DNA from: Macrostomum lignano
Lineage: Eukaryota
Length of the DNA: 64,000 nt
Direction of reading: 5' to 3'
Assembly: GCA_002269645.1 (NCBI GenBank)
Contig: NIVC01001310.1
Span: 284,209-348,208 of the forward strand
Part shown: in pieces, positions 1 to 64,000 of the stretch
Layout of the letters: the number at the start of each line of letters is the position of its first letter
Position numbering within the stretch: position 1 is the first letter of the stretch
The notes under the pieces: model-generated
The model's input: the letters and a program-made list of their open reading frames with translations, nothing else
Told to the model about the DNA's origin: nothing
Databases searched by the model: none
Translations under genes and position numbers: made by a program

Positions 1-605
1 CAAGAAATAAACTGAACAGCCTGGCCCAATAGAAGACTAATGGCAGTCCTAGAGCGGCAAAGTTCTGCAATATAAACATGCAAATGGCTACTTGCTTAAT
101 TGGTTCAAGCCCGTATAGTTATTTAAATAGTATGCAACGAATTGCCAAAACGTGCTCAATTCTCGTAACAGAATTTGTTGCCAATGAAGAAGCAAACCTT
201 TCTATAACAAACAGTGAATAAAGTTAATGAAAAAATTGAGGGCAATATCAAAAAAGCTGAAATTGGCAGAAAGGAAGAAATGACCAAGTAAGGTAATGAT
301 GGAATTATATAAAAGAAGTCTATAATAAAGTTCTGCTCCGCCCAATAAAAAAAGAAAACAAAATTAAGTTGTAAAGCTTTGGTTTTATTGTCCAAAACTG
401 AGCACGTAAAGAAATTGTATGAAGTATAGAGTAGCAAATATACCCCGTGCGCCACAAGTGGACGCGAAGTTCGAACGATGTTATGAAGCTACTAAGCATA
501 CACTCGTACGTAAAGGTACTTGTAGATTGCAGGTAGTAATTTCCATGTATTAATTTGATTAAAAATTCATTTTACGATCTGTCGTATCACACGCAATACT
601 TAGCT

Positions 606-1395
606 GTTTAAAGTTCCAGCTCCTGTCTAGAGAGTAATGTTTAATTATCGGGTGTTTAAAGTTCCAGCTCCTGTCTAGAGAGTAATGTGTAATTATCGGG
701 TGTTTAAAGTTCCAGCTCCTGTCTAGAGAGTAATGTGTAATTATCGGGTGTTTAAAGTTCCAGCTCCTGTCTAGAGAGTAATGTTTAATTATCGGGTGTT
801 TAAAGTTCCAGCTCCTGTCTAGAGAGTAATGTTTAATTATCGGGTGTTTAAAGTTCCAGCTCCTGTCTAGAGAGTAATGTTTAATTATCGGGTGTTTAAA
901 GTTCCAGCTCCTGTCTAGAGAGTAATGTTAATTATCGGGTGTTTAAAGTTCCAGCTCCTGTCTAGAGAGTAATGTTTAATTATCGGGTGTTTAAAGTTCC
1001 AGCTCCTGTCTAGAGAGTAATGTTTAATTATCGGGTGTTTAAAGTTCCAGCTCCTGTCTAGAGAGTAATGTTTAATTATCGGGTGTTTAAAGTTCCAGCT
1101 CCTGTCTAGAGAGTAATGTTTAATTATCGGGTGTTTAAAGTTCCAGCTCCTGTCTAGAGAGTAATGTGTAATTATCGGGTGTTTAAAGTTCCAGCTCCTG
1201 TCTAGAGAGTAATGTTTAATTATCGGGTGTTTAAAGTTCCAGCTCCTGTCTAGAGAGTAATGTGTAATTATCGGGAGTTTAAAGTTCCAGCTCCTGTCTA
1301 GAGAGTAATGTTTAATTATCGTCTGTTTAAAATTCCAGCTCGGGAGTGTCTGTAAAATTCCAGCTCCTGTCTAGAGAGTGATGTGTAATTATCGG
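606..1395. repeat. 48-bp tandem minisatellite, ~16 copies
   Basis: Unit GTTTAAAGTTCCAGCTCCTGTCTAGAGAGTAATGT(T/G)TAATTATCGGGT repeats head-to-tail with period 48 (606, 654, ...) and degenerates after ~1320. No spacers. Confidence 0.95.
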
Positions 1396-3577
1396 TTGCT
1401 GTTTCCCGCCTATAGTCTCGCTTAGTGTCTCCTTCATTTAGACGAGTGAGCATGTGTTTTGAATTATGGATCTTTTAAAGTTTTCTCACTGCGACGAGGA
1501 CGGATCGTTTTATTTTGATGAAGAGTGAGGATGGTGACGTTGAAAGCGCCAGCAGCTTGAGGACGTCGAAATGGAGGAAGAACACGAGTGGCAAAGCTAT
1601 CCGGACCAGGCCTCTTGTCGTCGGGAACGGCTGTGGTAAAAATTCCAACAAATTTGGCCCATAGAGATTGATTTTATGCCGTCTAGCTTGGAGGTAGACA
1701 GAATGGACGAAAACGGCCATCCGTCTGCCTATGGTTAAAATACGTCTAGGTATCTAAATGTCTAGGTGTTAAAATACCAGCTTGATCAGGGCTGAGGGCA
1801 GCTTGAACATGTACAACTTGATAGTATAATGTAGATCAAACTAACACAAAAGTCTGCTGCTGCAAAGTTCATTTTTAAGTTAAACCAATCGATTAAACAG
1901 TACAATAAAGTTTGAGATGTTTATTACACTCGCTTTAGTATAAGTATGACAAAAAAGCGAGTTGTGACAAAAATGATAATAATATGTGTATTTTTTCGAA
2001 AAACAGCAACGAGCAGTGCGAGTGGAACTACCAATATAAAGAAAAATTAAAAACACGCGGAACAAAGATTAACGAAAGTGATATTTTTTATATATATAAC
2101 ACTAAAGCACTAAGCACTGCGGGGTTAAAAGTGTAGCAAAGCGAAAACACTGAGACGCGCAAAGTAATAATAATACGAATTGGAAATTATCGATGCTTTT
2201 TAAGAAGCTTCCCTACATGATTTGATCCTCCCAACTTCCAGTACAAGCCTTTATTTAACCAGCTAGAGAGGAGGGGAGAGGAGAGCTAAGAAGAGACAAA
2301 CACTCAGCGGGTGAAAACGGTTACCCAGGCCAAGAAGCATCCCAGAGTCGTGATTAGAAACGCAGGTAGAATAGGAAAGAAATTGACTGTAGACCACTCT
2401 TTAAGACGAGGTGTCACGGTGTACAAGTCGTCAAAAGTCGCTTAAAAGTCGCTTAAAAGCGTTTTATTGTCTGCGACTCTGGGGCCGTAGAGACGTACTT
2501 AAGGCCTGCTAGAGTGCATATGACGAATCAGAGTCGCGCTTGACGAATCTGTTGCGCTTGTGACGCAACAGTCGCCTGTTCGTGGCATTAGACACGTTTG
2601 AGTCGTTAAAAAAGTTTACAAGAGTCGCCCTAGAATCGCCAGAGAGTTGTTTGAAAACGAATTTTTCAGCGATTCTTGTCACGGTAAGGTTTGAAACGGG
2701 AGAAGAGGCTTTGCGAGTTGGAGTCTGCCAGAACCCTGATCTAGATGACCAATGCATTCACAACATAAACACTAATATAACAGGCTAAATTCAGCTTTCA
2801 CCAACCGTGTACTTTTGCAAGCTTACTTACAAAGTCTGTTACTCGTATTTTGTTACTTTCTTAAACTATACTGTATTTAAAGCCTATCCCCAAGCGACTT
2901 AGATATTACACAAAATACAAATAGAACAATAAAAAGACAGTTAAATAGAACAGCTATGGACATAAATAAAGACGGAGAATTTGAAAGCGCTGAACTTTGC
3001 CAAACAATTTTAACACGATTCGACGTTGCCTTGGTTACTCGAGTTAAAAAAGTGTTTACACACTTTTATACACGATGTTTTCAGACAATCAAGTAAATAA
3101 GAAAAGTAAAAATATAAGCACACTTACTTACTGTGCCACTGTTAGATCAGCCAGTAGTGCAGACAGCACTTTTCTTGCTCGATTTTTTACACAATTTCGT
3201 TCTTTTACATATTCTCAAAAGGCATCATACGTTATCGAAAGCGAGAAATGCTATTCCAGGGTTAATATTGTCCGCAACAACGGTCGCCAACCTTGCACTT
3301 TGTTAATTAATTACAAAAATTCAACTGCCAGTTGCTAGGAGTACATATAACACACAGACACTGACATTAGTTATTTTATCCAAGCTATAGATTAAGTGAA
3401 GAGAAAAACCTGCTTTAAATTAGAGTTAAAATTTACTACTTTAGCATAGAGACACGAAGCTTAACTTGGCATTTAAACTGATGCAGCCGTTTGGACAGCC
3501 AAAATGTTCGATGTGGGGAACAAATCTGTGTGTAAATAGTTAACTAAATACAAGAGAGTAGCGGTGGCCCAGTAAAA

Positions 3578-3880
3578 GAGGATCTGGGAGGCTGGCCCAG
3601 CAACTGAGGATCTGGGAGGCTGGCCCAGCAACTGAGGATCTGGGAGGCTGGCCCAGCAACTGAGGATCTGGGAGGCTGGCTCAGCAACTGGGGATCTGGG
3701 AGATCGTGGCCCAGAATCTGAGAATCTAAGAGGCTGGCCCCCAAACTGAGGATCTGAGAGGTTGGCACAAAAACTGAGGATCAATAAGGCTGGCCCAGCA
3801 ACTGGGGATCTGGGAGGCTGGCCCAGCAACTGGGGATCTGGGAGGCTGGCACAACAACTGGGGATCTGGGAGGCGGTGGC
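3578..3880. repeat. 28-bp degenerate tandem repeat, ~10 copies
   Basis: Unit GAGGATCTGGGAGGCTGGCCCAGCAACT with period 28 (3601, 3629, ...). It explains the repetitive ORFs 3473-3973 and 3544-3768. Confidence 0.85.
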
Positions 3881-4051
3881 CCATCTTAAAGATTCAAAGG
3901 TTATATAATAAACTAAGGATTGAGTTTTTCCCTGAATGGCACCAGCACGCAGTAGTGCAAAACAAAACTGCAATCCAGCTTTTAAACAGCCAAGTAAACA
4001 TCACTTGCAGAATGCACAGTTCAGCTCTCGGAGCGTGACCAATGCCATCAA

Positions 4052-7177
<3,126 letters not shown>

Positions 7178-10100
7178 TATTTTTGATTAATTAATAGATT
7201 TCACAAGACTTCTTTTGAATTAAAAACTCTAAAATTTTAGTACAGAATTTTAAATATTATAAAGGCCATCTATTAGTACTAAGAAAATTGTAATAGGTAG
7301 TTTAGACTTAATGATCTTATGATATGAATTTCATCATGTATATCTTATGAGTCACCAAAGGCACCAAAAGTCTATAGGCACCAAAGTCTTTAAGATAGTA
7401 TGGGCATTTACAAAGGCCCTATATTCTGCATATTTTATCAATGATCTATAAATTGACAATGGCTATGTCATATAAAGGATTTTATATACTTGTAGTAATA
7501 GAGTATAACTTTAAAAGTTAGTATATATTATTAAATTTCTTAAAAGACATCATTATTTCTTACAATAGTAGGCTCATTCCATATAAGATAGACATATTTG
7601 GAAAATAAAAAAAAGTCAATATTTTTGCTTGCCATTGCCTTATAGGCCTATTTTTTTACCAAAAGTTTTTTATGTGCAATATATACAATCTAAGAATAAA
7701 GGAATGGTAAAATGTTGGATTAGTATGTTATCAATTGGCAAAAAGTCATTTTTGTAAACTTTTGGACATTTTTTGAAGCAAAATACATTATTAAGATTTT
7801 GTATCTTTTAAAAACAGATAGAAAGCTTTTGAAGGTTGAAACAAACTATAGATAAAAGTATAGTACTTGCATCATCAGATAAAAGCATTGGTGACCAAAT
7901 AATCTATTATATTTTTAATGTATTAGTACCACAAAGTTACTAAATTGACAGAAAAAATATATTAGGACCATGATGTTACGACCATAAGGCTGCCTTTTCT
8001 TTTGTATCTTTGTCGCATTTTGAGTTTATATATTCTAATAAAAGAGTATGATTTCTAAATATGTTCTTAGTCAAATTTTAAAAATGTATTGCAAAATATC
8101 AAAAATGAAAAATGTTATAAGACTTTTACCTTTTGGTTTCTATATGTCAAAAATCCTGTCGTTACAACCATAAGTGTCATTTAAGGTTTAATAGCATCTA
8201 TACTAATGATGATTTCTATATGAAACTCTATAAATATATTCTAGACAAAATAATCTTTCATTTAAAATATTGGTTTAGTATATTCTATTATTAGATTTCA
8301 TTTTATAAGTAAAAATAGCCTGTCATGTTACGACTGTGCTTATATGGAATGAGCTAGTAAGCACTTTTATCAAGGAGCAGAATAGGTCAGTAATAACACA
8401 TTTGATTTATATGGCGAACCCTATTGGAGTGATTTTAAAATAAGTTGTGGATCCTTGTGCTAAGCATATAAATTTGCAGGTTTTTGGAAATAAACAGGTA
8501 TTAAGGCCAACCTCCAAGTTTCAAAGTGTACATGCTTAATGATTGGGAAGTCAAGACTAGGCCTGCCCTTGCCCACAGCATTAGTAATAGCACTTCCTAC
8601 ACTAGTGGTAGGCAGTATATCTTAGTACAGATGAGGTGGCTTGCTAGCTAGAGTCACCAAAAGTACAAGTCACTTAGATGGACTAGGCTAGCAGTCATAC
8701 ATGTGCAACAACTGGTTGAGCCAGCTGGCTAATGAGGGGCCTGGCCAAAGTAAGTTGCAAAAATGCCAACCCAAAAAATAGACATTTACTAATTAGCTGG
8801 CAAGGCATTTAGTCTTAATAATATAGTCATAATTATTCTTGCCATTTACCTAAAACTATGTTAATGTTTGCTTTGGTTTCCTTCATAGATAAATTAAATA
8901 TTTGGTCAAAAAGTGGTGGCAGTGCAGCAAGTCTGATTAGGGGGAGTGGCAGCTAGGTAATTATCTCTTCCTAGCAAATTTTTAGAATTAGAGCAGTGCA
9001 GTATGCAAAAAGTTCAAAATAGTGCATATAATGAGCATACACTAAAAATTATGGTGGGGCACCTTATGGAGATATGGAAGGGTCATCACCCCCCTAAGGG
9101 GATAGAGGATGGTCATTTTGGGGCAGCAGCCCCCTCTGCCCCCTGCCTATAGTGCTATTGAAAAAATAAGTTATAAAGCCAGTCAATAGTAGGATCATGT
9201 ATGTGTGCACTAGAAGTTACCCAAAAATATGCAAATATTTTATTTTTTAATAATTTTTAATTAATGTGCTGGGTATACTAGTGATGGATTGAAATTCAAT
9301 TTCAATTTCGATATTCTGAATTTTGAAACTTATTTTGCATTGAAATAATTTTAATTTTGAATTTCAACACCATTCATAAAAAATCATTTTGAATTTTGGT
9401 TATATTTTAACAATTTAGACATTGATGATCATGCTACACAAGTAAGAAAATCTATAGGAAGTGAAAGGAAGCGCGGTTCAAAGACTCAGTGGGGAGGTGA
9501 GAATTGCCTTTTCTACAAGAAAAGATTGTGCGGGGCACACACCGTTCCAGGCCTTGTGCTGCACCCACCTCAACCTCTACAAGCCCACTGGCTAAACTCA
9601 TCAGCGTGAATTTTAATTGGCTAAAGACTTAAAGCCTTAATGAAATGGATATAGGCTACTTATATCTAGATCTTCAGCTTAAACAGTGGTAAAGTATAAT
9701 AACTTCTACTATATTTCTATATACGAGTGTATAATACATAATACACCAGCATTTTCTATTTTGTATTTTTAAAGTAAGTTAAATCTTAAGTATTCTGGTT
9801 TAAACATATCAAAGATATTTTTTTATAAAACATGTAAGCTCATACAGGCAGAGGCAAGGTGTTAACCTTTTTGCATGATTAGCAAAAAAGTAAAAATTTG
9901 TTAAGCTCAAAAAATTCAATTTTGATTTCAATTTCAAATTTGAGTTGAAAAATAATTTCAATCCATCGCTAGGGTATACCAGGCAAAAAATGCATTAGTG
10001 CACTAGGTGTGCCAGTGGTAAGTCTGCAATCTCTTAGTCCTTAGCTTATTCTAGCTTTAACACTAACATTTATATAAATTAAAAAAGTGCAAACATTTTT

Positions 10101-12185
10101 TTGATAAAACTATTATTCTTTATATATGTACAATATATTTGCAAAAGAATTGTTAAATTATATAGGCCTACTTACAACCTAATGCTATATAAAAAAATTT
10201 TTTAACTTCTTTTAAATACTAAAATTTAAATAAGGCCTAACTTAAATGTGATTTATTGTGCTTATATATGTGCATACCCCCTGATTTATACTGGCCATGC
10301 AACTTATCTATAAAAGAAACCAAGGCAAAATTAACACAATTTTAGGTAAATGGCAAGAGTAACTATGACTGTCTTATCAAGGCTGAATACCTTTCATCAT
10401 CTAATTAGTACTACTTTATATTCTTTTAAGTGGGCATTTTTGCAACTTACCCCTAGTCTACCACAATTTAAAGTGGCTAGATTAGCCTGGTCAGACAGCA
10501 TTTGCACATAATATATACTTGTATTTAAAACAATAGTGGCATGGTGCAATCTTTTCAAAGTCTAAAATAAGTATGCTATATAATCCATGCTATATACCAA
10601 AATTCAAGCATATATGCACCACAAGACTTTTTAAAAAAATTGTGCTAGCATGCACTAGGCCTAGCTGTCAAATGCTTGCCAGAAATTTCTAGCACAAATT
10701 ATATGATCTTATATATGATGGCTTGTGTTGTATAAGCCAAGGAGATTGCACATGTATAATAAGCAATAATACAAAATCACATTGGTAACTTGCTTGAAAC
10801 CATAGTAATAGTAAGCCAGCCAATATGTAAATTAATAATCCTTATATAAGAATATATAACTACTATGTATCTACTAACCTATCTAGATGACTAGAGGGGC
10901 GCATGACTAAGACCGCCACACACCAAAACCACCACAGCTATTACTGGCTACTAGTATTAAGGGGGAGCTACCAATCTTCTAGTATTACTATTCCTCTCAT
11001 AGGTTCTTTTCTTGCTGCTGGCTCTCCTACCCACTTATCTCCTCTCTAGCACTATCTAATAATATATAAATTCAAATTTCTCCCTTAGCTCTCCAAGTGT
11101 GGCAGACAGTCTTGGTCCTACACCTCTAGAGGCCCTTTAAAATTAAACTAATGTAGACCAAGGATTCAAGGAAGAGCAAAAAGAAAAGAGCAGACATGGC
11201 AAGCAAAAGAAAATTTAGTCTAGAAAAGCAAATATAGAAAAGACAAAACAAAACAACAAATTTAAAAAAATGAATAGGCCTAAAAAAACTAAAGTAGGCC
11301 TATGTTAGTTATAGATAGCAGATAATTTCAAAGGTTGCATTTATGTTATGATGATTTTTATTAAGGCAAAAGGTAGGGCTGTAGCAATATAAGATTTATA
11401 TTTAATTATAAATTATATTGCCTAAGTTCAATAAACTTATTATAGATCATTTTAATTCAATAAAAAAGGTGATAGGCCTAATAGAATCATTCATGTCATA
11501 CTATAATGGAATCCTTTAACCAGAGCCATAGGGCATAAAATAATAGTACTAGTAGCGTAGCTGTCTACTAATAGGCCCTCTAGGCTTATTTCAATAGGGC
11601 ATAGGCCATAGGACATAGGCCTAGGCCTATGCATAGCCTGTAGCCCTATAGCCATGGGATTAGGCCTAGCTAGGCCTAGTGGCTAGCTAAAAAAGCTTTT
11701 TCATTTGTTTTCCATTTATATATATCTATAACTGCTTTAAACAAATAGGTAACCATTTATTATAGAAGTTGTAGGCTTATTCCAAATAAAGTTTGAATAT
11801 CTTGCAAAAACATTACCAAACAAAATTTCAACTCAAATCAAATCCATTGATGTAGGGCCTAACTCATTGAAATTGAGATAATGAGGTAGCTTTCTTGACT
11901 TCATTGAATAATTAAATCAAAGCTTTGAAAAATAGCCTAGCGGTTGAATAATGAAGATAAAGATCCAGCCTCCCACTCTATTATCAAATTATTCAGTCAG
12001 ATCGAAAGCGCAGAGCCTAGAGTATGAGAGTTCACAAATTCTAATCTTTAGCAAACACGTTTTGAAATAGTGCACAGTTTTTTATATCTTCGTTAAAACG
12101 CGATCGTGAACTTAAAATATTCGATCGATTACCATTATCATTTTATCAACATGACTAGAGGAAACGTCAACTTAAATCCGAAGTT

Positions 12186-13500
12186 AGGCTCTAAACCGCT
12201 CGCAGCGGTAGGCAAGCATGCCTGTGAAATATGAAACAGACGTTAGGCCTATGGGCTGTTGTCTGCGTCGATGTTTCACACCTGCTCAGCCTCTTCCAAA
12301 GCGTCCCGCGAGTGTTCAACGTGGACCCTAGGACCACTGGACAGACTGGGAAACGGCGCCGGTCACCCTTCCGTGGCTTTGGCCTTGAGCCTTAGCCGCT
12401 AAGGGTACGGGTTATCCCGCGGTGCGCCTACCTGTCGTTTTCCTTTGACCGTAACAGCTGGTACGCAGCTAGACTGCGGGACCTGGCACTGCTATACTGC
12501 CCTCAATGCCTAAGGTATTGACCGCGCCGAAGGGCTGAAGATCGGGGAGCAAAACCGACCGCTGTAGCTAGCGGTTTTCTTTTTTATTTTTTCCACCCTT
12601 CTTTCGTGACTCTGCTCACCCTTTCCCGCTTTCAGCCGTGGCTTCTACGGCCTCAAACAAATCCCGCTGAAGCCGGGAGGGACCCCGGCAACTCCGGCCA
12701 GAGCAACTCCGTTCTACCGGGGCATGTTGGGCTCGCCGCCGGCTCGTCAGGCGACAAGCCCGCATGCGCAACCGGGCCCTCCGTGGAGGCCCGAAGTGCC
12801 CACAATCAAACGTCGCAATTAGCGGCGACGGCGACACCGAGACAGGGAAGCTGCGGGTCGGCCACCTGCGAAGGGGAAACCTCGGGAGGTCGAAAGCTGC
12901 TGTTGGGCCGAAAGGAGCCAGCGACCCCTGCCCACCCCCCCCCCCAGCAAAAAACCCCCGTTTGATGTGCCACCCAGAAAACCTGCCATCAGCGTGACCG
13001 AGCCTTCGTGAGCTGCCGCTGCCACCAACTACGCCTCAAAACTCAAAGCTCCAACAAGCTCCTCCTCTTCGGGGAGGAGCAAGGACCTCACTGCTGATCA
13101 ACTCGACAGTGCCCATCATGGCGCACCTTTGATGCTGCGCTTATGACCAGCCAAGATCGAAGGCCGCATCTTTATCTGGTGCAACTCGGAGGCGATCCTG
13201 CCAAAGCTGCATGCACCCTGACCTCGAGGTCAACGGGATCCTATACACCACGGCACTTCCCGTACGGAGAAGGGGACCATGCACAGTGATCCTAGGGCTC
13301 TCTAACGCTTGGGCTAAGCGCTTGCCGCCTAAGCCACAATTCAGCTTGGTCTAACTCAGCTGACCATCCTCCGTTGCGAGGAGCGGAAAGCTGACGAAGC
13401 CAAGCATGCTGAGGCTTCCGAAACCGGAACTGGGGCCCAGGCTCCTCCGGTAAAGAAGCTGAGGCAAACGGCTGACTCAAGCCCGGTAAGGCAGTCCGCG
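12186..13500 (+). mobile_element. Possible degenerate non-LTR retrotransposon 5' UTR / ORF1 fragment
   Basis: GC/CpG-rich block with several small hairpins (ACCGCT-CGC-AGCGGT, CCTTAGC-C-GCTAAGG), followed by a Pro/Ser/Ala-rich stop-interrupted reading frame. No RT or zinc knuckle is visible. Confidence 0.25.
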
Positions 13501-14511
13501 CTGCTGAAACCAGCAATCGCAACCGCAAACCTGCCAGGAGCACCCGGAGGTGCGGTCTGATTCAGCGCGCGCTGAGCGCCTCCGGGCGCTCCGCGGGTCC
13601 GCGATAGGGTGTTCTAATAGATGTTTGGTAGATCAGTGGTTCAAGGCAGCTTTAACCCCCAAGGTGTAGCCCCTCCTAGATTCGTCTTTGATTGCAGGTA
13701 CATGTATAATTAACAGCAGGTGTGTTTATTTGCATGTAAATGTGCATTTACATGCTTCACAGCCTTTAAGGTACATGTACGATAGTCTACTACATGAATA
13801 TGCAGTTAATAGATCGATCAGCCTTGCATATGAATACTGTCGTGACTGCTGAAGCACAAACAGGAAGTTCTGGATTATCCTACATCAACAGGTTACACTT
13901 TCTGAGAGCGGGACGTTAACTCCTCTAACTGGATCGAGTTACCCGCGGTCAAATCCAATGTTGCCAGGGAAAGCTGCTGTTAATGAGAAGCGAGCCATCT
14001 GTGCGCACGCCAAAACTCGATCGATGGACACAAGCAGAATCATAATTTACTCGTATCTACATTGTTCTGTTTGTTTGTGCCGAAGGCTAGTAAGAAATTT
14101 TACATTCGAGTAAGGCCTATACCTATGTAAGTGGCCCAAGTGGTGCAAGTTACACTAAAGAATACGTGTAACTACGAGCTACCTCGTCATGCATGTATTT
14201 CTGCTCAAGCTAAAGGATTCTACCGAAGTAAATTTAGTTTGCTAGAGTGCAGTGGAAAATGTTTCAAAGAGAGGGAAAACCGCAGTTTAAAAATAGAATC
14301 GTCTTAAAAATAGTCTCGTAGCTCCAAGTTCAATTACATGTAAATTGTTGTACATGTAACATGTTAGTTACGGAATTACGGAGAAAATATAGAAGAAACA
14401 GTTCAAAGTGCAGCTGTGGAAAAATTGCTTAAAAATATGATCAAAATTTCAAAAGATACAAACTCATAAGGTAAAAATTGAAACTGTCAGAAGAAAATAA
14501 ATAAGGAATCC

Positions 14512-15243
14512 TCAGTACATGATGCTGCTTAAGTCCCTAGGTCGACGGCCCCGATCAACTTCATCATCGTCATCGCTGTCTGCATAGACGCTCCTGTTCT
14601 TATCCGCTCTGTTGTTGGGTCTGCTGGCAGCGGAGGTGGTCCGGGACCCCCGACCCGCAGATCGGGCCCGAGATTCGCCAGCCGTTCCAGTCCCAGACAC
14701 CCGCACTGTTGGTTCCTCCAGATCATTGTCAGCTCGAGTTCGAGTTGATTTGCCGCTTCCATTTCGACTGGGACGCGATCGAGCGCTTTGAAGTCGTCGA
14801 CTAGGCTGCTCCTGCTGCGACTCTGACGTCGGTTTTGGCTCCTTAGACTCGCTTGAAGGCGACGACGGTTTCGCAGCATCGGCAGGCTGAGCCGTTCGAT
14901 TTTTGGTCGAAGATTTCGGGGATTTTTCTTTAGAGCGATCAGTGCGAGATTCGCTCTTTCGGGCAGCAGCACTGGCCCTGTCGCTTGACGCAGGCTGAGC
15001 AGTGGAATCATCTCGGCTGCTTTTTAGTTTCCTGGTGATGAAGGAGTTACATTTGCATACACTTTTGCTTTTCAGCATAATTTTTCATTATAATTGAAGG
15101 TATAATGTGTCAAATTACAGTTGGCATTCTCAGCAAAATATTCACCTGGATCTCCAAATCTTCGGATTTGTCTCGAACAGTCGCTTGTGGTTGCCGTAAA
15201 TCCAACCTGAATAGCGCTTGTGACTGTCTTCTCGGCCGCCGCC
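14512..15243 (-). CDS. Putative terminal exons of an unidentified gene encoding an S/R/K-rich low-complexity region
   Basis: Open frame 15031-14512 (SSRDDSTAQPASS...DSDDDDEVDRGRRPRDLSSIMY*) follows the acceptor TCATCACCAG. A phase-compatible upstream exon ~15243-15146 (GREDSHKRYSGWIYGNHKRLFETNPKIWRS) ends AG|GTGAAT. No recognisable domain. Confidence 0.45.
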
Positions 15244-16842
15244 TGGATGGAGTCAAAATTTGTCCATGAATCAGTTATTGCACGATTTACGGGTAAAAGA
15301 TAAAAAACTGACTAAATTCAGGTGGAAAAGAAGATAATATTCAATATTATTCGATCATTTAAGTGAAAAGTATAAGGACGCTATATATACTTGCAAAACC
15401 AAGCAAATTGCGGCGAAATTAAACTCGATCCTGTCTCCTAGCGCATGTTTAAAAATAGTTCCATCTGGTTAGATTGTTGTTGTTAAACGGGGTGGGAAGC
15501 CGGGGGCTACCCGCGGATCAGCCCTGAGAGGGGCTCTGCCGCTGAGGGGCACTACCAGGGGCATAAAGCCCGAGATACCCGCCTGATTGGACCCCGCCGT
15601 CTAGGCCAGGGGAATTTTGGAGGCTACTAATCCAAGCCTATGGTACAAGACACCGCCAACCCAATATTAGTGGAATCAGGGACGGAGCTAGGACCGAGTC
15701 CACCCAGGCCACCACCGAGCAGACAAATCCCGGGAGTGCGCGAAAAAACAGAATTGGAATTGAAAATGTTTGGCATACTACTGAAAGCAGTCCAAGAGCG
15801 GGGAAACCCAGAAGTCTTGGAAATTGCTTAACTATTGGAGCGAGTCTGGAATGCTTGTATCCGAGGGCGAGTCTCCTATCAAGCAAAATATTGCGACTAC
15901 CTATAGGGCTGCAAGCCACAAGGGTATCACCTAACCAGCTCTATATTGGAGGCCAGGCCAAGGGGGCGGAGAGGGGCACAAGGGGCGGGTCGGCCATTGT
16001 GGTGCCATTTGACGCCAAGCGGAAAGATTTGCGCTGTGCCGATCTGCTTTTATGTTTTCTTATTTTTCTTAGAAAATATATTTTGAGACGTGAAAACTCA
16101 AGGCGACGCTGCGGCGGCAGCTCATGGATTCGGCGCCTTTGGGGCTGCTCCATGCGGCCCTTCAAGCTGACCAAGGCCCTGAAAAAGGGGACTCAGCTGC
16201 AATGCCTGTCCTCCATCCTGCGCCAGCGACGACGCCACGTGATCCGAGCCAAGTGCTACTGTTTCCAGCCTATACAGCTGTTTCAGCCGCTCGTAGAGGA
16301 CGTCCAGCGCTGCTCACCCTACAGGGCCTATTTAGGCGGGGCCAAATGCGAACCCGTCCATACGTGGGCTCCCTGTTGCGCGACGCGAGTGCATACTTGA
16401 ATATTTAAAATAAAATATGCAAATAATATTTGAAATCCCATACCTTTGAGCAACTCGCTCATGAGCAAGCCATAGTAACTGTTGCTAAGCGACCGCTTGG
16501 TGTCGTCGAGACTGTAGATCTGAGCAATCGAATGCAAGTAGCTTCTCTGCCCTCGACTGAGTTCGGGATGGTTCAGTTCCGGGACTTTATTCAGAGTGTT
16601 CTTAGGCACGCAGAAGCGAGACTGGATGCGATGAGGCGGCTCAAGACAGGGCGGTATCAGGCCAGGCTGCCAGGTGTGCCGACCACTTTGGGATCCTGCG
16701 GAGGGGGAGTATACATGCAGTTCGGCAGGTACATGTACAGTAAAAAGATTTTTTTAATCAATGCATAGCCATAAAATAGTTAGGTAGGGTACCAGCCCCA
16801 GTTCACTACAATAAGAGGAGCCACTGTTCCCCTAAATCAATC

Positions 16843-16950
16843 CGACGTCACTGACGAATATGTACTTTTACATTACATCGACGGATAATGACGTCATACG
16901 TCGCCTGAACGTCGGTGTAATGCAAAAGTACATATTTGTCAGCGACGTCG
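16843..16950. repeat. ~40-bp inverted repeat (foldback/MITE-like); diverged relative at ~45790-45935
   Basis: GACGTCACTGACGAATATGTACTTTTACATTACATCGACG pairs with CGTCGGTGTAATGCAAAAGTACATATTTGTCAGCGACGTC with 4 transition mismatches and a loop of ~26 nt. Confidence 0.8.
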
Positions 16951-18164
16951 TTAGACATTCGAAACGTCGGCCTGTATCTGCATCGAGCCTAGCCACATTG
17001 GTGATGCAGGAAATAGTAAACTCTCAGCACTATAAGGTCTTATTTGAGGAACTCATTAAAGAGTAACTATGCAACCTAAACATGCCTGGAGTCTGCGGTA
17101 TTAAAGTAATCGCATTTTCCCGTGTCGCAGACGCGGCAGGGATCCATTCGTTCTTGTCCGCACCGCCGCGTTCAGTGAAATCTGCAAGATCAGTTTGCAG
17201 CAAAGAGTACATTCGATGAGCTTGAGAACTTACTAACTGAGCCTCTGCTAGTGCTCAGGGCCGCCAGTAGGTCAAGAAACTCCTCCTGGTCGGCTGTCTC
17301 CGACCTGCGCGAGCTGCTACCAGCCATCTGGTCTCGTCGACTGTTCGACATTACTGACAAAAAACTACTCAATAGTATTCTGATGGGGCATGTAAGTAGA
17401 AGCAAACGTTGAAGCTCACACAACGAAGTAATATTTGTTGAGCTCAAATGTTTGCCATCTTATCGCTATATTAGTATTGGCTTAATGATACTCCGAGGTC
17501 TCTCTACCTTCCTTTACCTGCTCTCCGAGTACACAGGAGAGCTTTATTGTTCTTTTTCAGTCTGCCGTCTCTACTAAAACTCTTTCGTTTTGGCCCGCTC
17601 GCGGTTTAATTATACTCACTTCTGCTGATGAGGCGTCCCCTGTGACTATGGGCGAGTTCTTCAAGATCTACAGTACGTCTATAGTGGACTCAACTTGATG
17701 ACGATCTGACAAGTATCGCGCTCTCAAATTCTCTTTCTCTCTCACAGAATTTGGTCAGCATATGCGCTCTATCCCCAGTCTCTCTCCCTCTCTTCATCTC
17801 TTCTCTTTTTAGTAAACCGGCCGCTTTTTTAAAAACACGTTGCTATGAAAATTTATATGGCGCACTCTGCGTTTACTCGTTTGCAGTCTAAATTGAGCTG
17901 TGTGATGTAAGCACAGAGAGGTGAACAATTAATAAGCACTACTGACTTAAAAGTAGTACGTTACGGTTATACGGTTAGGTAAATTTATTGAAAGGTAAAT
18001 TGTACCATCGGCAAGCATTTGTCCTGAACTGGCTACGTATGTATGAAAATGCACAAGGTTACTGGAGCTTCCTAGATTCCGACAGTGCAAGTACGAGTGT
18101 GTATATAGTTAGTACAAACTTGCACGCTTCATTACATGTACATGTATGCTTTTAAATGACGGGT

Positions 18165-18240
18165 AAAGCAGTTCAGCGGCAAAGGCGTCTTAATATCGCG
18201 CCACGACTCCCTGGTTCGATTCTCCACATTAGTTTTGGGC
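18165..18240 (+). mobile_element. Degenerate tRNA-derived SINE head
   Basis: An A-box-like GTTCAGCGGCAAAG and a B-box GGTTCGATTC at tRNA-like spacing. No complete cloverleaf. Confidence 0.4.
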
Positions 18241-18925
18241 TTGAGCACGAAAGTTTACTAGGAGCTTATGGTGCGATGCCTGACGATTAATAAGTCTGAA
18301 TCGCTGTACACCCTGTGTGAGCGTGTGTCTAAGTGCGTGCCAGCGTACAGTATTGGCGTGCTTGTGTGCTCAGGAGCCAGCCGAATGGGCGGAATCACCT
18401 GGTTGTGGGACGATGTCACCAAAGGCGTTGCGCCAGGACGCCTACAGCCATCGAGCGAATCTTTATTTTTTCAAGATTCTAAGTAAGACAAACCCCCAAT
18501 AGACCCCAGAGGGGCCATGGATTGATGCCAGAGATTCATGTGCCCATAAAACTGCTGCCTTCGCTGCTGAATTGCATGAATACCGGCTGGAGTTTCTGGC
18601 ATGGTTCATTGAACGTTGTTCTACGATGGCTGTGCCTTCTTAAACGTGCTGAGTATAGAGGCTCAGGAATCAGATCATTGGAAAATTCTTTGAAAAGTTT
18701 TTTGACTTTCCTCTTGGGTCTTTTTGAGTGAGAGAAGATTGTGCGAGAGAGCTTGGGCAGAACAGTTTCCGTTCTGGGCATGTTCGTCTTAAAAGAGCTG
18801 CAATTGTGCGGACGGAAATGTGACATGGACTCAAAGTGGGTGTCGCTCAATTTAAGCTTTCACTGAGAGGGAGAGCATGTTGTGATTGACTGGCATGATT
18901 AAGTTTACTGGATTATTGTATTAAA

Positions 18926-19125
18926 GGGGGTTGTAGTCTAGTGGTTAGAGCGTCGGAATCAGGACTGAAAGGTCGGGGGTTCGATTCTTGACCCACTCGG
19001 AACAGTTTGTGTCCTTGAGCAAGACACTTAAACTATGCATTGCTTCAGTTCACCCAGCTGTAAAATGGGTGCCAGCATTAGTTGGGGTATTTGAGGGTGT
19101 GTGGCGACCCCCCCCCCCCCCAGTC
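18926..19125 (+). mobile_element. tRNA-derived CORE-type SINE
   Basis: A-box TAGTCTAGTGG and B-box GGTTCGATTC are followed by GTGTCCTTGAGCAAGACACTTAA...CACCCAGCTGTAAAATGGG, which resembles the CORE domain of MIR-like SINEs. Confidence 0.75.
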
Positions 19126-20360
19126 CATCGACTGAACAGCCGTACGCAGCCTTCAAATGCGCCGCGCAATAGCTGCCACTGAGCTGTCGGATTCTACACT
19201 CGTACATCTGCCAATTGGGGCAGGTGTAATCAATTAAAATTATTAATATTATTACATATGCGAATTCTAACATTAACTAGGGCTTCTTCATTCTCACCTC
19301 TAGCAAATGTTGTCGACTGATGATGAGAATGAAACGCGGCACCTGCGGGTCTTGATATGTTGTGAATATGTACTTTATACAGATATTTGAAATGTAAAGA
19401 GTTTACGAAGCTTAAAAGCTTTAGCTATACTGCACCTGTAACTGGGGGTTGTTCTGCTTCGAAATCGCTTTCTTTTGTCCAGCGACTGCGTGCTTCTGTT
19501 CTGAAATGAGTGGCGGTTGGCTGGTCGGCCATTCTTCTTCTACTTCTGCTTTCGCATTTCACTTTAATTCTGTAAAAATTACCTCACTTTGAAGAATTTG
19601 GCGATTATTTGCATAAAGGACTACAAATATTTCTACTAGAATTTCTACCATTCACGAGTGTAATGTCCTGTCCTGAGTTGTTAAGCAGTCCTTGGCTTGC
19701 ATTTCAGGACCAGAAAGCAAATGTGAAATTAGAAAAACTCTTTAATTAAAGGCTCGTTTGCACGGCCATCAACTAAGGCCAGCATATCTGAAATCACACG
19801 AAATTTAAAAAAAACAATGTATAACACGAAATTTTTATATTGGTGACCGAATTTGTTGGCTTATTCAGACTCAAATAGACTCAAACATGTGGACTCTCTG
19901 CGCCTTGTAGGTTGATACTCCGCTCCCTTTATAATATCTTTCACGATGGGCTTACCGAAAAGCAACCCTCGGCCGTTGAGTCTTCACTGACAGCAGCTGA
20001 TGGTACCGATATGAGAAGCTGGTTATGCTTCTGAAGCTGGGCCATTTTAAGCGAAAATTGGACAATTCATCTAAACTGTGACACTGAAATTTGTGAATTA
20101 TAAAGTATCGATACGAGCAATTGACGATTGGTTATTAGAATATTGACGAATCACTCACTTTGAAACCAGAATGGTTTAGTATATGTTAGTAACAGTAGTA
20201 TAGTTGCAGTGTGAGCATCGTAAAATACTGTAAATTGGTGTTAAGTATGTTGTAATTTCTCTACGATGCTCAATCACGCTGGTACATGTACTTTAAAATT
20301 GAGTACATCTAAGGCTGTCAAAAGGAAACCATAATGTTCATTTAGTTCAATAAATTTGAA

Positions 20361-20997
20361 CTAATTGAAGTCCACTAGACCAGGAAAAGCGGTTCCAAAT
20401 CTTGCGACAGCATTTTCACCTCCATAGTTATCTGGTTGAAGAGAGCTCCACAGACTTTTGTCCAAGGAAATGTTGCAGGCGACCCAGTGCCAACCTTCTC
20501 CAGGCTCCAGACTGCCAGGTTTTTGGTACCCACCAAGCCAGAACTGACCTCCAGGGCAATATGTCTTGTACATGATGTTCACTCTGCTCATCTCTGCGGT
20601 GTCAGTAACATCCGCCATGATCACCAGACCGCTCTCCGACTCACATTTCTGTCTACTCATCGACCAGTTCCTTGAACCGAAGTGCAGCCTGTACTTTGCT
20701 CCGCACAGGTCGTCTCCGTAGCCAGACGGACACAGCGCGCCCGCCTCGAGTCCCGGCTGCTGCTTCACAAACACCCGGCCTCTCCTGGAGCAGCCGCAGT
20801 CCCTCACCGACTTGCTGCACTTGTCGAACACGAACAGCTGGCACGGACCGTCAGCCAGGCTGAACGCCTGGCAGCGCCGGTTTCTGGTGCACATAGCCGC
20901 ACATTTAATTTTGTTTGTTATATTTGAGTGAATGTCCGTATAGATGCTTTTTACGCACAAACTGCCGTGAATCGAGTGAAACGCTTGCTCGTTGAAG
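20361..20997 (-). CDS. Exon encoding a PAN/apple-like domain plus a C-type lectin-like domain (5' exon not located)
   Basis: KCAAMCTRNRRCQAFSL..CQL is PAN-like. NWSMSRQKCESE...FWLGG...WHW...LWSSLQPDNYGGEN is a CTLD with WIG-like and QPD motifs. An acceptor ACTAG lies at ~20998-21002. Confidence 0.8.
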
Positions 20998-21429
20998 CTA
21001 GTTGTCAAAAAACTGATCACAGAGTATAAATTGAATTAGCAATGTGATTTGTAAGCTCGAAAACATTGCAGGGGTAGCTTAATCTACTACCGTCTTCTTT
21101 GTCTTTGAAATGAATTGAAAATTCTATCCTAGATTCTGCCTATCTAACCAGTATTTATAATAATTTTCGCCTTGCATTGCCATTCTGAACAGCTCTTGGG
21201 GTAACATTAGTTGTGTTTGAGCTGCCAATACGACGCTTTCAATTGCGAGCCTGCATCCAGTCTAAAGTGGATTGCAATTGTACGTTTTTTCGTTGAATTG
21301 CGCATAAAATAAAAACACCTGGGGCAGTTAAAAAGTTTATGAATAAATACTTGACGAGCCAAACCGTTTTCTGACATTCAAATCTACTAATGAAAAGGCC
21401 TATTCAGGAGGTGCTGGTCGACATCACGG

Positions 21430-21710
21430 CTCTAGGCAAACTTTTTTACCTCAAGGCCCAGATAAAAAATCCAGCTCATGCCTGCGAGCCAGATACGAGA
21501 CTTAAGGAGAAGGATTGGAGGAGAGATAAGAGGCGAGAGAAAAGATAAAAGGATAGGAGGGAAGAGCTAGAGAAGAGAGAAGATTGGAAAGAGAAGAGAG
21601 CTGAGTTGAGACATAAGCCAATTAAGCAAGCCTTAGTACTCCAGGGCCCGATAGAGAGGCTTGGTGGGTCACATGTGGCCCGCGGGCCGAAGTTTGCTGA
21701 CCAACTCTGA
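21430..21710. mobile_element. hAT-like MITE remnant
   Basis: The left end GGCAAACTTTTTTACCTCAAGGCCCAGAT and right end TGTGGCCCGCGGGCCGAAGTTTGCTGACC resemble subterminal motifs of small hAT elements. The interior is AG-rich. Confidence 0.4.
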
Positions 21711-21994
21711 CTCGAGAGAAGTGCTGAAATTTGAAAAGTCAAACGTTCCATTTTTTAGATCGTAACAGTTATGCATTGTATCTAGAAATAATACGTAAAG
21801 TATGAAAATGTGTTGAAGAAACATTCGTGAGACAGTGTGCTTGTGCTGCGTTGTGCATATGGTTTTGTCATGGACGATGATTAATGTAAGTCACTCGTGG
21901 CTTCACCACTCGTGAAAAATGAATACCACCATGTTAGTTCCTCATAGCATACAAAAAAACCACGGAACGAGCAGAACCTAGACTAGGACACAAT

Positions 21995-22346
21995 TTCCAA
22001 GAAAAGGACGCTTATATCACATTAATATTGCAGAGATTTCTAGGAATCAGAATAAGAGTACTTCTGTTGGAATTTCTTGGAAATATTTGCCTACCATGTA
22101 AGTTAGATATCAAAGTGTACTTGGTAAGCTTTCAACTGCATCAGACGTTTGACCATCGTAAGTTGATACACTAAACGCGAATTCACTTTTTTATCAAAAC
22201 TACGCTCGTAACAACTTGCTTTAAAACATCACGCAAGCAACATGTCATTAGTAGAGCTCTTACTGCGGGAAAAGTACAACGAAAAAAACACTTTTACGCT
22301 CGTACGAAACAGTTTGTGGAAATCTGCAGAAATTTATTTCTAGGAA
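21995..22346. promoter_or_regulatory. Cluster of four STAT-type GAS motifs (TTCN3GAA) upstream of Mx copy 1
   Basis: TTCCAAGAA 21995-22003, TTCTAGGAA 22038-22046, TTCTTGGAA 22074-22082 and TTCTAGGAA 22338-22346, about 330-680 bp upstream of the ATG at 22678. Confidence 0.6.
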
Positions 22347-22677
22347 ATTTGAGAGCTTTTCTTGGTATGCACATTTTAGATCTACGCTCTTTCGCGCATG
22401 TACACTTATGAGCGGAGTGTATAGTGTAGCTATACTGATAACAAATACGCTGATCAAAAACGTACACTCTAGAAAAAAACGTGCAATGATGTTTCAGTGC
22501 ACAGATGCGAGTGTATATATGTACGCTTTCCTGCCCACTGTTCTTATTCTCACTGCATTTTTAGGGTTTATACATTTTACCCACTCAGTATTTCGTCTAA
22601 TTTAACTTTGAATTTCAAAAACTCCATTAAGTTTTGCGATTCTGTACAGTTGACATAATAGCTCGTATCAACCTCAA

Positions 22678-25600
22678 ATGTCATCGCAGAGTTCGTCACA
22701 CCATTCGTCAAGTTCGTCAAAGTCAAGTTCGTCGTCAAACAAGAGGGTATTACTACTACTTCTACTACTACTACTGCTGCTATTATTACTATTATTAATA
22801 CTACTACCATTACTATTACCGAAAGCACGAACATACTTCTACTCCCACAGCAGCACAAGTCCTCTGATGGCCCGACCCCGGCGAAACAGGTCAAGAGCCC
22901 CGATGCCACTGAGACTGTGTCGCTAAACGCTGCTGCAGACGCCTCCAAGCCGTTCACTCCAGCGCTCAGTCAGCAGTATCGCGAGCGAATCCGGCCAGTG
23001 CTGAACAGCATCGATCGTCTCCGGTCGCACGGCCTACAAAATGAGCTCCGCCTGCCCACAGTAGCCGTTGTGGGCGACCAATCGGTAGGCAAATCCAGCG
23101 TGCTGGAGGCCATCTCGGGCGTGGACTTGCCGCGCGGTACCGGCATTGTGACTCGCTGCCCGCTGCAGCTGAGCATGCGCTCAAAGCCGACTGGAGACTG
23201 GACTGGTAGGATTAGGTGAGCATTTTTATTCTATTAATTCACGTCCTTCGAACTCCTTTCTGAATTTACATTAAATACACATAAAAATATCTTGCAAATA
23301 TTAGCAAATTTTGACAGATTTGACAGCGCGGGTATTTGTCTTGCTAAAAAACATTTTCTCAATTACACTGCATGATATGAAATACCAGCAATGAGGCTAT
23401 TCTGCCCTTTCTACTGACCCCTGAGTACATACAAGAGCGCCAGTAATGTACACAGGCACGCAACTCCCACACACTCACACAAGGTGCACAGGGGCCCCGC
23501 ACGGACAACCAACTGGCCAATATTTGTCCCAAATGAATGTGGCCGCACAGGCCCGAAATGAACTAGCTTCCTTTCTGCTGAAAACTAGCAGGCACTTTAG
23601 ATTGAAATGAAAAAATCAAAGTTGAAAAGTAAAGGGGATGTGAACTTGGGATTCAAAAATGGAGCCCGAAACATTCTGTCCCGATTTCTCTACGCTAATC
23701 CTTTCATTTGGAGCCAAAAAGCTGCCGTTATGCAGAAAAAACCCGGCCACTTTAGCATTTGAGGATCCCTATGAGGAGAAATGGGATTAATGGGGAAGAA
23801 TTCATGTAAACTTCAGGTTCCAGAATGGAGCATGAAGCATTGGGTCCCGGTTTCTCTACGCCAATGCCTTCATTTGGAGCTTCAAACGCTTAAAAAACGA
23901 GATGACCATGATATACGCTTCCCTTTTGGCACTTTTCATGTTTGTAGGAAGAATAGGAGCGATAGTAATGTTATTTAATGCCCCCATTATGTTGTTTCTT
24001 AATAATGTTTATGTTATCTTCCCCACCCCAGCTCTCATTGTGTTCCCCCGTTTTGCTGGAGACTTAAATAGCGTCAAGGGGGGTTTGTATCACACATATT
24101 AGACCGACGATTTCTACCTCGACGAAGCGGAGGTTAACCCGAAGTTTTGAGACGGAGGGTGGTAAACATCATTTTCGCACATTTATATCGTGTCAAAGGT
24201 GCAAAGCTCCCCCACAACCATTTCTCCCCATAGAGATCCCCAAATGCTAAAGTGTTCGGGTTTTCGCATGACGGCAGCTTTTTGGCTCCAAATGAAGGGA
24301 TTGGCGTAGAAAAATCAGGACCGAATGTTTCGAACTCCATTTTGACTCTTAAGTTCACATCCCCTTTGTAAACTGCTGCTGGGCAGCACATCATTTGCCT
24401 TCGTCGAGAAAACGTTCTTCCAGTACTCCAGGCTGCAAAATTACAAAGATACGTGGGTTAAAGTATTTCAAAAGTCATTCCAATGTCTTCAAAGTTAACC
24501 AGCTGTAATTTCACAAGTGTCGTTTCCTGCTCTCCTAAGAGCCTTTTCTGACAAGACACCCTTCCCCGACAACAGCTACCAAAATCGCAAGGGCGAGCAC
24601 GTCGAGCGTGAAATATCGAAAAAATGTGAAGTAGACGAAATGGTGCGCAAAGTACAAAACGAAATCACTGGCGACTCGAACGGCGTATCTACGGAGCAGA
24701 TCGACCTGACCATTGAGAGCGCGGATGTGTCCGACCTCACCCTGGTTGACCTGCCCGGCATTGCCAGGTACTCTGAGAAGAATCCGAAGATCAACGAGGT
24801 TACCAAGCAGCTGATTCTGTCTTACATCAGCCAGGACCAGGTGATCATCCTGGTTGTTGTACCCTGCAGCGTGGACATCGAGACAGTGGAGGCCATTGCT
24901 CTAGCCAAACAGGTGGACCCAGGGGGCACCAGGACGATCGGAGTCCTGACTTGCCCGGACCTGACCAACCCTGGCAGCGAGGAGGACATCAAAGCCATCG
25001 TCAACAACCAAGGCAGAGTGCGACTGCACAAAGGCTTTGTCATGGTGAAATGCCGCAGCCCCAAGGAGCTCAGGAACAACATTAGTCTGAGCGAGGTGGC
25101 CAAAATCGAGGAGGATTATTTCAAAAACGATCCGCACTTCAGCCAGCTGCCAAAGGATATTGTTGGCACAAAGACGCTGGCAGAGAAGCTGACAAATGAG
25201 TTGTTCAAGGCAGTGGCTGCGGGCATTGAGACTCTGGAGGAGAGTCTGAAGGTAAGCCAACTGAGAAAGTCAGCTCCACGGGGGAGTTGGCGAACTTCGG
25301 TCCTCAAAGCCTTTCCATTCGGCCTTTAAATACTTTAAATACTTTATATGCAATCCGGCCCACTCAAGGTTTTGTATTTTCTCAGCTCTTCTCCACTCTC
25401 CCTTCTTCTCTTCACTCTCCCATATTTTCTCTTTCCTCTCTCTTCCCTCTCTTTTCTTTTTTAATCTCTCCCTCCTATCACCTATAATCGACTAATCCTG
25501 TCTCTTCTGATATAAGACTTGATGTGGCTGAATGCTTTCAGGTCAGATTTCTATTTGGCGCTTGTTTTCATTTGCGCATGCGTGCTTAGGGTCAACCGAA

Positions 25601-27199
25601 TGTACACGTAATCGTTTTGATTTGACAGCTCGCAAACTGAACTAAATTAAAAAAATTATTTCTCACAGAGCAAGCTGAAGGACTACGAAGAGGAGCTGAA
25701 AGACCTGGAGGACAGTCTGTGCGAGACAGACAGCGACAAGAGAGCCTACCTGATGCGCAAGCTGCAGCAGTTTGCCTCAAAAGTACACGCCGCCACGGCC
25801 AGTCCAGAAGATGAGCGGGACGCATTCGCCACGGGCAGCTCCAGCAGTCTGTACAGCAGCTGTCTGACTAATTGTTCGAGCTTTGGCTACTCTGTGAGCA
25901 GGAGCCAGCCTGGTGAGCTGTTTATTCATTACGAGTTTCCTGGCGCACGGGGCGCTTCTATGCGAAATGCAGTATAGATTTTAGTTGTAAATACTTGTAA
26001 CAACCATGTATCATAATCGGCGACTTTTTTAGCACAAAGTCCATGCACATTATAAAATTTCATTCTTTATGCTAAACTGGCCACGCGAACTCGACGTTGC
26101 TTGACGTCCATGGCGAACATTTTATTTCAGCCTGGATCATTGACTACTCAAAAAAAGTGCCCAATGGTGTGTCCGACGAGGTGCAGCTTAGAAGAGGACG
26201 CGAGCTTCCGACTTTCACATTTGTGTTCCCTGTTGTTCAGAAGATTGTATTCGAAGAATATTTGCCAAAAATAGAATACCTGGCGAAGTGGCTACTCGGT
26301 GAGGTGCAGTCTCAAGTTACTAAATCGCTTGAAAACCTGACCGAAAATTGTTTCAAAGCGTTTCCAAGGCTGCTGCTACTTGTGAAAGAAACTGTTGTCA
26401 AGGCGATCGAAGCCCAAGAGGCTGAGTGTCGTGCAGACCTGGCTAAGCTGATTGCACACGAGCGTCGCTTGTTCACTCAGGACAGTCAGTTTTCGGAAAA
26501 ACTGCGTTACGTTACAGAGCAACAAAAGGAGTTGGCTAAGCAACCTGTTCCTCCGTAAGTAACTGCTTTAATTGGGCGTTTACCGAAGGATTTTAGGAGC
26601 TGACGCCCCTTGTTCCTCGCACTCAAAGAAGCGTCCCTAGCTACTACGAAACTCCTGGCTATGCCTCTCACATTTGGATCTAAAAACACTACAAATGGAA
26701 TAGTTATTATATATCCTATGTAAAAGAGGAGGTTCCATTTTTCAGCCCAACCCTTTTTTCGGGTTTCGGAGCCCCGGCAGCATCACAGCCGATCCGAATC
26801 TCTCGCGAGCCTCAAGCAAGCCCAACCACAAGGGCGTCTCAAGGGGGCTTCAAGAGAGCCGAGCCTCAAGTGAGCCGAGCCTCAAGCGAGCCGTCACATG
26901 AGGAGCAAATTCGCCTGGGAACCAAAGCCTACCTGCTGCTGGCCTGTCAGCGCATCTCGGACACGGTGCCAATGTCGGTGCTGTGCCACATGCTCGACGG
27001 CGTGGCCACAAAGCTGGTTGCCGAGATAACTCGACTGTTTGCCGGCGGCAGCCACCAGGTGGACATCCTGGATCTGCTGCGAGAGAAGGAGGGCAGGCAG
27101 CGGAGGAGGCGCTACCTGATTCAGGCTGCTTGTCAGATGCGCGAGTCGCGGAAGGAGCTGCAGAGCGCCAAGCAGAACCGCATGCTGCTAGAGGACTGA
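22678..27199 (+). CDS. Mx: Mx-like dynamin-family GTPase, copy 1 (intact, 743 aa); exons 22678-22746, 22851-23215, 24576-25251, 25669-25912, 26131-26554, 26746-27199
   Basis: G1 [10 protein letters not shown]2 [14 protein letters not shown]3 DLPG, G4-position TCPD, stalk motif RGRELPTF and [18 protein letters not shown]. There is no PH or PRD domain. All six exons join in phase with GT-AG introns (2232 nt). Confidence 0.92.
23631..24367. mobile_element. Non-autonomous element with ~155-bp terminal inverted repeats in Mx copy 1 intron 2
   Basis: The left arm starts AAAGGGGATGTGAAC (23631-~23785). The right arm (~24215-24367) is its reverse complement at roughly 85% identity. A partial third copy lies at ~23820-23885. 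Confidence 0.75.
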
Positions 27200-28795
27200 G
27201 ACAAGCGCCTCTATTTGAGATGAAAAATGAAAGACTGTTCATGCGAACACGAATTTACCTAAATTTACTTTACCTATCTTCGAAGTGACCACAAATAATA
27301 TACCTTTGAACGGAGACTAACAAAAGTACTTTTGAATGGTAGCTCCATGTATGCCACCGCACAGACCCCGACTGAACAATTTGATACTTTAGAAATAACC
27401 CTGACGACCCCAACTACAAGCGTATCTCGGAACTCTTGAACTCTGGTGGAACGGAAAACTTTATTAGAAATGTCTCAAAAATACCCGAAAATGTTTATCA
27501 ACTACTTACAGTACTCCTATTCATCTGCTGTATCCATTTATAACCATTTTTTAACCAAGTCTTGTAAGCTTTGACGAAGTTTTTAAGCAGCATCAATTTT
27601 TTAATTGTATTGCAGCACGATCAGTTTTTATTAGTATTTAATGCAGGAATTCCATTTCACAATAAATCTTAATAATCTAAAAGTTTTTATGTTTGTATGA
27701 TCTTTATGATAGTTTTATGATAGTTTTAATGATCTAAAACATGGTTAAACACGTCTCTAATCGTAATCTATTTATTAAAATTCGCACTTGAGCATGTTTT
27801 GTTCTCTTTTCTACTTAAACTATTGCAATACTTGCCTCAAGAAGTCATGAAAAGGAATAATCTCTAAAGCAAACAAATTTAACTTGTTATTAAATACACT
27901 TTGTTAAAATTTCGAGTTGAGCAAATTTTCCTATTGCAACTGCAGTGTCCTAAAATTATATTAAATTAGGGAAAGCTATTTGTGTTTGGATATCATTGTT
28001 ATTTCTTCCGACACATGTGTTTAGCTTTCATTTCAAGCTTCAAATGCCAACCTAAAGCAAATACGCAGAACAAAAATAGCGACCAGATATGAATTGCTGT
28101 TATATTCACAGAAATGTCCGATGCAAAGTTCGTCTTTCTGCCAATAACAAAATACACAGCAACAATGCATGCATAACGCGATGTTTTCGATGTTTTAAAC
28201 ACCGGTTATCTTCTGCCATCAGACAGCGGTGGAACAAAAGACAACTACCGGAGATGCTTCTCTTTGTCTACACATTTTAAACTTCAAAACCGAAAGGATT
28301 AGCGTGCCTCTTAGGGCTTCTTTAGGATTTATGAGTTTTCTACAATTTCATCCCTTGCCGTCGATGAGATGGGGAGCCGCTTTCCTAACGACGGCAGGGT
28401 TTACACAAACAGCGCATGCAATTAAAACAGCACTAGACATGGCCCGTTACTACGGGGGCGGGGGCTGGACGGTTAGACTGCGGAGTTGCTCTGGTTGCGT
28501 TAGAGCGTCAGGGGAGAGCTCAGTTCTGCGTTCGTTTACTGTCCTTCTGTGCGGGCCGGCCAACGCATCCACCCCTCAGTTGCCACGCCAGGTCGGGGCT
28601 GGGCGTCGGTCCCGGGCCTGCACTGCGGCTCCTCCTCAGGAGCGGCCTCCGCGCTGGGCTCATTAAGAATTCGCCGGCCGGCCGTCTCCGCTTGTCAACC
28701 GTCCAGGTCAAATTGCAGCCTCGCCTTTGATCTCTGGCTGAAATGGATGGGAGCTGCTGAAGCTTTGCCATGCGCTGCATGTGCTATTTACGTGT

Positions 28796-28980
<185 letters not shown>

Positions 28981-29505
28981 ACACTTAGGCATACTGATGC
29001 CACCCTTCGTAACATGTCAGTAGTACGAAGGGTGCACATGAAACTAGCTCTTACTGCGAGAAAAAAAGCACAGAAAAAACAGGTTTCCAGGAAATAGTTC
29101 ACACGCACATCTGCAGGAATTTTTTGGAAATTTTTGGCGCAGTTCATTATATGTACATGGATGAAAAGGGTGTACAGTTTATCATTATCGTTCCCTGTAG
29201 AAATTCCAACGGACAGTGGTGTATCAGTGCTTAAATGGGAGTGTGAATATGCACTGTACTGCCCGTTGTTCTTATTCAAAATATTTTGCCCTGCCGGCAA
29301 TTTGTTTTCTCTGACTTTGAGTTTCTAAAACGCAAGTCATTTTTTGGATTCTGTATAGCAGACGTACTATACAAACCTGAAATGTCATCGCGGAGTTCGC
29401 CAAATTTGTCGTCAAACAAGCGGGTAAATCATTTTTGTAGTGCTTAGCCATAAAATTTACCGCGCTACATTTGAGTAAAAGACTACTACTTTTCCACTGC
29501 TACTG

Positions 29506-29540
<35 letters not shown>

Positions 29541-30367
29541 GTTACTACTACTAGCAGTACGAACAATACTACCTTTTCTCCCACAGCAGCACAAGTCCTC
29601 TGATGGCCCGACCCCGGCGAAACAGGTCAAGAGCCCTGATGCCACTGAGACTGTGTTGCTAAGCGCTGCTGCAGACGCCTCCAAGACGTTCACTCCAGCG
29701 CTCAGTCAGCAGTATCGCGAGCGAATCCGGCCAGTGCTGAACAGCATCGATCGTCTCCGGTCGCACGGCCTACAAAATGAGCTCCGCCTGCCCACAGTAG
29801 CCGTTGTGGGCGACCAATCGGTGGCAAATCCAGCGTGCTGGAGGCCATCTCGGGCGTGGACTTGCCGCGCGGTAGCGGCATTGTGACTCGCTGCCCGCTG
29901 CAGCTGAGCATGCGCTCAAAGCCAACTGGAGACTGGACTGGTAGGATTAGGTGAGCATTTTTATAGTTCTATCAATTCACCTTCTTAGAACTCCTTTCTG
30001 AATTGACATTAAATGCACATAAAAAATATCTTGCAAATATTAGCAAATTTTGACAGATTTGACAGCGCGGGTATTTGTCTTGCTAAAAAACATTTTCTCA
30101 ATTACACTGCATGATATGAAATACCAGCAATGAGGCTATTCTGCCCTTTCTACTGACCCCTGAGTACATACAAGAGCGCCAGTAATGTACACAGGCACGC
30201 GACTCCCACACACTCACACAAGGTGCACAGGGGCCCCGCACGGACAACCAACTGGCCAATATTTGTCCCAAATGAATGTGGCCGCACAGGCCCGAAATGA
30301 ACTAGCTTCCTTTCTGCTGAAAACTAGCAGGCACTTTAGATTGAAATAAAAAGTCAAGTTGAAAAGT

Positions 30368-31060
30368 AAAGGGGATGTGAACTTAAGAGTCAAAATGGAG
30401 CCCGAAACATTCGGTCCCGGTTTCTCTACGCCAATCCCTTCATTTGGAGCCAAACAGCTGCCGTTATGCCGAAAACCCGACCACTTTAGCATTTGAGGAT
30501 TCCTATGAGGAGAAATGGGATTAATGGGGAAGAATTCATGTGACTTCAGGTTCCAAAAAGAAGCATGAAGCATTGAGTCCCGGTTTCTCTACGCCAATGC
30601 CTTCATTTGGAGCTTCAAACGCTTAAAAAACGAGATGACCATGATATACGCTCCCCTTTTGGCACTTTTCATGTTTGTAGGAAGAATAGGAGCGATAGTA
30701 ATGTTATTTAATGCCCCCATTATTTGTTTCTTAATAATGTTTATGTTATCTTCTCCACCCCAGCTCTCGTCAAGGGGGGTTTGTATCACACATATTAGAC
30801 CGACGATTTCTACCTCGACGAAGCGGAGGTTAACCCGAAGTTTTGAGACGGAGGGTGGTAAACATCATTTTCGCACATCTATATCGTGTCAAAGGTGCAA
30901 AGCTCCCCCACAACCATTTCTCCCCATAGAGATCCCCAAATGCTAAAGTTCGGGTTTTCGCATGACGGCAGCTTTTTGGCTCCAAATGAAGGGATTGGCG
31001 TAGAAAAATCAGGACCGAATGTTTCGAACTCCATTTTACTCTTAAGTTCACATCCCCTTT
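30368..31060. mobile_element. Paralogous TIR element in Mx copy 2 intron 2
   Basis: The same AAAGGGGATGTGAAC...GTTCACATCCCCTTT inverted arms as at 23631-24367, with a small internal deletion. Confidence 0.75.
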
Positions 31061-32831
31061 GTAAACTGCTGCTGGGCAGCACATCATTTGCCTTCGTCGA
31101 GAAAACGTTCTTCCAGTACTCCAGGCTGCAAAATTACAAAGATACGTGGGTAAAGTATTTCAAAAGTCATTCCAATGTCTTCAAAGTTAACCAGCTGTAA
31201 TTTCACAAGTGTCGTTTCCTCTCTCCTAAGAGCCTTTTCTGACAAGACACCCTTCCAACCCCGACAACAGCTACCAAAATCGCAAGGGCGAGCACGTCGA
31301 GCGTAAAATATCGAAAAAATGTGAAGTAGACGAAATGTGCGCAAAGTACAAAACGAAATCACTGGCGACTCGAACGCGCGTATCTACGGAGCAGATCGAC
31401 CTGACCATTGAGAGCGCGGATGTGTCCGACCTCACCCTGGTTGACCTGCCCGGCATTGCCAGGTACTCTGAGAAGAATCCGAAGATCAACGAGGTCACCA
31501 AGCAGCTGATTCTGTCTTACATCAGCCAGGACCAGGTGATCATCCTGGTTGTTGTACCCTGCAGCGTGGACATCGAGACAGTGGAGGCCATTGCTCTAGC
31601 CAAACAGGTGGACCCAGGGGGCACCAGGACGATCGGAGTCCTGACTTGCCCGGACCTGACCAACCCTGGCAGCGAGGAGGACATCAAAGCCATCGTCAAC
31701 AACCAAGGCAGAGTGCGACTGCACAAAGGCTTTGTCATGGTGAAATGCCGCAGCCCCAAGGAGCTCAGGAACAACATCAGTCTGAGCGAGGTGGCCAAAA
31801 TCGAGGAGGATTATTTCAAAAACGATCCGCACTTCAGCCAGCTGCCAAAGGATATTGTTGGCACAAAGACGCTGGCAGAGAAGCTGACAAATGAGTTGTT
31901 CAAGGCAGTGGCTGCGGGCATTGAGACTCTGGAGGAGAGTCTGAAGGTAAGCCAACTGAGAAAGTCAGCTCCACGGGGGAGTTGGCGAACTTCGGTCCTC
32001 AAAGCCTTTCCATTCGGCCTTTAAATACTTTAAATACTTTATATGCAATCCGGCCCACTCAAGGTTTATGTATTTTCTCAGCTCTTCTCCACTCTCCCTT
32101 CTTCTCTTCACTCTCCCATATTTTCTCTTTCCTCTCTCTTCCCTCTCTTTTCTTTTTTACTCTCTCCCTCCTATCACCTATAATCGACTAATCCTGTCTC
32201 TTCTGATATAAGACTTGATGTGGCTGAATGCTTTTAGGTCAGATTTCTATTTGGCGCTTGTTTTCATTTGCGCATGCGTGCTTAGGGTCAACCGAATGTA
32301 CACGTAATCGTTTTGATTTGACAGCTCGCAAACTGAACTAAATTAAAAAAATTATTTCTCACAGAGCAAGCTGAAGGACTACGAAGAGGAGCTGAAAGAC
32401 CTGGAGGACAGTCTGTGCGAGACAGACAGCGACAAGAGAGCCTACCTGATGCGCAAGCTGCAGCAGTTTGCCTCAAAAGTACACGCCGCCACGGCCAGTC
32501 CAGAAGATGAGCGGGACGCATTCGCCACGGGCAGCTCCAGCAGTCTGTACAGCAGCTGTCTGACTAATTGTTCGAGCTTTGGCTACTCTGTGAGCAGGAG
32601 CCAGCCTGGTGAGCTGTTTATTGATTACGAGTTTACTGGCGCACGGGGCGCTTCTATGCGAAATATAGATTTTAGTTGTAAATACTTGTAACACATACTT
32701 GTAACATTAAATACTTGTAACAAGCTTGTATCGTAATCGTCGATTTTAATCTTGCTTTTGTTTTAGCACAAAATCCATGCACAGTTTAAAAAATGTTTCA
32801 CTTTATGCTAAACTCGTCGTTGCTTGACGTC

Positions 32832-35800
32832 TGATGTGGATGGACTCTTATTAGTATATCCATGTCTATGGCCCTGACCTCCACCGCCTACGTGCTAAGA
32901 GGCAGGGCGATTAAATATTGTTTTAAGCTCCTTGGCTCGCCACCAGAGCAGCCCAAATTACATTATACCAAAGCATATAACATGGCATCGCAAGCAGGCA
33001 CTGAAACCGTGGGCTAAAGCTTCTGGCAAAGAAACCACAAGATACCCCCAAAGCAGCAGCGCTCTACGTCGGCATCGCCTTCAAGGCAGAAGCCAGAAAA
33101 GTCGGAACGATCATCAGCAGCATCAGCAGCATCATCAGCAGCATACTCTTGAGGCATACTTCGATTCAGTTAGCATCCAGCACGAGGAATCAGACAGCAT
33201 CCACGTAACTCGGAAGAAAATGGCAGCTCGACGAGCTTGCATGTTGAACGCAGTTACATCTGCTACCTTCTCGAAGTATAAGAATCTACCTCTGACGGAT
33301 CAACAATTCAAGGACCCAGAGATTGTCATGAATTTCATCAGAGATCACGTACTCGGACAGGTTAATATCATCGTAGAGAGGAACAGGTTCTGGAAACGGC
33401 AACAAAATGACGGAGAAAATTTTAACGACTGTCATGCAATTGAGGGACCTGATGCGAACATGTAAGTTCTGTAAGCATTCCAACGACCTACTGAGGGATA
33501 AAATTGTGCTATGAGTACGAAATCCGGAGACAATCAAGCATCTATTAGCACAACCAGATCTCTCTCTCTCGCTGACGCGCTGACAATATGTAGATCAGAG
33601 GAAGCCTGTGAGATCCAAAAAATGAAATCTGCACAGCTTCACAGGTGTCCATAGTGCGCAAACACCGAGGAAAAACTCCAGGTGGGGCTCGATCAAAGAC
33701 TCCAGAAGCAAAGAAATGCACTGCCTGTGGTAAAGGGCGACATCAGCGCTCAGAATGTCCCGCCAAGGACAAGAAGTGCTTTAACTGCGGTCGCATTGGA
33801 CATTTTGGTTCCATGTGCCGGTCCAGTCGCAGCACTGGTCATCCGGATAAAAGGCGACCACCGAGAATCTCAACTTTGGTTTCTACACTGGAACCCGCAA
33901 CCCCAACAGTAGTAGTCTCGATAAATGGGGAGCAGCTGGAAATGATGCCCGATACGGGATCCAATATCGATCCAATCCGAGAATGCGATTGCAAAAAGCT
34001 CCGCATCCGTGTTGCACAACTAAGGCATGACGCCATATTTCCTAAATCAGCCAGTGGACAGTTCATTAAGAGTGACGGCAATTTCTCCGCCACAATAACG
34101 CTGAACGGGAAGCACGCAGCGACAAGGATTCATGTGCTGAAGAACTTGGTCGCGCCAGTGCTGTCCTGGCAGAGCTGTAGAAAACTGGGAATCATCCCTA
34201 AAGAGTTTCCAAGTCAGATAAACCAGATAACTCAGGTTCTGACGAATGACGGAAGAAAACATACAGAACTGGATTTGATCCAAGAATTCCCGAGGGTCTT
34301 CGACGGAGTAATTCGGCCGATGAAGGGCGAAAAATTTTCGATTGTGCTCAAAATAGGACGCGATCCCATTTTCCGTGAAGACGCCACGCCGGCTATCACT
34401 GCCACTGCATGAAAAACTTAAAAACGAACTCGATGCCTTGGAAAGACAGCAAATTATCTGCAAAATAACAGAGCCGACACCCTGGTGCGCTCCAATAGTC
34501 GTAGCCCCGAAGAAGGGCACTGACCGAATTCGTCTTTGCGTAGATTTTAGAGAGATAAACAAATACGTTCTGAGACCTCGATACTAATCACCAACACCAC
34601 TGGAAGTTGTGGCCAGCACCAATGTATCCAACGCAGAATGGTTTACAGTTGTTGATGCATTGAAAGGATCCCATCAAGTACCACTCCACGAAGACAGTAT
34701 GCCACTGACAACATTTATTACTCCTTATGGAACATACATGTTCAGAATGGCACCTTTCGGGATCAGCTCTATCTCAGAATATTACAACAGGAGACTGGAT
34801 AGTGTTCTACAGGGCTTGAAAGATACTCGCCACATTGTGGATGACTGCATAATCGCAAGCGCCGACTACGAAAGCCAAATCCAAGCTGTTCGCGAATTTA
34901 TTTATCGGTGTGACGAGAGTGGAATATCATTGAATAAGAAAAAATTTGTCTTCGCCAAGAAAATGTAAAGTTTGCTGGATTTATCCTTACACTAAAGTGC
35001 TATCAGGTGGACCCTGACATGACAGCAGCCATTGCTCAATTCCCTGAGCCATCAAATGTTACAGAATTACGCGCATTTATGGGCCAAGTGAATCAAATAG
35101 GACCATTCACAGATTCGATCGCAGAATGTACCTCGATATTAAGACCTCTACTGAGCGCGAAGAATTCATTCATCTGGAACGAGGAGCACCAAAAAGCCTT
35201 CGATAAGGCACGAATCCATCTGTCTAAAGTCCCATCATTCGCATACTACGATCACACGAAGCCAACCGCACTGCACACCGACGCATCAAGGTTGAAGGGA
35301 CTCGGATTTGTTCTCAAGCAGCAACAACCTGACGGCGCCTGGCGAATGATTCAGGCAGGATCACGGTTTCTGGCTGACGCGGAGACGCGATATGCTATGA
35401 TCGAGCTCGAGTTTCTAGCAATTGTGTGGGCTTCGCAAAAATGGACTCTCTTGTTTTTTAAGGACTCGATTCATTTCAAATCGTGACTGACCACAAGCCA
35501 CTTATTCCGATATTAAACGGCTACCAACTAGACCAAATCGAAAACCCGAGGTTGCAGCGCCTTCGTGCCAAGCTTAATCGCTACAACTATGAAGCAAAAT
35601 GGGTACGAGGTAAAGACAATGTATATGCCGATGCACTATCAAGAGCTCCGATTGCAAATGCAACTGAAGAAGATCAGATTGATGAGAATCAAGCTCTAAG
35701 TAGTGTGAATTTGTTGACTATGGTAATGGAAGATAGGGAAATTGACTTTAACATGAAGAGAATACAAGAACACGTAAAGAAGGACACAGAAATGCAAGAG

Positions 35801-37256
35801 CTTATCCAAGTAATAGAGAATGGATTCCCGAACGATAAAGCTAATCTTCCAGTTAATCTAAGACCGTACTGGCACATTAGACATAAGCTTGTCGTCTAAA
35901 ACGGAGTCGTTCTCAATGGATGCCGTTGTATCATCCCTAAAGAAATGCGAAAAGAAGTTTTGAGAACACTACATTCAAGTCACCAAGGTGCTACTAAGAC
36001 CAAAGCAAGAGCAAGAATGGTCGTCTATTGGCCCAGCATGGAACGTCAGATCGATGACACAATAAAGCAATGCAATGCATGCCAAGAAACCCGTCCAAGT
36101 CAGGTCAGAGAACCGATGTTGCCGAGAACTACACCAGCAAGGTGCTTCCAGGAAGTTCATGCTGACTTTTGTGAACACCGCGGCAGGCAATTCCTAATGA
36201 TAGTGGACGGATACTCTGGATGGATCAACATATGGAACTTCGGACAAAATGCTCCGGTTTACAAGCTGATTAACGCGTGCCGTGAGCTATTTTGTCAGAC
36301 AGCTGTACCGGAATTGTTCTGGTCAGACTCAGGTCCTCAGTTCGAGGCCAGCGCATTTGGTAACTTTTTGAAGAGATGGGAGTCGAGTCCAGATTCTCAT
36401 CCCCATACCACCACCAAAGCAACGGGAGAGCCGAAGCGGCAGTCAAGTCAGCCAAAAAGATCATCAGAGGATCGTGGGATTATCGCAACAATGACATAAA
36501 CAAGGACAAAATGGCGGAAGGAATACTTATCTATAGAAACACACCTATGTATGACGGACGCATTCCTTCTATTATGCTGTATGGACACCCAGCAAGAGAG
36601 ATTCACTCCTGCTCATCGAAGAAGCTTTAATCCCGAATGGTACAACACGATTAAACAAATGGAGGACACAGCATCAGAAGTTCACGAGGCTGTGGAGCAA
36701 ACAAGTCCAAGAGAAGCCTCGATGGAATCCGAATAGGGTCGACTGTAGTTCTTCAAGAGCCAACAACGAAACTGTGGCAACGGAGAGGAGTAGTGGTAGA
36801 GGTCGGAAAAACACCGCGACTACCTGGTAAAGTTGGCGAGCGGCAGAATACTACGGAGAAACCGCATTTACATACGGCCAACATTGCCACTGACCGCCGA
36901 CAACTGGAAAATGACAAAGACGACAAACGGCGAAAGTACAAGACGTACGGAGACGACTTGTACTACGACGGCCAATCAACCAAGCAAGGAGAAACCTCGA
37001 AGTAGCTCGAGAGCAACGAAGGGCATCCCGCCCGCCCGACTCCAGTACAGTAGGCTAGGACATCCAAAAGTTAATTTTGTCGAGTGATAAGGACACTGAA
37101 TTGAAAGGGGAGATGATGTGGATCGACTCTTATTAGTATATCCATGTCTATGGCCCTGACCTCCACCGCCTACGTGCTAAGAGGCAGGGCGATTAAATAT
37201 ATTGTTTTAAGCTCCTTGGCTCGCCACCAGAGCAGCCCAAATTACATTATATAACA
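32832..37256 (+). mobile_element. Full-length Ty3/Gypsy LTR retrotransposon, Mag-like; LTRs 32832-32982 and 37114-37256, 5-bp TSD ACGTC
   Basis: TG...CA LTRs of ~150 bp are near-identical. PBS TGGCATCGCAAGCAGG at 32983; PPT GAAAGGGGAGA at 37103-37113. ACGTC flanks both ends (32827-32831, 37257-37261) and is single at the empty site in copy 1. Gag has tandem knuckles CTACGKGRHQRSEC/CFNCGRIGHFGSMC, followed by PR (DTG), RT (VDD), RNase H (TDAS) and IN (HHCC, D-D-E) in Gypsy order, with several frameshifts and stops. Confidence 0.95.
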
Positions 37257-39567
37257 ACGTCCATGGAAAACTCTCTATTTCAGCCTGGATCATTGACTAC
37301 TCGAAAAGCGTACCCAATTATGTGTCGGACGAGGTGCAGCTTAGAAGAGGACGCGAGCTTCCGACTTTCACATTTGTGTTCCCTGTTGTTCAAAAGATTG
37401 TATTCGAAGAATATTTGCCAAAAATAGAGAACCTGGCGAAGTGGCTACTCGATAACGTGCAGTCTAAAGTTACTAAAACGCTTGAAAACCTGGCCGAAAA
37501 TTGTTTCAAAGCGTTTCCAAGGCTGCTGCTACTTGTGAAAGAAACTGTTGTCAAGGCGATCGAAGCCCAAGAGGCTGAGTGTCGGACAGATATGGCTAAG
37601 CTTATTGCACACGAGCGTCGCTTGTTCACTCAGGACAGCCAGTTTTCGGAAAAACTGAGATACGTTACTACACAATGGCAGGAGTTCCTAGCGACACATC
37701 GTACTCCTCAGTAAATAATTGCTTTGAATAGGCATGGTGCCTTCGGACCTGGAGCCCGTTGGTGCAGCAATGTAAAATTCAGTCCATCCTAATACAAGAT
37801 CCTTAACCATTTCTTGCAGGCGGCTGCCAGCACAAGCCGCCTCAAGCGACCCATCAAACGAGGAGCGAATTCGCCTGGGAACCAAAGCCTACCTGCTGCT
37901 GGCCTGTCAGCGCATCTCGGACACGGTGCCAATGTCGGTGCTGTGCCACATGCTCGACGGCGTGGCCACAAAGCTGGTTGCCGAGATAACCCGACTGTTT
38001 GCCGGCGGCAGCCACCAGGTGGACATCCTGGATCTGCTGCGAGAGAAGGAGGGCAGGCAGCGGAGGAGGCGCTACCTGACTCAGGCTGCTTGTCAGATGC
38101 GCGAGTCGCGGAAGGAGCTGCAGAGCGCCAAGCAGAACCGCATGCTGCTGGAGGACTGAGACAAGCGCCTCTATTTGAGATGAAAAATGGAAGACTGTTC
38201 ATGCGAACACGAATTTACCTAAATTTATTTTAACTATCTTTGAAGTGACCACAACTAATACGAGTATACCTTTGAACGGAGACTAACAAAAGTACTTTTG
38301 AATGGTAGCTACATGCCACCTCGACCCCGACTGAACAATTTGATACTTTAGAAATAACCCTGACGACCCCAACTACAAGCGTATCTCGGAACTCTTGAAC
38401 TCTGGTGGAACGGAAAACTTTATTAGAAATGTCTCAAAAATACCCGAAAATGTTTATCAACTACTTACAGTACTCCTATTCATCTGCTTGTATCCATTTA
38501 TAACCAGTTTTTAACCAAGTCTTGTAAGCTTTGACGAAGTTTACAAGCAGCATCAATTTTTTCCTGTTTTGTCACAGCCTCAGTTTTAATTAGTATTGCA
38601 TAAATTCCATTTCGCAAAAAATTTGGTAAGTAGTCGTAATAAATGACCCTACAAGCATGATCGGAATCTTTTTAGTCATAAATGTTTAATTAAAATTCGC
38701 ACTTGAGCACATTCTCTTCTCTTTCCTACTTAAAGTAGCCGCTTATAGAAGATAATGAAATTAATTATCGCTAAAACAAAATCTGATCAATTTTAAATTA
38801 TTAATAAATACACTTACTTCAGTTTTGCGATAGTTGCGCATATGTCCCGAGGATCCCGAAATTATGGTATGAAAAGCTATTGTTATCATTAGTTATTTCC
38901 CTCAAAATTTAGGGCTAGTTTTTTATTCAAGCTACGAACGCCAACTGGAAGCAAGCAAGTACAAAGTACAAAAATAGACGCTAGGCTAGACATGAATTGC
39001 TTTATTGTCACGGCAATTCTACGGTTTTTCCATGGATTTTCCGACACAAAGTTCCCTTTTCTGCCGACAACTGAGTGCATTGCAACAATATTGGCATGTT
39101 GTACTAAGGTATATCAAAATTCAGGTATGCGCTCGTAATTTTTGCTTGCGACAATTTTGGACAGTCTTCGATAAGTAACGCATAAAAAAGACAGGCTTAG
39201 ATACACAAGAATTCAACTGCAATTGATAGTTGGTGTATTTACAAATTTTACAGATCCTATGATGAAGCATAAAAAGCAGCTGCGCTTGTATGGGGCCAAT
39301 TGTTAAATGTCTTTAACAAAACTTTTTTTCTGAATAAATATCGCATTATAAAAAAATGAAATTTACAATAAATTACGGAATTAAAAACATCCGAATCGAA
39401 ATGCATCTGTACACATGATCGTTTTGCTCGGTGGAGCAGCATGACGAACCATAAATACATTCATGGCTACTATTAGACATGGATTCGCATTGATATCTAG
39501 AAAAAATATCTACAATGAATATTCGTGCTTTCTGTCTTTGTTTCGTAGCTGATAGTTCAGCGCCTAG

Positions 39568-40341
39568 TCAATAGCAGCATTCCCTCGGCTCGGACACTTG
39601 CCGCAGCGTCCGCTTCATCCGGTCCATATCGGCCATGGTCTTCTCGCCGAACCGGTAGATTCGCTTTTTGCTGCGCTTCCCAGTGTCCAGGTAGTCGAAA
39701 TAGCCTTTGGACTTCTCCCTGCGAACTCTGTGGGGAAGAATGGTTGTTGTTCATCTATTCATGCTTCATTCTTCTCATTAGCAGCAAAGCCAGAAGTTCG
39801 GTTCATTACCTCATCGCTCTGGCAAACGTGTCGTAGGTAGCTTTCTTGTTGCCCTTGATTTTTTTCCACAACAGTCCCATGGTCTCCGTGTCGAGCGTTT
39901 TAAAATGGCGACATTCGCCAGACGTCTCGCGTCCGTTCTCGTCGCAGAAGGCGAGAATCCGTCGAAGATCCTTTGTCTTGTCGCCGTATGTCGAATTAAG
40001 CAGAATGGTGAGGATGACCTCGTGCACTTTAAGCTTCGAAGACATTTCTTCCGGCTTGCAGTTGCTGCTTCTTTCTGCAATAAGTTGAAAAAAAGGAATT
40101 AATGAGTCTACTCGTAAATTCCCTTGCATGTCTTTTGAAATACCATGAAGCTCAAAATAGCTTGCGCACCAATGACTTCCTTGATGTAGTCCACCATTTC
40201 GTCAATCTCTGCCTCGCGAGCTGAAGAAAACTGCTGGAGCGATTCGCAGCTCTCGAAGCCGCTGCTCACAGTCGTTGGACTTGGCGGTTCATCTAGCAGT
40301 TGTTGCCTTTGGGAATTCTCCTTGAGTAGAACTTGCCGCTG

Positions 40342-40378
<37 letters not shown>

Positions 40379-40794
40379 GGCTCAAACATGGGAACGTTCG
40401 GCAGGTTGGTAGCACTCCCACGACCAGTTCCATCAGCGTCCTCCATCAGCTCGTCAAGAAGCTCCTTAGTCTCCTTGTCACAAGAAACTCCTAGTCCACT
40501 AGTATATTGTCGCTCTCCAAGCGCCTCGCACTGTTCACGCGCAACCGAGCTGCTCAGCTGAACATTTTCATCACCTTGCAGTTGGCTTTTGTCTACACGT
40601 TCCTGCAGAAAATCTAGCAGCCAGCTGTTATCAATCTCAGGTACACATAGTTGCTGCTCAGGCCCTTGGAACACGAAGCTTTGCCATCTGAAACTGTCCT
40701 CATGGTTCGGTAGAACGCCAGCCGGCAGTTCGCTGAGATCGATTTCCATAATATCGAAGTCAAACGCGTTGATCTCTGTAGTTTTTTGGCTCAT
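39568..40794 (-). CDS. Divergent ETS-domain transcription factor A (349 aa); exons 40794-40170, 40074-39810, 39727-39568
   Basis: An acidic, polyQ-containing N-terminus precedes LKVHEVILTILL...GLLWKKIKGNKKATYDTFARAMR|VRREKSKGYFDYLDTGKRSKKRIYRFG, matching the ETS pattern LW..K....Y....RA.R...R..Y.F. Phases are consistent (1050 nt). Confidence 0.8.
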
Positions 40795-40977
40795 TTTGGA
40801 GGCTTTTATTCAGAGATGGAATTATTATTAAAGCCTGAAGCGAGTCTGCCCCTCTCTTCGGCTGCTCACTGCCCGCTTTTATAAATGTTCCTTTTAGTTT
40901 GTACCTTGTTGGTAAGTGTACACTTACTTGTACAGTGTAGCGTCTGGGTATGCATGGCCGAGATTCTGGCTAGTCCA

Positions 40978-40993
40978 CGGGAATTCCGGGGAA
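40978..40993. promoter_or_regulatory. kB-like/STAT(N4)-like composite element upstream of ETS-like A
   Basis: CGGGAATTCCGGGGAA. A TATA-like TATAAAA lies on the - strand at ~40877-40883. Confidence 0.4.
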
Positions 40994-42535
40994 GATACGG
41001 CTCGTACTTGGTCTTGCCATTTTGTCTATAGCTCCGAGTAGAGTGTTTACCTATTATTAAAATTAATCTATGAGTGAATAAGAATACTTTCAAAAAATTT
41101 GTCCGTAAATTCTAATCACGAAAACTAAAAATGGTCACAAACAGTAAGATTAATTCATGCTTTTGCACTATTTCTTTGGACCACAGCTATATTTACATGT
41201 AATTCTTAATTTTAATCGTTGACTCTTATGTAGGCATAGACCAAAAACATGCAGAAGCCAGTTTGTTCAGAAAAAACACTGCCTTTGAATAACGTCTTCC
41301 TGTTTTCGAAGTCTTGTGCCAAAGTTCTCTGAGCTATCTACTAGTTAAAAGTCACGTGAAAATAACAACAAGTATTAATGCACAGTATGTATTTCAGAGC
41401 AAGAGATGAGATATGGCTGCCACCAGTGAAGCAAATATTGTTTTGAACTGAGTGGTCATGTCTATTAATACAATTTGTTATGAGGCTATTTTGACTGAGA
41501 GTGGTTATTGTTAGATAGCTTTTTGTGCTATTGTGCTAGCTTTTTGATAGATTTTTTCGAGACGTAGCCATTGTACTATAACAATGAGCTCAGAGTCGAC
41601 TGGAGTACAAGCTATTCGCACTCCAGGGGATGCAGAGAGGACGCTTTTCAGCGGGTGAAAGAAAATGGTGTGTAAATTTATTTCGAAGACTGTACTTTGA
41701 GGCAAACCCCATCCATTCCTAGGTGTGTGCATTTAGCTCCCTCAGTGTCCGCCTACTAGCTAAAAATATCTACTTACGACACTACCGGTACCGATACAAC
41801 ATCTCTCCAACCAATCGTGTCATTACAGTATTCACCGATGAAGCATGTACGATAACACTAAATAGCTACAAAGTGTAGCCAAAAAGCTTTGTAAATTCCT
41901 ACATAATTTGTTTCTTACCAATCGATGGTGTACCATCTAATCGGAATGATTGTGGATGAGACAAGGAGATGCTGAGAAACATTCTTGTTGAATATCTTAG
42001 CATGAAGAAGGTAGCTATTGTCAAGACGATGCTTAATTACTGCGAGTGCATGATCGAGGATGGTTTTGCAGGTTCTAAGGATTTAGATTTTAAGACCAAT
42101 TGAAGCCATCAAGGATAGGGTGACATGGGTTGCTACTAAGGCATATCCCGAAGGTGGAGTTGGAATATTTTGCATTTGGTATTGAGGTGATCCATTTAAC
42201 GCAGCGGCAATTAGTTTCAAAACTGAAGTTGACTGACTTTATGTTTTTTTTGGTCAAGCCAAATGGGGGCGCACTGTTTTTATTTTCGACAATTAATTGA
42301 AATACAAATTGATTTTTGCATATACTCTGTTTCGTAATTCAAGCATCAAACGGTTTTCTATAAACGTTTTAAGATTTCATTAAAAGCGAAAGTAAACAGT
42401 ACATGATTATGTGTACAAATACATGTAGAAACAATATAATTAGTTCAACTTATCACTTGAACAATCAGATTTAACCGAAATTGCGACTGGATAAAGTTTA
42501 GAACTGTAGCATACTATATTTTATAAAATCATAAT

Positions 42536-44446
42536 TCAGTCATCAGTCATCGACAGAAGCATCCTTAGTTCATTAACCAGCCGCAGTCCATTGCAACCAA
42601 AGCGAATCACTCTGCTGCTGGCATACTTAGTCGCTGAATGGCTTTCCACGACGCCAAAGTCACCGCTAGAAGATGACTTTGCTTTGGCCAATCTACAGAA
42701 ATATGTGTCGATGCATTACATTTATATGCAGAACTTGCAATTTATTGTATCAAAGGTTTCTTTACAGTGTCATTTTTCCTTGAGCTTTCTAAGGACTTAA
42801 GATCTCTGTGTTTTGAGTCCATAAAAACTTTAGGGCTTAAATATATATTTTTTAATGTCAACATATTGACACTCAAGTACTCCGACACCGACACAACCGA
42901 CACCGACACACCCGACACACCAGACACAAACATACCCGACACAAGCACACCCGACACAAAAACACCCGACACAAACACACCCGACATCTGAAACCAACAC
43001 ACCCGATACAGACACAACCGACACCGCACATCCGACACTGACACACCCGACACCGACACACCCGACACCAACACGCCCGACGCAAACACACCCGAAACCG
43101 ACACACCCGACACCGACACACACGAAACCGACATACTCGGACACCGAAACACTCCAACAACACACTCCGACAACAAAAATCCGACACCAACACACTCCGA
43201 CACATCGACAATTAGCTCACCTAATTGCCCTCGTGAATGCGGAGCAGGCATTCTTGCTCACTGGTCTTCTATTGACCTTCTGCCAGAGCATCCCAGCGGT
43301 TTCTCTATCGAGAATTTTGAAGTACTCAATAGAACCGCTCCGTTCTTGACCGTTGACGTCGCAGAACACTAGGATTCGACAAAAGCATTTACGACTACTC
43401 AGCAGCACAATTAGTATGAAGTGCAAAACGTTCGGACGATTTAGCGCCGCAAAGCCGAATAGCTTTCCCGAAACAAGTTCGATTACGAGTAGAATAAGTA
43501 CTTTTATCAACGAATCAAGGACGTCATGCTGAATTTAATCAATAAAACTTTACCCACCCATTTTCTCTCTAATGTGCGTCGCCAAACGATCCAGAGTTTC
43601 TTCTCGAGCTGTCATCGTGTAACCCGGTGGCTGGTCATCGGTGGCAATGCTCACAGATTCCCAGGTCGAGGTAGCCGGTTGGTTTACTGCCGATCGGCCG
43701 CAACTTTGGATGATTGGTAGATTTGGAAGGCTGGGCAGCTGGTCGACGGCAGTTTGACAGGTGACTGGTTGCTGCACTGTGGTAACACTGATAGGGAATG
43801 CTTGAACACCGCAGTTAAACTGTTGCACTGTGGTAACACTGATAGGGAATGCTTGAACACCGCAGTTAAACTGTTGCACTGTGGTAACACTGATAGGGAA
43901 TGCTTGAACACCGCAGTTAAACTGTTGCACTGTGGTAACACTGATAGGAATGCTTGAACACCGCAGTTAAACTGTTGCACTGTGGTAACACTGATAGGGA
44001 ATGCTTGAACACCGCAGTTAAACTGTTGCACTGTGGTAACACTGATAGGGAATGCTTGAACACCGCAGTTAAACTGTTGCACTGTGGTAACACTGATAGG
44101 AATGCTTGAACACCGCAGTTAAACTGTTGCACTGTGGTAACACTGATAGGGAATGCTTGAACACCGCAGTTAAACTGTTGCACTGTGGTAACACTGATAG
44201 GGAATGCTGAACACCGCAGTTAAACTGTTGCACTGTGGTAACACTGATAGGGAATGCTTGAACACCGCAGTTAAACTGTTGCACTGTGGTAACACTGATA
44301 GGGAATGCTTGAACACCGCAGTTAAACTGTTGCACTGTGGTAACACTGATAGGGAATGCTTGAACACCGCAGTTAAACTGTTGCACTGTGGTAACACTGA
44401 TAGGGAATGCTTGAACACCGCAGTTAAACGGTACTATTGTCTGTTC
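42536..44446 (-). CDS. Divergent ETS-domain factor B (5' end and one acceptor unresolved; repeat exon frameshifted as assembled)
   Basis: Exon 44446-43558 carries 17-aa repeats then REETLDRLATHIREKM. The ETS exon ends at 43221 (GMLWQKVNRRPVSKNACSAFTRAIR). The last exon 42692-42536 contains SRVIRFG. Intron positions match A, C and D. Confidence 0.65.
42880..43205. repeat. Degenerate (ACACCG/ACACCC)n low-complexity tract in an ETS-B intron
   Basis: Imperfect GACACC/ACACCC repeats. The V/C/S/G-rich and T/D/P-rich ORFs here are artefacts. Confidence 0.85.
43772..44428 (-). repeat. 51-bp minisatellite (~13 copies) encoding VQQFNCGVQAFPISVTT
   Basis: Unit GCAGTTAAACTGTTGCACTGTGGTAACACTGATAGGGAATGCTTGAACACC. 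Three units are 50 nt (deletions at ~43947, ~44099, ~44208). Confidence 0.95.
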
Positions 44447-47414
44447 CTGTTTAAATAAAATCCTGTTAACTCGTATCCAAACGTTATTTTTTACTTCTAC
44501 GAGCGTATATAGCTAGTCGAGATTTTTTTGTTACTTAAGAAGATTTAAAAAGAAATGTGTGCGCAGAGGGAAGCCAAAAGCCAAAATGGGGCTCCTCCTG
44601 TACAAACTAAAGTAACTAAATTAAACGAAAGTGGTAACCATGCTCGAGGAATGACGGGAGCTCAACTTTTGCCACCTTTTGAGACGTGGCATCCAACGGC
44701 CTAAGAGACAGGAGTGGAAACGCCAACTAAGAGACAGAGGCGCTAACAAAGAGACAGGGCAGCCGACCAAGAGATAGGGGGGGGGGGCACCCAACAAAAG
44801 ACAGGGGCGCCAAAAAAGAAAATGGCGACAAGAGACAGCGCCAAAGAAACAAAGGGCAACAAGATACACGCCCACCAAGAGACAGGGCGCTAACCAATAG
44901 ACTGGGATGCTAACAGAGACAAGTCGCAAAAAAGAAAATGCCCACCGCAGGGGCCCAGCAAGAGACGGCGCCAAACAGAGACAGGCGCAAACAAGTAGCA
45001 GGGGCGCCAAACGAAGGCAGGACGTAACAAGGTGCATCTTACAGGATTGCGGCCCATTCAATTCAAATTCCTGCGTACACCACCGCTAGAAAATTCCGGC
45101 CTCTACGAGAAACCCAATTAAAGGTCGTCATAGCGACGAAAGAAACTGAAAGAACTTCATAGTTAAACTTTGAAAATCGCCTAAAGTGGTCAATTTCTTG
45201 ATCATCCTCGTCAAAATTTTGAGATGGGCAGTCTGCAGCAGCTGGAAATGTTTTTGGTTGTTAAAATCCCAGTAAACCGTGCAGGCAGCATTTTTTACTT
45301 TCAACAAACACGCCATACAAGTGCACTGAATTAACGATAATTCCATGGCTACGCCGGGGTTATAATACATGTATAGTGTACATTTATTCTAACTAGATTT
45401 TTAAAATCCAATTCTACTAAAAGTAGTTAGCAATGACAGCCGGAAAATAATTGATGAGTGAAATGTCAACTAAAAAACAAGGTTTTATTTTTAGCTAGTG
45501 ACGAATTTTGACTCCGCGATTTAGCGCCACCCACGCGAATAAACTACCAGATACGCATCTGTTTATCAGTTAAAGTACTTAACCTGGCCTGTAGGCTAGT
45601 TTGAAAACAGGCACAAATCTTTACAAAAACACACAATTATTACTTTGCTTCTATTGGACACGGCTCTATTGGGCCATATCTGCCTATCTAATTTATAGCA
45701 CTAACTTGGAACTAAAATACAAAATTGCATGTGAATCTTTCAAATTCACTCATCAATAGATTCATCATGCGGTAGTCCATGCAACATTCTGACGTTTGCC
45801 GACATACTTGATGTCACGCCGTCATTACGCCGAAGGATAACGATGTTATACGACGGCCGAACGTCGGTAGATGTAATGCGAATGTGCCCCTTTGTCAGCG
45901 ACATTCATAGAAGTCGAAAACGTTGGCTCAAGTAGTCGATGTCGGATTGCTGTACAATGAGTGTCTGGGGGTGGTTACAACTGCCTCTAAAATATCTTAT
46001 TACTATTACAAATAAGTAATACAAACAAGTTTGAAGTTCCATTTTGCATGTCGACAAAATCATTATTGCATGTCAAAACGCGATAAAATCCCCTATTAAA
46101 CATGAACCTGCAGCGCTACATCACTTACATGCACTGTGTATAATCCCACAGTACTGAAACACTTGCCAAATACGAGTTCAAAAAACTGAAGTTCCACTTC
46201 GATTGTACTAATTCTGCGTCAGATTTAAACGCAGAGTACAGTGTAGCCAGGCGTACAGACAGGACTGTACAGGCAGGCAATGTGCAGACAGGCAATATAT
46301 GTACAGGCTGGTCGGGAATCTCACCCAGCGGGGGGCCGGGGGGTTTGGGGTGGGTGTGCAGTTGAATGATCTAAGTTTATTCCGCGGTGCGGCCGAGGCG
46401 CGGCCCCCGGTCTGCCGCGGAAAAGCCAGGGGACATTGTAACACTCTGGCCTGAGGGGCTGCTGCGAATCTATTGTGCAAAAATATGCATTCGAAATCAA
46501 CCTCTAAAAGATGCTTGTTGCAGTTTGCCTGCCGCACTAAATAGGCAAGCCCCCCCCCCCCGAGACTCTAAAAAGTCTATTGCGGCTTGCTTTCCTGTGT
46601 GCTATAGTTGCATTTCATAAACAGAAATTTGGTTGGCAGTCTACCCGCAGCTCAGATAAGATAGCAAGTGCAGTGCTTTGGCCCTATTCATGCCAATTCA
46701 TGGGGCAGGATAAGTTAAAGAGTACTCTTCTTATCTTAGCCTTATATTATTTTTCCAGTCTCATCCTGGTAAAAAAAACACAGCTTGAAAAGTTCAATTT
46801 GCAAAGGAAATAACATCGTTAAGAGTATATAGAGTTATATTTTGCAGATACCAATATCAATGTCATTCGAATTATGAAACTTTTGATAAAACCCTAGAGG
46901 AGTTTTATCGCTTTAAATGCCAGAAAGATACAATAACGAGGTTATTTTTAATAGACAATCGATTTAGGCATCGATATTTTTGGAATATAACGATACCTAG
47001 CCTATGACAATATCAACAGTTCATAAGTAAAAGGTAAAAGTAGGTAAGAAAATTGAATTACAGAAATTATGCATGCATAGAAAGTGCTGTGCACTCAAAT
47101 ACAGCTAACTGTACAAAAGCATGAAGTAGCTACTGAAGATAAACAGAGCATGTAGATGTGCTGTTGTTGAAAGCCATGACCATGAAACAAGATAAATTGA
47201 GAATAAACAGATTATTAGTACATCCACTACGGACATTAAGGCTAAAGCCAGTGCTAAATATTCAATGACGCAGTGAAAAAAAGTTAAATTTTTGTGTCAG
47301 TTCAAGTTGCGAACGTTTCACAAATAAGCCTATTCAATGCAGTATACACGCTTCATGGTGGTGTGTTCGATAGATTTGTACAGAACGCACAGTAGAAGTT
47401 TAGAAGCGGATAAA

Positions 47415-48865
47415 TCAGTAGCTGAAGCTCTGAGGCCGAGACACTTGTCGCAGAGTGCGCTTGAATCGCGTCATCTCCTCCATCGACCGTTCGCCAAATC
47501 GGTAAATTCGCTTCTTCTTTCCTTTGCCAGCGTTCAGGTACTCGAAGAAACCTTCTGTTCTTTCTCGCCGGACCCTGTCGAATGTATTTTATGTACGAAA
47601 TTAATTTAAAACATCAAACAGGTGTTAAAGTAACTTTGGAATTTCAGTACTCACCGCATTGCCCTAGCAAAAGTGTCATAGTTTCCCTTCTTGTTTCCCT
47701 TAATCTTCTGCCACAGAAGTCCCATTGTCTCCGTGTCGAGGGTCTTGAAGTGTCGAGCTTCGGAAGTCACTTCGCGACCATTTTCGTCACAGAAGGTGAG
47801 AATCCGCTGCAGGTCTCTAGACTTGTCGCCGTAGGATGAATTCAGCAGGATAACTAGAATCACCTCGTGCACTTTCAGCTTTGATGACATGTCGTCTGGT
47901 TTGCTTCCACGCTTTTCTGCAGGATTTAAGGTGGTTAAATACGAGTATAAGCTATATCAACTGAGATTGTTTGAGTACGTCTGGTTCAGGCAACTACCCA
48001 ACACATACCAATCACTTCGCGAACATAGGCGGCCATGCGCTGAATCTCCTGCTCGCGGTCAAGCGAAACCGATGTGCTGCCGATCGTTGACTCGCCGTCC
48101 TCAGAGCCGAACGTGAATCGGGTGTCGACACTTTCAGCCGGGCTGATCAAATCGAAGGCTGGCGTATCTACCACCGGCTTTACTGTCGACGGCTCGCACT
48201 GCGGCAGGCTGTCTGTAGACACATCGGCAGGCTGCGATAGTCTAATTTCAGCTTGGGTCTGCTTCCCGTTTTCGAAGCCTTTACCCAACTCGGATGAACT
48301 GTTGTCACCTTTGTAGAATTGACCCATCAGATTAATTGTAGGAATGGGCTTCTCAAAAGACTGATCGCTTTGTTTTTGCGTCCGGATTAGTGTCACAGTG
48401 ACTGGCGGTGCCGGATTCTTAGTAGGCTGTAACAGGAAAGCCACCAATTGATGCGTTTAAGCAACTGACTCATTTTAGATTAGCAGTTTTTTAAACTAAC
48501 TACTGAGCTAAGGACTCATTTTTTGTTCTTACGTGAACTTGCGGCAGGTCTGGAACTGCGCTAACGGTCACGGACACGTCTGAGGCGCTGTACTCGTTCA
48601 GCAAATCAGCCAGAATTGTCTCGTCGCTGCTGACGCTGGACTCCATTGTCTGAGGCACAACGTTGGACATCTCCGCGAGTAGAACTACGCTCGGATCCTC
48701 AGCATAGGTCTGAGGCGCTGTTGAAGCTATGCTAGGACCAGGAAGGACCTCTTGTCCAAGGTCCAGCTGCTCTGGCACGCTTGTCACATTGAGATTCGGA
48801 TCAGTGATCGACAATTCATCGACTTCCATGAATTCGAAATCTTGAAGCCTAGTCTCAGGGTCCAT
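47415..48865 (-). CDS. Divergent ETS-domain transcription factor C (390 aa); exons 48865-48533, 48426-48009, 47916-47655, 47574-47415
   Basis: Close paralog of A: MSSKLKVHEVILVILLNSSYGDKSRDLQRILTFCDENG...LLWQKIKGNKKGNYDTFARAMR|VRRERTEGFFEYLNAGKGKKKRIYRFGERS. Phases are consistent (1173 nt). Confidence 0.8.
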
Positions 48866-49124
48866 AACTGTTGTTTGCTAGTTTTTTCTGTGTTTATGAT
48901 TTGTATATTTGGATTTGTAGCAGAGACTCTGCTTCTAGTGCTAATTTTGAAGCAGACGGGCGGCATGCTGCGAGGCTTTTTCTAAGAAATCGTCTGAGCA
49001 ACAACCCCTCTACCTCAGCAGCAACCCCATGCCTTCTACTGTACAATAAGTGTACAAGTCTGGACATGGAACTGAAGGAGAGAATTGAAGTTCCCTTCTG
49101 CGATCTATTTTTAGCACAGGAGCT

Positions 49125-49140
49125 TTCCGCGGAATTCCCG
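49125..49140. promoter_or_regulatory. kB-like/STAT(N4)-like composite element upstream of ETS-like C
   Basis: TTCCGCGGAATTCCCG; its reverse complement CGGGAATTCCGCGGAA is 15/16 identical to 40978-40993. A GAS motif TTCTAAGAA also lies at 48980-48988. Confidence 0.4.
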
Positions 49141-51121
49141 AGGACAAGCCAGTGTTTGCAGACAGACGGACGGAAAAGTCTCATTTGATTACTTTCAATA
49201 GTAAAATAGGAAAGCTAGAGAATTTTGTGATGAATTTAACAAGAATGAAACAAACATTCGAAACTTTCTATACACTTTTTTATTATGATTTTCAGATTCG
49301 TACGTACATAAAATCCTCAATAGCTTTCCTTTCAATCGTATGGGGGCAAATAGGTTCGAAAAAAAGTACGAAATCATGGGCTTCTGAGTTATTGAGACAG
49401 ATGTCACTCAATGTACCGTGATTTCCTTGATCGGAGGTCAAGCCAGGGGCCCAGAGTTTGTGTTTCATTCTGATTTTTTGGCACAGAATACCAGATAACG
49501 ATAATGGTCGAACATTTTCCGTAAATTTAATAAATGCAAACTACCTTTTTTGTTAAGAGCTTTCAGAAGTGCAACGATCGAAAAGCATTGGCGGTGCTGC
49601 TAGCAGCCATTGTCAAGCCCGCCTGTTTTGACAGTCGTTCGGACGCGGCTATTCGTCTCCGGAGTGTTCAAGGCGGATCCCAGGGGTGCTGAACAGACTG
49701 GGCAACGGTCTGGTGACCTATCGAGGGTCTCGGCTGAAATGGGCGCAAAGCTCACACGTGCCCCTAGCCCGTCTTTTCCTAGGAGTCTACAGGAAGTCAA
49801 GTCAGGATGGCCACCTCGGCTGCTGAGGCTTTTGAAGCAACGGCGCAACATGTGGCCGACGCCAAAGTTTCTTCACGTGGCAACATTTGCGTCAATTACA
49901 TCCTGGGACTGACTATAAAAAGGCCAAGATCCAGCTGCAAAAGTGTGGGGCGCGATTGACTCCATCTGGACTGACTGTTTTGTGGGAGAGTGTACTCGTA
50001 TCTACATCAGCAATGAGTCCTGCAGTTTCTCCAGCAGTTTCAGACGATTAGTGTTCCTTTTCTGAGCCGCCCGTACTGCTCTTATTTTTCATTGATTTAT
50101 TAGCTTGTGCTTGAAGAGGCCGCAGACTGAAAAGATCATAAGACTGAGCAGGTAAAAACTCAAAACGAATTAGTCTAACCTACGCTCTGCTACGAGTACA
50201 ATCTCACCGAAATGGATGTGAGCGAATAATTGGGTTCGGAAAAAAGGTTTCTGCACACGCCAAACCAGTTTTTCTGAGTCTAAAATACAAGCTAAAAATG
50301 CAGTTGTGTTTTCTATGGACTTGGCAAAAATTTGCATTTTTGCACAGCGCAAAATGGCATTACGCAGTAGACAATCTTTTAATTCTTTAGAAAATGTTCT
50401 TAAAATTTTGTGTTTAGTTTTGCAACACTGTTTCCGTTTGCAACCACAAAACCATCCCGAATTCTTGGAATTGAAGTCACTACTTGCGATTGCTAAAATA
50501 TTGAAAACTTCTTATCGCGTTTATGCAGTTTTCTTTTGGCCAATGACCCAAATATCTTTTTTTGATATCTACCCTCGTATAATTAGCTCGCAAGTCGCAA
50601 AGTAGTGAGTTAGATGAAATTTCAAGGTAAACAATTTGCTGCTTGCGTTGCGATGTGGCAATAAAATGTTACCGTGTCTAAAAGAAGAAAAGGGCAGAAT
50701 AATGCAAACATAAATGGCTCGAGTTTATACTGTTTTTTCATTGAAGTTAAGAATAGTAGTACCGTATGACTAATTTAGCAAAGTGCTAGAGTTATTGCTG
50801 CCGCCCCATTTTTCAGTTTATAGTGTATAGTTATCGATCCATACTTGGCTCTGGACAGTCTTGGCCGGAGCTATGTACACTCAATTTAGTGAACAGGGTG
50901 GGTATGTGCGCCTTACCCAGCACTCCAGGACCAGGAAAGTACTTATCAAGCAGCGAGGAGAGGAGAGAGAGAGAGCGAAATCTCTCACCCTCAACCACCC
51001 CTCCAACCTCATCCAAGGCCAGACTATCTCTCCACAAAACCCCGTGACTGTGGTACTGTAAACAGGGCAGTTGAAACCGAAAGAAACGCTTTCTCCAACT
51101 CTGTCAAAGCAAGCAGAAGAC

Positions 51122-54100
51122 ATGTCTGACATGGACAGTGTCGAATTCATGGAAGTTGACGGTCAGGAGTAAGTAAAAAGCTTTTAAATTCTTATTTAAT
51201 TTTTTACAGTACTCTTTCACTGACTTTTATTCTACCGATATGATCTAATACTTTTGTCTTTATTCGATTTATTCAATGATTTAAAGCAAATTTGAAGTCT
51301 CATTAGTTTACTTTACTTAGTTTACTTAGTTTACTTTGCCATATAAGATGCTGGTTTTGATTTAAATATTGCTTACAGAGTATGTTAAACTTCGTTCTTA
51401 TTCAATCAATACACCCACAATTTAAAAACCATCTTTCAGCCTTCAGGAGCAAGGTCTGTCCTTGCCAGATTTGGACATATTGAAGCCATCTGAAGATGTT
51501 CGTGGCCGACTTCCAGGCTGGAATATCCCAGCTACTACGACGTTTTCAGCGTCGCCAGGGAAAATATCGCTTTTTCCTCAAAAGCAGGCCGTTGTCGAGG
51601 AGTGTGAGAAGATCCTGCTACCGCCAGGCCCTAGTGAATCGCGGAGGCAGCAGACGAACGAGCCAGTCTGCCCGCAGGAGTTCTGTCCTGAGGAGCTTGA
51701 TGACCTGGCTATGGGTGCTGACAGCGCCGCCCCAGGCCTGGAAGGATTTGACTATCTTCTGGACGAAGAAGACGTGAACGTCTTGCCAGTCCTATCGGCG
51801 GCTGACGTCGAAGCAGCATTACCAGGCGCTATTCTGGGCGATGCAGAGTCAGAGGATGTGTTCGCCCCTAGCGTGCCGTCCCTACAGCCTGCAGGTACAG
51901 AAATATATCTGTCACCTCTGAATCGGCGCGAGCGTCGACCGACTATCACTCTGATGCTCACAGCGAAAGAGGAGTCGCTCGGCTGCCCCTCAACTGGGGA
52001 AATTGAGCAGGACATTTATCATGAGTTGATGGATGACAGCTGCGGGATTTCCAGTGATGTGGCTTGTGAGCACAGCTTCTCACCTGCTCCGTAAGTGGAA
52101 TTTTGAGTGCTAAGTTTATACTTTTAAAAACTTGGAATGAGCCAAGAAAGTCAATTTTAGATTAACAATACAAGTTTGAAGAAAAGGTTGAGCCGTTTTT
52201 TCTGAAATCTATCTCACACATACATACAGACAACTCATTTTTAGTATATAGGAAATTGTCCATAAAACTGACAGGTCACCATCGATTGGAGAAAGCCAAG
52301 CGTATTGTGACACGGCCAAATATATTCTCGATCTGCATCGGGAGCTCTCCCGGGGTGAGAAGACTATCTCTTCGTTTTCGTTCTGATGACTATAAACCAT
52401 AAATAGCTTAACAATGATGCTATATCTGACTTTTTCGACCCGCACTCTAAACAGACGTGCCGCTGTCGAAGAAGAAGCCGATGCTTCACGAATTCCTCGG
52501 CTACATTCTACACAGGGGAGCCGAGGACTCGAAGCTATCCACGTTAAGAACTGCCATTTTCTTCTGCGAAGAAGATGGCAAGCGCGCAGACCCGGGGCAA
52601 CCGCGGCAGTATTTTCGCGTCGCAGACTTTTCGGCCGTCTCTGAGGTCTGGAAGAGAATAAAGTGCAATTCTTCCAGCGACTGCACAAAGAATATGAAAA
52701 GAGCGATGCGGTGAGTTTCAAAAGCTTGGAGGCCGAATAATGGGGGTGGGGTACAAATGTGCTGGCTGCAGTTTGTCATTGTCTCTCAAGTCCTAACCCA
52801 CTGTCACCATCACGGTCCACTAACTAGAGAGCATCTACCGACTAAAGTAGGTAAAAATATAAAGAATAAGACCTCAAATAGGTCTTGTAAAGAAACCCGC
52901 CATCTTTAAAAAGATGCAGACTCTCTATTGTAAACATTTTTGGGCAAGATTTGAATGCAGTGTGCTTCACTGGCGAAAAACGAAATAAAAAAACGGCATT
53001 TAGTCTTGGCAACGCGCACTGAGAAAAAGAGAGGGTAGGGGGGTGAGACAGAAAGAGATAGCACTGTACGTACTGGAGTCGCTTCAAGGGTTGAGGTGGT
53101 CGTCGTTTCCCGCGGGACGGCCAGTGGAGGGGGTTGTCGTATTTCCAAGAAATTTTCTGCCACTGCACTTTTATCGCGACTGTCATGCCAGCGAGTGTGT
53201 TTACGCTTTTTGATTTCATTGCAATGGCAAAGCTGCTAGCAAAATGCAGAGGGGTTTGGCCAACGGAAAGAGCCTAGCTGCCTTACTATAAACCATGAGC
53301 TATTTCATTGCATTTGCATTCGCTTTGCGACTCATGCCCAATAGTCGCTGACAATACAAGGCAGGTTTATTTGACTAGTGTTCTGCTTGTGCTAACGATA
53401 AAAAATATTGTATATGCTTATCGATTGCTCTTGCTATTTACCAAGTACAGCTTTAGGTAGAAAAACGGGAAACTTTGTTTCTTAGAAAGCTTTGTAAACT
53501 CCATGGATGACTTGGCTTTACGTGAAAATTAAAACTGCCAAGATAGGACGATAGCTTATTTTGGTATCGCTATTGACGATCTAAATAGGAATTCGGACAA
53601 TCGGAACGGGACTCCATAGAGATTTAAGCCATGGCCACAGGTCACACCCTAGTCATGGACTTAGCAGTTTAGCAAAGTCTACTTAGGGAGGCTTGGCCAT
53701 AGACTATAACTTTAGACATTCAAAATATGAGAAAAGCCATTCATACAAGGGTTGTGTATCCCAAGCAGCCCGAGTCTGTGGCCTGGCTTGAATGTCTATG
53801 GCGTCCCGTTTTGATTGTCCGAATTCCCATTTAGATCGTCAAAAAACGATAGCAGATAGCGCAGTTATTTTTGCGCTTAAAAATGAAGTATTCGTCTCTG
53901 GGTTGTGTATTTCTTGCTCAAAGTCTCGTCTTCTCTTCAAAGACTTTTTAAGTTTCCGACTCAACTCATTCATGGATGTAAATGTGATTCACTTTCGTAA
54001 CACGATGCATTTTCAAATGAATTTATTTTGCAGAATGTCGACGACCAACGATCGGCATTACTTTATTAATCTGTCTCAGAAATTGCACCGAATGCAGGTG

Positions 54101-54163
54101 TTCCGCTTCGGCGAACGAAGCCTGGAACACTTCAAGAAGGTGTTCCCAACCGCCTACCAGTGA
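51122..54163 (+). CDS. Divergent ETS-domain transcription factor D (387 aa); exons 51122-51168, 51440-52090, 52275-52354, 52455-52710, 54034-54163
   Basis: An acidic N-terminus (EFMEVD, as in C) precedes MLHEFLGYILH...FFCEEDG...SEVWKRIKCNSSSDCTKNMKRAMR|MSTTNDRHYFINLSQKLHRMQVFRFGERS. All five exons join in phase (1164 nt). It is head-to-head with C. Confidence 0.75.
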
Positions 54164-57100
54164 TTCCGGCGAGTGATATTTTTGGATTTTCAGTTAACAC
54201 GAACTGTGCCCTAGTTCGTGTGTTTGTTTATCTATAAATGTATACCTGCACTATGTAATTAAATCTTACTCGCTAATCTATTTATTTGGACTTTAGCCAT
54301 GTTAAAAGTGTCAATACACATGTTTATATACATGCTTCATGTACTGTATAATTTTCATAACCCCCTATGAGATTCAGCCTCTGATTAGTAAGTGTTTAAA
54401 CCGAGTGACGTATCTAGTTTTTGTTATACTAGTTGTATTGCAGGTTTAAAAGTTTTATTATTATACTTAGCAGGCTTATTGTTAGCAAAAAATAGGGTCA
54501 CGTCTCGTAGTACACTCGAAGTAGGTACATTGTATATAGTTGGTAAAGCGTAATTTTTGAAAAATTTAACTCCTACGTTTTAGCAAGATTGCAATCGTTT
54601 TTGTTTGTGATTTTGTGAATTTAAGGTAATTTTACAAGTCATTTTTGCGTCAATTAGTGTTCGAATATTTCCTGTGCTGTATAAACTCTTAGTCTATGAA
54701 ACAATACAGGTTCAGAAGTCATTGCATTGTATTTAGCTTGATGATGATACTTTTCACTCATTTTTTATTTTCTATCGTACTTTATTATGCGACAATAAAG
54801 ACGAACAATGGATGCTACTAACTTGTTAGTAGTAGGTCAGATTCATGGGGTTCACTCATACATAGTATAAGCCATATATAGTTGTTTTTCCTTAAGTTAC
54901 TTCGTAAAATCGTAGATATGAATACATAAAAGAGAATTAAAAAATAGATCGGAGCTACTTTCACTTCAGACAATATAACATTATCTTGCAGCGAATTTAT
55001 CATGCTCGACACTTTTGTAATAGTAAGACGACCACAAAATTCAAACAAAAATTACTGTAGTTACAAACCTTTTTCAGGGCTTCTATGAGAGATTGAAGAT
55101 CAGCAATAACTATATATTTGATCACATGACTGTTTATAAGCTGCTGAAACTATGAAACGACGCGGCGCATGAAGTATATCTTAACTTTTTCATCGCAACT
55201 TTTGTTCTGCTTTAATTTAACAGCGAATATTAATAAGCAGCTTCACATAAAAATTATGCACTACATGTAGTCTTATTACTTGGTCCGGAAGTTGTAGGAT
55301 GATTTGTTGTAAAGATTAGCAAAATTGGTAGTCAGGCGACAGGCGCGTGCACAGCTACAACAATTTAATGTACATGTATTAATTGTCAAACTCTGCTCGA
55401 ATTGGCTCGAACAGCTTGAGGTTGACGGCATCTCGATCGCGCCGACATCCTGCAGCTCCACTTAGGTGACGGTTTACGAACAGCATATAATGTCACACCA
55501 ATCTAATATCAGCTTGAAAAAACATTTTATGTGTCTGCTTGCGTAAGTATAATTGTTCATATTTTAACCGTTTCGGTAGCTACAGGTTTACTGCCTGTGC
55601 AGTACTATAGCTACTAACAGTAGTAAGCTGGATTTTCGAAAAGTGCGTTTGCCAAATTATATAAAAACTTTGAGTTTTGAAGCTTGGTGAAACATATAAA
55701 ACCTTTTTCTTTGCTTTTAGTCTGTATCCCTTTGTGTAATTTGGTTAAATAATTGATAGCGCATTTTATGTACCCCCAAGCTTAATGTACTGAACTCTTG
55801 TGTCTTCTACAGTGCAGTACTACATGTAACGAGACTTCTTTACTTTTTTAACTCTGATGATAATATTTCTGGGCATCGCCAATGTATCGTAAAATTGCTA
55901 TGTGAACTTTTATCTGTTAATAAAGAATAGAATAAATATACTCGCTTTCATAAATTTGCTCTGACACCGAGTGAGTTTCTTTGCTGATTACTCAAAAATG
56001 AGGCAAATTCTACGTTGCAAACTATAGTAGGTTTAAATACATAAAACAAGCTTGAGTGCCTTTACTGTGCTCACTGCTGCTAGTAGTATGTACGAGCTCT
56101 CACAGAAAGGTTGCTAGAAAGGTTGTTTAATGGTGGGTTACTAACGTTGGCCTACAACGTTGAAAAAACCGTACAAAGCGGTTCAAAATTGATGTAATTT
56201 AAATTTTAAAGAAACACCAAATTTCAATGATTGGAAAAACGTTGCACCAACATAATAAGTGGCACGATCCGGGCTAGTCCATCGTCCTATGCAAGTGTCA
56301 ACCTGTTGTGTTGTCAGCGACTTTAGTTGGCTGAGGCCACGTCTGCCACGCTTAGTCGTTCATGTACTATATATACCCATAGCCGGTGCAGGAACTGCAG
56401 CCACTGATGTAGACGCTTTGAAAGGGCATATACATGCATGCAGTACATGCATACGGTGAATTAAATGTTTGTTGAAGGTTACGAATTCAAGCCTCACATT
56501 TTAATGCTCAAACATCTACCAAGCCATAGGAATACCAAGCCATTTTTCACCCGTCGAACTATATGTACATTGCACCAAAGAGGGAATTTGACCACCCCCC
56601 CCTGACATTTTTTGCTGCGCCGAAACAGAGCAAGGCATGGGCATACAAAACTCAGAACGGTTGGGCTAACTTTTTGTTGCGCACTTTCTCAAACAAGAAT
56701 CAAGTCGCCAGTCCTCTTTGGACCGTCGAGATATTCAACGATTCTACCAGGTCGGATTTTCCTATAAAGCCCTAGTGTATTTAGGTACACCCCTGTGCGC
56801 CAATATCAGCACCGCGCCTCAGTGCAGCCTTGCCAAGCCTCCAAACTTCATCAGCCCGTCGACCACATGTGTCTGCATCAGCTCTGACTTGGTTGGTCCT
56901 GGCTTTCTCCCAGGCGGAGCTTCTGGACCTTCAAGAGATGGCACCAGGAGACTGTAGACACGTTGTTGCGAATTTCTGGAGTGTCGCTCGACAGTGGGCA
57001 AATCACAACTGCCGGACATCCTCAGCTAGTCTCTCAAATACACCTACAAATACATCTAGTATAGCTTCTACTGCAGGGGCTTGAACCTCCCTGAGTCCCT

Positions 57101-57940
57101 AATTACCTTCTTTGAAAATCTCCATGTGAGCCGCTATAACGCCTTGATTATTCCATTTTCGTAGTGAGAATCAGTTACTCTCGTAAATTAAATTTCTTGT
57201 CCAGTCGTACAGTCGCCAATCAAATACATGTACTTTTAGGGGACACCAAATACATGTACTTTTGAAATCCGATAGGGGGCACCAATGCCGTACTTTTAGG
57301 AGCACCAAATGATGCACACCGCGGCGCCACCCATCGACATTTGCAGCTGCCATTAAAAACAGATTCAAAATGTAACTGCAAGTTAAAATGACGTCATTTA
57401 CGCTGCTATGAGTGTCCATGTACTCAACGACTACAAGTAGCTCAAAAATGCTGTAATTGGAATGAATATGAGCAATTTTCTTGTCACTTATTTGGGACTG
57501 ACGGATTGTAGCCCGAATTCTATGCTTAGACCACTGCAGTCGATTTACATAGACGCTCACCGATTCTCATGCAAGATAGAAATGATAAATATGCTCTATT
57601 GACGTCAGTTTTGCAAATGCAGCAACGCGTAGCCATAGCGCTATTCAGCTTATTAAGAAGATCGTGAGAACGCAGAAAGACTCGGTGAATTTGGAGCTGT
57701 TAGTAACTGTTTTGGTGCATGTGTAGAATATGCTCTTCAGTCAGCTTGATTGACAGCATATTTAACTGTTTTAATAAAGCACAGCACATAGCTGCATCCA
57801 AATGTATGTATATGCTTGAACACTGCAGCTGTACTGACTAGCTTTAGCCAGTCAAATCCAGCTTCTAACTTGAGTTAAAAGCTAGCCTGAGTAGATCTGT
57901 AGTGAGGGCAATTGCAGACCACTGTTACAGGTAAGACTCG

Positions 57941-60900
57941 ATGGCGACGGCCATCCACCATGACAGACGTGACGCCGGCTACGCCTGGGTCGTGCTGAGC
58001 GCCTCACTGCTAGTCCAGTTCCTGGTTATGGGCCTCACCCTCTCGATCGGAGTTCTGTACGTGGAGTGGCAGGATTACTTTAACAAGGACTCGCTCGTAT
58101 CCTGGATCGCTTCAATGAGCAACAGTTTGGTATTTATATTTGGTGAGTTTTTTAGCAAGCTTTTTACTTACCTTTTAATTGTCTGTTCAACTAATGATAG
58201 TAGCTTGGCGTATCATTTTAAAAATTGACTGCCACTTGTTGATGCTTCCGATTATACAATGCAGTACAATAAGTTCTTTCCTTGATAGTCGGTCGTTATC
58301 ATTTTTATTAGTAGCTTTTTTGGAGCGATCCGATTTTAGTCCTTGGAATCGGGGCCATGCGAGCTCGTATCTAATAAGTCCAGTGCTTCGATGATTTGGA
58401 GATTTTCTCTCCGAAGTTTTCAACGGGAAGTTTTTTCCCGTAGCAACGTTTCCCCACCAAGATTCTCCCGCCAGTTTCGGCGACCTTCTAGCGCTCCCCT
58501 GAATCCACGTTGCGCGAATCTCAGGCAAAAAAATTTGTGCGGAACAAAGTCTCATGCGACTGCTCAAACTGGATCAAATCGGATCATTCGACCAGGGGAT
58601 TCAGTCAGATGGCTCGATAACTTACTCGACCAGTTTAATGCAATCGTTACTCTCTGAGTAAGGGGTGTTAGACGCGCCGGAGGGTGCCGCTGTACATATC
58701 GCTGTACTTTGGCGGGGGTTGAGGTGTGGGGTGTTGGCCGCGCCGGCCAGCTTAAAGCCTCTGCACCCGGCCCGGCTTGGCTCCGCCGCCATTTCTCAAT
58801 TTTTTTATCTCTTTTTTACGAACCAATAAATATTAACTCGTTTAAACTAATAAATAAATGCCTCGCTTGATCCACTGGGATCTGTTTTCTCGGCCGCTGC
58901 CTGCTTTTCGCAACTGACTTTGTCTCGTTTGGCTCCTTCCGGCGTGTTTAATCAATACCTTGATCAGGCCACTCGATCAGTTTACCAAAACGTTGATCAG
59001 GTGACTCCATTAATCAATCAGATAAAGCGACAGAAAATTGTTTAAAATATATCACAATGCATTCATATCGAGTCAACAATCTTTTTATAGCATCAATTTC
59101 GATATAAATCCTTTCATAGCAGCTGAAATTTATTGTGACTAATATAGAAGAGCAGAAATAGCAATCTTAAGAAAAAATTTTCTCACGCCAATTCAGGGCC
59201 CCTGTCAACATTTTTGGCATCAATGTTTGGCTGCCGAGTTGTAATCTTTGCCGGAAGCCTAATCTCAACTACCGGAATGATTATTAGCTTTTTCTGCACG
59301 CAGACCTATCAGCTGATTCTGTCCTACGGAGTGCTTGTTGGTGAGCATAAGGGTGCTCGTGGGCACTATTTCCACTAGCCATTTCCTAAGTTAAATATCA
59401 GACCAAGACACATCCTTCTTTGCAGGTATTGGCAGCAGTCTAATGTACATCCCTGCCGTAACAGTGGTACCAGACTGGTTCTCCAAGTACAAGAATATGG
59501 CAGCCGGCATCTCAGTAATTGGGGCCAGCGTCGGCAGCATCTGCTACCCGCCACTGCTCACCGCAGTTATTGCTGAGTACACTTGGCGCGGTAGCATGCT
59601 CATCCTGGCTGGCATGCACCTACAAGTGGCTTTTCTGGCCATTCTGCTGAGAAGCGGCGACTTTGCAGACGACGACTACGACGACAGTGGCACAGCTGAC
59701 GACGAGGGCATCAATGGTAGCGTTGTTGAAGAACCGGCGATGGACAACTCAGCGGCCACGCTACGAACCATCTCGGCTACTAGTCTGGCGATGACTCCGG
59801 CGACTGTGGCGCCGAGACGTCGCAAGCGAAGCATCTGGGCTAAGCGCCGGCGCTCGATTCGCGGCATGACTCTCATTCAGTTCCAGTCGTCTGCGGTTGG
59901 CGCCAATCGTCGACGAGGAACGGCGTCCATCGGCCTGACGCCCAGCCAGATCGAACGATTGCGACGGATGATGCGCGAGAATGCCGGCTTTCAAGATGAT
60001 GAAGAGAACCAGATCGAGGAGGGAAGCGAGCAGGAGGCGGCTACGTCACCTCGGGCCGATTCGGCAATGAAGTATAAAAATTTGTGAGCCATTTTTGCAA
60101 TATAGTTTATTTTTTATTTAAGTATTACTGAGTACGCCCTGGAGAGGCAGCTGGATGCTGCGCATGCGGCCATGCTGCGTGCTGCTTCTGGAGCTCGCAG
60201 CGGCCCTGGCATCGAGACGAATGCCGCGCTCTACGAGAAGGCAAGCCTGACGCGGCCTTCTGACCTGCTGCGCGCGCGGTGACTCCAACTGGCTGGCCAC
60301 GTCATCTGGTCGAACGTCGCTGCCGCAAGCCGCTGCATGACGTTCTGTTGCGTCAGACCGCGTAGGCGATGCGGAAGGGCGAAATTTCTCATATTGTTGA
60401 AGACAATACAAGGTCTGCCAGCCAGACAAACAGAATCGATGCCACACGGCATAAGTCCTCGAATTTTCTTTGATAATTTCATTCGCGTGTAATTTCAGCG
60501 CAGACAATCGCGAATCGGTGCGAGAGCAACAACCGACAGAGAGGACAGACAGCAGGTCGCAGAATGATGTGGCGGCCTCTATCGCTGCAAGCGACGAGGA
60601 AGAAGATGAGAAATCGGCACCAAGCTGCCAGTGCGTCGGAGTCGAATTACTGAAGCATCCCAGCTTCTACGCCTTCCTATTGGCCGACATGCTTTGGAAC
60701 ATCGGCATGTTCATGATGTACAGCGTCGGACCAGACTTCGCCGTGTCTGTCGGCGTCAGTAAGACGAACGCAGCTTTACTAGTGACCATGGCGAGCGCCT
60801 GCGGTACAGCCGGTCAGCTGCTGATAGGCCCTATTGATGCCTGCTGGCACCCGAACACCCTGCTTCTGTTCGCCATCAGCATCTTTGGCACTGCGCCCTT

Positions 60901-61956
60901 CATACTACTGTTTGCCCGGGCTAGCAGTAGCTTCGCCCTGCTGAGTGTGTGGATGTCCATCTACGGCCTGTGGTCCGGCCTTCAAAACGGTGTGCTACCT
61001 GTGGTGCATAGCGATTACTACGAGAGCAGCGGGATTCAGGTGAAGCAGTGTAACTTTTTTACACTATTGTACCGGTAGTTATTATTTTTCATACTAGCTG
61101 ATGCCGGGAAATGATGTTGAAAGCAATGAAATTGTCTCATCTCCAAGCAATTAGACAATATCTTGGAGGCACACATTTAGGTTTAAAACAATTTTTAGTA
61201 TATGGATTGAATCGTATAATTATATTTTTGAACAACTAGAGTAGGACTTCTCCCTCTCAGTTGAAGGTATACTCCTATCTCCTTACTATACATTTTCTAA
61301 TCAAATATTGTATAAGACGATTTCTAACAAACGTAACGTAAATGTAAAGATACATTTATTCTCAATTAAGTGTTAAAAGACGGCGAACTTCATATCTCGA
61401 ATTACTATTTTACAGCGAATTGCATGATTCGCGAGTGTAGAGCCATTCTATTCAAGGTTTACATTGGTCAAACCTTTTCGGCATCATTCCACAGGGCTCA
61501 GCGTTCGGTTACGTGATGCTCTCGGACGGACTCGGCGGGCTGGTGGCGCCTCTGCTGGCATCCGGCATCTACACCGCCTCGGGCAGCTACAGTCCCGCAT
61601 TTTATATAGGCTCTACCACGTCATTCACCGCGGCGGCCATCTGCCTAGTTGTCTACCTACTCGATCGTCGACGCCGCGAAGGCAACTGCTGCTGCTGCAG
61701 CTGTTGCCGCAGGAGCGACCGAGTCGACATCATGATGATGAGTGAATCGGACGGCGTCGAAGATGGCGACGCGGACAGCGAAGTGATTTTGACGCGAGAT
61801 CGCTACGGCGACGTTGTGGTGTTCACCGCCGCCGTCAGCAACACAGTCGTCATGGTGAAGGATGGCATTGCGCAGACGGAGCTCAGCCAGGTGAACATGT
61901 CGCCTAAATTGAAGCTGGAGTTTAGCAAGCACCGGTGGAGGCGACGGAGACCATAG
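57941..61956 (+). CDS. Monocarboxylate transporter family (SLC16/MCT-like, MFS); exons 57941-58142, 59197-59340, 59426-~60071, possibly 60123-60278, 60499-61039, 61495-61956
   Basis: The N-terminal DAGYAWVV motif (MCT D-G-Y-G-W-V-V) is followed by GPLSTFLASMFGCRVV, YIPAVTVVPDWFSKYKNMAAGI and multiple TM segments. Exon boundaries in the central loop are uncertain. Confidence 0.85.
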
Positions 61957-62523
61957 GAAAGACCTAAAGGGCGATTGACGACGGAGAAAACTGACAAAGC
62001 TATAGGTTTAAAGTAGTTTTTCCTTAACGCTCTGAACGCAGTGGCTACAATTCTTGCTTAGAATTTTCGGGCAACACCAATTTGGCATTGAGAAAATTTA
62101 ATTAAAAGCTTACTTCTAAGCTTAACTTACAAACAAATGTTATTTGGCGTTAACTACATGTGTACGATGAGCGTAGAAGTATATGCAAACCAACACCTAC
62201 TTGCTGTAAAAAGCTTCCTAAATCGTTGATAAATAGCTCGTTTATTTTGAAATCTTTGAATCAATTGAAACCATAATTAACAAGAGTCAATGTTTTAATA
62301 CTGTCATTCGGGCTTGTTTCACGCTACTTTCAGTAACTTGGTTGCTACAGACTTCATCTAAATCTTTTTTTACATCGAGGATGAAAATATTTTGAGTTGA
62401 TTTTTTTGAAATGTTGAAAATAAGCCGCTTTTACGATTGACCCAAGATAGCGTCCAACAGTTCATTAGTAGCATGCCAGAATTGCTGAGGCTGCAAAGTT
62501 AAAGGGTGCTGCAACTACGATTT

Positions 62524-63080
62524 GACTTACTAGACTTAACTGCAATGGGCTCCGGGCATCCGGATACAGTGGGAAGGCGTCACCGCCCATTCCGCTAACC
62601 CCTGCTGCGGTGTCGCGCTGGGAGATCCGGTGGTGCCGGTCCAGGAGGTGGATGGTTGCTCACCCGGTAGCCCCTTAGGTAGCGGACGAGCTGGCAGAAA
62701 TTCTCGGGCCTGAAAACTTCGGAGAGGTCCGGGTTTGGGCCGACGTAGGTAAGCCTGGAGTAAAGGCGGAGCATTCACAGATAAAGTGCTCCTCATTCTC
62801 AACACCAGAGAGGCAGAAGGACATTCTTCGCCACGGATTTTTCCCTGGAGGTGGCGATGTCTGGCAAAGCAGCCGGTGAGGGTCATCGCCACCGCCCTGA
62901 TGTCCCTGCGGTTGAGGCCAAGCAGGACCATGCGGATTGGCGGGGGAAGGACAGGGGACAGCCGCGCGGGATTTCCGGCAGTCGGGGCCGTCAGACCACC
63001 TCTCCCTGTGGTTTGAAGCCATCCGCTGGTTGATCCAAGTGGTGACAACTTCGACAGTGCTGCAAAATCACAGCAACAGA
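62524..63080 (-). mobile_element. 5'-truncated, frameshifted 3' end of an I-group (Loa/I/R1-like) LINE
   Basis: Joined frames give WINQR...RERW...CRKSR...[18 protein letters not shown]...[17 protein letters not shown] (C-terminal CCHC-type finger). A structured 3' UTR and short TAAGTC-type terminal repeats follow. Confidence 0.7.
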
Positions 63081-64000
63081 AAGAGTCCTGTCAGCAAGTC
63101 CCTTGTGCTCATCATCAGGGATGAAAGTGATGATATATGTAAACACAGAGGTGAATCCTCTCTGCTCAATCCAAACCAATGTACCGGGTCTGTTGCTCAA
63201 ACCTCCACCCTGCATGGCAAAAAGTCTGTAGACTTTGGCCTCATTAGCCTGAGTGCCCTAGCTGCCTCTGAGCTAGGGGAGTATTGAGCCAATTTGGCTT
63301 AGCCAAACTCTTCATCAAATCATCATGATAATTTCACTGACTCCGGGAACAAGAGTAACCAGAGCATCAAATCTTTGATCCCAGGACTGACTCCGCCTCA
63401 ACAGTGCTCGCCTCTAGGTACAATACTTCGGATTGGCAAAGCAGTAAAGATAAAGAGATAGATGTAGAGAAATAGGAGAGACTGTGCAGTCTGCAACCGA
63501 ATTCCCTCATAGTATCAATATCAGCTGAGGCAAAAGGACTCGAGATATCGAGTCCGCATCCTACAGCTTCTTAGTGTAGTTTTCCGAGTTCTACAAGTAT
63601 TGCTCAAATCCTTTTACTGTGCTTAATCGCTGCACATGCACATCAGCTTATAAGAAAGACGATCAGATTCAAATTACATGGCTTTATGGCTAAAGCAATT
63701 CTTTAATATGTGCAGCCAAAACCATTATAAATTGAATAAAGATTTTCGGACTGATTGCAATTGCTGATGCCTTGGCTTCAGTTATTTTTAGCTATATTCT
63801 GTTTTGAAAAATACAAAAACCGCACTAATACTAACGTAAATACATAGGAGATGCCTGTACTATTATCCACTGGAAAAGAAATGATCACTTTTCGACCTTT
63901 TGACCGGAAGTAGGTGAGAGCGGAGAGGCTGTTGAGGGGGACAGACATAGATGGCCCAAAAGATATTACACGAGACAGAATACACGTGGAAGTAAAAAGA

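What the first reader, a model, noticed from the sequence alone, without database searches (positions are those of the whole stretch)
20361..54163. Candidate invertebrate innate-immune/antiviral locus: lectin + tandem Mx + four novel ETS-like factors sharing STAT/kB-type motifs
Seen: within ~34 kb lie a C-type lectin, two Mx-like GTPases and four divergent ETS genes. TTCN3GAA motifs occur upstream of Mx1 (x4), Mx2 (29085), ETS-C (48980) and ETS-D (50462). A shared kB-like element precedes ETS-A and ETS-C, and an ISRE-like GAAACCGAAA sits at 51073. Known: vertebrate Mx is a JAK/STAT-induced antiviral effector, STATs bind TTCN3GAA, and Rel/NF-kB binds GGGRNWYYCC. Inference: an interferon-independent STAT-driven antiviral module in which the ETS-like paralogs act as inducible secondary regulators. 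I do not know of a description of this arrangement. Linkage alone does not prove co-function.
Basis: partly seen in the sequence, partly recalled or inferred. Interest (0 to 1): 0.8.

Follow-up and report, generated by a model that had tools for sequence, protein, structure and literature searches.

The report
Flatworm Mx pair beside ETS-like genes
This stretch of the flatworm Macrostomum lignano genome really holds a lectin-like gene, two tandem Mx antiviral-type GTPase genes and four very divergent ETS-type transcription factor genes, with STAT-type palindromes moderately over-represented, but nothing tested here shows that they work together as one antiviral module.

Summary
The window is the last 64 kb of Macrostomum lignano contig NIVC01001310.1.

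**What is there**
- Mx1 is an intact six-exon, 743-aa Mx-clade GTPase.
- Mx2 is its tandem copy. It carries a broken Ty3/gypsy-type LTR retroelement in an intron and three single-base indels that a second copy of the locus lacks.
- The four ETS-like genes are true paralogs with an ETS fold. They belong to a divergent family found almost only in M. lignano.
- The "lectin" is a PAN/apple plus C-type-lectin-like ORF with no start codon and no conserved C-terminus.

**Motifs**
- TTCN3GAA is enriched in the region: 23 observed against 13 expected (P about 0.005), and 2.5-fold over other M. lignano loci.
- The 28-bp element with a GGGAATTCC core is real. Its core recurs upstream of a third, distant paralog.
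- The ISRE-like site is at chance level.

**Against a single module**
- Two other Mx loci and two other ETS-like loci show no Mx–ETS linkage.
- The two other Mx loci have no such sites within about 2.9 kb upstream.
- No expression data are available.

**Reading**
These are two adjacent tandem gene families. The Mx promoters carry plausible STAT-type sites; planarian stat5 and mx1 rise together in a dsRNA response. M. lignano Mx genes are already published. Interest is modest.

The parts
20361..21035 (-). Lectin-like ORF (PAN/apple-like N-terminal part plus C-type-lectin-like part). It has no start codon or signal peptide in the ORF, and it ends before the conserved C-terminal Cys-containing strand of its paralogs. 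Possibly a pseudogene or an incomplete model.
   Evidence: Weak PAN hits and no Lectin_C hit in Pfam. The family profile matches C-type lectins (codakine 1.3e-5) and an apple domain (1.7e-4) in the PDB. All named homologs are M. lignano proteins, plus two unnamed transcripts. The truncation shows in the alignment.
21995..22346 (.). Cluster of four TTCYNRGAA palindromes (three of them TTTCN3GAAA), 340-683 bp upstream of the Mx1 ATG.
   Evidence: Four sites within 400 bp has P about 0.016 by block shuffles. The flanks are unrelated, so the sites are not copies of a repeat.
22678..27199 (+). Mx1: an intact Mx-family dynamin-like GTPase gene of 743 aa. Six GT-AG exons: 22678-22746, 22851-23215, 24576-25251, 25669-25912, 26131-26554, 26746-27199.
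   Evidence: Splice model and open CDS. Pfam Dynamin_N + Dynamin_M + GED, no other domain family reported. Best PDB hits are human MxB/MxA at 6e-83, against dynamin-1 at 1.6e-42. It is 45-49% identical to vertebrate Mx.
29085..29093 (.). Perfect TTCCAGGAA palindrome 297 bp upstream of the Mx2 ATG, inside the roughly 450-bp promoter stretch homologous to that of Mx1.
29382..38159 (+). Mx2: tandem duplicate of Mx1, 93-99% nucleotide identity in the exons. It has its own short first exon at 29382-29423 and an LTR retroelement in the intron before its fifth exon. In this assembly copy it has three single-base indels in exons 2-3. The loop region before the GED is shorter and diverged.
   Evidence: The L001 copy of the same gene lacks the three indels.
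32832..32967 (+). 5' LTR of the Ty3/gypsy-type retroelement.
   Evidence: Direct repeats 99-100% identical to the 3' LTR. The insertion junction shows when compared with the uninterrupted Mx1 intron.
32968..37113 (+). Interior of the retroelement: a gag-pol region with zinc knuckle, aspartic protease, reverse transcriptase, RNase H and integrase. The reading frame is broken.
   Evidence: Pfam hits on the separate ORF pieces. Seven open segments of 110 aa or more, with five frame changes and one in-frame stop between successive segments. The L001 copy has six segments, three frame changes and two in-frame stops.
37114..37251 (+). 3' LTR of the retroelement. The element lies about 25 bp upstream of the acceptor site of the next Mx2 exon.
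39568..40794 (-). ETS-A: 349 aa, three exons (40794-40170, 40074-39810, 39727-39568). Identical to BOX15_Mlig007295g1.
   Evidence: Splice model. 100% match to the annotated protein. ETS fold.
40966..40993 (.). 28-bp promoter element with a GGGAATTCC core, 172-199 bp upstream of the ETS-A ATG.
42536..43966 (-). ETS-B: the most divergent paralog, not annotated in the assembly. The domain exon and last exon are open and share the family's intron phases. The 5' end is uncertain, and the first-exon ORF runs into a 51-bp tandem array (43773-44429).
   Evidence: No gene is called between ETS-C and ETS-A in L005.
47415..48865 (-). ETS-C: 390 aa, identical to BOX15_Mlig028334g1.
48980..48988 (.). TTTCTAAGAAA palindrome 115 bp upstream of the ETS-C ATG.
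49125..49152 (.). Second copy of the 28-bp element with the GGGAATTCC core, inverted relative to ETS-A, 260-287 bp upstream of the ETS-C ATG.
50462..50470 (.). TTCTTGGAA site in the 2.3-kb divergent intergenic region between ETS-C and ETS-D.
51073..51082 (+). ISRE-like GAAACCGAAA, 40-49 bp upstream of the ETS-D ATG. A single match at chance level.
   Evidence: 1 against 0.18 expected; 18% of shuffles have at least one. (the general pattern gives 6 against 4.65).
51122..54163 (+). ETS-D: 387 aa as annotated. The last intron holds two more TTTCN3GAAA palindromes (53143, 53479).

Best explanation
**Shown: two tandem gene families side by side.** The region holds two unrelated, lineage-expanded gene families of Macrostomum lignano that grew by local tandem duplication, plus a probably incomplete PAN/C-type-lectin-like ORF.
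- The first family is the Mx-clade dynamin-like GTPases. Mx1 is intact. Mx2 is a younger or partly homogenised duplicate with a broken LTR retroelement in an intron.
- The second is an array of four three- or four-exon genes of a very divergent ETS-domain family that is almost confined to Macrostomum.

**Inferred: how it works.**
- The Mx genes are inducible antiviral-type effectors.
- Their proximal promoters, and the distal cluster upstream of Mx1, carry palindromic TTTCYNRGAAA sites for a dimeric factor, most likely a flatworm STAT5-like protein.
- The ETS-like genes encode sequence-specific DNA-binding proteins that keep the two recognition-helix arginines. They have their own family promoter element with a GGGAATTCC core.
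- The adjacency of the two families most likely reflects a duplication-rich genome, not an obligatory functional unit. A minority of the ETS-like genes (C and D) may still share the STAT-type input.
For: **Organism and locus**
- ETS-A is 100% identical to an M. lignano protein. The contig is identified.

**Mx**
- Mx1 has a complete CDS and the domains Dynamin_N, Dynamin_M and GED.
- Human MxB and MxA score about 280 bits against 149 bits for dynamin-1. Vertebrate Mx proteins are 45-49% identical.
- M. lignano is reported to have at least six Mx genes (PMC11326297).
- The tandem duplication is at 93-99% nucleotide identity, and the promoters are homologous.

**ETS-like family**
- All four genes share intron positions and phases.
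- The family profile matches only ETS domains in the PDB.
- The AF2 model has pLDDT 80. The top 50 Foldseek hits are all ETS domains, with TM 0.53-0.81 on the target, mostly 0.65-0.8.
- hhalign gives 97% probability to a canonical M. lignano ETS protein.
- There are 22 hits among 1.84 billion representatives. The 12 with E at or below 1e-10 are M. lignano proteins or unnamed transcripts.
- An intronless transcript contig confirms the splice junctions.
- Between ETS-A and ETS-C, synonymous sites are saturated while the proteins are 70-82% identical.

**Motifs**
- Enrichment is shown.
- One perfect palindrome lies within 300-340 bp of each Mx ATG.
- The GGGAATTCC core lies within 300 bp upstream of ETS-A, ETS-C and the distant paralog in L007.
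- Planarian stat5 and mx1 are co-upregulated in a dsRNA response (PMC8797187).

**Linkage**
- Linkage is absent at four paralogous loci.
Against: - There are no expression, binding or accessibility data for this locus.
- I could not test whether M. lignano has a STAT gene. One survey reports none in Platyhelminthes (PMC13203501).
- The refined palindromes (TTCYNRGAA, TTTCN3GAAA) were chosen after looking at the data. TTTCN3GAAA at P=0.0014 does not survive correction over 217 palindromes.
- Other AT-rich palindromes also exceed the dinucleotide shuffles, so the shuffle null is lenient.
- The two other Mx paralogs have no such sites within about 2.9 kb upstream.
- All M. lignano Mx-like proteins read TCPD where the G4 motif normally has a lysine, so their GTPase biochemistry may differ from that of studied Mx proteins.
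Confidence: 0.45

Rival explanations
1. The lectin, both Mx genes and the four ETS-like genes form one interferon-independent, STAT- and Rel-driven antiviral module in which the ETS-like paralogs act as inducible secondary regulators.
For: - STAT-type sites occur upstream of Mx1, Mx2, ETS-C and ETS-D and in the last intron of ETS-D. They are enriched in the 34-kb region against both shuffles and other loci.
[quoted passage not shown] This leaves room for a lineage-specific factor family.
- In Nematostella, promoters of poly(I:C)-induced genes are enriched for STAT, IRF, NF-kB and ETS motifs (PMC8476169).
Against: - ETS-A and ETS-B have no TTCN3GAA site.
- The GGGAATTCC element is confined to the ETS-like promoters.
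- A degenerate Rel-type 10-base pattern is depleted in the window: 1 against 6.6 expected.
- Other Mx loci and other ETS-like loci are not linked to each other.
- The lectin-like ORF looks incomplete.
- The ISRE-like site is at chance level.
Confidence: 0.12
2. Pure coincidence. The genes are unrelated neighbours in a gene-dense, duplication-rich segment. The short palindromes are non-functional products of composition and of the general excess of palindromic words in real DNA.
For: - Whole-window enrichment is marginal: 31 against 23, P about 0.04.
- Several unrelated palindromes also beat the dinucleotide shuffles.
- Some counted sites are coding or duplicated. 26250 and 37403 are the same Mx exon. 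48824 and 51146 encode the family's conserved N-terminal EFME motif. 34371 and 36146 lie in the retroelement.
- The two other Mx loci have no sites within about 2.9 kb upstream.
Against: - The a priori motif is still 2.5-fold denser here than in 117 kb of other M. lignano DNA, P=8e-4.
- All eight TTTCN3GAAA sites have the Y-N-R centre.
- TTTCN3GAAA is the top-ranked of 217 palindromes once repeats are masked.
- Both Mx proximal promoters keep one perfect site although they are only about 70% identical.
Confidence: 0.3
3. The palindromes are bound by the ETS-like proteins themselves. Both the TTC(C/T)N(G/A)GAA sites and the GGAATTCC core are pairs of inverted GGAA/TTCC half-sites, which is the ETS core. 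The paralogs would then cross-regulate one another and the neighbouring Mx genes.
For: - All four sites upstream of Mx1 contain a GGAA or TTCC core.
- The 28-bp element has two inverted GGAA cores.
- The family keeps the two arginines of the recognition helix, aligned to those of Elf-3.
- GGAA/TTCC density is 6-9 per 500 bp in these promoters against a window mean of 3.3.
- The nearest solved relatives by sequence are ELF/ESE-type ETS domains.
Against: - GGAA is a very common word.
- The DNA specificity of so divergent a domain cannot be read from sequence. The two tyrosines that follow the arginines in Elf-3 and EHF are replaced in this family, and only one tryptophan is invariant across the family.
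- Pfam Ets scores fall below the curated cut-off.
- There are no binding data.
Confidence: 0.1

Closest known systems
Vertebrate interferon-induced Mx proteins (MxA/Mx1, MxB/Mx2) and the invertebrate Mx orthologs reported in acorn worm, lancelet, abalone and M. lignano (PMC11326297)
   Same: - The architecture is the same: dynamin-type G domain, middle domain and GED.
- The best solved-structure matches are human MxB and MxA, far ahead of dynamin.
- It is 45-49% identical to fish Mx.
- Lineage-specific duplication is seen here, as reported for Mx generally.
   Different: - No interferon system is known in flatworms.
- The G4 motif reads TCPD instead of the usual lysine-containing form in all M. 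lignano paralogs seen.
- There is a Ser-rich N-terminal extension.
- No antiviral activity or inducibility has been shown for these genes.
ETS-domain transcription factors, nearest the ELF/ESE group (Elf-3, EHF, Elf-1, Elf-2, Elf-5)
   Same: - The fold is a winged helix-turn-helix.
- The recognition-helix arginines are aligned with those of Elf-3.
- Flanking helices on both sides of the domain in the model recall the inhibitory helices of Ets-1 and ERG.
   Different: - Sequence identity to the solved ETS domains in the fold alignments is only 16-22%.
- Pfam Ets scores are 14-23 bits, below the 26.9 cut-off.
- The two tyrosines that follow the arginines in Elf-3 and EHF are replaced.
- Only one tryptophan is invariant across the family.
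- No Pointed/SAM domain was found.
- The family is seen only in Macrostomum and a few unnamed transcript assemblies.
Planarian dsRNA response (RIG-I-like receptor PRLR1-dependent upregulation of stat5, mx1, dicer and ago genes after ADAR knockdown; PMC8797187)
   Same: It is a flatworm setting in which an Mx homolog and a STAT homolog rise together without interferon.
   Different: - It is a different species.
- No promoter analysis was reported there.
- No ETS-like or lectin component was described.
- Nothing of the kind has been measured in M. lignano.
Ty3/gypsy (Metaviridae-type) LTR retrotransposons
   Same: - The domain order is the same: zinc knuckle, protease, RT, RNase H, integrase zinc-binding domain and integrase core.
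- It has short direct LTRs and a probable 5-bp target duplication.
   Different: - It is small (4.4 kb) with very short LTRs (about 137 bp).
- The reading frame is broken several times in both copies seen.
- The integrase core match is weak.

Membership tests
Mx subfamily of dynamin-like GTPases | Dynamin-type G domain followed by a middle domain and a GTPase effector domain | tested here: met
   Pfam Dynamin_N 141 bits, Dynamin_M 123 bits and GED 27.6 bits on the spliced Mx1.
Mx subfamily of dynamin-like GTPases | Closer to Mx than to dynamin, Drp1, OPA1 or other subfamilies | tested here: met
   Human MxB/MxA score 6e-83 to 1e-81 against dynamin-1 at 1.6e-42 and Drp1 at 4e-39. The top named hits in the protein search are Mx. 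A published phylogeny places M. lignano Mx in the Mx clade (PMC11326297).
Mx subfamily of dynamin-like GTPases | No pleckstrin-homology domain and no proline-rich domain | tested here: met
   Pfam reports no domain families on Mx1 other than GTPase-type ones.
Mx subfamily of dynamin-like GTPases | Canonical GTP-binding motifs G1-G4 | tested here: inconclusive
   G1 (GDQSVGKS), the G2 threonine and G3 (DLPG) are present. G4 reads TCPD, with cysteine in place of the usual lysine, in Mx1, Mx2 and the paralogs P0007 and P0008.
Mx subfamily of dynamin-like GTPases | Induction by infection or dsRNA, and antiviral activity | not testable with these tools
   No expression or functional data for M. lignano were found. 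Planarian mx1 is dsRNA-responsive (PMC8797187).
ETS-domain transcription factors | Winged helix-turn-helix fold of about 85 residues with ETS topology | tested here: met
   The AF2 model has pLDDT 80.2. The top 50 Foldseek PDB hits are all ETS domains, with probability 1.00 and TM on the target of 0.53-0.81.
ETS-domain transcription factors | Sequence match to the curated family model (Pfam PF00178) above its cut-off | tested here: not met
   Scores are 21.5-22.7 bits for ETS-A and ETS-C, 14 bits for ETS-D and nothing for ETS-B, against a cut-off of 26.9. Profile searches do link the family to ETS: PDB E=2.4e-4, canonical ETS proteins at 1e-7 to 1e-4 in 1.84 billion sequences, and hhalign 97%.
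ETS-domain transcription factors | Two conserved arginines in the recognition helix that contact the GGA core | tested here: met
   R-A-M/I-R is invariant in all six family members aligned and aligns with the same residues of Elf-3 and EHF.
ETS-domain transcription factors | Binding to a GGA(A/T)-core DNA site | not testable with these tools
   No binding data exist. The tyrosines that follow the arginines in Elf-3 and EHF are replaced.
C-type lectin-like domain proteins | Match to the C-type lectin domain model or to solved C-type lectins | tested here: inconclusive
   The single ORF gets no Pfam Lectin_C hit at E<=1. Alone, it matches codakine at E=0.029. The family profile matches codakine at 1.3e-5, mosGCTL-1 at 1.4e-4, snaclecs and DC-SIGN. 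The AF2 model is too poor to use, with pLDDT 48.
C-type lectin-like domain proteins | Complete domain including the last strand with its conserved cysteine | tested here: not met
   The window ORF stops about 15-20 residues before the conserved C-terminal motif present in three of the five paralogs aligned. No downstream exon supplying it was found.
C-type lectin-like domain proteins | Sugar- and calcium-binding tripeptide | tested here: met
   The window ORF has QPD where four of the five paralogs have EPN.
STAT-regulated (GAS-type) promoters | TTCN3GAA palindromes near the start of the gene, above background | tested here: met
   Mx1 has four sites and Mx2 one. Regional enrichment has P=0.005 against shuffles and 8e-4 against other loci.
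STAT-regulated (GAS-type) promoters | A STAT protein encoded by the organism, and occupancy of the sites | not testable with these tools
   No tool finds a protein by name. The literature is mixed: a planarian STAT homolog is reported in PMC8797187, and 'not detected in Platyhelminthes' in PMC13203501.
Ty3/gypsy LTR retrotransposons | LTRs flanking gag-pol with the order protease, RT, RNase H, integrase | tested here: met

The most novel reading that the evidence does not exclude
In Macrostomum, which belongs to a phylum where clear NF-kB and IRF3 homologs have not been found, a lineage-specific radiation of very divergent ETS-domain proteins has taken over part of the inducible antiviral transcription programme. 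Under this reading, members of the family sit next to Mx genes, share STAT-type input with them, and act on GGAA-core palindromes in Mx promoters and in their own.
Probability: 0.08. Interest if true: 0.7.

Novelty: new member of a known kind. Interest (0 to 1): 0.35.

Why it matters
If the STAT-type palindromes in the Mx promoters are functional, this locus would be a concrete cis-regulatory handle on an interferon-independent Mx response in a spiralian. Such a response has so far only been suggested, from co-upregulation of stat5 and mx1 in a planarian (PMC8797187).

The divergent ETS-like family is a sizeable radiation of transcription factors, with at least a dozen clusters at the 50% identity level. 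It is almost restricted to Macrostomum, and I found no paper describing it. It has a shared promoter element, so it is a tractable case of lineage-specific regulator evolution.

As it stands, the genes themselves are ordinary members of known families. Mx in M. lignano is already published, so the value lies in a testable hypothesis, not a discovery.

Tried and rejected
1. **Lectin domain.** Pfam on the lectin ORF gave no Lectin_C hit, only sub-threshold PAN hits. The AF2 model of the lectin had pLDDT 48 and was not used for a fold search.
2. **Transposon link for the ETS-like family.** Some UniRef cluster names for family members suggested one ("Transposase", "DDE_Tnp_1_7", "PIPK", "THAP"). 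A Pfam scan of P0131, P0133, P0136 and P0150 found none of these domains. P0133 is simply an older model of ETS-D. The link is rejected.
3. **dN/dS between ETS-A and ETS-C.** Synonymous differences are saturated, so the ratio could not be computed.
4. **Rel-type and ISRE-type patterns.** A degenerate Rel-type 10-base pattern gave 1 match against 6.6 expected. The general ISRE-type pattern gave 6 against 4.65. Neither is enriched.
5. **Synteny.** The only loci with the same gene order are two near-identical copies in the same assembly: NIVC01001656.1 (97-98% identity over most of window 29420-40665, falling to 84-90% beyond, including the same retroelement insertion) and NIVC01001050.1. These are not independent. 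No other Macrostomum genome is available in the collections.
6. **Mx2 as a pseudogene.** The P-loop frameshift and two further single-base indels are absent from the L001 copy. The source is assembly GCA_002269645.1, and assembly indel errors cannot be excluded. I therefore do not call Mx2 dead.
7. **RNA genes.** The Rfam and tRNA scans of the window found nothing.
8. **Literature.** A search for the locus tags found nothing.
9. **Other ORFs.** Pfam on the other long ORFs of the region found nothing.

Full report
**Origin of the window.** The spliced product of the gene at 39568-40794 (minus strand) is 100% identical to the hypothetical protein BOX15_Mlig007295g1 of the free-living flatworm Macrostomum lignano. 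Look-ups of the neighbouring proteins place the window at the last 64,000 bases of contig NIVC01001310.1 of assembly GCA_002269645.1. The sequence is therefore eukaryotic with spliced genes, and I built the gene models by hand.

**The Mx genes.**
- On the plus strand between 22678 and 27199 there are six exons with GT-AG borders. Together they give an uninterrupted 743-residue protein.
- Pfam finds Dynamin_N, Dynamin_M and GED and no other domain family.
- Among solved structures, human MxB and MxA score about 280 bits (E 6e-83 to 1e-81) against 149 bits for dynamin-1.
- In the large protein database the best hits outside Macrostomum are vertebrate Mx proteins at 45-49% identity, followed by acorn worm, abalone and lancelet Mx-like proteins.
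[quoted passage not shown] Mx in this species is therefore known.
- All M. lignano paralogs I saw read TCPD where the G4 nucleotide-binding motif normally carries a lysine.

**Mx2 and the retroelement.**
- Mx2 (29382-38159) is a tandem duplicate of Mx1. Exons 2-4 are 98-100% identical. The fifth exon is about 94% identical, and the start of the sixth, which encodes the loop before the GED, is unalignable and shorter.
- The duplication includes a short, diverged first exon and about 450 bp of proximal promoter at roughly 70% identity.
- Comparison with the uninterrupted Mx1 intron shows that a 4.4-kb LTR element (32832-37251) sits about 25 bp upstream of the acceptor of the fifth exon, in the same orientation as the gene. 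It has 137-bp LTRs that are 99% identical and a probable 5-bp target duplication.
- Its ORF pieces carry a zinc knuckle, aspartic protease, reverse transcriptase, RNase H, and the integrase zinc-binding domain and core. This is a Ty3/gypsy-type element.
- Its gag-pol frame is broken. There are seven open segments of at least 110 residues, with five frame changes and one in-frame stop between successive segments.
- A second copy of the locus holds the same insertion, with six segments, three frame changes and two in-frame stops.
- An intronic insertion need not kill the host gene.
- The window's Mx2 also has three single-base indels in exons 2 and 3, one of them in the P-loop. The second copy of the locus (L001) lacks all three. 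They are either very recent lesions or assembly errors, so I do not call Mx2 a pseudogene.

**The ETS-like genes.**
- A translated search with the C-terminal exon of ETS-A finds four paralogous domains. The last exons were found in the same way.
- All four genes have a phase-1 intron before the domain exon and a phase-2 intron right after the R-A-M/I-R motif. They are therefore true paralogs. ETS-A, B and C lie on the minus strand and ETS-D on the plus strand.
- ETS-A, C and D are annotated in the assembly. ETS-B is not.
- Pfam Ets matches only the middle of the domain and stays below the curated cut-off.
- A profile of six family members, however, matches nothing but ETS domains in the PDB, led by Elf-3, EHF, Elf-1 and Elf-2.
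- The AlphaFold model has pLDDT 80. It gives ETS domains as all of its top 50 Foldseek hits, mostly with target TM-scores of 0.65-0.8.
- hhalign links the family to a canonical M. lignano ETS protein at 97% probability.
- A search of 1.84 billion representative proteins returns only 22 hits. The 12 with E at or below 1e-10 are M. lignano proteins or unnamed transcript assemblies. Of the ten weaker hits, the four I scanned that scored were canonical ETS proteins; one of the ten is a bacterial FG-GAP repeat protein and probably spurious.
- One relative comes from an intronless transcript contig whose ORF runs straight across both splice junctions, so the family is expressed and spliced as modelled.
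- Between ETS-A and ETS-C the synonymous sites are saturated, while the domain is 82% identical at the protein level. This points to purifying selection.
- The two recognition-helix arginines are invariant. The tyrosines that follow them in Elf-3 and EHF are not kept.

**The lectin.**
- The ORF at 20364-21035 gets no Lectin_C hit.
- Its only relatives are M. lignano proteins that UniProt calls C-type lectin domain-containing, plus two transcripts.
- A profile of the family matches C-type lectins (codakine 1.3e-5, mosquito GCTL-1, snaclecs, DC-SIGN) and an apple domain. The family is therefore PAN/apple plus a C-type-lectin-like domain.
- The window's copy has no start codon or signal peptide in the ORF. 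It ends 15-20 residues before the conserved C-terminal motif of its paralogs, and it is not annotated. It may be a pseudogene.

**The motifs.**
- TTCN3GAA, whole window: 31 against 23 expected, P about 0.04.
- TTCN3GAA, the 34-kb region with 1-kb block shuffles: 23 against 13.1, P=0.005.
- TTCN3GAA, against 117 kb of real M. lignano DNA (the rest of the window plus four unrelated loci), repeats masked: 23 against 33 sites, a 2.5-fold excess, P=8e-4.
- Four sites within 400 bp upstream of Mx1 has P about 0.016.
- Looking at the sites, I saw that they extend to TTTCYNRGAAA. There are eight such 11-mers in the window against 2.0 expected, seven of them in the region.
- This pattern ranks first of 217 palindromes of that form against the real background, P=0.0014. 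That choice was post hoc and does not survive correction. Other AT-rich palindromes also exceed the shuffles.
- The flanks of the sites are unrelated, so they are not copies of a repeat.
- Each Mx proximal promoter keeps one perfect site 300-340 bp from its ATG, at slightly different aligned positions.
- Several of the 23 sites are coding, duplicated, or inside the retroelement.

**The kB-like element.**
- It is a 28-bp block, 25/28 identical and inverted, lying 172-199 bp upstream of the ETS-A ATG and 260-287 bp upstream of the ETS-C ATG, in otherwise diverged promoters.
- Its GGGAATTCC core is expected 0.37 times per 64 kb. It also lies 140-148 bp upstream of the start of a distant paralog on another contig.
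- I take it to be a real promoter element of this family.
- It is absent from the Mx and lectin promoters.
- A degenerate Rel-type pattern is depleted in the window.
- The ISRE-like site is a single chance-level match.

**Is it a module?**
- Two other M. lignano Mx loci (L002, L003) have neither ETS-like nor lectin neighbours within 6-10 kb, and no TTCN3GAA within about 2.9 kb upstream.
- Two other ETS-like loci (L007, L008) have no Mx neighbour. One sits beside an EHD-type ATPase, which is not an Mx.
- The same gene order is found only in two near-identical copies of this locus on other contigs.
- Linkage is therefore not a conserved property of either family.

**Literature.**
- In the planarian S. 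mediterranea, ADAR knockdown upregulates RIG-I-like receptors, dicer and argonaute genes, stat5 and mx1. The authors suggest that JAK-STAT may act downstream (PMC8797187).
- M. lignano has RIG-I-like receptors (PMC8476169).
- One survey did not detect STAT in Platyhelminthes (PMC13203501), which conflicts with the planarian report.
- I found nothing on the ETS-like family or on this locus.

**Verdict.**
- The best reading is two adjacent tandem gene families: Mx effectors whose promoters carry plausible STAT-type response elements, and a Macrostomum-specific divergent ETS family with its own promoter element.
- The idea that all of them, with the lectin, form one STAT/Rel-driven antiviral module is not excluded. 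It has no support from linkage at paralogous loci and none from expression.
- The finding is a set of new members of known kinds plus a testable hypothesis.

Noticed in passing
window 32832-37251: A 4.4-kb Ty3/gypsy-type LTR retroelement with very short (137-bp) near-identical LTRs sits inside an Mx2 intron, in the same orientation and about 25 bp from the next acceptor site. Its gag-pol frame is broken. The same insertion is present in a second copy of the locus.
   Followed up: yes
Mx1 protein residues GVLTCPDL (exon 24576-25251); the same in Mx2 and in P0007 and P0008: All M. lignano Mx-like proteins seen have cysteine where the G4 nucleotide-binding motif of dynamin-family GTPases normally has lysine. 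The acorn worm and fish Mx proteins retrieved keep the lysine.
   Followed up: partly
window 26515-26879 versus 37668-37839: Divergence between the tandem Mx paralogs is concentrated at the end of exon 5 and the start of exon 6, which encode the disordered loop before the GED. Exons 2-4 are 98-100% identical, which suggests gene conversion in the 5' half or fast evolution of the loop.
   Followed up: partly
L001 (NIVC01001656.1) and L006 (NIVC01001050.1): The locus exists in at least three near-identical copies in the assembly. L001 is 97-98% identical over most of window 29420-40665. Only the N-terminal part and upstream region of ETS-A and the ETS-B side drop to 84-90%.
   Followed up: partly
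window 43773-44429: A 51-bp tandem array of 12.9 copies at 99% identity is open in all three frames on the minus strand. It runs into the putative first exon of ETS-B and would encode 17-residue repeats.
   Followed up: partly
window 24218-24367, 30368-30518, 30914-31060: A roughly 150-bp dispersed element (about 90% identity) occurs once in the second intron of Mx1 and twice, in opposite orientations, in that of Mx2. It may be a small non-autonomous transposon.
   Followed up: no
window 605-1341, 3565-3883, 4613-5424, 5406-6787, 28796-28979, 42882-43203: There are several satellite and microsatellite arrays: a 48-bp unit x15, a 28-bp unit x11, (TATC)n of about 800 bp, a 273-bp unit x5 at 99% identity, (CAGA)46 just upstream of the Mx2 promoter, and a CA-rich imperfect array in the last intron of ETS-B.
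   Followed up: no
window 59395-61953 (+): Three exon-sized ORFs with Major Facilitator Superfamily matches form a transporter gene downstream of the ETS cluster, outside the finding.
   Followed up: no
window 48824-48832 and 51146-51154: Two of the TTCN3GAA matches are coding. They encode a short acidic motif (E-F-M-E-V-D) at the N-terminus of ETS-C and ETS-D (F-D-I-M-E-I-D in ETS-A), which is conserved across the family.
   Followed up: partly
lectin-like ORF, residues around QPDNYGGEN (window about 20400-20440, minus strand): The window copy has the galactose-type QPD tripeptide where four of its five paralogs have the mannose-type EPN.
   Followed up: no
L007 14819-20653: The distant ETS-like paralog P0132 lies 3 kb from an EHD-type (EH-domain, dynamin-like) ATPase gene. 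It is not an Mx and is probably a coincidence.
   Followed up: no

What the first reader, a model, noticed from the sequence alone, without database searches (positions are those of the whole stretch)
21995..22346. Four STAT-type GAS sites upstream of Mx copy 1, with site turnover in copy 2
Four perfect TTCN3GAA sites occur in ~350 bp, where my rough expectation at local base composition is ~0.1. Three fit TTCYNRGAA. In the alignable copy 2 region, the 22338 site is degraded (TTTTTGGAA, ~29121). A different perfect site TTCCAGGAA (29085-29093) is present where copy 1 has TTTGTGGAA. Reciprocal gain and loss would fit selection to keep STAT responsiveness.
Basis: partly seen in the sequence, partly recalled or inferred. 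Interest (0 to 1): 0.7.

Follow-up and report, generated by a model that had tools for sequence, protein, structure and literature searches.

The report
STAT-like site cluster upstream of flatworm Mx
Four copies of a STAT-type binding motif really do sit 340-680 bp upstream of an intact Mx antiviral GTPase gene of the flatworm Macrostomum lignano, more often than chance predicts. This makes a reasonable but untested candidate STAT-responsive enhancer; the claimed selection-driven site turnover in the second gene copy is not supported.

Summary
The four TTCN3GAA sites are at the stated coordinates. A cluster of four in 352 bp is rare: P about 0.005-0.01 window-wide and 6e-4 for the 929-bp upstream region. 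All four fit the narrower TTCTWGGAA, so all four, not three, fit TTCYNRGAA. Sites 1 and 3 are arms of an imperfect inverted repeat, so there are about three independent events, not four. The window is Macrostomum lignano contig NIVC01001310.1. Copy 1 is the intact six-exon, 743-aa Mx-clade gene Mlig021727g2. No ISRE, kappaB or N4 GAS motif lies upstream. The turnover claim fails. Promoter homology with copy 2 starts only at 22250, so three sites have no counterpart. The promoters are about 65% identical while the gene bodies are 96% identical. Optimal alignments do not place the copy-2 site opposite TTTGTGGAA, and one site in 400 bp is unremarkable. A second M. lignano contig keeps all four sites but is 98.5% identical there, so it is uninformative. 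Three other M. lignano Mx paralogue loci have no such cluster. The transcription start, the presence of STAT in this species and inducibility are all untested. Planarian stat5 and mx1 homologues are co-induced by dsRNA, which makes the idea plausible and testable by transgenesis.

The parts
21995..22003 (.). GAS-type site 1, TTCCAAGAA (reverse complement TTCTTGGAA); centre is -679 from the ATG
   Evidence: it is part of the left arm of the inverted repeat
22038..22046 (.). GAS-type site 2, TTCTAGGAA, within the 12-nt palindrome ATTTCTAGGAAT; centre is -636 from the ATG
   Evidence: it shares the 11-mer ATTTCTAGGAA with site 4
22074..22082 (.). GAS-type site 3, TTCTTGGAA; centre is -600 from the ATG
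   Evidence: it lies in the right arm of the inverted repeat. The 15-mer AATTTCTTGGAAATA recurs at 53140-53154
22338..22346 (.). GAS-type site 4, TTCTAGGAA; centre is -336 from the ATG and -172 from the TATA-like element. It is the only site inside the region alignable with copy 2
21984..22093 (.). Imperfect palindromic element of about 110 bp. Its arms (21984-22014 and 22053-22093) carry sites 1 and 3, site 2 lies between them, and each end is flanked by TA. It is an inverted duplication or a MITE-like foldback
   Evidence: 16/20 + 16/20 matches between arms; DNA fold z = -2.46; no other copy in the window or in 56 kb of other M. lignano loci
22313..22321 (.). One-mismatch near-site TTTGTGGAA; a second near-site, TTCTTGGTA, is at 22359-22367
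22514..22520 (+). The only TATAWAW match in the 929-bp upstream region (GTATATATG context). It is a candidate core promoter, and it is degraded in copy 2
   Evidence: inferred, with no transcript data
22638..22649 (+). GATTCTGTACAG, a 3' splice-acceptor-like block 28 nt before the ATG, conserved in copy 2 as GATTCTGTATAG. It is a possible 5'-UTR intron end or SL trans-splice site
   Evidence: the M. lignano trans-splice acceptor motif is YTNCAG (PMC8629364); inferred
22678..27199 (+). Mx copy 1 (Macrostomum lignano BOX15_Mlig021727g2, PAA69582.1), intact, 743 aa. Exons: 22678-22746, 22851-23215, 24576-25251, 25669-25912, 26131-26554, 26746-27199, all GT-AG
29085..29093 (.). The single perfect TTCN3GAA (TTCCAGGAA) in the copy-2 promoter. 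It aligns to copy-1 22294-22308, which is not a GAS or near-GAS site
29121..29129 (.). TTTTTGGAA, the degraded counterpart of site 4 in copy 2. The GGAAATTT half is kept and the TTC half is lost through a 4-nt indel
29382..38159 (+). Mx copy 2. In this contig it has three 1-bp frame-breaking indels: one in the P-loop codon near 29823 and two in exon 3. A young LTR retrotransposon sits in intron 4 (LTRs at 32832-32967 and 37114-37251)
   Evidence: the indels are absent from the second contig, L081
28796..28979 (+). Perfect (CAGA)46 microsatellite lying just upstream of the 5' limit (about 29046) of copy-2 promoter homology with copy 1

Best explanation
The region 21995-22346 holds four copies of one specific palindromic motif, (T)TTCTWGGAA(A). 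This is a STAT5/6-type N3 GAS element. It lies in the proximal upstream region of an intact Mx-clade GTPase gene of the flatworm Macrostomum lignano.

The most likely reading is a multi-site enhancer bound by a dimeric factor, most probably the flatworm STAT. On pathway activation, for example a dsRNA or viral response, this factor would raise transcription of Mx copy 1 from a promoter near the TATA-like element at 22514.

Shown: the sites, their excess over chance, their shared extended sequence and the intact gene.
Inferred: that STAT binds them, that the gene is inducible, and where transcription starts.

The copy-2 differences are ordinary divergence of an old, poorly conserved promoter, not evidence of selection.
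For: Excess over chance:
- Window-wide P is 0.005-0.011 and local P is 6e-4; Poisson against the window's site density gives P = 0.0012.
- TTC is the only N3 palindrome that forms a cluster of at least 4 in non-repetitive DNA of the window.

Motif specificity:
- All four sites fit TTCTWGGAA. Only 2 of the other 27 sites in the window do. The chance that the N3 spacer fits is about 0.074 per site.
- 4 of the 8 GGAA cores in 21950-22400 have a TTC half-site at exactly GAS spacing, against a chance of 0.016 each. This argues for a dimeric palindrome reader rather than monomeric ETS or NFAT factors.

Position and gene:
- The sites lie within 700 bp of the ATG of an intact gene. In M. lignano, up to 2 kb upstream of the TSS sufficed for faithful reporter expression (PMC5730564).
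- The gene is a true Mx.

Biological plausibility:
- In the planarian Schmidtea, stat5 and mx1 homologues are co-induced in a RIG-I-like-receptor-dependent dsRNA response. Those authors proposed a JAK-STAT link (PMC8797187).
- No ISRE, kappaB or N4 GAS motif is present that could offer a competing known input.
Against: - There is no binding, expression or TSS data.
- Sites 1 and 3 are related by an inverted duplication, so there are about three independent events. A cluster of at least 3 occurs in about 12% of window-wide shuffles.
- The narrower-motif and half-site tests are post hoc.
- The only comparative sequence (L081) is about 98.5% identical across the promoter, so keeping all four sites says nothing about constraint.
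- Three other M. lignano Mx paralogue loci have 0-1 sites within 6 kb upstream, so this is not a family-wide feature.
- Other words are equally or more enriched in the same region: AGTGTA x7 and TACGCT x5.
- STAT presence in M. lignano itself was not verified.
- About 30% of genes in this species are SL trans-spliced, so the true promoter could lie elsewhere.
- Spacings of 43, 36 and 264 bp do not match the roughly 20-bp tandem-GAS spacing I recall for STAT tetramers (my own knowledge).
Confidence: 0.4

Rival explanations
1. No function. The cluster is a by-product of local sequence history in a repeat-prone genome: an inverted duplication or MITE-like foldback that happens to carry the word, plus two chance occurrences. 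The motif match to STAT is then coincidental.
For: - Sites 1 and 3 lie in TA-flanked inverted-repeat arms (16/20 + 16/20 matches) with site 2 between them, and the element folds better than shuffles (z = -2.46).
- Sites 2 and 4 share an exact 11-mer.
- The region is generally word-redundant: AGTGTA x7, TACGCT x5.
- Counting three independent events, the window-wide probability is about 0.12.
- There is no evidence of conservation, and other Mx paralogues lack the cluster.
Against: - No second copy of the 110-bp element was found in the window or in 56 kb of other M. lignano loci.
- Outside the motif, the flanks of sites 2 and 4 are unrelated. This pattern is expected if only the motif is being retained.
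- The local probability of at least 3 sites is still about 0.004.
- TTC is the only N3 palindrome that clusters in unique DNA.
- The position directly upstream of an immune effector gene is what a real element would show.
Confidence: 0.3
2. The sites are real cis-elements read by a factor other than STAT. Candidates are a GGAA-core factor (ETS family, NFAT/Rel-homology) binding as a dimer, or a lineage-specific factor recognising ATTTCTWGGAAAT.
For: - Every site has one GGAA half. WGGAAA is enriched upstream: 5 observed against 1.3 expected, P = 0.01.
- The GGAAAT half is the part kept in copy 2, at 29089 and 29125.
- The motif extends beyond the STAT core by conserved T/A flanks.
Against: - The non-GGAA half (TTCT) is invariant at exact N3 spacing in all four sites. 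This is not needed for monomeric ETS or NFAT binding.
- The ETS core MGGAAR is not enriched (2 observed against 1.6 expected), and no kappaB-type site is present.
- TTCN3GAA is the defining STAT dimer site from insects to mammals (established knowledge).
Confidence: 0.15
3. The sites are functional but serve another transcription unit: the unannotated PAN/lectin-like ORF on the minus strand (20361-21066, TATAAATA at 21149-21157), or both genes as a shared bidirectional enhancer.
For: - GAS sites are palindromic and independent of orientation.
- The minus-strand ORF has its own TATA box and a signal-peptide-like start about 870-1220 bp from the cluster.
- A further TTCGTTGAA lies at 21289.
Against: - The cluster is much closer to the Mx ATG (336-679 bp).
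- The minus-strand ORF is not annotated in the deposited record.
- Its ATG is out of frame with the long ORF, and it gives no significant Pfam hit.
Confidence: 0.1

Closest known systems
Teleost Mx promoters with predicted GAS elements (for example the gilthead seabream mx promoter: one ISRE plus four GAS; the Senegalese sole promoter: three ISRE plus one GAS)
   Same: Several TTCN3GAA elements lie in the proximal promoter of an Mx-clade GTPase gene. Paralogous promoters differ in how many sites they carry (PMC12580493).
   Different: Fish promoters always include at least one ISRE and respond to type I interferon. Here no GAAANNGAAA core exists in 929 bp, the animal has no known interferon, and nothing has been tested functionally.
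Mammalian MX1/MX2 promoters (ISGF3/ISRE-driven interferon-stimulated genes)
   Same: The orthologous gene family is an antiviral effector, and a STAT-containing complex is the presumed activator.
   Different: Mammalian Mx induction works through ISRE bound by STAT1-STAT2-IRF9, not through GAS homodimer sites (established knowledge). This promoter has GAS-type sites only.
Invertebrate JAK/STAT target promoters (Drosophila STAT92E TTCN3GAA clusters, as in Socs36E, vir-1 and Tot genes)
   Same: Clusters of N3 TTC...GAA sites lie upstream of stress or antiviral genes in an animal without interferon (my own knowledge of the Drosophila literature; not checked here).
   Different: The target here is an Mx gene, which insects lack. 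The flatworm STAT's binding specificity and upstream pathway are unknown.
Planarian dsRNA response (Schmidtea mediterranea prlr1-dependent induction of stat5 and mx1 homologues)
   Same: It is the same phylum and involves the same two players, STAT and Mx. The JAK-STAT link was explicitly hypothesised (PMC8797187).
   Different: That work shows co-induction only, with no cis-regulatory analysis. It is a different species, and orthology of its mx1 to Mlig021727 was not examined.

Membership tests
GAS (gamma-activated-sequence-type STAT dimer site) | Palindromic core TTC-N3-GAA | tested here: met
   Four exact matches at 21995, 22038, 22074 and 22338. All four fit TTCYNRGAA and TTCTWGGAA.
GAS (gamma-activated-sequence-type STAT dimer site) | Occurrence above chance in a regulatory position | tested here: met
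   P is 0.005-0.011 window-wide and 6e-4 locally. The sites lie -336 to -679 from the ATG. The result is weakened by the non-independence of sites 1 and 3.
GAS (gamma-activated-sequence-type STAT dimer site) | Bound by an activated STAT dimer | not testable with these tools
   This needs EMSA, ChIP or DAP-seq. STAT presence in M. lignano was not verified; a planarian STAT homologue exists (PMC8797187).
GAS (gamma-activated-sequence-type STAT dimer site) | Confers pathway-dependent induction on the linked gene | not testable with these tools
   No expression or reporter data are accessible.
GAS (gamma-activated-sequence-type STAT dimer site) | Evolutionary conservation of the sites relative to their flanks | tested here: inconclusive
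   All four sites are retained in the second M. lignano contig, but that promoter is about 98.5% identical overall. Copy 2 keeps none of them intact at a homologous position. No other species was reachable.
Mx subfamily of dynamin-like GTPases (the linked gene) | Dynamin-type G domain + middle domain + GED, without PH or PRD domains, and closer to Mx than to dynamins | tested here: met
   Pfam finds Dynamin_N, Dynamin_M and GED only. Scores are 279-283 bits to human MX1/MX2 against at most 149 bits to dynamin-1/3 or DRP1.
Mx subfamily of dynamin-like GTPases (the linked gene) | Intact open reading frame | tested here: met
   Copy 1 has six GT-AG exons and 743 aa, identical to PAA69582.1. Copy 2 in this contig has three 1-bp frameshifts that are absent from contig L081.
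Interferon-stimulated gene promoter (ISRE type) | ISRE core GAAANNGAAA(CT) | tested here: not met
   There are zero matches in the 929 bp upstream of copy 1 and in the 402 bp upstream of copy 2.
MITE / foldback transposable element (for the 21984-22093 element) | Terminal inverted repeats with a target-site duplication, and many copies in the genome | tested here: inconclusive
   TA-flanked inverted arms are present, but no other copy was found in about 120 kb of M. lignano sequence examined. The whole genome could not be searched.

The most novel reading that the evidence does not exclude
In a flatworm, an Mx antiviral effector is wired directly to a STAT through GAS homodimer sites with no ISRE or IRF input. 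Such an interferon-independent STAT-to-Mx axis could represent the ancestral bilaterian wiring that vertebrates later rerouted through ISGF3/ISRE.
Probability: 0.2. Interest if true: 0.6.

Novelty: new member of a known kind. Interest (0 to 1): 0.35.

Why it matters
Flatworms have Mx and STAT homologues that rise together in a dsRNA response, but no cis-regulatory link between them is known. No interferon is known outside the vertebrates.

This is a compact, sequence-defined candidate STAT enhancer in front of an intact Mx gene. It sits in the one flatworm with routine transgenesis, and reporter regions of up to 2 kb upstream work there. That turns the question "is invertebrate Mx a JAK/STAT target?" into a simple reporter-plus-RNAi experiment.

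If the sites prove inert, the locus still shows how a gene-converted tandem pair can keep near-identical coding sequence behind very different promoters.

Tried and rejected
Searches that gave nothing useful:
- **Word-indexed protein searches for taxon and orthologues:** the Mx exon gave only a 53% Macrostomum hit. The MFS exon and the integrase piece gave nothing.
- **Full HMMER search:** this identified the species and the paralogues.
- **Metagenome scan for Mx relatives:** it returned only dynamin-like genes at 41% identity or less, probably from microbial eukaryotes, and no usable orthologous promoter.
- **Exact-protein look-ups:** the exon ORF and P0001 were not on record.
- **Rfam and tRNA scans of the window:** no hits.
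- **Literature on M. lignano JAK-STAT:** none found.

Ideas rejected or downgraded:
- **Allelic or homeologous contig L081 as a conservation test:** rejected as uninformative, because the promoter is about 98.5% identical.
- **"Copy 2 is a pseudogene, so it is under no selection":** downgraded. The three frameshifts are absent from L081 and could be allele-specific or errors in the long-read (PacBio-based) assembly.
- **Recent tandem duplication as the origin of the four sites:** rejected. No direct repeat of at least 15/20 matches exists in 21900-22680.
- **ISRE, kappaB, HSE, N2 or N4 GAS, AP-1, CRE, E-box as alternative inputs:** none is present upstream.
- **STAT-tetramer spacing:** not met; the spacings are 43, 36 and 264 bp.
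rejected by three alignment parameter sets.

Full report
**The observation**

The window holds 31 such sites, against a dinucleotide-shuffle mean of 23.

I tested the cluster against several null models.
- A cluster of at least four within 352 bp anywhere in the 64-kb window appeared in 0.5% of 2000 whole-window dinucleotide shuffles.
- It appeared in 1.1% of 1000 shuffles confined to 1-kb blocks.
- At least four sites in the 929-bp upstream region appeared in 0.06% of 5000 local shuffles.
- As a look-elsewhere control I scanned all 64 palindromes of the form XYZ-N3-Z'Y'X'. Nine reach four or more in 352 bp. Eight of them do so only in tandem repeats, A/T runs or the AT-rich 7-10 kb stretch. 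TTC is the only one that clusters in unique DNA.

So the excess is real, though of modest statistical weight.

**Refinements to the observation**

- All four sites, not three, fit TTCYNRGAA. All four also fit the much narrower TTCTWGGAA, usually with T before and A after. Only two of the other 27 sites in the window fit it.
- Of eight GGAA cores in 21950-22400, four have a TTC half-site at exact GAS spacing, where chance gives 0.016 per core. This points to a palindrome-reading dimer rather than a monomeric GGAA binder. Both of these tests are post hoc.
- Sites 1 and 3 are not independent. They sit in TA-flanked inverted-repeat arms, 21984-22014 and 22053-22093, with 16/20 + 16/20 matches, and site 2 lies between them. 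This roughly 110-bp element folds better than shuffles (z = -2.46).
- With three independent events, the window-wide probability rises to about 0.12. The local probability of at least three is about 0.004.
- No direct repeats underlie the cluster. No other copy of the element was found in the window or in 56 kb of other loci from the same genome.

**What the locus is**

A full HMMER search found a 743-aa protein that is 100% identical over exon 3. Its cluster members are Macrostomum lignano proteins: PAA69582.1 (BOX15_Mlig021727g2), on contig NIVC01001310.1 of GCA_002269645.1.

My independently built model has six exons, all GT-AG: 22678-22746, 22851-23215, 24576-25251, 25669-25912, 26131-26554 and 26746-27199. 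It translates to exactly that protein.

The gene is a true Mx. It scores 279-283 bits to human MX1/MX2 against at most 149 bits to dynamins and DRP1. Its domains are Dynamin_N, Dynamin_M and GED, with no PH or PRD domain.

The site centres lie 336-679 bp upstream of the ATG. They lie 172-515 bp upstream of the only TATA-like element, at 22514. Upstream of copy 1 there is no ISRE core, no kappaB site and no N2 or N4 GAS. Other words are also enriched there: AGTGTA seven times and TACGCT five times.

**Copy 2 and the turnover claim**

Identity between the two copies is a mosaic:

| Copy-1 segment | Identity to copy 2 |
|---|---|
| 22752-26002 (gene body) | 96% |
| Exon-5 region | 89% |
| 3' end | 94% |
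| Promoter plus exon 1 (22453-22711) | about 65% |

Recognisable promoter homology reaches back only to about 22250 in copy 1 and 29046 in copy 2. Just upstream of that limit, copy 2 has a perfect (CAGA)46 array and unrelated GC-rich DNA. The three distal sites therefore have no counterpart at all. The pattern fits old, diverged promoters behind a gene-converted body.

The 22338 site does face TTTTTGGAA in copy 2, through a 4-nt indel. However, three scoring schemes all place the copy-2 site TTCCAGGAA opposite copy-1 22294-22308, not opposite TTTGTGGAA. One perfect site in 402 bp is about what chance gives. Nothing here requires selection.

In this contig copy 2 also carries three single-base frameshifts, one in the P-loop codon and two in exon 3. 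A young LTR retrotransposon sits in intron 4. A second M. lignano contig (NIVC01001656.1, L081) has the same tandem pair and the same insertion, but gap-free exons 2-4 and an intact P-loop in copy 2. The frameshifts may therefore be allele-specific or assembly errors, and I do not rest the argument on pseudogene status.

**Comparative evidence**

- L081 keeps all four sites, but its promoter is about 98.5% identical to the window's, so this says nothing about constraint.
- Three loci for other M. lignano Mx paralogues, about 50% identical in protein (Mlig022940g2, Mlig002592g2 and Mlig002592g1), have 0-1 TTCN3GAA in 6 kb upstream and no cluster. The feature is therefore specific to this locus.
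- No orthologue from another species could be reached.

**Context from the literature**

- In the planarian Schmidtea mediterranea, stat5 and mx1 homologues are among seven dsRNA-response genes up-regulated on ADAR knockdown. The response depends on a RIG-I-like receptor, and the authors proposed, without testing it, that JAK-STAT signalling mediates it (PMC8797187).
- Teleost Mx promoters are described with ISRE and GAS elements, including one seabream promoter with one ISRE and four GAS (PMC12580493).
- About 30% of M. lignano genes are SL trans-spliced, with acceptor motif YTNCAG (PMC8629364).
- M. lignano has transgenesis, RAMPAGE data and a genome browser. Regions of up to 2 kb upstream of the TSS sufficed for faithful reporter expression (PMC5730564).

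**Verdict**

The sites are real and non-random, and they make up one specific STAT5/6-type palindrome in front of an intact flatworm Mx gene. My estimates are:

| Explanation | Confidence |
|---|---|
| STAT-responsive enhancer of Mx copy 1 | about 0.4 |
| Neutral by-product of local duplication | about 0.3 |
| Real element read by another factor | about 0.15 |
| Element serving the neighbouring minus-strand ORF | about 0.1 |

The selection-driven turnover story is not supported. As a class this is a new member of a known kind: predicted GAS clusters in Mx and other STAT-target promoters. Its value is as a cheap, well-defined test of a STAT-to-Mx link in an animal without interferon.

Noticed in passing
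window 22257-22267 and 29048-29059: CTCTTACTGCG (copy 1) and CTCTTACTGCGA (copy 2) match positions 5-16 of the published M. lignano spliced-leader sequence. They are the only SL matches of at least 11 nt in the window. They form the best-conserved block of the two Mx promoters and sit at the 5' limit of promoter homology. About 0.2-0.8 such matches are expected by chance, so the meaning is unclear.
   Followed up: partly
window 22752-26002 vs 29482-32693, and 22453-22711 vs 29181-29415: There is a sharp identity step between the two Mx copies. The gene body is 96% identical and the promoter plus exon 1 only about 65%, with the step falling in the (TAC)n microsatellite of intron 1. This looks like a gene-conversion tract bounded by a microsatellite.
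   Followed up: partly
window 32832-37251: An LTR retrotransposon with gypsy-type domain order (zf-CCHC, protease, RT, RNase H, integrase) lies in intron 4 of Mx copy 2. Its ~136-nt LTRs are about 99% identical, but its internal frames are broken. It is shared with contig L081. It was examined piece by piece only.
   Followed up: partly
window 29823, 31337 and 31378 (approx.) vs L081 15936 onwards: Three single-base indels break the frame of Mx copy 2 in this contig. They are absent from the other M. lignano contig, so they are either allele-specific decay or assembly errors.
   Followed up: yes
window 20361-21157 (minus strand): An unannotated ORF has a TATAAATA box, a signal-peptide-like ATG at 21066, and cysteine-rich PAN-like and lectin-like sequence. 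The ATG is out of frame with the long ORF, across a T6 run. Pfam matches are weak only (PAN, E = 0.16-0.6).
   Followed up: partly
window 39806-40794, 43217-44400, 47986-48865 (minus strand); 51462-52094 (plus strand): Several neighbouring ORFs look like divergent paralogues, but their relatedness was not tested. 39806-40129 gives a sub-threshold Pfam Ets hit (22.7 bits; curated cut-off 26.9). 43217-43510 looks ETS-like by eye but has no Pfam hit. The DNA at 43773-44429 is a 51-bp tandem repeat (12.9 copies, 99%), read in frame by the overlapping ORFs.
   Followed up: no
window 53140-53154 and 50462-50470: The only other TTCTWGGAA sites in the window. The one at 53143 shares the exact 15-mer AATTTCTTGGAAATA with site 3, which suggests an extended motif or a shared repeat fragment.
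   Followed up: partly
window 22113-22515: AGTGTA/TACACT occurs seven times (0.55 expected, P about 2e-6) and TACGCT(C) five times in the Mx copy-1 upstream region. TACGCTCGTA occurs twice, 95 bp apart. These are unexplained repeated words and may be other cis-elements.
   Followed up: no
window 605-1341, 4613-5424, 5406-6787, 28796-28979: Large, near-perfect tandem arrays: a 48-bp unit x15, (TATC)n for about 800 bp, a 273-bp unit x5, and a perfect (CAGA)46. This fits the repeat-rich M. lignano genome.
   Followed up: no

Follow-up and report, generated by a model that had tools for sequence, protein, structure and literature searches.

Introduction

Loop L4 of human MxA is a disordered loop of the stalk in which residues 540, 561, 564, 566 and 567 evolve rapidly, and an aromatic residue at position 561 is needed for the restriction of orthomyxoviruses. 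Besides such changes within one gene, mammalian MxA and MxB exchange sequence by gene conversion, which involves only the BSE and the GTPase region, reaches into introns and spares the regions that determine specificity (Mitchell et al. 2015, PMC4687636). Outside the vertebrates, the flatworm Macrostomum lignano encodes at least six Mx proteins, and the M. lignano proteins fall into the Mx clade of a published phylogeny (PMC11789081).

Here we describe a head-to-tail pair of genes for Mx-family dynamin-like GTPases in M. lignano, located in the last 64 kb of contig NIVC01001310.1 (assembly GCA_002269645.1). This stretch of 64,000 nt is called the window in the following. The two genes, copy 1 and copy 2, are members of the published M. 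lignano expansion (PMC11789081) and differ most conspicuously in a segment of 64 and 27 aa, respectively. Like L4 of MxA, this segment precedes the GED helix and connects stalk helices alpha3 and alpha4; disorder is predicted for it, and no other internal segment varies as much among close paralogs. In copy 1 it also holds an aromatic-glycine motif resembling WDFGAF. Unlike L4 of MxA, it varies by repeat expansion and indels and not by point substitutions, and the distance between its QD and AY anchors in copy 1 is greater than in all 19 other sampled relatives (32–63 aa).

There are parallels to the mammalian MxA/MxB pair as well. Across the BSE, the GTPase domain and the first half of the stalk, the flatworm genes are homogenised in exons as well as introns, and their N-terminal region and L4 equivalent remain distinct. 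In contrast to the mammalian pair, the C-terminal GED part is homogenised too, one partner is frameshifted as assembled, and the host is a flatworm genome with near-identical duplicate loci.

Already known were the multiple Mx genes of M. lignano (PMC11789081), and, from mammals, the rapidly evolving L4 and conversion among Mx paralogs (PMC4687636, PMC12047444). The main text of PMC11789081 contains neither “loop L4” nor “L4 loop”, and L4, the tandem arrangement, conversion and a broken copy are not described there. What we add is this tandem arrangement with its conversion tract, a near-identical scaffold that carries three loop types, the proposed origin of the long loop from a repeat, and a copy 2 that is damaged as assembled.

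Results

Layout of the locus

Self-comparison of the window and a tblastn search with copy 1 agreed in returning exactly two copies, which share three duplicated blocks (Table 1). The six-exon model of copy 1 encodes 743 aa and is 100% identical to the NCBI protein PAA69582.1 (BOX15_Mlig021727g2) of M. lignano. Intron 4 of copy 2 contains a degenerate LTR retrotransposon in which Pfam detected fragments of a gag zinc knuckle (zf-CCHC), reverse transcriptase (RVT_1), RNase H (RT_RNaseH) and integrase; the element sits between a strongly homogenised 5′ block and an older 3′ block of copy 2.

Contig NIVC01001656.1 of the same assembly carries a second locus (L001), which shares the tandem pair and the retrotransposon at 93–99% identity (98.9% for the retrotransposon) and is the homeologous or allelic counterpart of the window locus. 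The L001 sequence stops within exon 5 of its copy 2, and the comparison covers the part before that. Since both the pair and the retrotransposon are also present there, the pair predates the split of the two loci.

Table 1. Features of the Mx-like gene pair, in positions of the window
Feature	Position	Strand	Remarks
Mx-like copy 1, long loop	22678-27199	+	model from open frames and splice consensus
Copy 1 exons	22678-22746, 22851-23215, 24576-25251, 25669-25912, 26131-26554, 26746-27199	+	
Mx-like copy 2, short loop	29382-38159	+	frame broken as assembled
Copy 2 exons	29382-29423, 29587-29950, 31271-31946, 32365-32608, 37284-37710, 37820-38159	+	
Duplicated block, 5′	copy 1 22752-26002 = copy 2 29482-32693		
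Duplicated block, exon 5 region	copy 1 26104-26577 = copy 2 37257-37733		
Duplicated block, 3′	copy 1 26879-27667 = copy 2 37839-38622		
Degenerate LTR retrotransposon, 4.4 kb, in copy 2 intron 4	32832-37251	+	
LTRs of the retrotransposon	32832-32967 and 37114-37251	+	136-138 nt each
Gene-conversion tract, minimum extent	25124-25878	+	exon 3 end, intron 3, exon 4
Copy 1 segment, part 1, codons 581-593	26517-26554	+	predicted end of stalk helix alpha3
Copy 1 intron 5, 191 nt, phase 2	26555-26745	+	GTAAGT...TTTTTCAG
Copy 1 segment, part 2, ending RASSEPSH	26746-26899	+	predicted disordered
Internal in-frame AG, candidate acceptor	26831-26832	+	use would cut 29 residues, giving QPVPP/ASQGGFKR
Degenerate head-to-tail array, unit ~16 nt (GAGCCGAGCCTCAAGY)	26805-26893	+	
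Copy 2 segment, part 1, TQWQEFLATHRTP	37670-37710	+	
Copy 2 intron 5, 109 nt, phase 2	37711-37819	+	GTAAAT...TCTTGCAG
Copy 2 segment, part 2, RLPAQAASSDPSN	37820-37859	+	one TCAAG unit at 37842, frame 0
1-nt deletion in copy 2 P-loop codons (GDQSV/GKS)	29822/29823	+	stop 20 codons on
Compensating indels, copy 2 exon 3: -1 at 31336/31337, +1 at ~31377	31336-31377	+	14 residues recoded

Membership in the Mx family

Both genes are members of the Mx family as judged from their sequences. In copy 1, Pfam recognized Dynamin_N (E 3.6e-41), Dynamin_M (residues 285–578) and GED (642–733) and nothing else, hence no PH domain and no proline-rich domain. Of the motifs expected in a dynamin-type G domain (G1 GDQSSGKSS, G3 DLPG and G4 TKPD), G1 is present as GDQSVGKSS and G3 as DLPG. 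At G4, TCPD takes the place of TKPD, both in copy 1 and in all Macrostomum-type paralogs that were retrieved. A sequence search of the PDB ranked MxB (6e-83) and MxA (8e-82) far ahead of dynamin-1 (1.6e-42), and the best non-flatworm relatives of the copy 1 product were Mx proteins of vertebrates and abalone. The AlphaFold model of copy 1 has long stalk helices, in agreement with a stalk of Middle domain and GED, and its top fold matches were MxB (5uot, 4whj) and MxA (5gtm, 3szr).

The variable segment and its intron

The variable segment spans E581 to H644 in copy 1 (64 aa) and 27 aa in copy 2; reading and translating the sequence reproduced exactly the two peptides that had been predicted. 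The intron inside it was likewise confirmed as unalignable between the copies, save for its first, donor-proximal 22 nt, which are 82% identical; beyond them, the best local score was 16, against a mean of 15.9 after shuffling. Altogether, ~228 nt of copy 1 (26577–26804) and 106 nt of copy 2 (37733–37838) have no detectable relationship. The original prediction had regarded the loops themselves as largely non-homologous and their flanks as nearly identical, an observation that is confirmed with two qualifications. The peptides do differ as stated, but the 12–13 loop codons that end exon 5 are collinear in the DNA, with ~46% of the bases differing and one codon indel. The right flank is 99% identical, but the left flank only ~93% in DNA and 91% in protein. 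The island between them has a gradual left edge and a sharp right edge at 26879. Such a right edge fits a single replacement event, too, and to this extent counts against the explanation that we prefer below.

For intron 5 of copy 1, we found no further copy in the window or L001 besides the homeolog, and no match in Rfam. Used alone as a homology query, the exon-6 peptide returned no matches, although it is contained in P0001. A likeness noticed by eye between the intron of copy 2 (GCCTTCGGACCTGGAGCCC...) and the start of exon 6 in copy 1, which would have meant a shifted acceptor, was no better than in shuffled sequence and was discarded.

Could the difference be an artefact of the gene models, with other splice sites or alternative splicing making the real loops alike? 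One model from an older assembly (P0123) joins exon 5 to an AG within exon 6 and thereby lacks 29 residues; the internal AG listed in Table 1, which has a weak polypyrimidine tract, accounts for it. However, even the loop shortened in this way is unalignable with that of copy 2. The intron 5 acceptors used in both of our models have strong polypyrimidine tracts and canonical GT-AG borders, and the deposited model at the homeologous L001 locus (P0121) agrees with copy 1 in its splice sites, so that two deposited models at two loci share the same junctions. An artefact is therefore hardly credible as the source of the difference.

Equivalence to loop L4

The segment falls into the gap between the Pfam domains Dynamin_M and GED. 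A phmmer search of the PDB with the C-terminal 275 aa alone found nothing, and a profile was required: one built from 20 relatives aligned from end to end with 3zys_B, human MxA (E 2.5e-269). It placed the segment opposite MxA residues ~547–574 and the flanking flatworm stretches on MxA 529–542 and 575–584 (EEIFQHLMAY). Five rapidly evolving positions of L4 have been used for mutagenesis of MxA (PMC12047444), and four of them, 561, 564, 566 and 567, are within MxA residues ~547–574.

AlphaFold2 modelled copy 1 with a mean pLDDT of 74.6, with helices at 530–568, 571–588 and 644–692 and a low-confidence coil at 589–643, where pLDDT drops below 50 for residues 593–639. Pfam position, profile alignment and a coil between two long stalk helices in a model whose best fold matches are MxB and MxA thus confirm what had been proposed from the sequence: the segment is the equivalent of the C-terminal part of loop L4 in MxA, with disorder predicted for it. 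The point of insertion is topologically the same as that of the PH domain in classical dynamins, at the stalk tip between middle domain and GED. In contrast to the dynamins, no folded domain is inserted here, as Pfam remains empty between 578 and 642 and the pLDDT of the coil is below 50. By analogy to vertebrate Mx proteins, the loop is probably exposed at the tip of the stalk and a contact site for targets or membranes. If so, different loops could alter what the protein binds.

Gene conversion between the two copies

The divergence of the two copies falls into distinct strata along their length. In exons 2–4, dS is 0–0.02, not above the value for copy 1 versus its L001 counterpart, and the entire block from exon 2 to exon 4 is 99–100% identical including the introns, with 0–1% substitutions in most windows of the 5′-block introns. 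In exon 4, the copies are identical to each other, yet differ from L001. Exon 5 ahead of the loop has a dS of 0.138 and a dN of 0.049, and the 12 alignable loop codons reach a pS of 0.77 and a pN of 0.36. Past the loop, dS is 0.027 over 99 codons, and the last 100 codons together with the 3′ UTR are ~97–99% identical.

The pattern of shared sites between the loci points to the process behind these strata. At 11 sites in the minimum tract given in Table 1, the two window copies agree against both L001 copies. By comparison, four sites in 22921–24610 group copy 1 with its L001 counterpart and copy 2 with the other L001 copy. A contiguous, intron-spanning tract of sites of the former type indicates concerted evolution by gene conversion. 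The near-identical flanks are largely its product, and the loop with its intron is the one island left unhomogenised, plausibly through escape from conversion.

Loop length and a 16-nt repeat array

The distance between the QD and AY anchors amounts to 85 aa in copy 1, 48 aa in copy 2 and 45 aa in a third close paralog (P0003), and lies between 32 and 63 aa in 17 other relatives, comprising 4 more distant Macrostomum-type paralogs and 13 Mx proteins of other animals. As copy 1 is the length outlier among the sampled relatives, we read the long loop as the derived state. P0003 carries a third loop type, MQKQSPHFVFQGPTALAASSDPSH, and all three types finish in ASS(D/E)PS(H/N)EE.

Within the long loop, a degenerate head-to-tail array occurs, for part of which (26850–26893) Tandem Repeats Finder reported a period of 16 with 2.8 copies. 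TCAAG cores are found at 26812, 26839, 26850, 26866 and 26882, in reading frames 2, 2, 1, 2 and 0, respectively. Five occurrences in 26812–26886 compare with an expectation of 0.14, and none of 5000 shuffles reached five. The single TCAAG unit of copy 2, in frame 0, matches the last unit of copy 1. The units encode unlike peptides (EPQAS, EPQVS and ASSEPS): as the unit length of 16 nt is not divisible by 3, they are read in three frames, and this is why the loop peptides look unrelated. The net gain of copy 1 is 114 nt, which is in frame. To judge from the array, the long loop is for the most part a local multiplication of a unit that the short form has in a single copy; slippage may have been the mechanism. 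The array leaves the 26577–26804 stretch of copy 1 and its counterpart in copy 2, 37733–37838, unexplained.

These observations bear on the cassette-like replacement that had originally been suggested for the loop. In a true cassette exchange, loop and intron of one copy would have been replaced in one step by non-homologous sequence, either through conversion by an unsampled third paralog or through repair. The sharp right edge would be expected from such an event, as would 228 nt in copy 1 and 106 nt in copy 2 that lack detectable similarity even though the flanks share at least 93% identity, and the at least six M. lignano Mx genes (PMC11789081) offer possible donors. However, we found no donor in the window or in L001, and the loops of the paralogs P0003, P0006, P0008 and P0010 match neither copy. 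The left edge is gradual, passing from saturated collinear codons to 22 nt of 82% identity, and the array accounts locally for some of the extra length. A one-step exchange is improbable on this evidence. The replacement model is not supported, as the extra length is largely the product of the local 16-nt array and the contrast to the flanks largely that of gene conversion.

State of copy 2

The P-loop deletion of copy 2 is absent from copy 1, from both L001 copies and from the older-assembly predictions P0002, P0122 and P0123. Neither copy 1 nor either of the L001 copies, the second of which is readable into exon 5, has indels of this kind. Private small indels number three exonic and three intronic in copy 2, and zero exonic and seven intronic in copy 1, a distribution that fits relaxed constraint on copy 2. 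In the NCBI annotation, copy 2 is without a gene call in the window and in L001 alike.

A firm label as a pseudogene was nevertheless set aside in view of an odd ratio of indels to substitutions. Beside its three exonic indels, copy 2 has only two private exon substitutions, against 34 substitutions and five indels in the neutral retrotransposon. With such an excess of indels, the three single-base indels could be consensus errors of a long-read assembly. Moreover, short-loop predictions with an intact P-loop exist from the older assembly (UniRef A0A1I8G020, A0A1I8IZS0, A0A1I8J8V1). Real pseudogenisation of copy 2 at the window locus stands at roughly even odds.

Substitution rates and selection on the loop

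Between the window and L001, the loop-coding sequence differs at 3 of 192 nt and intron 5 at 3 of 191 nt, i.e., the loop changes at about the neutral rate, as far as three changes tell. All three loop differences are nonsynonymous and none is synonymous (n=3, too few to test). Comparing copy 1 with copy 2, we found no nonsynonymous excess in the 12 alignable loop codons, where synonymous sites have diverged at least as much as nonsynonymous ones. Synonymous divergence of this extent argues for a different history of the loop, by old divergence or non-homology, and not for selection on amino acid changes. Furthermore, the copies have diverged just as far in exon 1, which is serine-rich and of low complexity (43/74 identity, 23 vs 14 codons), and this suggests that fast change is general to disordered segments here.

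Alternatively, the loops may be target-recognition loops on which a host-virus conflict has imposed diversifying or balancing selection that keeps them apart, with conversion homogenising the enzymatic core. This would suit their location at the site of MxA L4, the specificity determinant in primates (PMC12047444; PMC4687636), and the conversion tracts that end on either side of the loop, resembling mammalian MxA/MxB, where conversion stays within the BSE and the GTPase region (PMC4687636). Either loop type recurs nearly unchanged in other loci or assemblies, the 114-nt gain preserves the frame although it arose from 16-nt units read out of frame, and the loop differences between the loci are nonsynonymous in three of three cases. 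Copy 1 (FSGFGAP) and the third paralog (FVFQGP) also share an aromatic-glycine motif comparable to WDFGAF around F561 of MxA, which copy 2 lacks. On the other hand, the alignable loop codons lack a nonsynonymous excess, the loop evolves no faster than the intron between loci, the low-complexity exon 1 is just as divergent, and copy 2 is frameshifted in the window and unannotated at both loci. Taken together, selection of this kind seems unlikely to us as the cause of the difference. The arms-race signature originally read from the loop finds no backing in the rates, given a pS of 0.77 against a pN of 0.36 and equal rates of loop and intron between the homeologs, and an arms race that would have yielded two specificities is weakened by these data as well as by the state of copy 2.

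Discussion

We consider it fairly probable that the variable segment is an unconverted island in a weakly constrained, disordered L4 linker, enlarged in copy 1 by out-of-frame expansion of a repeat. According to this explanation, a tandem pair older than the split between the window locus and L001 would have been kept similar by partial gene conversion. Conversion would have bypassed the loop and its intron, leaving both saturated or unalignable. The long form of copy 1 would be derived, with most of the gain coming from the degenerate tandem 16-nt array, and the loop would act as a weakly constrained disordered linker.

A more far-reaching scenario would have the flatworm keep two or three alternative loops for recognition at L4, on an Mx scaffold with a catalytic core continually homogenised by conversion, one of these loops being born of an out-of-frame 16-nt expansion. 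This would be an invertebrate parallel, independent of interferon and maintained by viral selection, to the division of labour between MxA and MxB. We regard this scenario as quite improbable. As it stands, the locus presents an ordinary fast-changing disordered loop in a gene family under gene conversion.

Mx genes were recently shown to be older than interferon and to have expanded in M. lignano. For this family, the locus provides natural loop variants, as a pair or a triplet, on an otherwise near-identical scaffold. If the preferred explanation is right, it would also illustrate clearly how new sequence can enter a disordered loop through the expansion of a repeat that is read out of frame.

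Loop and N-terminus of the Mx-like genes

The long loop of copy 1, the segment equivalent to loop L4 of human MxA, carries the motif LFSGFGAP at residues 596-602 (window 26755-26775), similar both to WDFGAF, the human MxA sequence surrounding the critical F561, and to SGFGF in an Mx of Astyanax (P0021). FVFQGP is found in the loop of the third close paralog (P0003), and the exon 6-coded part of the copy 2 loop is devoid of aromatic residues. When 150 aa taken unaltered from P0001, which contains the exon 6 peptide of copy 1, served as the query of a protein search, no match was returned; negative results of that search tool with short, low-complexity queries are unreliable.

In mammalian Mx proteins, the N-terminal region constitutes the other known specificity region (MxB). 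The serine-rich N-terminus encoded by exon 1 spans 23 codons in copy 1 vs 14 codons in copy 2, and most of the following intron 1 consists of an (ACT)n/(ATT)n microsatellite (window 22678-22850 and 29382-29586).

Gene integrity and repeat elements

In exon 3 of copy 2, a -1 indel and a +1 indel are separated by 40 nt (window 31336-31377); in combination they preserve an open frame but change the identity of 14 conserved residues of the G domain. At L001, the homeologous or allelic locus on contig NIVC01001656.1, copy 1 has no damaged exon, but the protein deposited for it (P0121) begins only at MRSKPTG, with the P-loop exon omitted. The span of exons 2-4 is about 640 nt shorter there (L001 9677-12099 vs window 22851-25912) owing to large deletions within introns.

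Intron 4 of copy 2 harbors a degenerate LTR retrotransposon, in which the gag, RT, RNase H, and integrase frames are all fragmented. The element is also present at L001 with 98.9% identity and, thus, predates the split of the two loci. It sits where the strongly homogenized half of the gene gives way to the weakly homogenized half. Additionally, several large tandem arrays occur across the window.

Repeat elements in the window
Feature	Position	Structure	Context
LTR retrotransposon, degenerate	32832-37251	LTRs 136-138 nt, ~98% identical	copy 2 intron 4, sense to copy 2
Tandem array	605-1341	48 nt x15 (98%)	
Tandem array	4613-5424	(TATC)n, 0.8 kb	
Tandem array	5406-6787	273 nt x5 (99%)	
Tandem array	28796-28979	(CAGA)46	between the two Mx copies
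Tandem array	43773-44429	51 nt x13 (99%)	

G4 motif of the G domain

The canonical G4 guanine-specificity motif of Mx proteins and dynamins is TKPD. In its place, copy 1 encodes TCPD (codons 270-273, window 24944-24955), and the same replacement characterizes copy 2 as well as P0006, P0007, P0008, P0010, and P0012; TCPD is found in every Macrostomum-type Mx retrieved. Among the Mx proteins of other animals, the motif reads TRPD in Owenia and TKPD in vertebrates and abalone. TCPD at G4 could influence nucleotide binding in the Macrostomum-type proteins.

Follow-up and report, generated by a model that had tools for sequence, protein, structure and literature searches.

Four genes encoding divergent ETS domains (g1-g4) lie together on contig NIVC01001310.1 of the flatworm Macrostomum lignano, within a stretch of 64,000 nucleotides that was analysed as a whole (hereafter, the window; Table 1). 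The cluster is bounded by the final base of the g1 stop codon (position 39568) and the final base of the g4 stop codon (position 54163). Genes g3 and g4 are arranged head-to-head, and all introns in the four models are of the GT-AG type. The spliced translation of g1 is identical to the NCBI PAA protein P0003 (BOX15_Mlig007295g1), the product of g3 is identical to P0001 (BOX15_Mlig028334g1), and the annotated NCBI gene at the position of g4 likewise encodes 387 aa; g2 is absent from the NCBI annotation. These proteins already carry the UniProt label 'ETS domain-containing'. We found no mention of the Mlig gene identifiers in papers or supplements, and no expression, localisation or binding data.

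Table 1. Divergent ETS genes and associated tandem array in the window (positions are those of the window).
Feature	Coordinates	Strand	Description
g1	40794-40170, 40074-39810, 39727-39568	-	3 exons, 349 aa
g2	42536-43930; exons ~43768-43558, 43500-43221 (ETS, TRAIR), 42692-42536	-	approximate 5' end
51-bp tandem array	43773-44429		12.9 copies; in or upstream of the 5' part of g2
g3	48865-48533, 48426-48009, 47916-47655, 47574-47415	-	4 exons, 390 aa
g4	51122-51168, 51440-52090, 52275-52354, 52455-52710, 54034-54163	+	5 exons, 387 aa

When each of the four domains was compared with the whole window by tblastn, only these four loci were recovered. With the ETS exon of g1 as reference, identity was 83% for g3, 44% for g2 (E 2e-12) and 33% for g4 (E 1.7e-6). 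A candidate fifth copy at 16538-16645, where ETS1 gave a tblastn match with E 0.015, was discarded, given that no match to any of the four family domains occurs there and that the sole open reading frame over these positions has no ETS-domain signature by eye.

The original prediction of four divergent ETS-domain paralogs was borne out by Pfam, PDB sequence, profile-profile and structure-model matches, all of which are to ETS domains. In the Pfam scan, Ets was the best match and the only one with E <0.01, but the scores of g1 (23.8 bits), g3 (23.2 bits) and g4 (16.7 bits) fell below the gathering score of 26.9 bits, and g2 had none. Across M. lignano members, the Pfam Ets score is graded, from 57 bits (P0017) and 50 bits (P0018) through 27 bits (P0014) to 21-24 bits (g1/g3) and 14-17 bits (g4), with no score for P0010, P0025 or g2. 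PDB sequence searches matched ELF1/2/3, ELK1, EHF, ELK4 and ETV4. A profile of the family (A2) aligned with a canonical ETS profile (A3; 12 canonical sequences) at an hhalign probability of 98.3% (E 2e-14), the alignment spanning columns 2-87 of 90, and a narrower profile (A1; five sequences, namely the four window domains and the paralog P0004) did so at 96.9% (E 1.8e-10). Queried as single sequences, g2 and g4 reached only 6% and 29%, respectively; alone, these two are barely recognisable as ETS, and their assignment depends on their paralogs. AlphaFold2 models of g3 and g4, built on a 15-sequence alignment (pLDDT 83.8 and 90.0, respectively), have the topology H1-S1-S2-H2-H3-S3-S4, which is the ETS winged helix-turn-helix order. 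The best 50 PDB matches of both models in Foldseek consisted entirely of ETS domains; their TM-scores, normalised to the target, ranged from 0.45 to 0.83, with the top matches at 0.7-0.83, and the g3 model was structurally closest to mouse ELF3 (3jtg). The ETS assignment is confirmed, through sensitive methods only.

The predicted pattern of retained and replaced residues also held. All four domains keep the two helix-3 arginines (ARAMR in g1 and g3, TRAIR in g2 and KRAMR in g4) and the helix-2 Trp (LLW, MLW or EVW). At three other sites, the residues typical of ETS domains have been replaced: Trp in helix 1, Trp in strand 1 and the tyrosines after helix 3. The Trp position of LWQF is occupied by His (Leu/His in g2), that of strand 1 by Phe (AFCD, VFCD, TFCD or FFCE), and RYYY has given way to RVRRE (g1 and g3), RLAKA or RMSTT (g4), so that Val, Leu or Met is followed by Arg, Ala or Ser. 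Around the second arginine, g1 and g3 thus read ARAMR/VRRE and g4 reads KRAMR/MSTT, the slash marking the intron; g4 is the most divergent of the annotated copies. The loop between strands 1 and 2 is longer than in canonical ETS domains by an insertion of 7-8 residues, seen both in the hhalign alignment and in the AlphaFold2 models.

In all four genes, a phase-2 GT-AG intron splits the codon of the second arginine after its second base (AG/A, AG/A, CG/G and CG/A), as had been claimed. The same intron occurs in P0008, P0028 and the Pfam-positive P0017. It is not universal in ETS genes, because the ETS domain of a Solemya SPDEF-like gene has no introns. Among the 15 members of the family alignment, L14, F47 and W59 are invariant, and H7, K63, N65, R75 and R78 show conservation of 90% or more; both helix-3 arginine positions fall in the latter group, the arginines being lost together in P0025. 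An IKGN motif is family-specific. The Macrostomum divergent-ETS family can be defined by H-x-[VF]-x-L in helix 1, W-x-x-[IV]-K-G-N, R-A-[MI]-R leading into a Tyr-less basic segment, Y-[RK]-[FL]-G and the phase-2 intron in the second arginine codon. Genes g1, g3 and g4 match this definition in full; in g2, K-G-N and the Tyr of NYDTF are missing.

The proteins share a common plan. It begins at the N terminus with a conserved short motif, F-x-[FI]-M-E-[VI]-D, followed by a long, acidic, fast-evolving stretch rich in Ser, Pro and Gln that is presumed to be a regulatory or activation region, then by a short conserved, helix-like motif (RE.EI..M..YI.EVI), and ends in an ETS-type winged helix-turn-helix of ~125 residues, to which the models add a further helix at the C terminus. 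In g1, an acidic, Gln-rich and fast-evolving N-terminal region precedes the divergent C-terminal ETS domain.

HMMER, run exhaustively over 1.84 billion proteins, returned 23 hits. All named family members are from M. lignano, and the other hits are RNA-seq assemblies without a taxon label (Logan runs SRR28338164/5, SRR30276804 and DRR639055). A word-indexed protein search yielded three hits with the 15-sequence alignment and only the query itself with P0020, and added no taxon information. Some members bear the UniRef names 'Transposase', 'DDE_Tnp_1_7', 'THAP-type' or 'PIPK', which look like older fused gene models; none of these domains was found in the Pfam scan of P0011 and P0025. In a rough neighbour-joining (NJ) tree, the members group in a separate clade on long branches (82% bootstrap support) and do not nest with ordinary branch lengths in a known ETS class, which, together with the confinement of named members to M. 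lignano, supports the predicted lineage-specific subfamily. Within this one species, the family comprises ~10 distinct clusters at 50% identity, and it shares only ~20% identity with any canonical ETS domain. Two paralogs, P0017 and P0018 (BOX15_Mlig006668), and the transcripts P0020 and P0026 bridge canonical ETS domains and the window genes. They belong to the same divergent clade and have in common with it IKGN and a basic segment without Tyr past helix 3 (P0017 also shares the second-arginine intron), but they differ in that the strand-1 Trp is still present, the hairpin insertion is missing and Pfam Ets gives 49-57 bits.

The tandem expansion with unusual divergence that had been proposed was upheld in part. 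Four divergent copies are indeed neighbours, but 'expansion' overstates the case because the duplications date far back, g4 falls in a different subfamily, with its nearest paralog outside the window, and each of the three further family loci examined is solitary. Synonymous sites are saturated between g1 and g3, and the cluster is old rather than a recent expansion. Tandem ETS genes are, moreover, common in animals generally (PMC2789578). Between the two copies of the locus in the assembly, the coding sequences of g3 and g4 show no difference or a single synonymous one, and the flanking DNA is 98.8% identical. Nucleotide identity between g3 and the spliced transcript P0005 is 74.6%, and P0005 therefore comes from a related but different species; between the two, dN/dS in the domain is 0.045. 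The domain is under strong purifying selection.

Two alternative identities of the family were weighed. Membership of another winged-helix family, with the resemblance to ETS being convergent, would be in keeping with the Pfam scores below the gathering threshold, but it is effectively refuted: no such family appeared among the Pfam, PDB sequence or Foldseek results, the hhalign match covers the full domain, and paralogs with graded Pfam scores link the family to clear ETS domains. A reading of the genes as ordinary fast-evolving orthologues of a known class rather than a separate subfamily would point most plausibly to ESE (ELF3/EHF/ELF5), the members of which share with the family an R-A-M-R recognition helix and, beyond strand 4, a tail of the form (Y/F)(K/R)FG(K/E). 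In addition to the structural match of g3 to ELF3, the PDB sequence alignment with ELF3 reaches the ...YKFGKNS tail, and the best canonical scorers among the 1.84 billion sequences are bivalve-type 'ETS homologous factor-like' proteins (SRAMRFCRTAGYF...KKLCFRFGEKA; e.g. Ruditapes philippinarum XP_060569976), which, like the family, lack YYY (RFCR..GYF). We nevertheless regard an ESE origin of this kind as quite unlikely, given that the NJ tree, rough as it is, puts the family outside the clade of ELF3/EHF and bivalve EHF-like proteins, that no Pfam SAM_PNT match was found in the full-length proteins, that YYY is absent, and that so many distinct clusters in one species are so distant from every canonical domain. 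The family also differs from ESE in having His for the helix-1 Trp, Phe for the strand-1 Trp and the hairpin insertion. The SPI class (PU.1/SPI1, SPIB and SPIC), a vertebrate-centred group, resembles the family in being a strongly divergent ETS branch without the helix-1 Trp (LYQF) and without YYY (RNYGK); unlike the family, it keeps the strand-1 Trp and passes the Pfam threshold easily, and the two are unrelated in the NJ tree.

Two further alternatives concern function. That the copies are non-functional relics is very unlikely, the case for it being confined to g2. This gene lacks an annotation and a start codon conserved between the assembly copies, and neither a strict nor a relaxed motif search found an exon encoding the N-terminal FxFMEVD motif. 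The 51-bp array in or near its 5' part includes frame-breaking 50-bp copies and has no ATG; on the second assembly contig, there is a single copy of the 51-bp unit, and an assembly gap lies just upstream of g2. The two assembly copies of g2 show 19 differences with a pN/pS of 0.55, and conserved K, N and Y positions have been lost. With its damaged 5' end, g2 may be a pseudogene, although its exons are open and its splice sites intact in both copies. The models of g1, g3 and g4, by contrast, are intact and agree with annotated proteins (g1 and g3) or an annotated length (g4), no more than one synonymous difference separates the assembly copies of g3 and g4, and the dN/dS against the transcript of the other species is low. 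It is also conceivable, if unlikely, that the ETS fold was kept while GGA-directed binding was lost, the domain now serving as a protein-interaction module or recognising another nucleic-acid target. The loss of the near-universal helix-1 Trp, strand-1 Trp and post-helix-3 Tyr pair, the new hairpin insertion, the family-specific IKGN and the absence of both arginines from P0025 all point this way. The SPI class, however, binds GGAA without YYY or the helix-1 Trp (SPI1 is included in A3), the first residue past the second arginine setting its +4/+5 preference (PMC2905244), and in the family at hand the arginines are conserved in at least 90% of members, the helix-2 Trp is invariant and the domain is strongly constrained. 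We consider it probable that the locus is an old four-paralog cluster of a Macrostomum-restricted, highly derived ETS branch, in which three genes look functional and g2 is probably decaying.

To our knowledge, the GGA core is read via two arginines in all characterised ETS domains. By analogy, the Macrostomum proteins would be nuclear, sequence-specific DNA binders in which the two retained arginines would read this core. Roles of the arginines and of Tyr in ETS specificity have been described (PMC2905244). The +4 and flank preference is probably unlike that of the four known ETS classes because the Tyr following the second arginine has become Val, Leu or Met and the next Tyr, present in every one of the 12 canonical A3 sequences, has become Arg, Ala or Ser. 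The altered flank specificity that the original prediction drew from the lost tyrosines is a reasonable expectation on this basis (PMC2905244). Loss of the helix-1 Trp, the strand-1 Trp and Tyr could, in addition, weaken DNA binding or change it beyond the flanks.

It is possible, if on balance somewhat doubtful, that the FC(D/E)-type proteins (those of g1-g4 and their relatives) constitute a genus-restricted fifth ETS specificity class, with the GGA core kept and a new +4/flank preference or new partners. Candidate sources of either would be the segment Val/Leu/Met-Arg-Arg, the larger b1-b2 hairpin and the additional helix at the C terminus. If true, such a class would show the extent to which ETS domains can drift, with both Trp residues and the Tyr pair lost and function kept.

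ETS domains are among the most conserved DNA-binding domains in animals, and few contact residues account for the four specificity classes known among them. The present finding is incremental because automatic annotation already names the ETS domain in these proteins and because lineage-specific transcription-factor subfamilies are common. M. lignano is a transgenic model of regeneration and of the germline in which gene knockdown is possible, and it gains a putative set of lineage-restricted transcription factors. A family under purifying selection that has kept the GGA-reading arginines while replacing the Trp and Tyr residues provides a natural experiment on the residues that determine ETS fold and specificity.

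The four divergent genes of the cluster (g1–g4) are supported as members of the ETS superfamily by profile comparison, predicted fold, and the retained arginines; single-sequence tests are weak yet consistent, and the sensitive tests are clear. They lack three classical signature residues, and although Ets is the sole Pfam family found at E < 0.01, no gene reaches its gathering score of 26.9 bits (g1 23.8, g3 23.2, g4 16.7; g2 no match). A phmmer search of the PDB returned ELF1, ELF2, ELF3, ELK1, EHF, ELK4, and ETV4 at E 0.02–1. When compared with a canonical profile (12 human ETS domains, sequences entered by hand), a profile of 15 family domains scored 98.3% (E 2e-14, columns 2–87 of 90), and one of five sequences (the four window domains plus the paralog P0004) scored 96.9% (E 1.8e-10). 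For the domains of g3 and g4, AlphaFold2 predicts the topology a1-b1-b2-a2-a3-b3-b4 plus a C-terminal helix (pLDDT 83.8 and 90.0), and for both models ETS domains alone make up the top 50 Foldseek matches in the PDB (the best at TM 0.7–0.83), with mouse ELF3 first for g3. As single sequences, g2 and g4 are barely detectable as ETS, and their assignment rests on their paralogs.

The residue signature described in the original prediction was recovered in full. All four genes keep the helix-3 arginines as RAMR or RAIR and the helix-2 Trp as LW or VW, and have an intron after base two of the second Arg codon; the LWQF Trp is replaced by His (g1, g3, and g4) or Leu/His (g2), the strand-1 Trp position reads AFCD, VFCD, TFCD, or FFCE, the Tyr-free segment after the second Arg starts with V, L, or M, and the b1-b2 hairpin is 7–8 residues longer than in canonical ETS domains (hhalign alignment and AlphaFold2 models). 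A second, phase-1 intron directly before the domain is common to g1, g3, g4, and apparently g2. A conserved, helix-like motif, (A/D)RE.EI..M..YI.EVI, immediately precedes the ETS exon. The N-terminal regions of g1, g3, and g4 are nearly unalignable apart from a kept motif, F-x-[FI]-M-E-[VI]-D, and a Pfam scan of N-terminal regions found no domain, PNT included. Gene models were read from the DNA and then spliced by script, every intron being GT-AG; the g3 protein is also 100% identical to BOX15_Mlig028334g1. The DNA itself matches M. lignano contig NIVC01001310.1 at 100% identity across 20.9 kb.

Features of the window and of two comparison loci (coordinates are window-relative unless a locus is named)
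Feature	Coordinates	Strand	Remarks
g1	40794-40170, 40074-39810, 39727-39568	-	349 aa; identical to deposited P0003
g2	upstream ORF piece ending 43558, then 43500-43221, 42692-42536	-	absent from annotation
g3	48865-48533, 48426-48009, 47916-47655, 47574-47415	-	390 aa; identical to deposited P0001
g4	51122-51168, 51440-52090, 52275-52354, 52455-52710, 54034-54163	+	387 aa; length of annotated gene
F-x-[FI]-M-E-[VI]-D motif	40758, 48838, 51140		g1, g3, g4
g3/g4 start codons	48865-51122		head-to-head, 2.26 kb apart
51-bp array at g2	43773-44429		12.9 copies
Same site, second assembly copy	L002 about 15040-15090		single 51-bp unit
g1 exon 1, assembly copies	40170-40794; L002 17861-18510		87% identity, many indels
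Dynamin-family GTPase gene	24517-26558, 31335-37714	+	Dynamin_N + Dynamin_M; twice, near-identical exons
LTR-retroelement	zf-CCHC gag 33645-34412; RNase H 35007-35486; integrase 35945-36499		inside second dynamin copy
MFS transporter gene exons	59443-61956	+	Pfam MFS_1; downstream of cluster
Tandem array	605-1341		48 bp x15
Tandem array	4613-5424		(TATC)n, ~800 bp
Tandem array	5406-6787		273 bp x5
Tandem array	28796-28979		(CAGA)46
Tandem array	42882-43203		CA-rich 15-bp; within last intron of g2
ETS exon of Solemya velum P0015	L010 4923-5225, 12438-12740, 19942-20244		intron-less; 100% identical, ~7.5 kb apart

The proposal of a lineage-specific subfamily is supported by HMMER: scanned exhaustively against 1.84 billion representative proteins, the five-sequence profile yielded only 23 matches at E <= 1e-3. 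Every named family member among them is from M. lignano, and the other family members are RNA-seq assemblies. One of these assemblies, P0005, is 86% identical to g3 in protein and 74.6% in DNA, and so stems from a related species. The lowest-ranked matches are canonical ETS proteins, the best being bivalve ‘ETS homologous factor-like’ proteins (RFCR..GYF...FRFGEKA), which likewise lack YYY, the canonical Tyr triplet after the second helix-3 Arg. Within M. lignano, the family forms about ten clusters at 50% identity, and several members carry the automatic UniProt name ‘ETS domain-containing protein’. Their Pfam Ets scores are graded (P0017 57 bits, P0018 50, P0014 27, g1/g3 21–24, g4 14–17; none for P0010, P0025, and g2), and the RNA-seq assembly P0026 (49 bits) falls inside this range. 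The members with high scores retain the strand-1 Trp and have no hairpin insertion; they form a bridge from canonical ETS domains to the genes of the window. UniRef names of P0006, P0007, P0011, and P0025 include ‘Transposase’, ‘DDE_Tnp_1_7’, ‘PIPK’, and ‘THAP-type domain-containing’; none of these domains was found in P0011 or P0025, the two scanned, and the names probably reflect fused models of an older assembly.

In a neighbour-joining tree (200 bootstraps; rough, given a short domain and saturated distances), the family is monophyletic (82%) and outside every canonical class, as originally predicted. Within it, g1 pairs with g3 (73%), g2 falls inside a clade of g1, g3, P0004, and P0008-10 (79%), and g4 pairs with P0011 (100%). 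The second-Arg-codon intron recurs in the paralogs P0008, P0028, and P0017; the ETS domain of the bivalve SPDEF-like gene (P0015) is intron-less. The three identical ETS exons of P0015 reflect a genuine tandem triplication or else an error of assembly; their number inflates its score in the exhaustive scan.

Searching with each of the four domains (tblastn) found only these four family copies in the 64-kb window, with a likeness far above chance (g1–g3 83%; g1–g2 E 2e-12; g1–g4 E 1.7e-6). The proposed tandem expansion stands as four neighbouring copies but not as a recent duplication burst: synonymous sites between g1 and g3 are saturated (pS 0.78). Among animals, a tandem arrangement of ETS genes is common (PMC2789578). 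Between g1 and g3, pN is 0.15 in the domain and 0.53 in the N-terminal region; between the g3 and P0005 domains, dN/dS is 0.045 at dS ~1.8. Three other family loci were fetched, and each is solitary. Saturation, constraint, and solitary loci elsewhere together argue for an old, maintained cluster with members of two subfamilies. The intergenic region of g3 and g4 may hold a common bidirectional regulatory region.

M. lignano has undergone a recent genome duplication, and a second copy of the cluster (L002), on contig NIVC01001050.1, fits this history: the g3 CDS is identical, g4 has one synonymous change, and surrounding DNA is 98.8% identical. The ETS exons are 99.6–100% identical between these copies, and g1 length varies (349 vs 358 aa, with a third variant of 346 aa); outside its domain, g1 evolves very fast. 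The same comparison bears on g2, which could be either a pseudogene or a fast-evolving gene. Decay is suggested by its missing annotation, a pN/pS of 0.55 (19 of 648 nt differ between the copies), 5' damage (the N-terminal FxFMEVD exon is absent, as is a start codon conserved between the two contigs), the lost K-G-N motif and Tyr, and an array of 17-codon units, some frame-breaking, that is a recent, copy-specific expansion. The three exons of g2 are open, with splice sites intact in both copies.

We found no literature on the g1–g4 genes. Among known families, those nearest to them are the ESE class with the bivalve EHF-like proteins, which share RAMR and the FG(K/E) tail and give the best structural match, and the SPI class, which sets a precedent for an ETS branch that has diverged and lacks YYY. 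The results do not support placing the genes in the ESE class. Homology to ETS is established for the family, as are its predicted fold, its two kept arginines, and the purifying selection acting on it; its proteins would be DNA-binding transcription factors whose helix 3 would read a GGA core via the two arginines. The absolute conservation of these arginines underlies the invariant GGA in all ETS profiles (PMC2905244). In the known classes, the +4 preference depends on which residue follows the second Arg: Tyr, His, Asn, or Gln. In g1–g4, Val, Leu, or Met stands there, and Arg, Ala, or Ser takes the next position, where the canonical set invariably has Tyr. These replacements make a binding specificity of the family outside ETS classes I–IV plausible.
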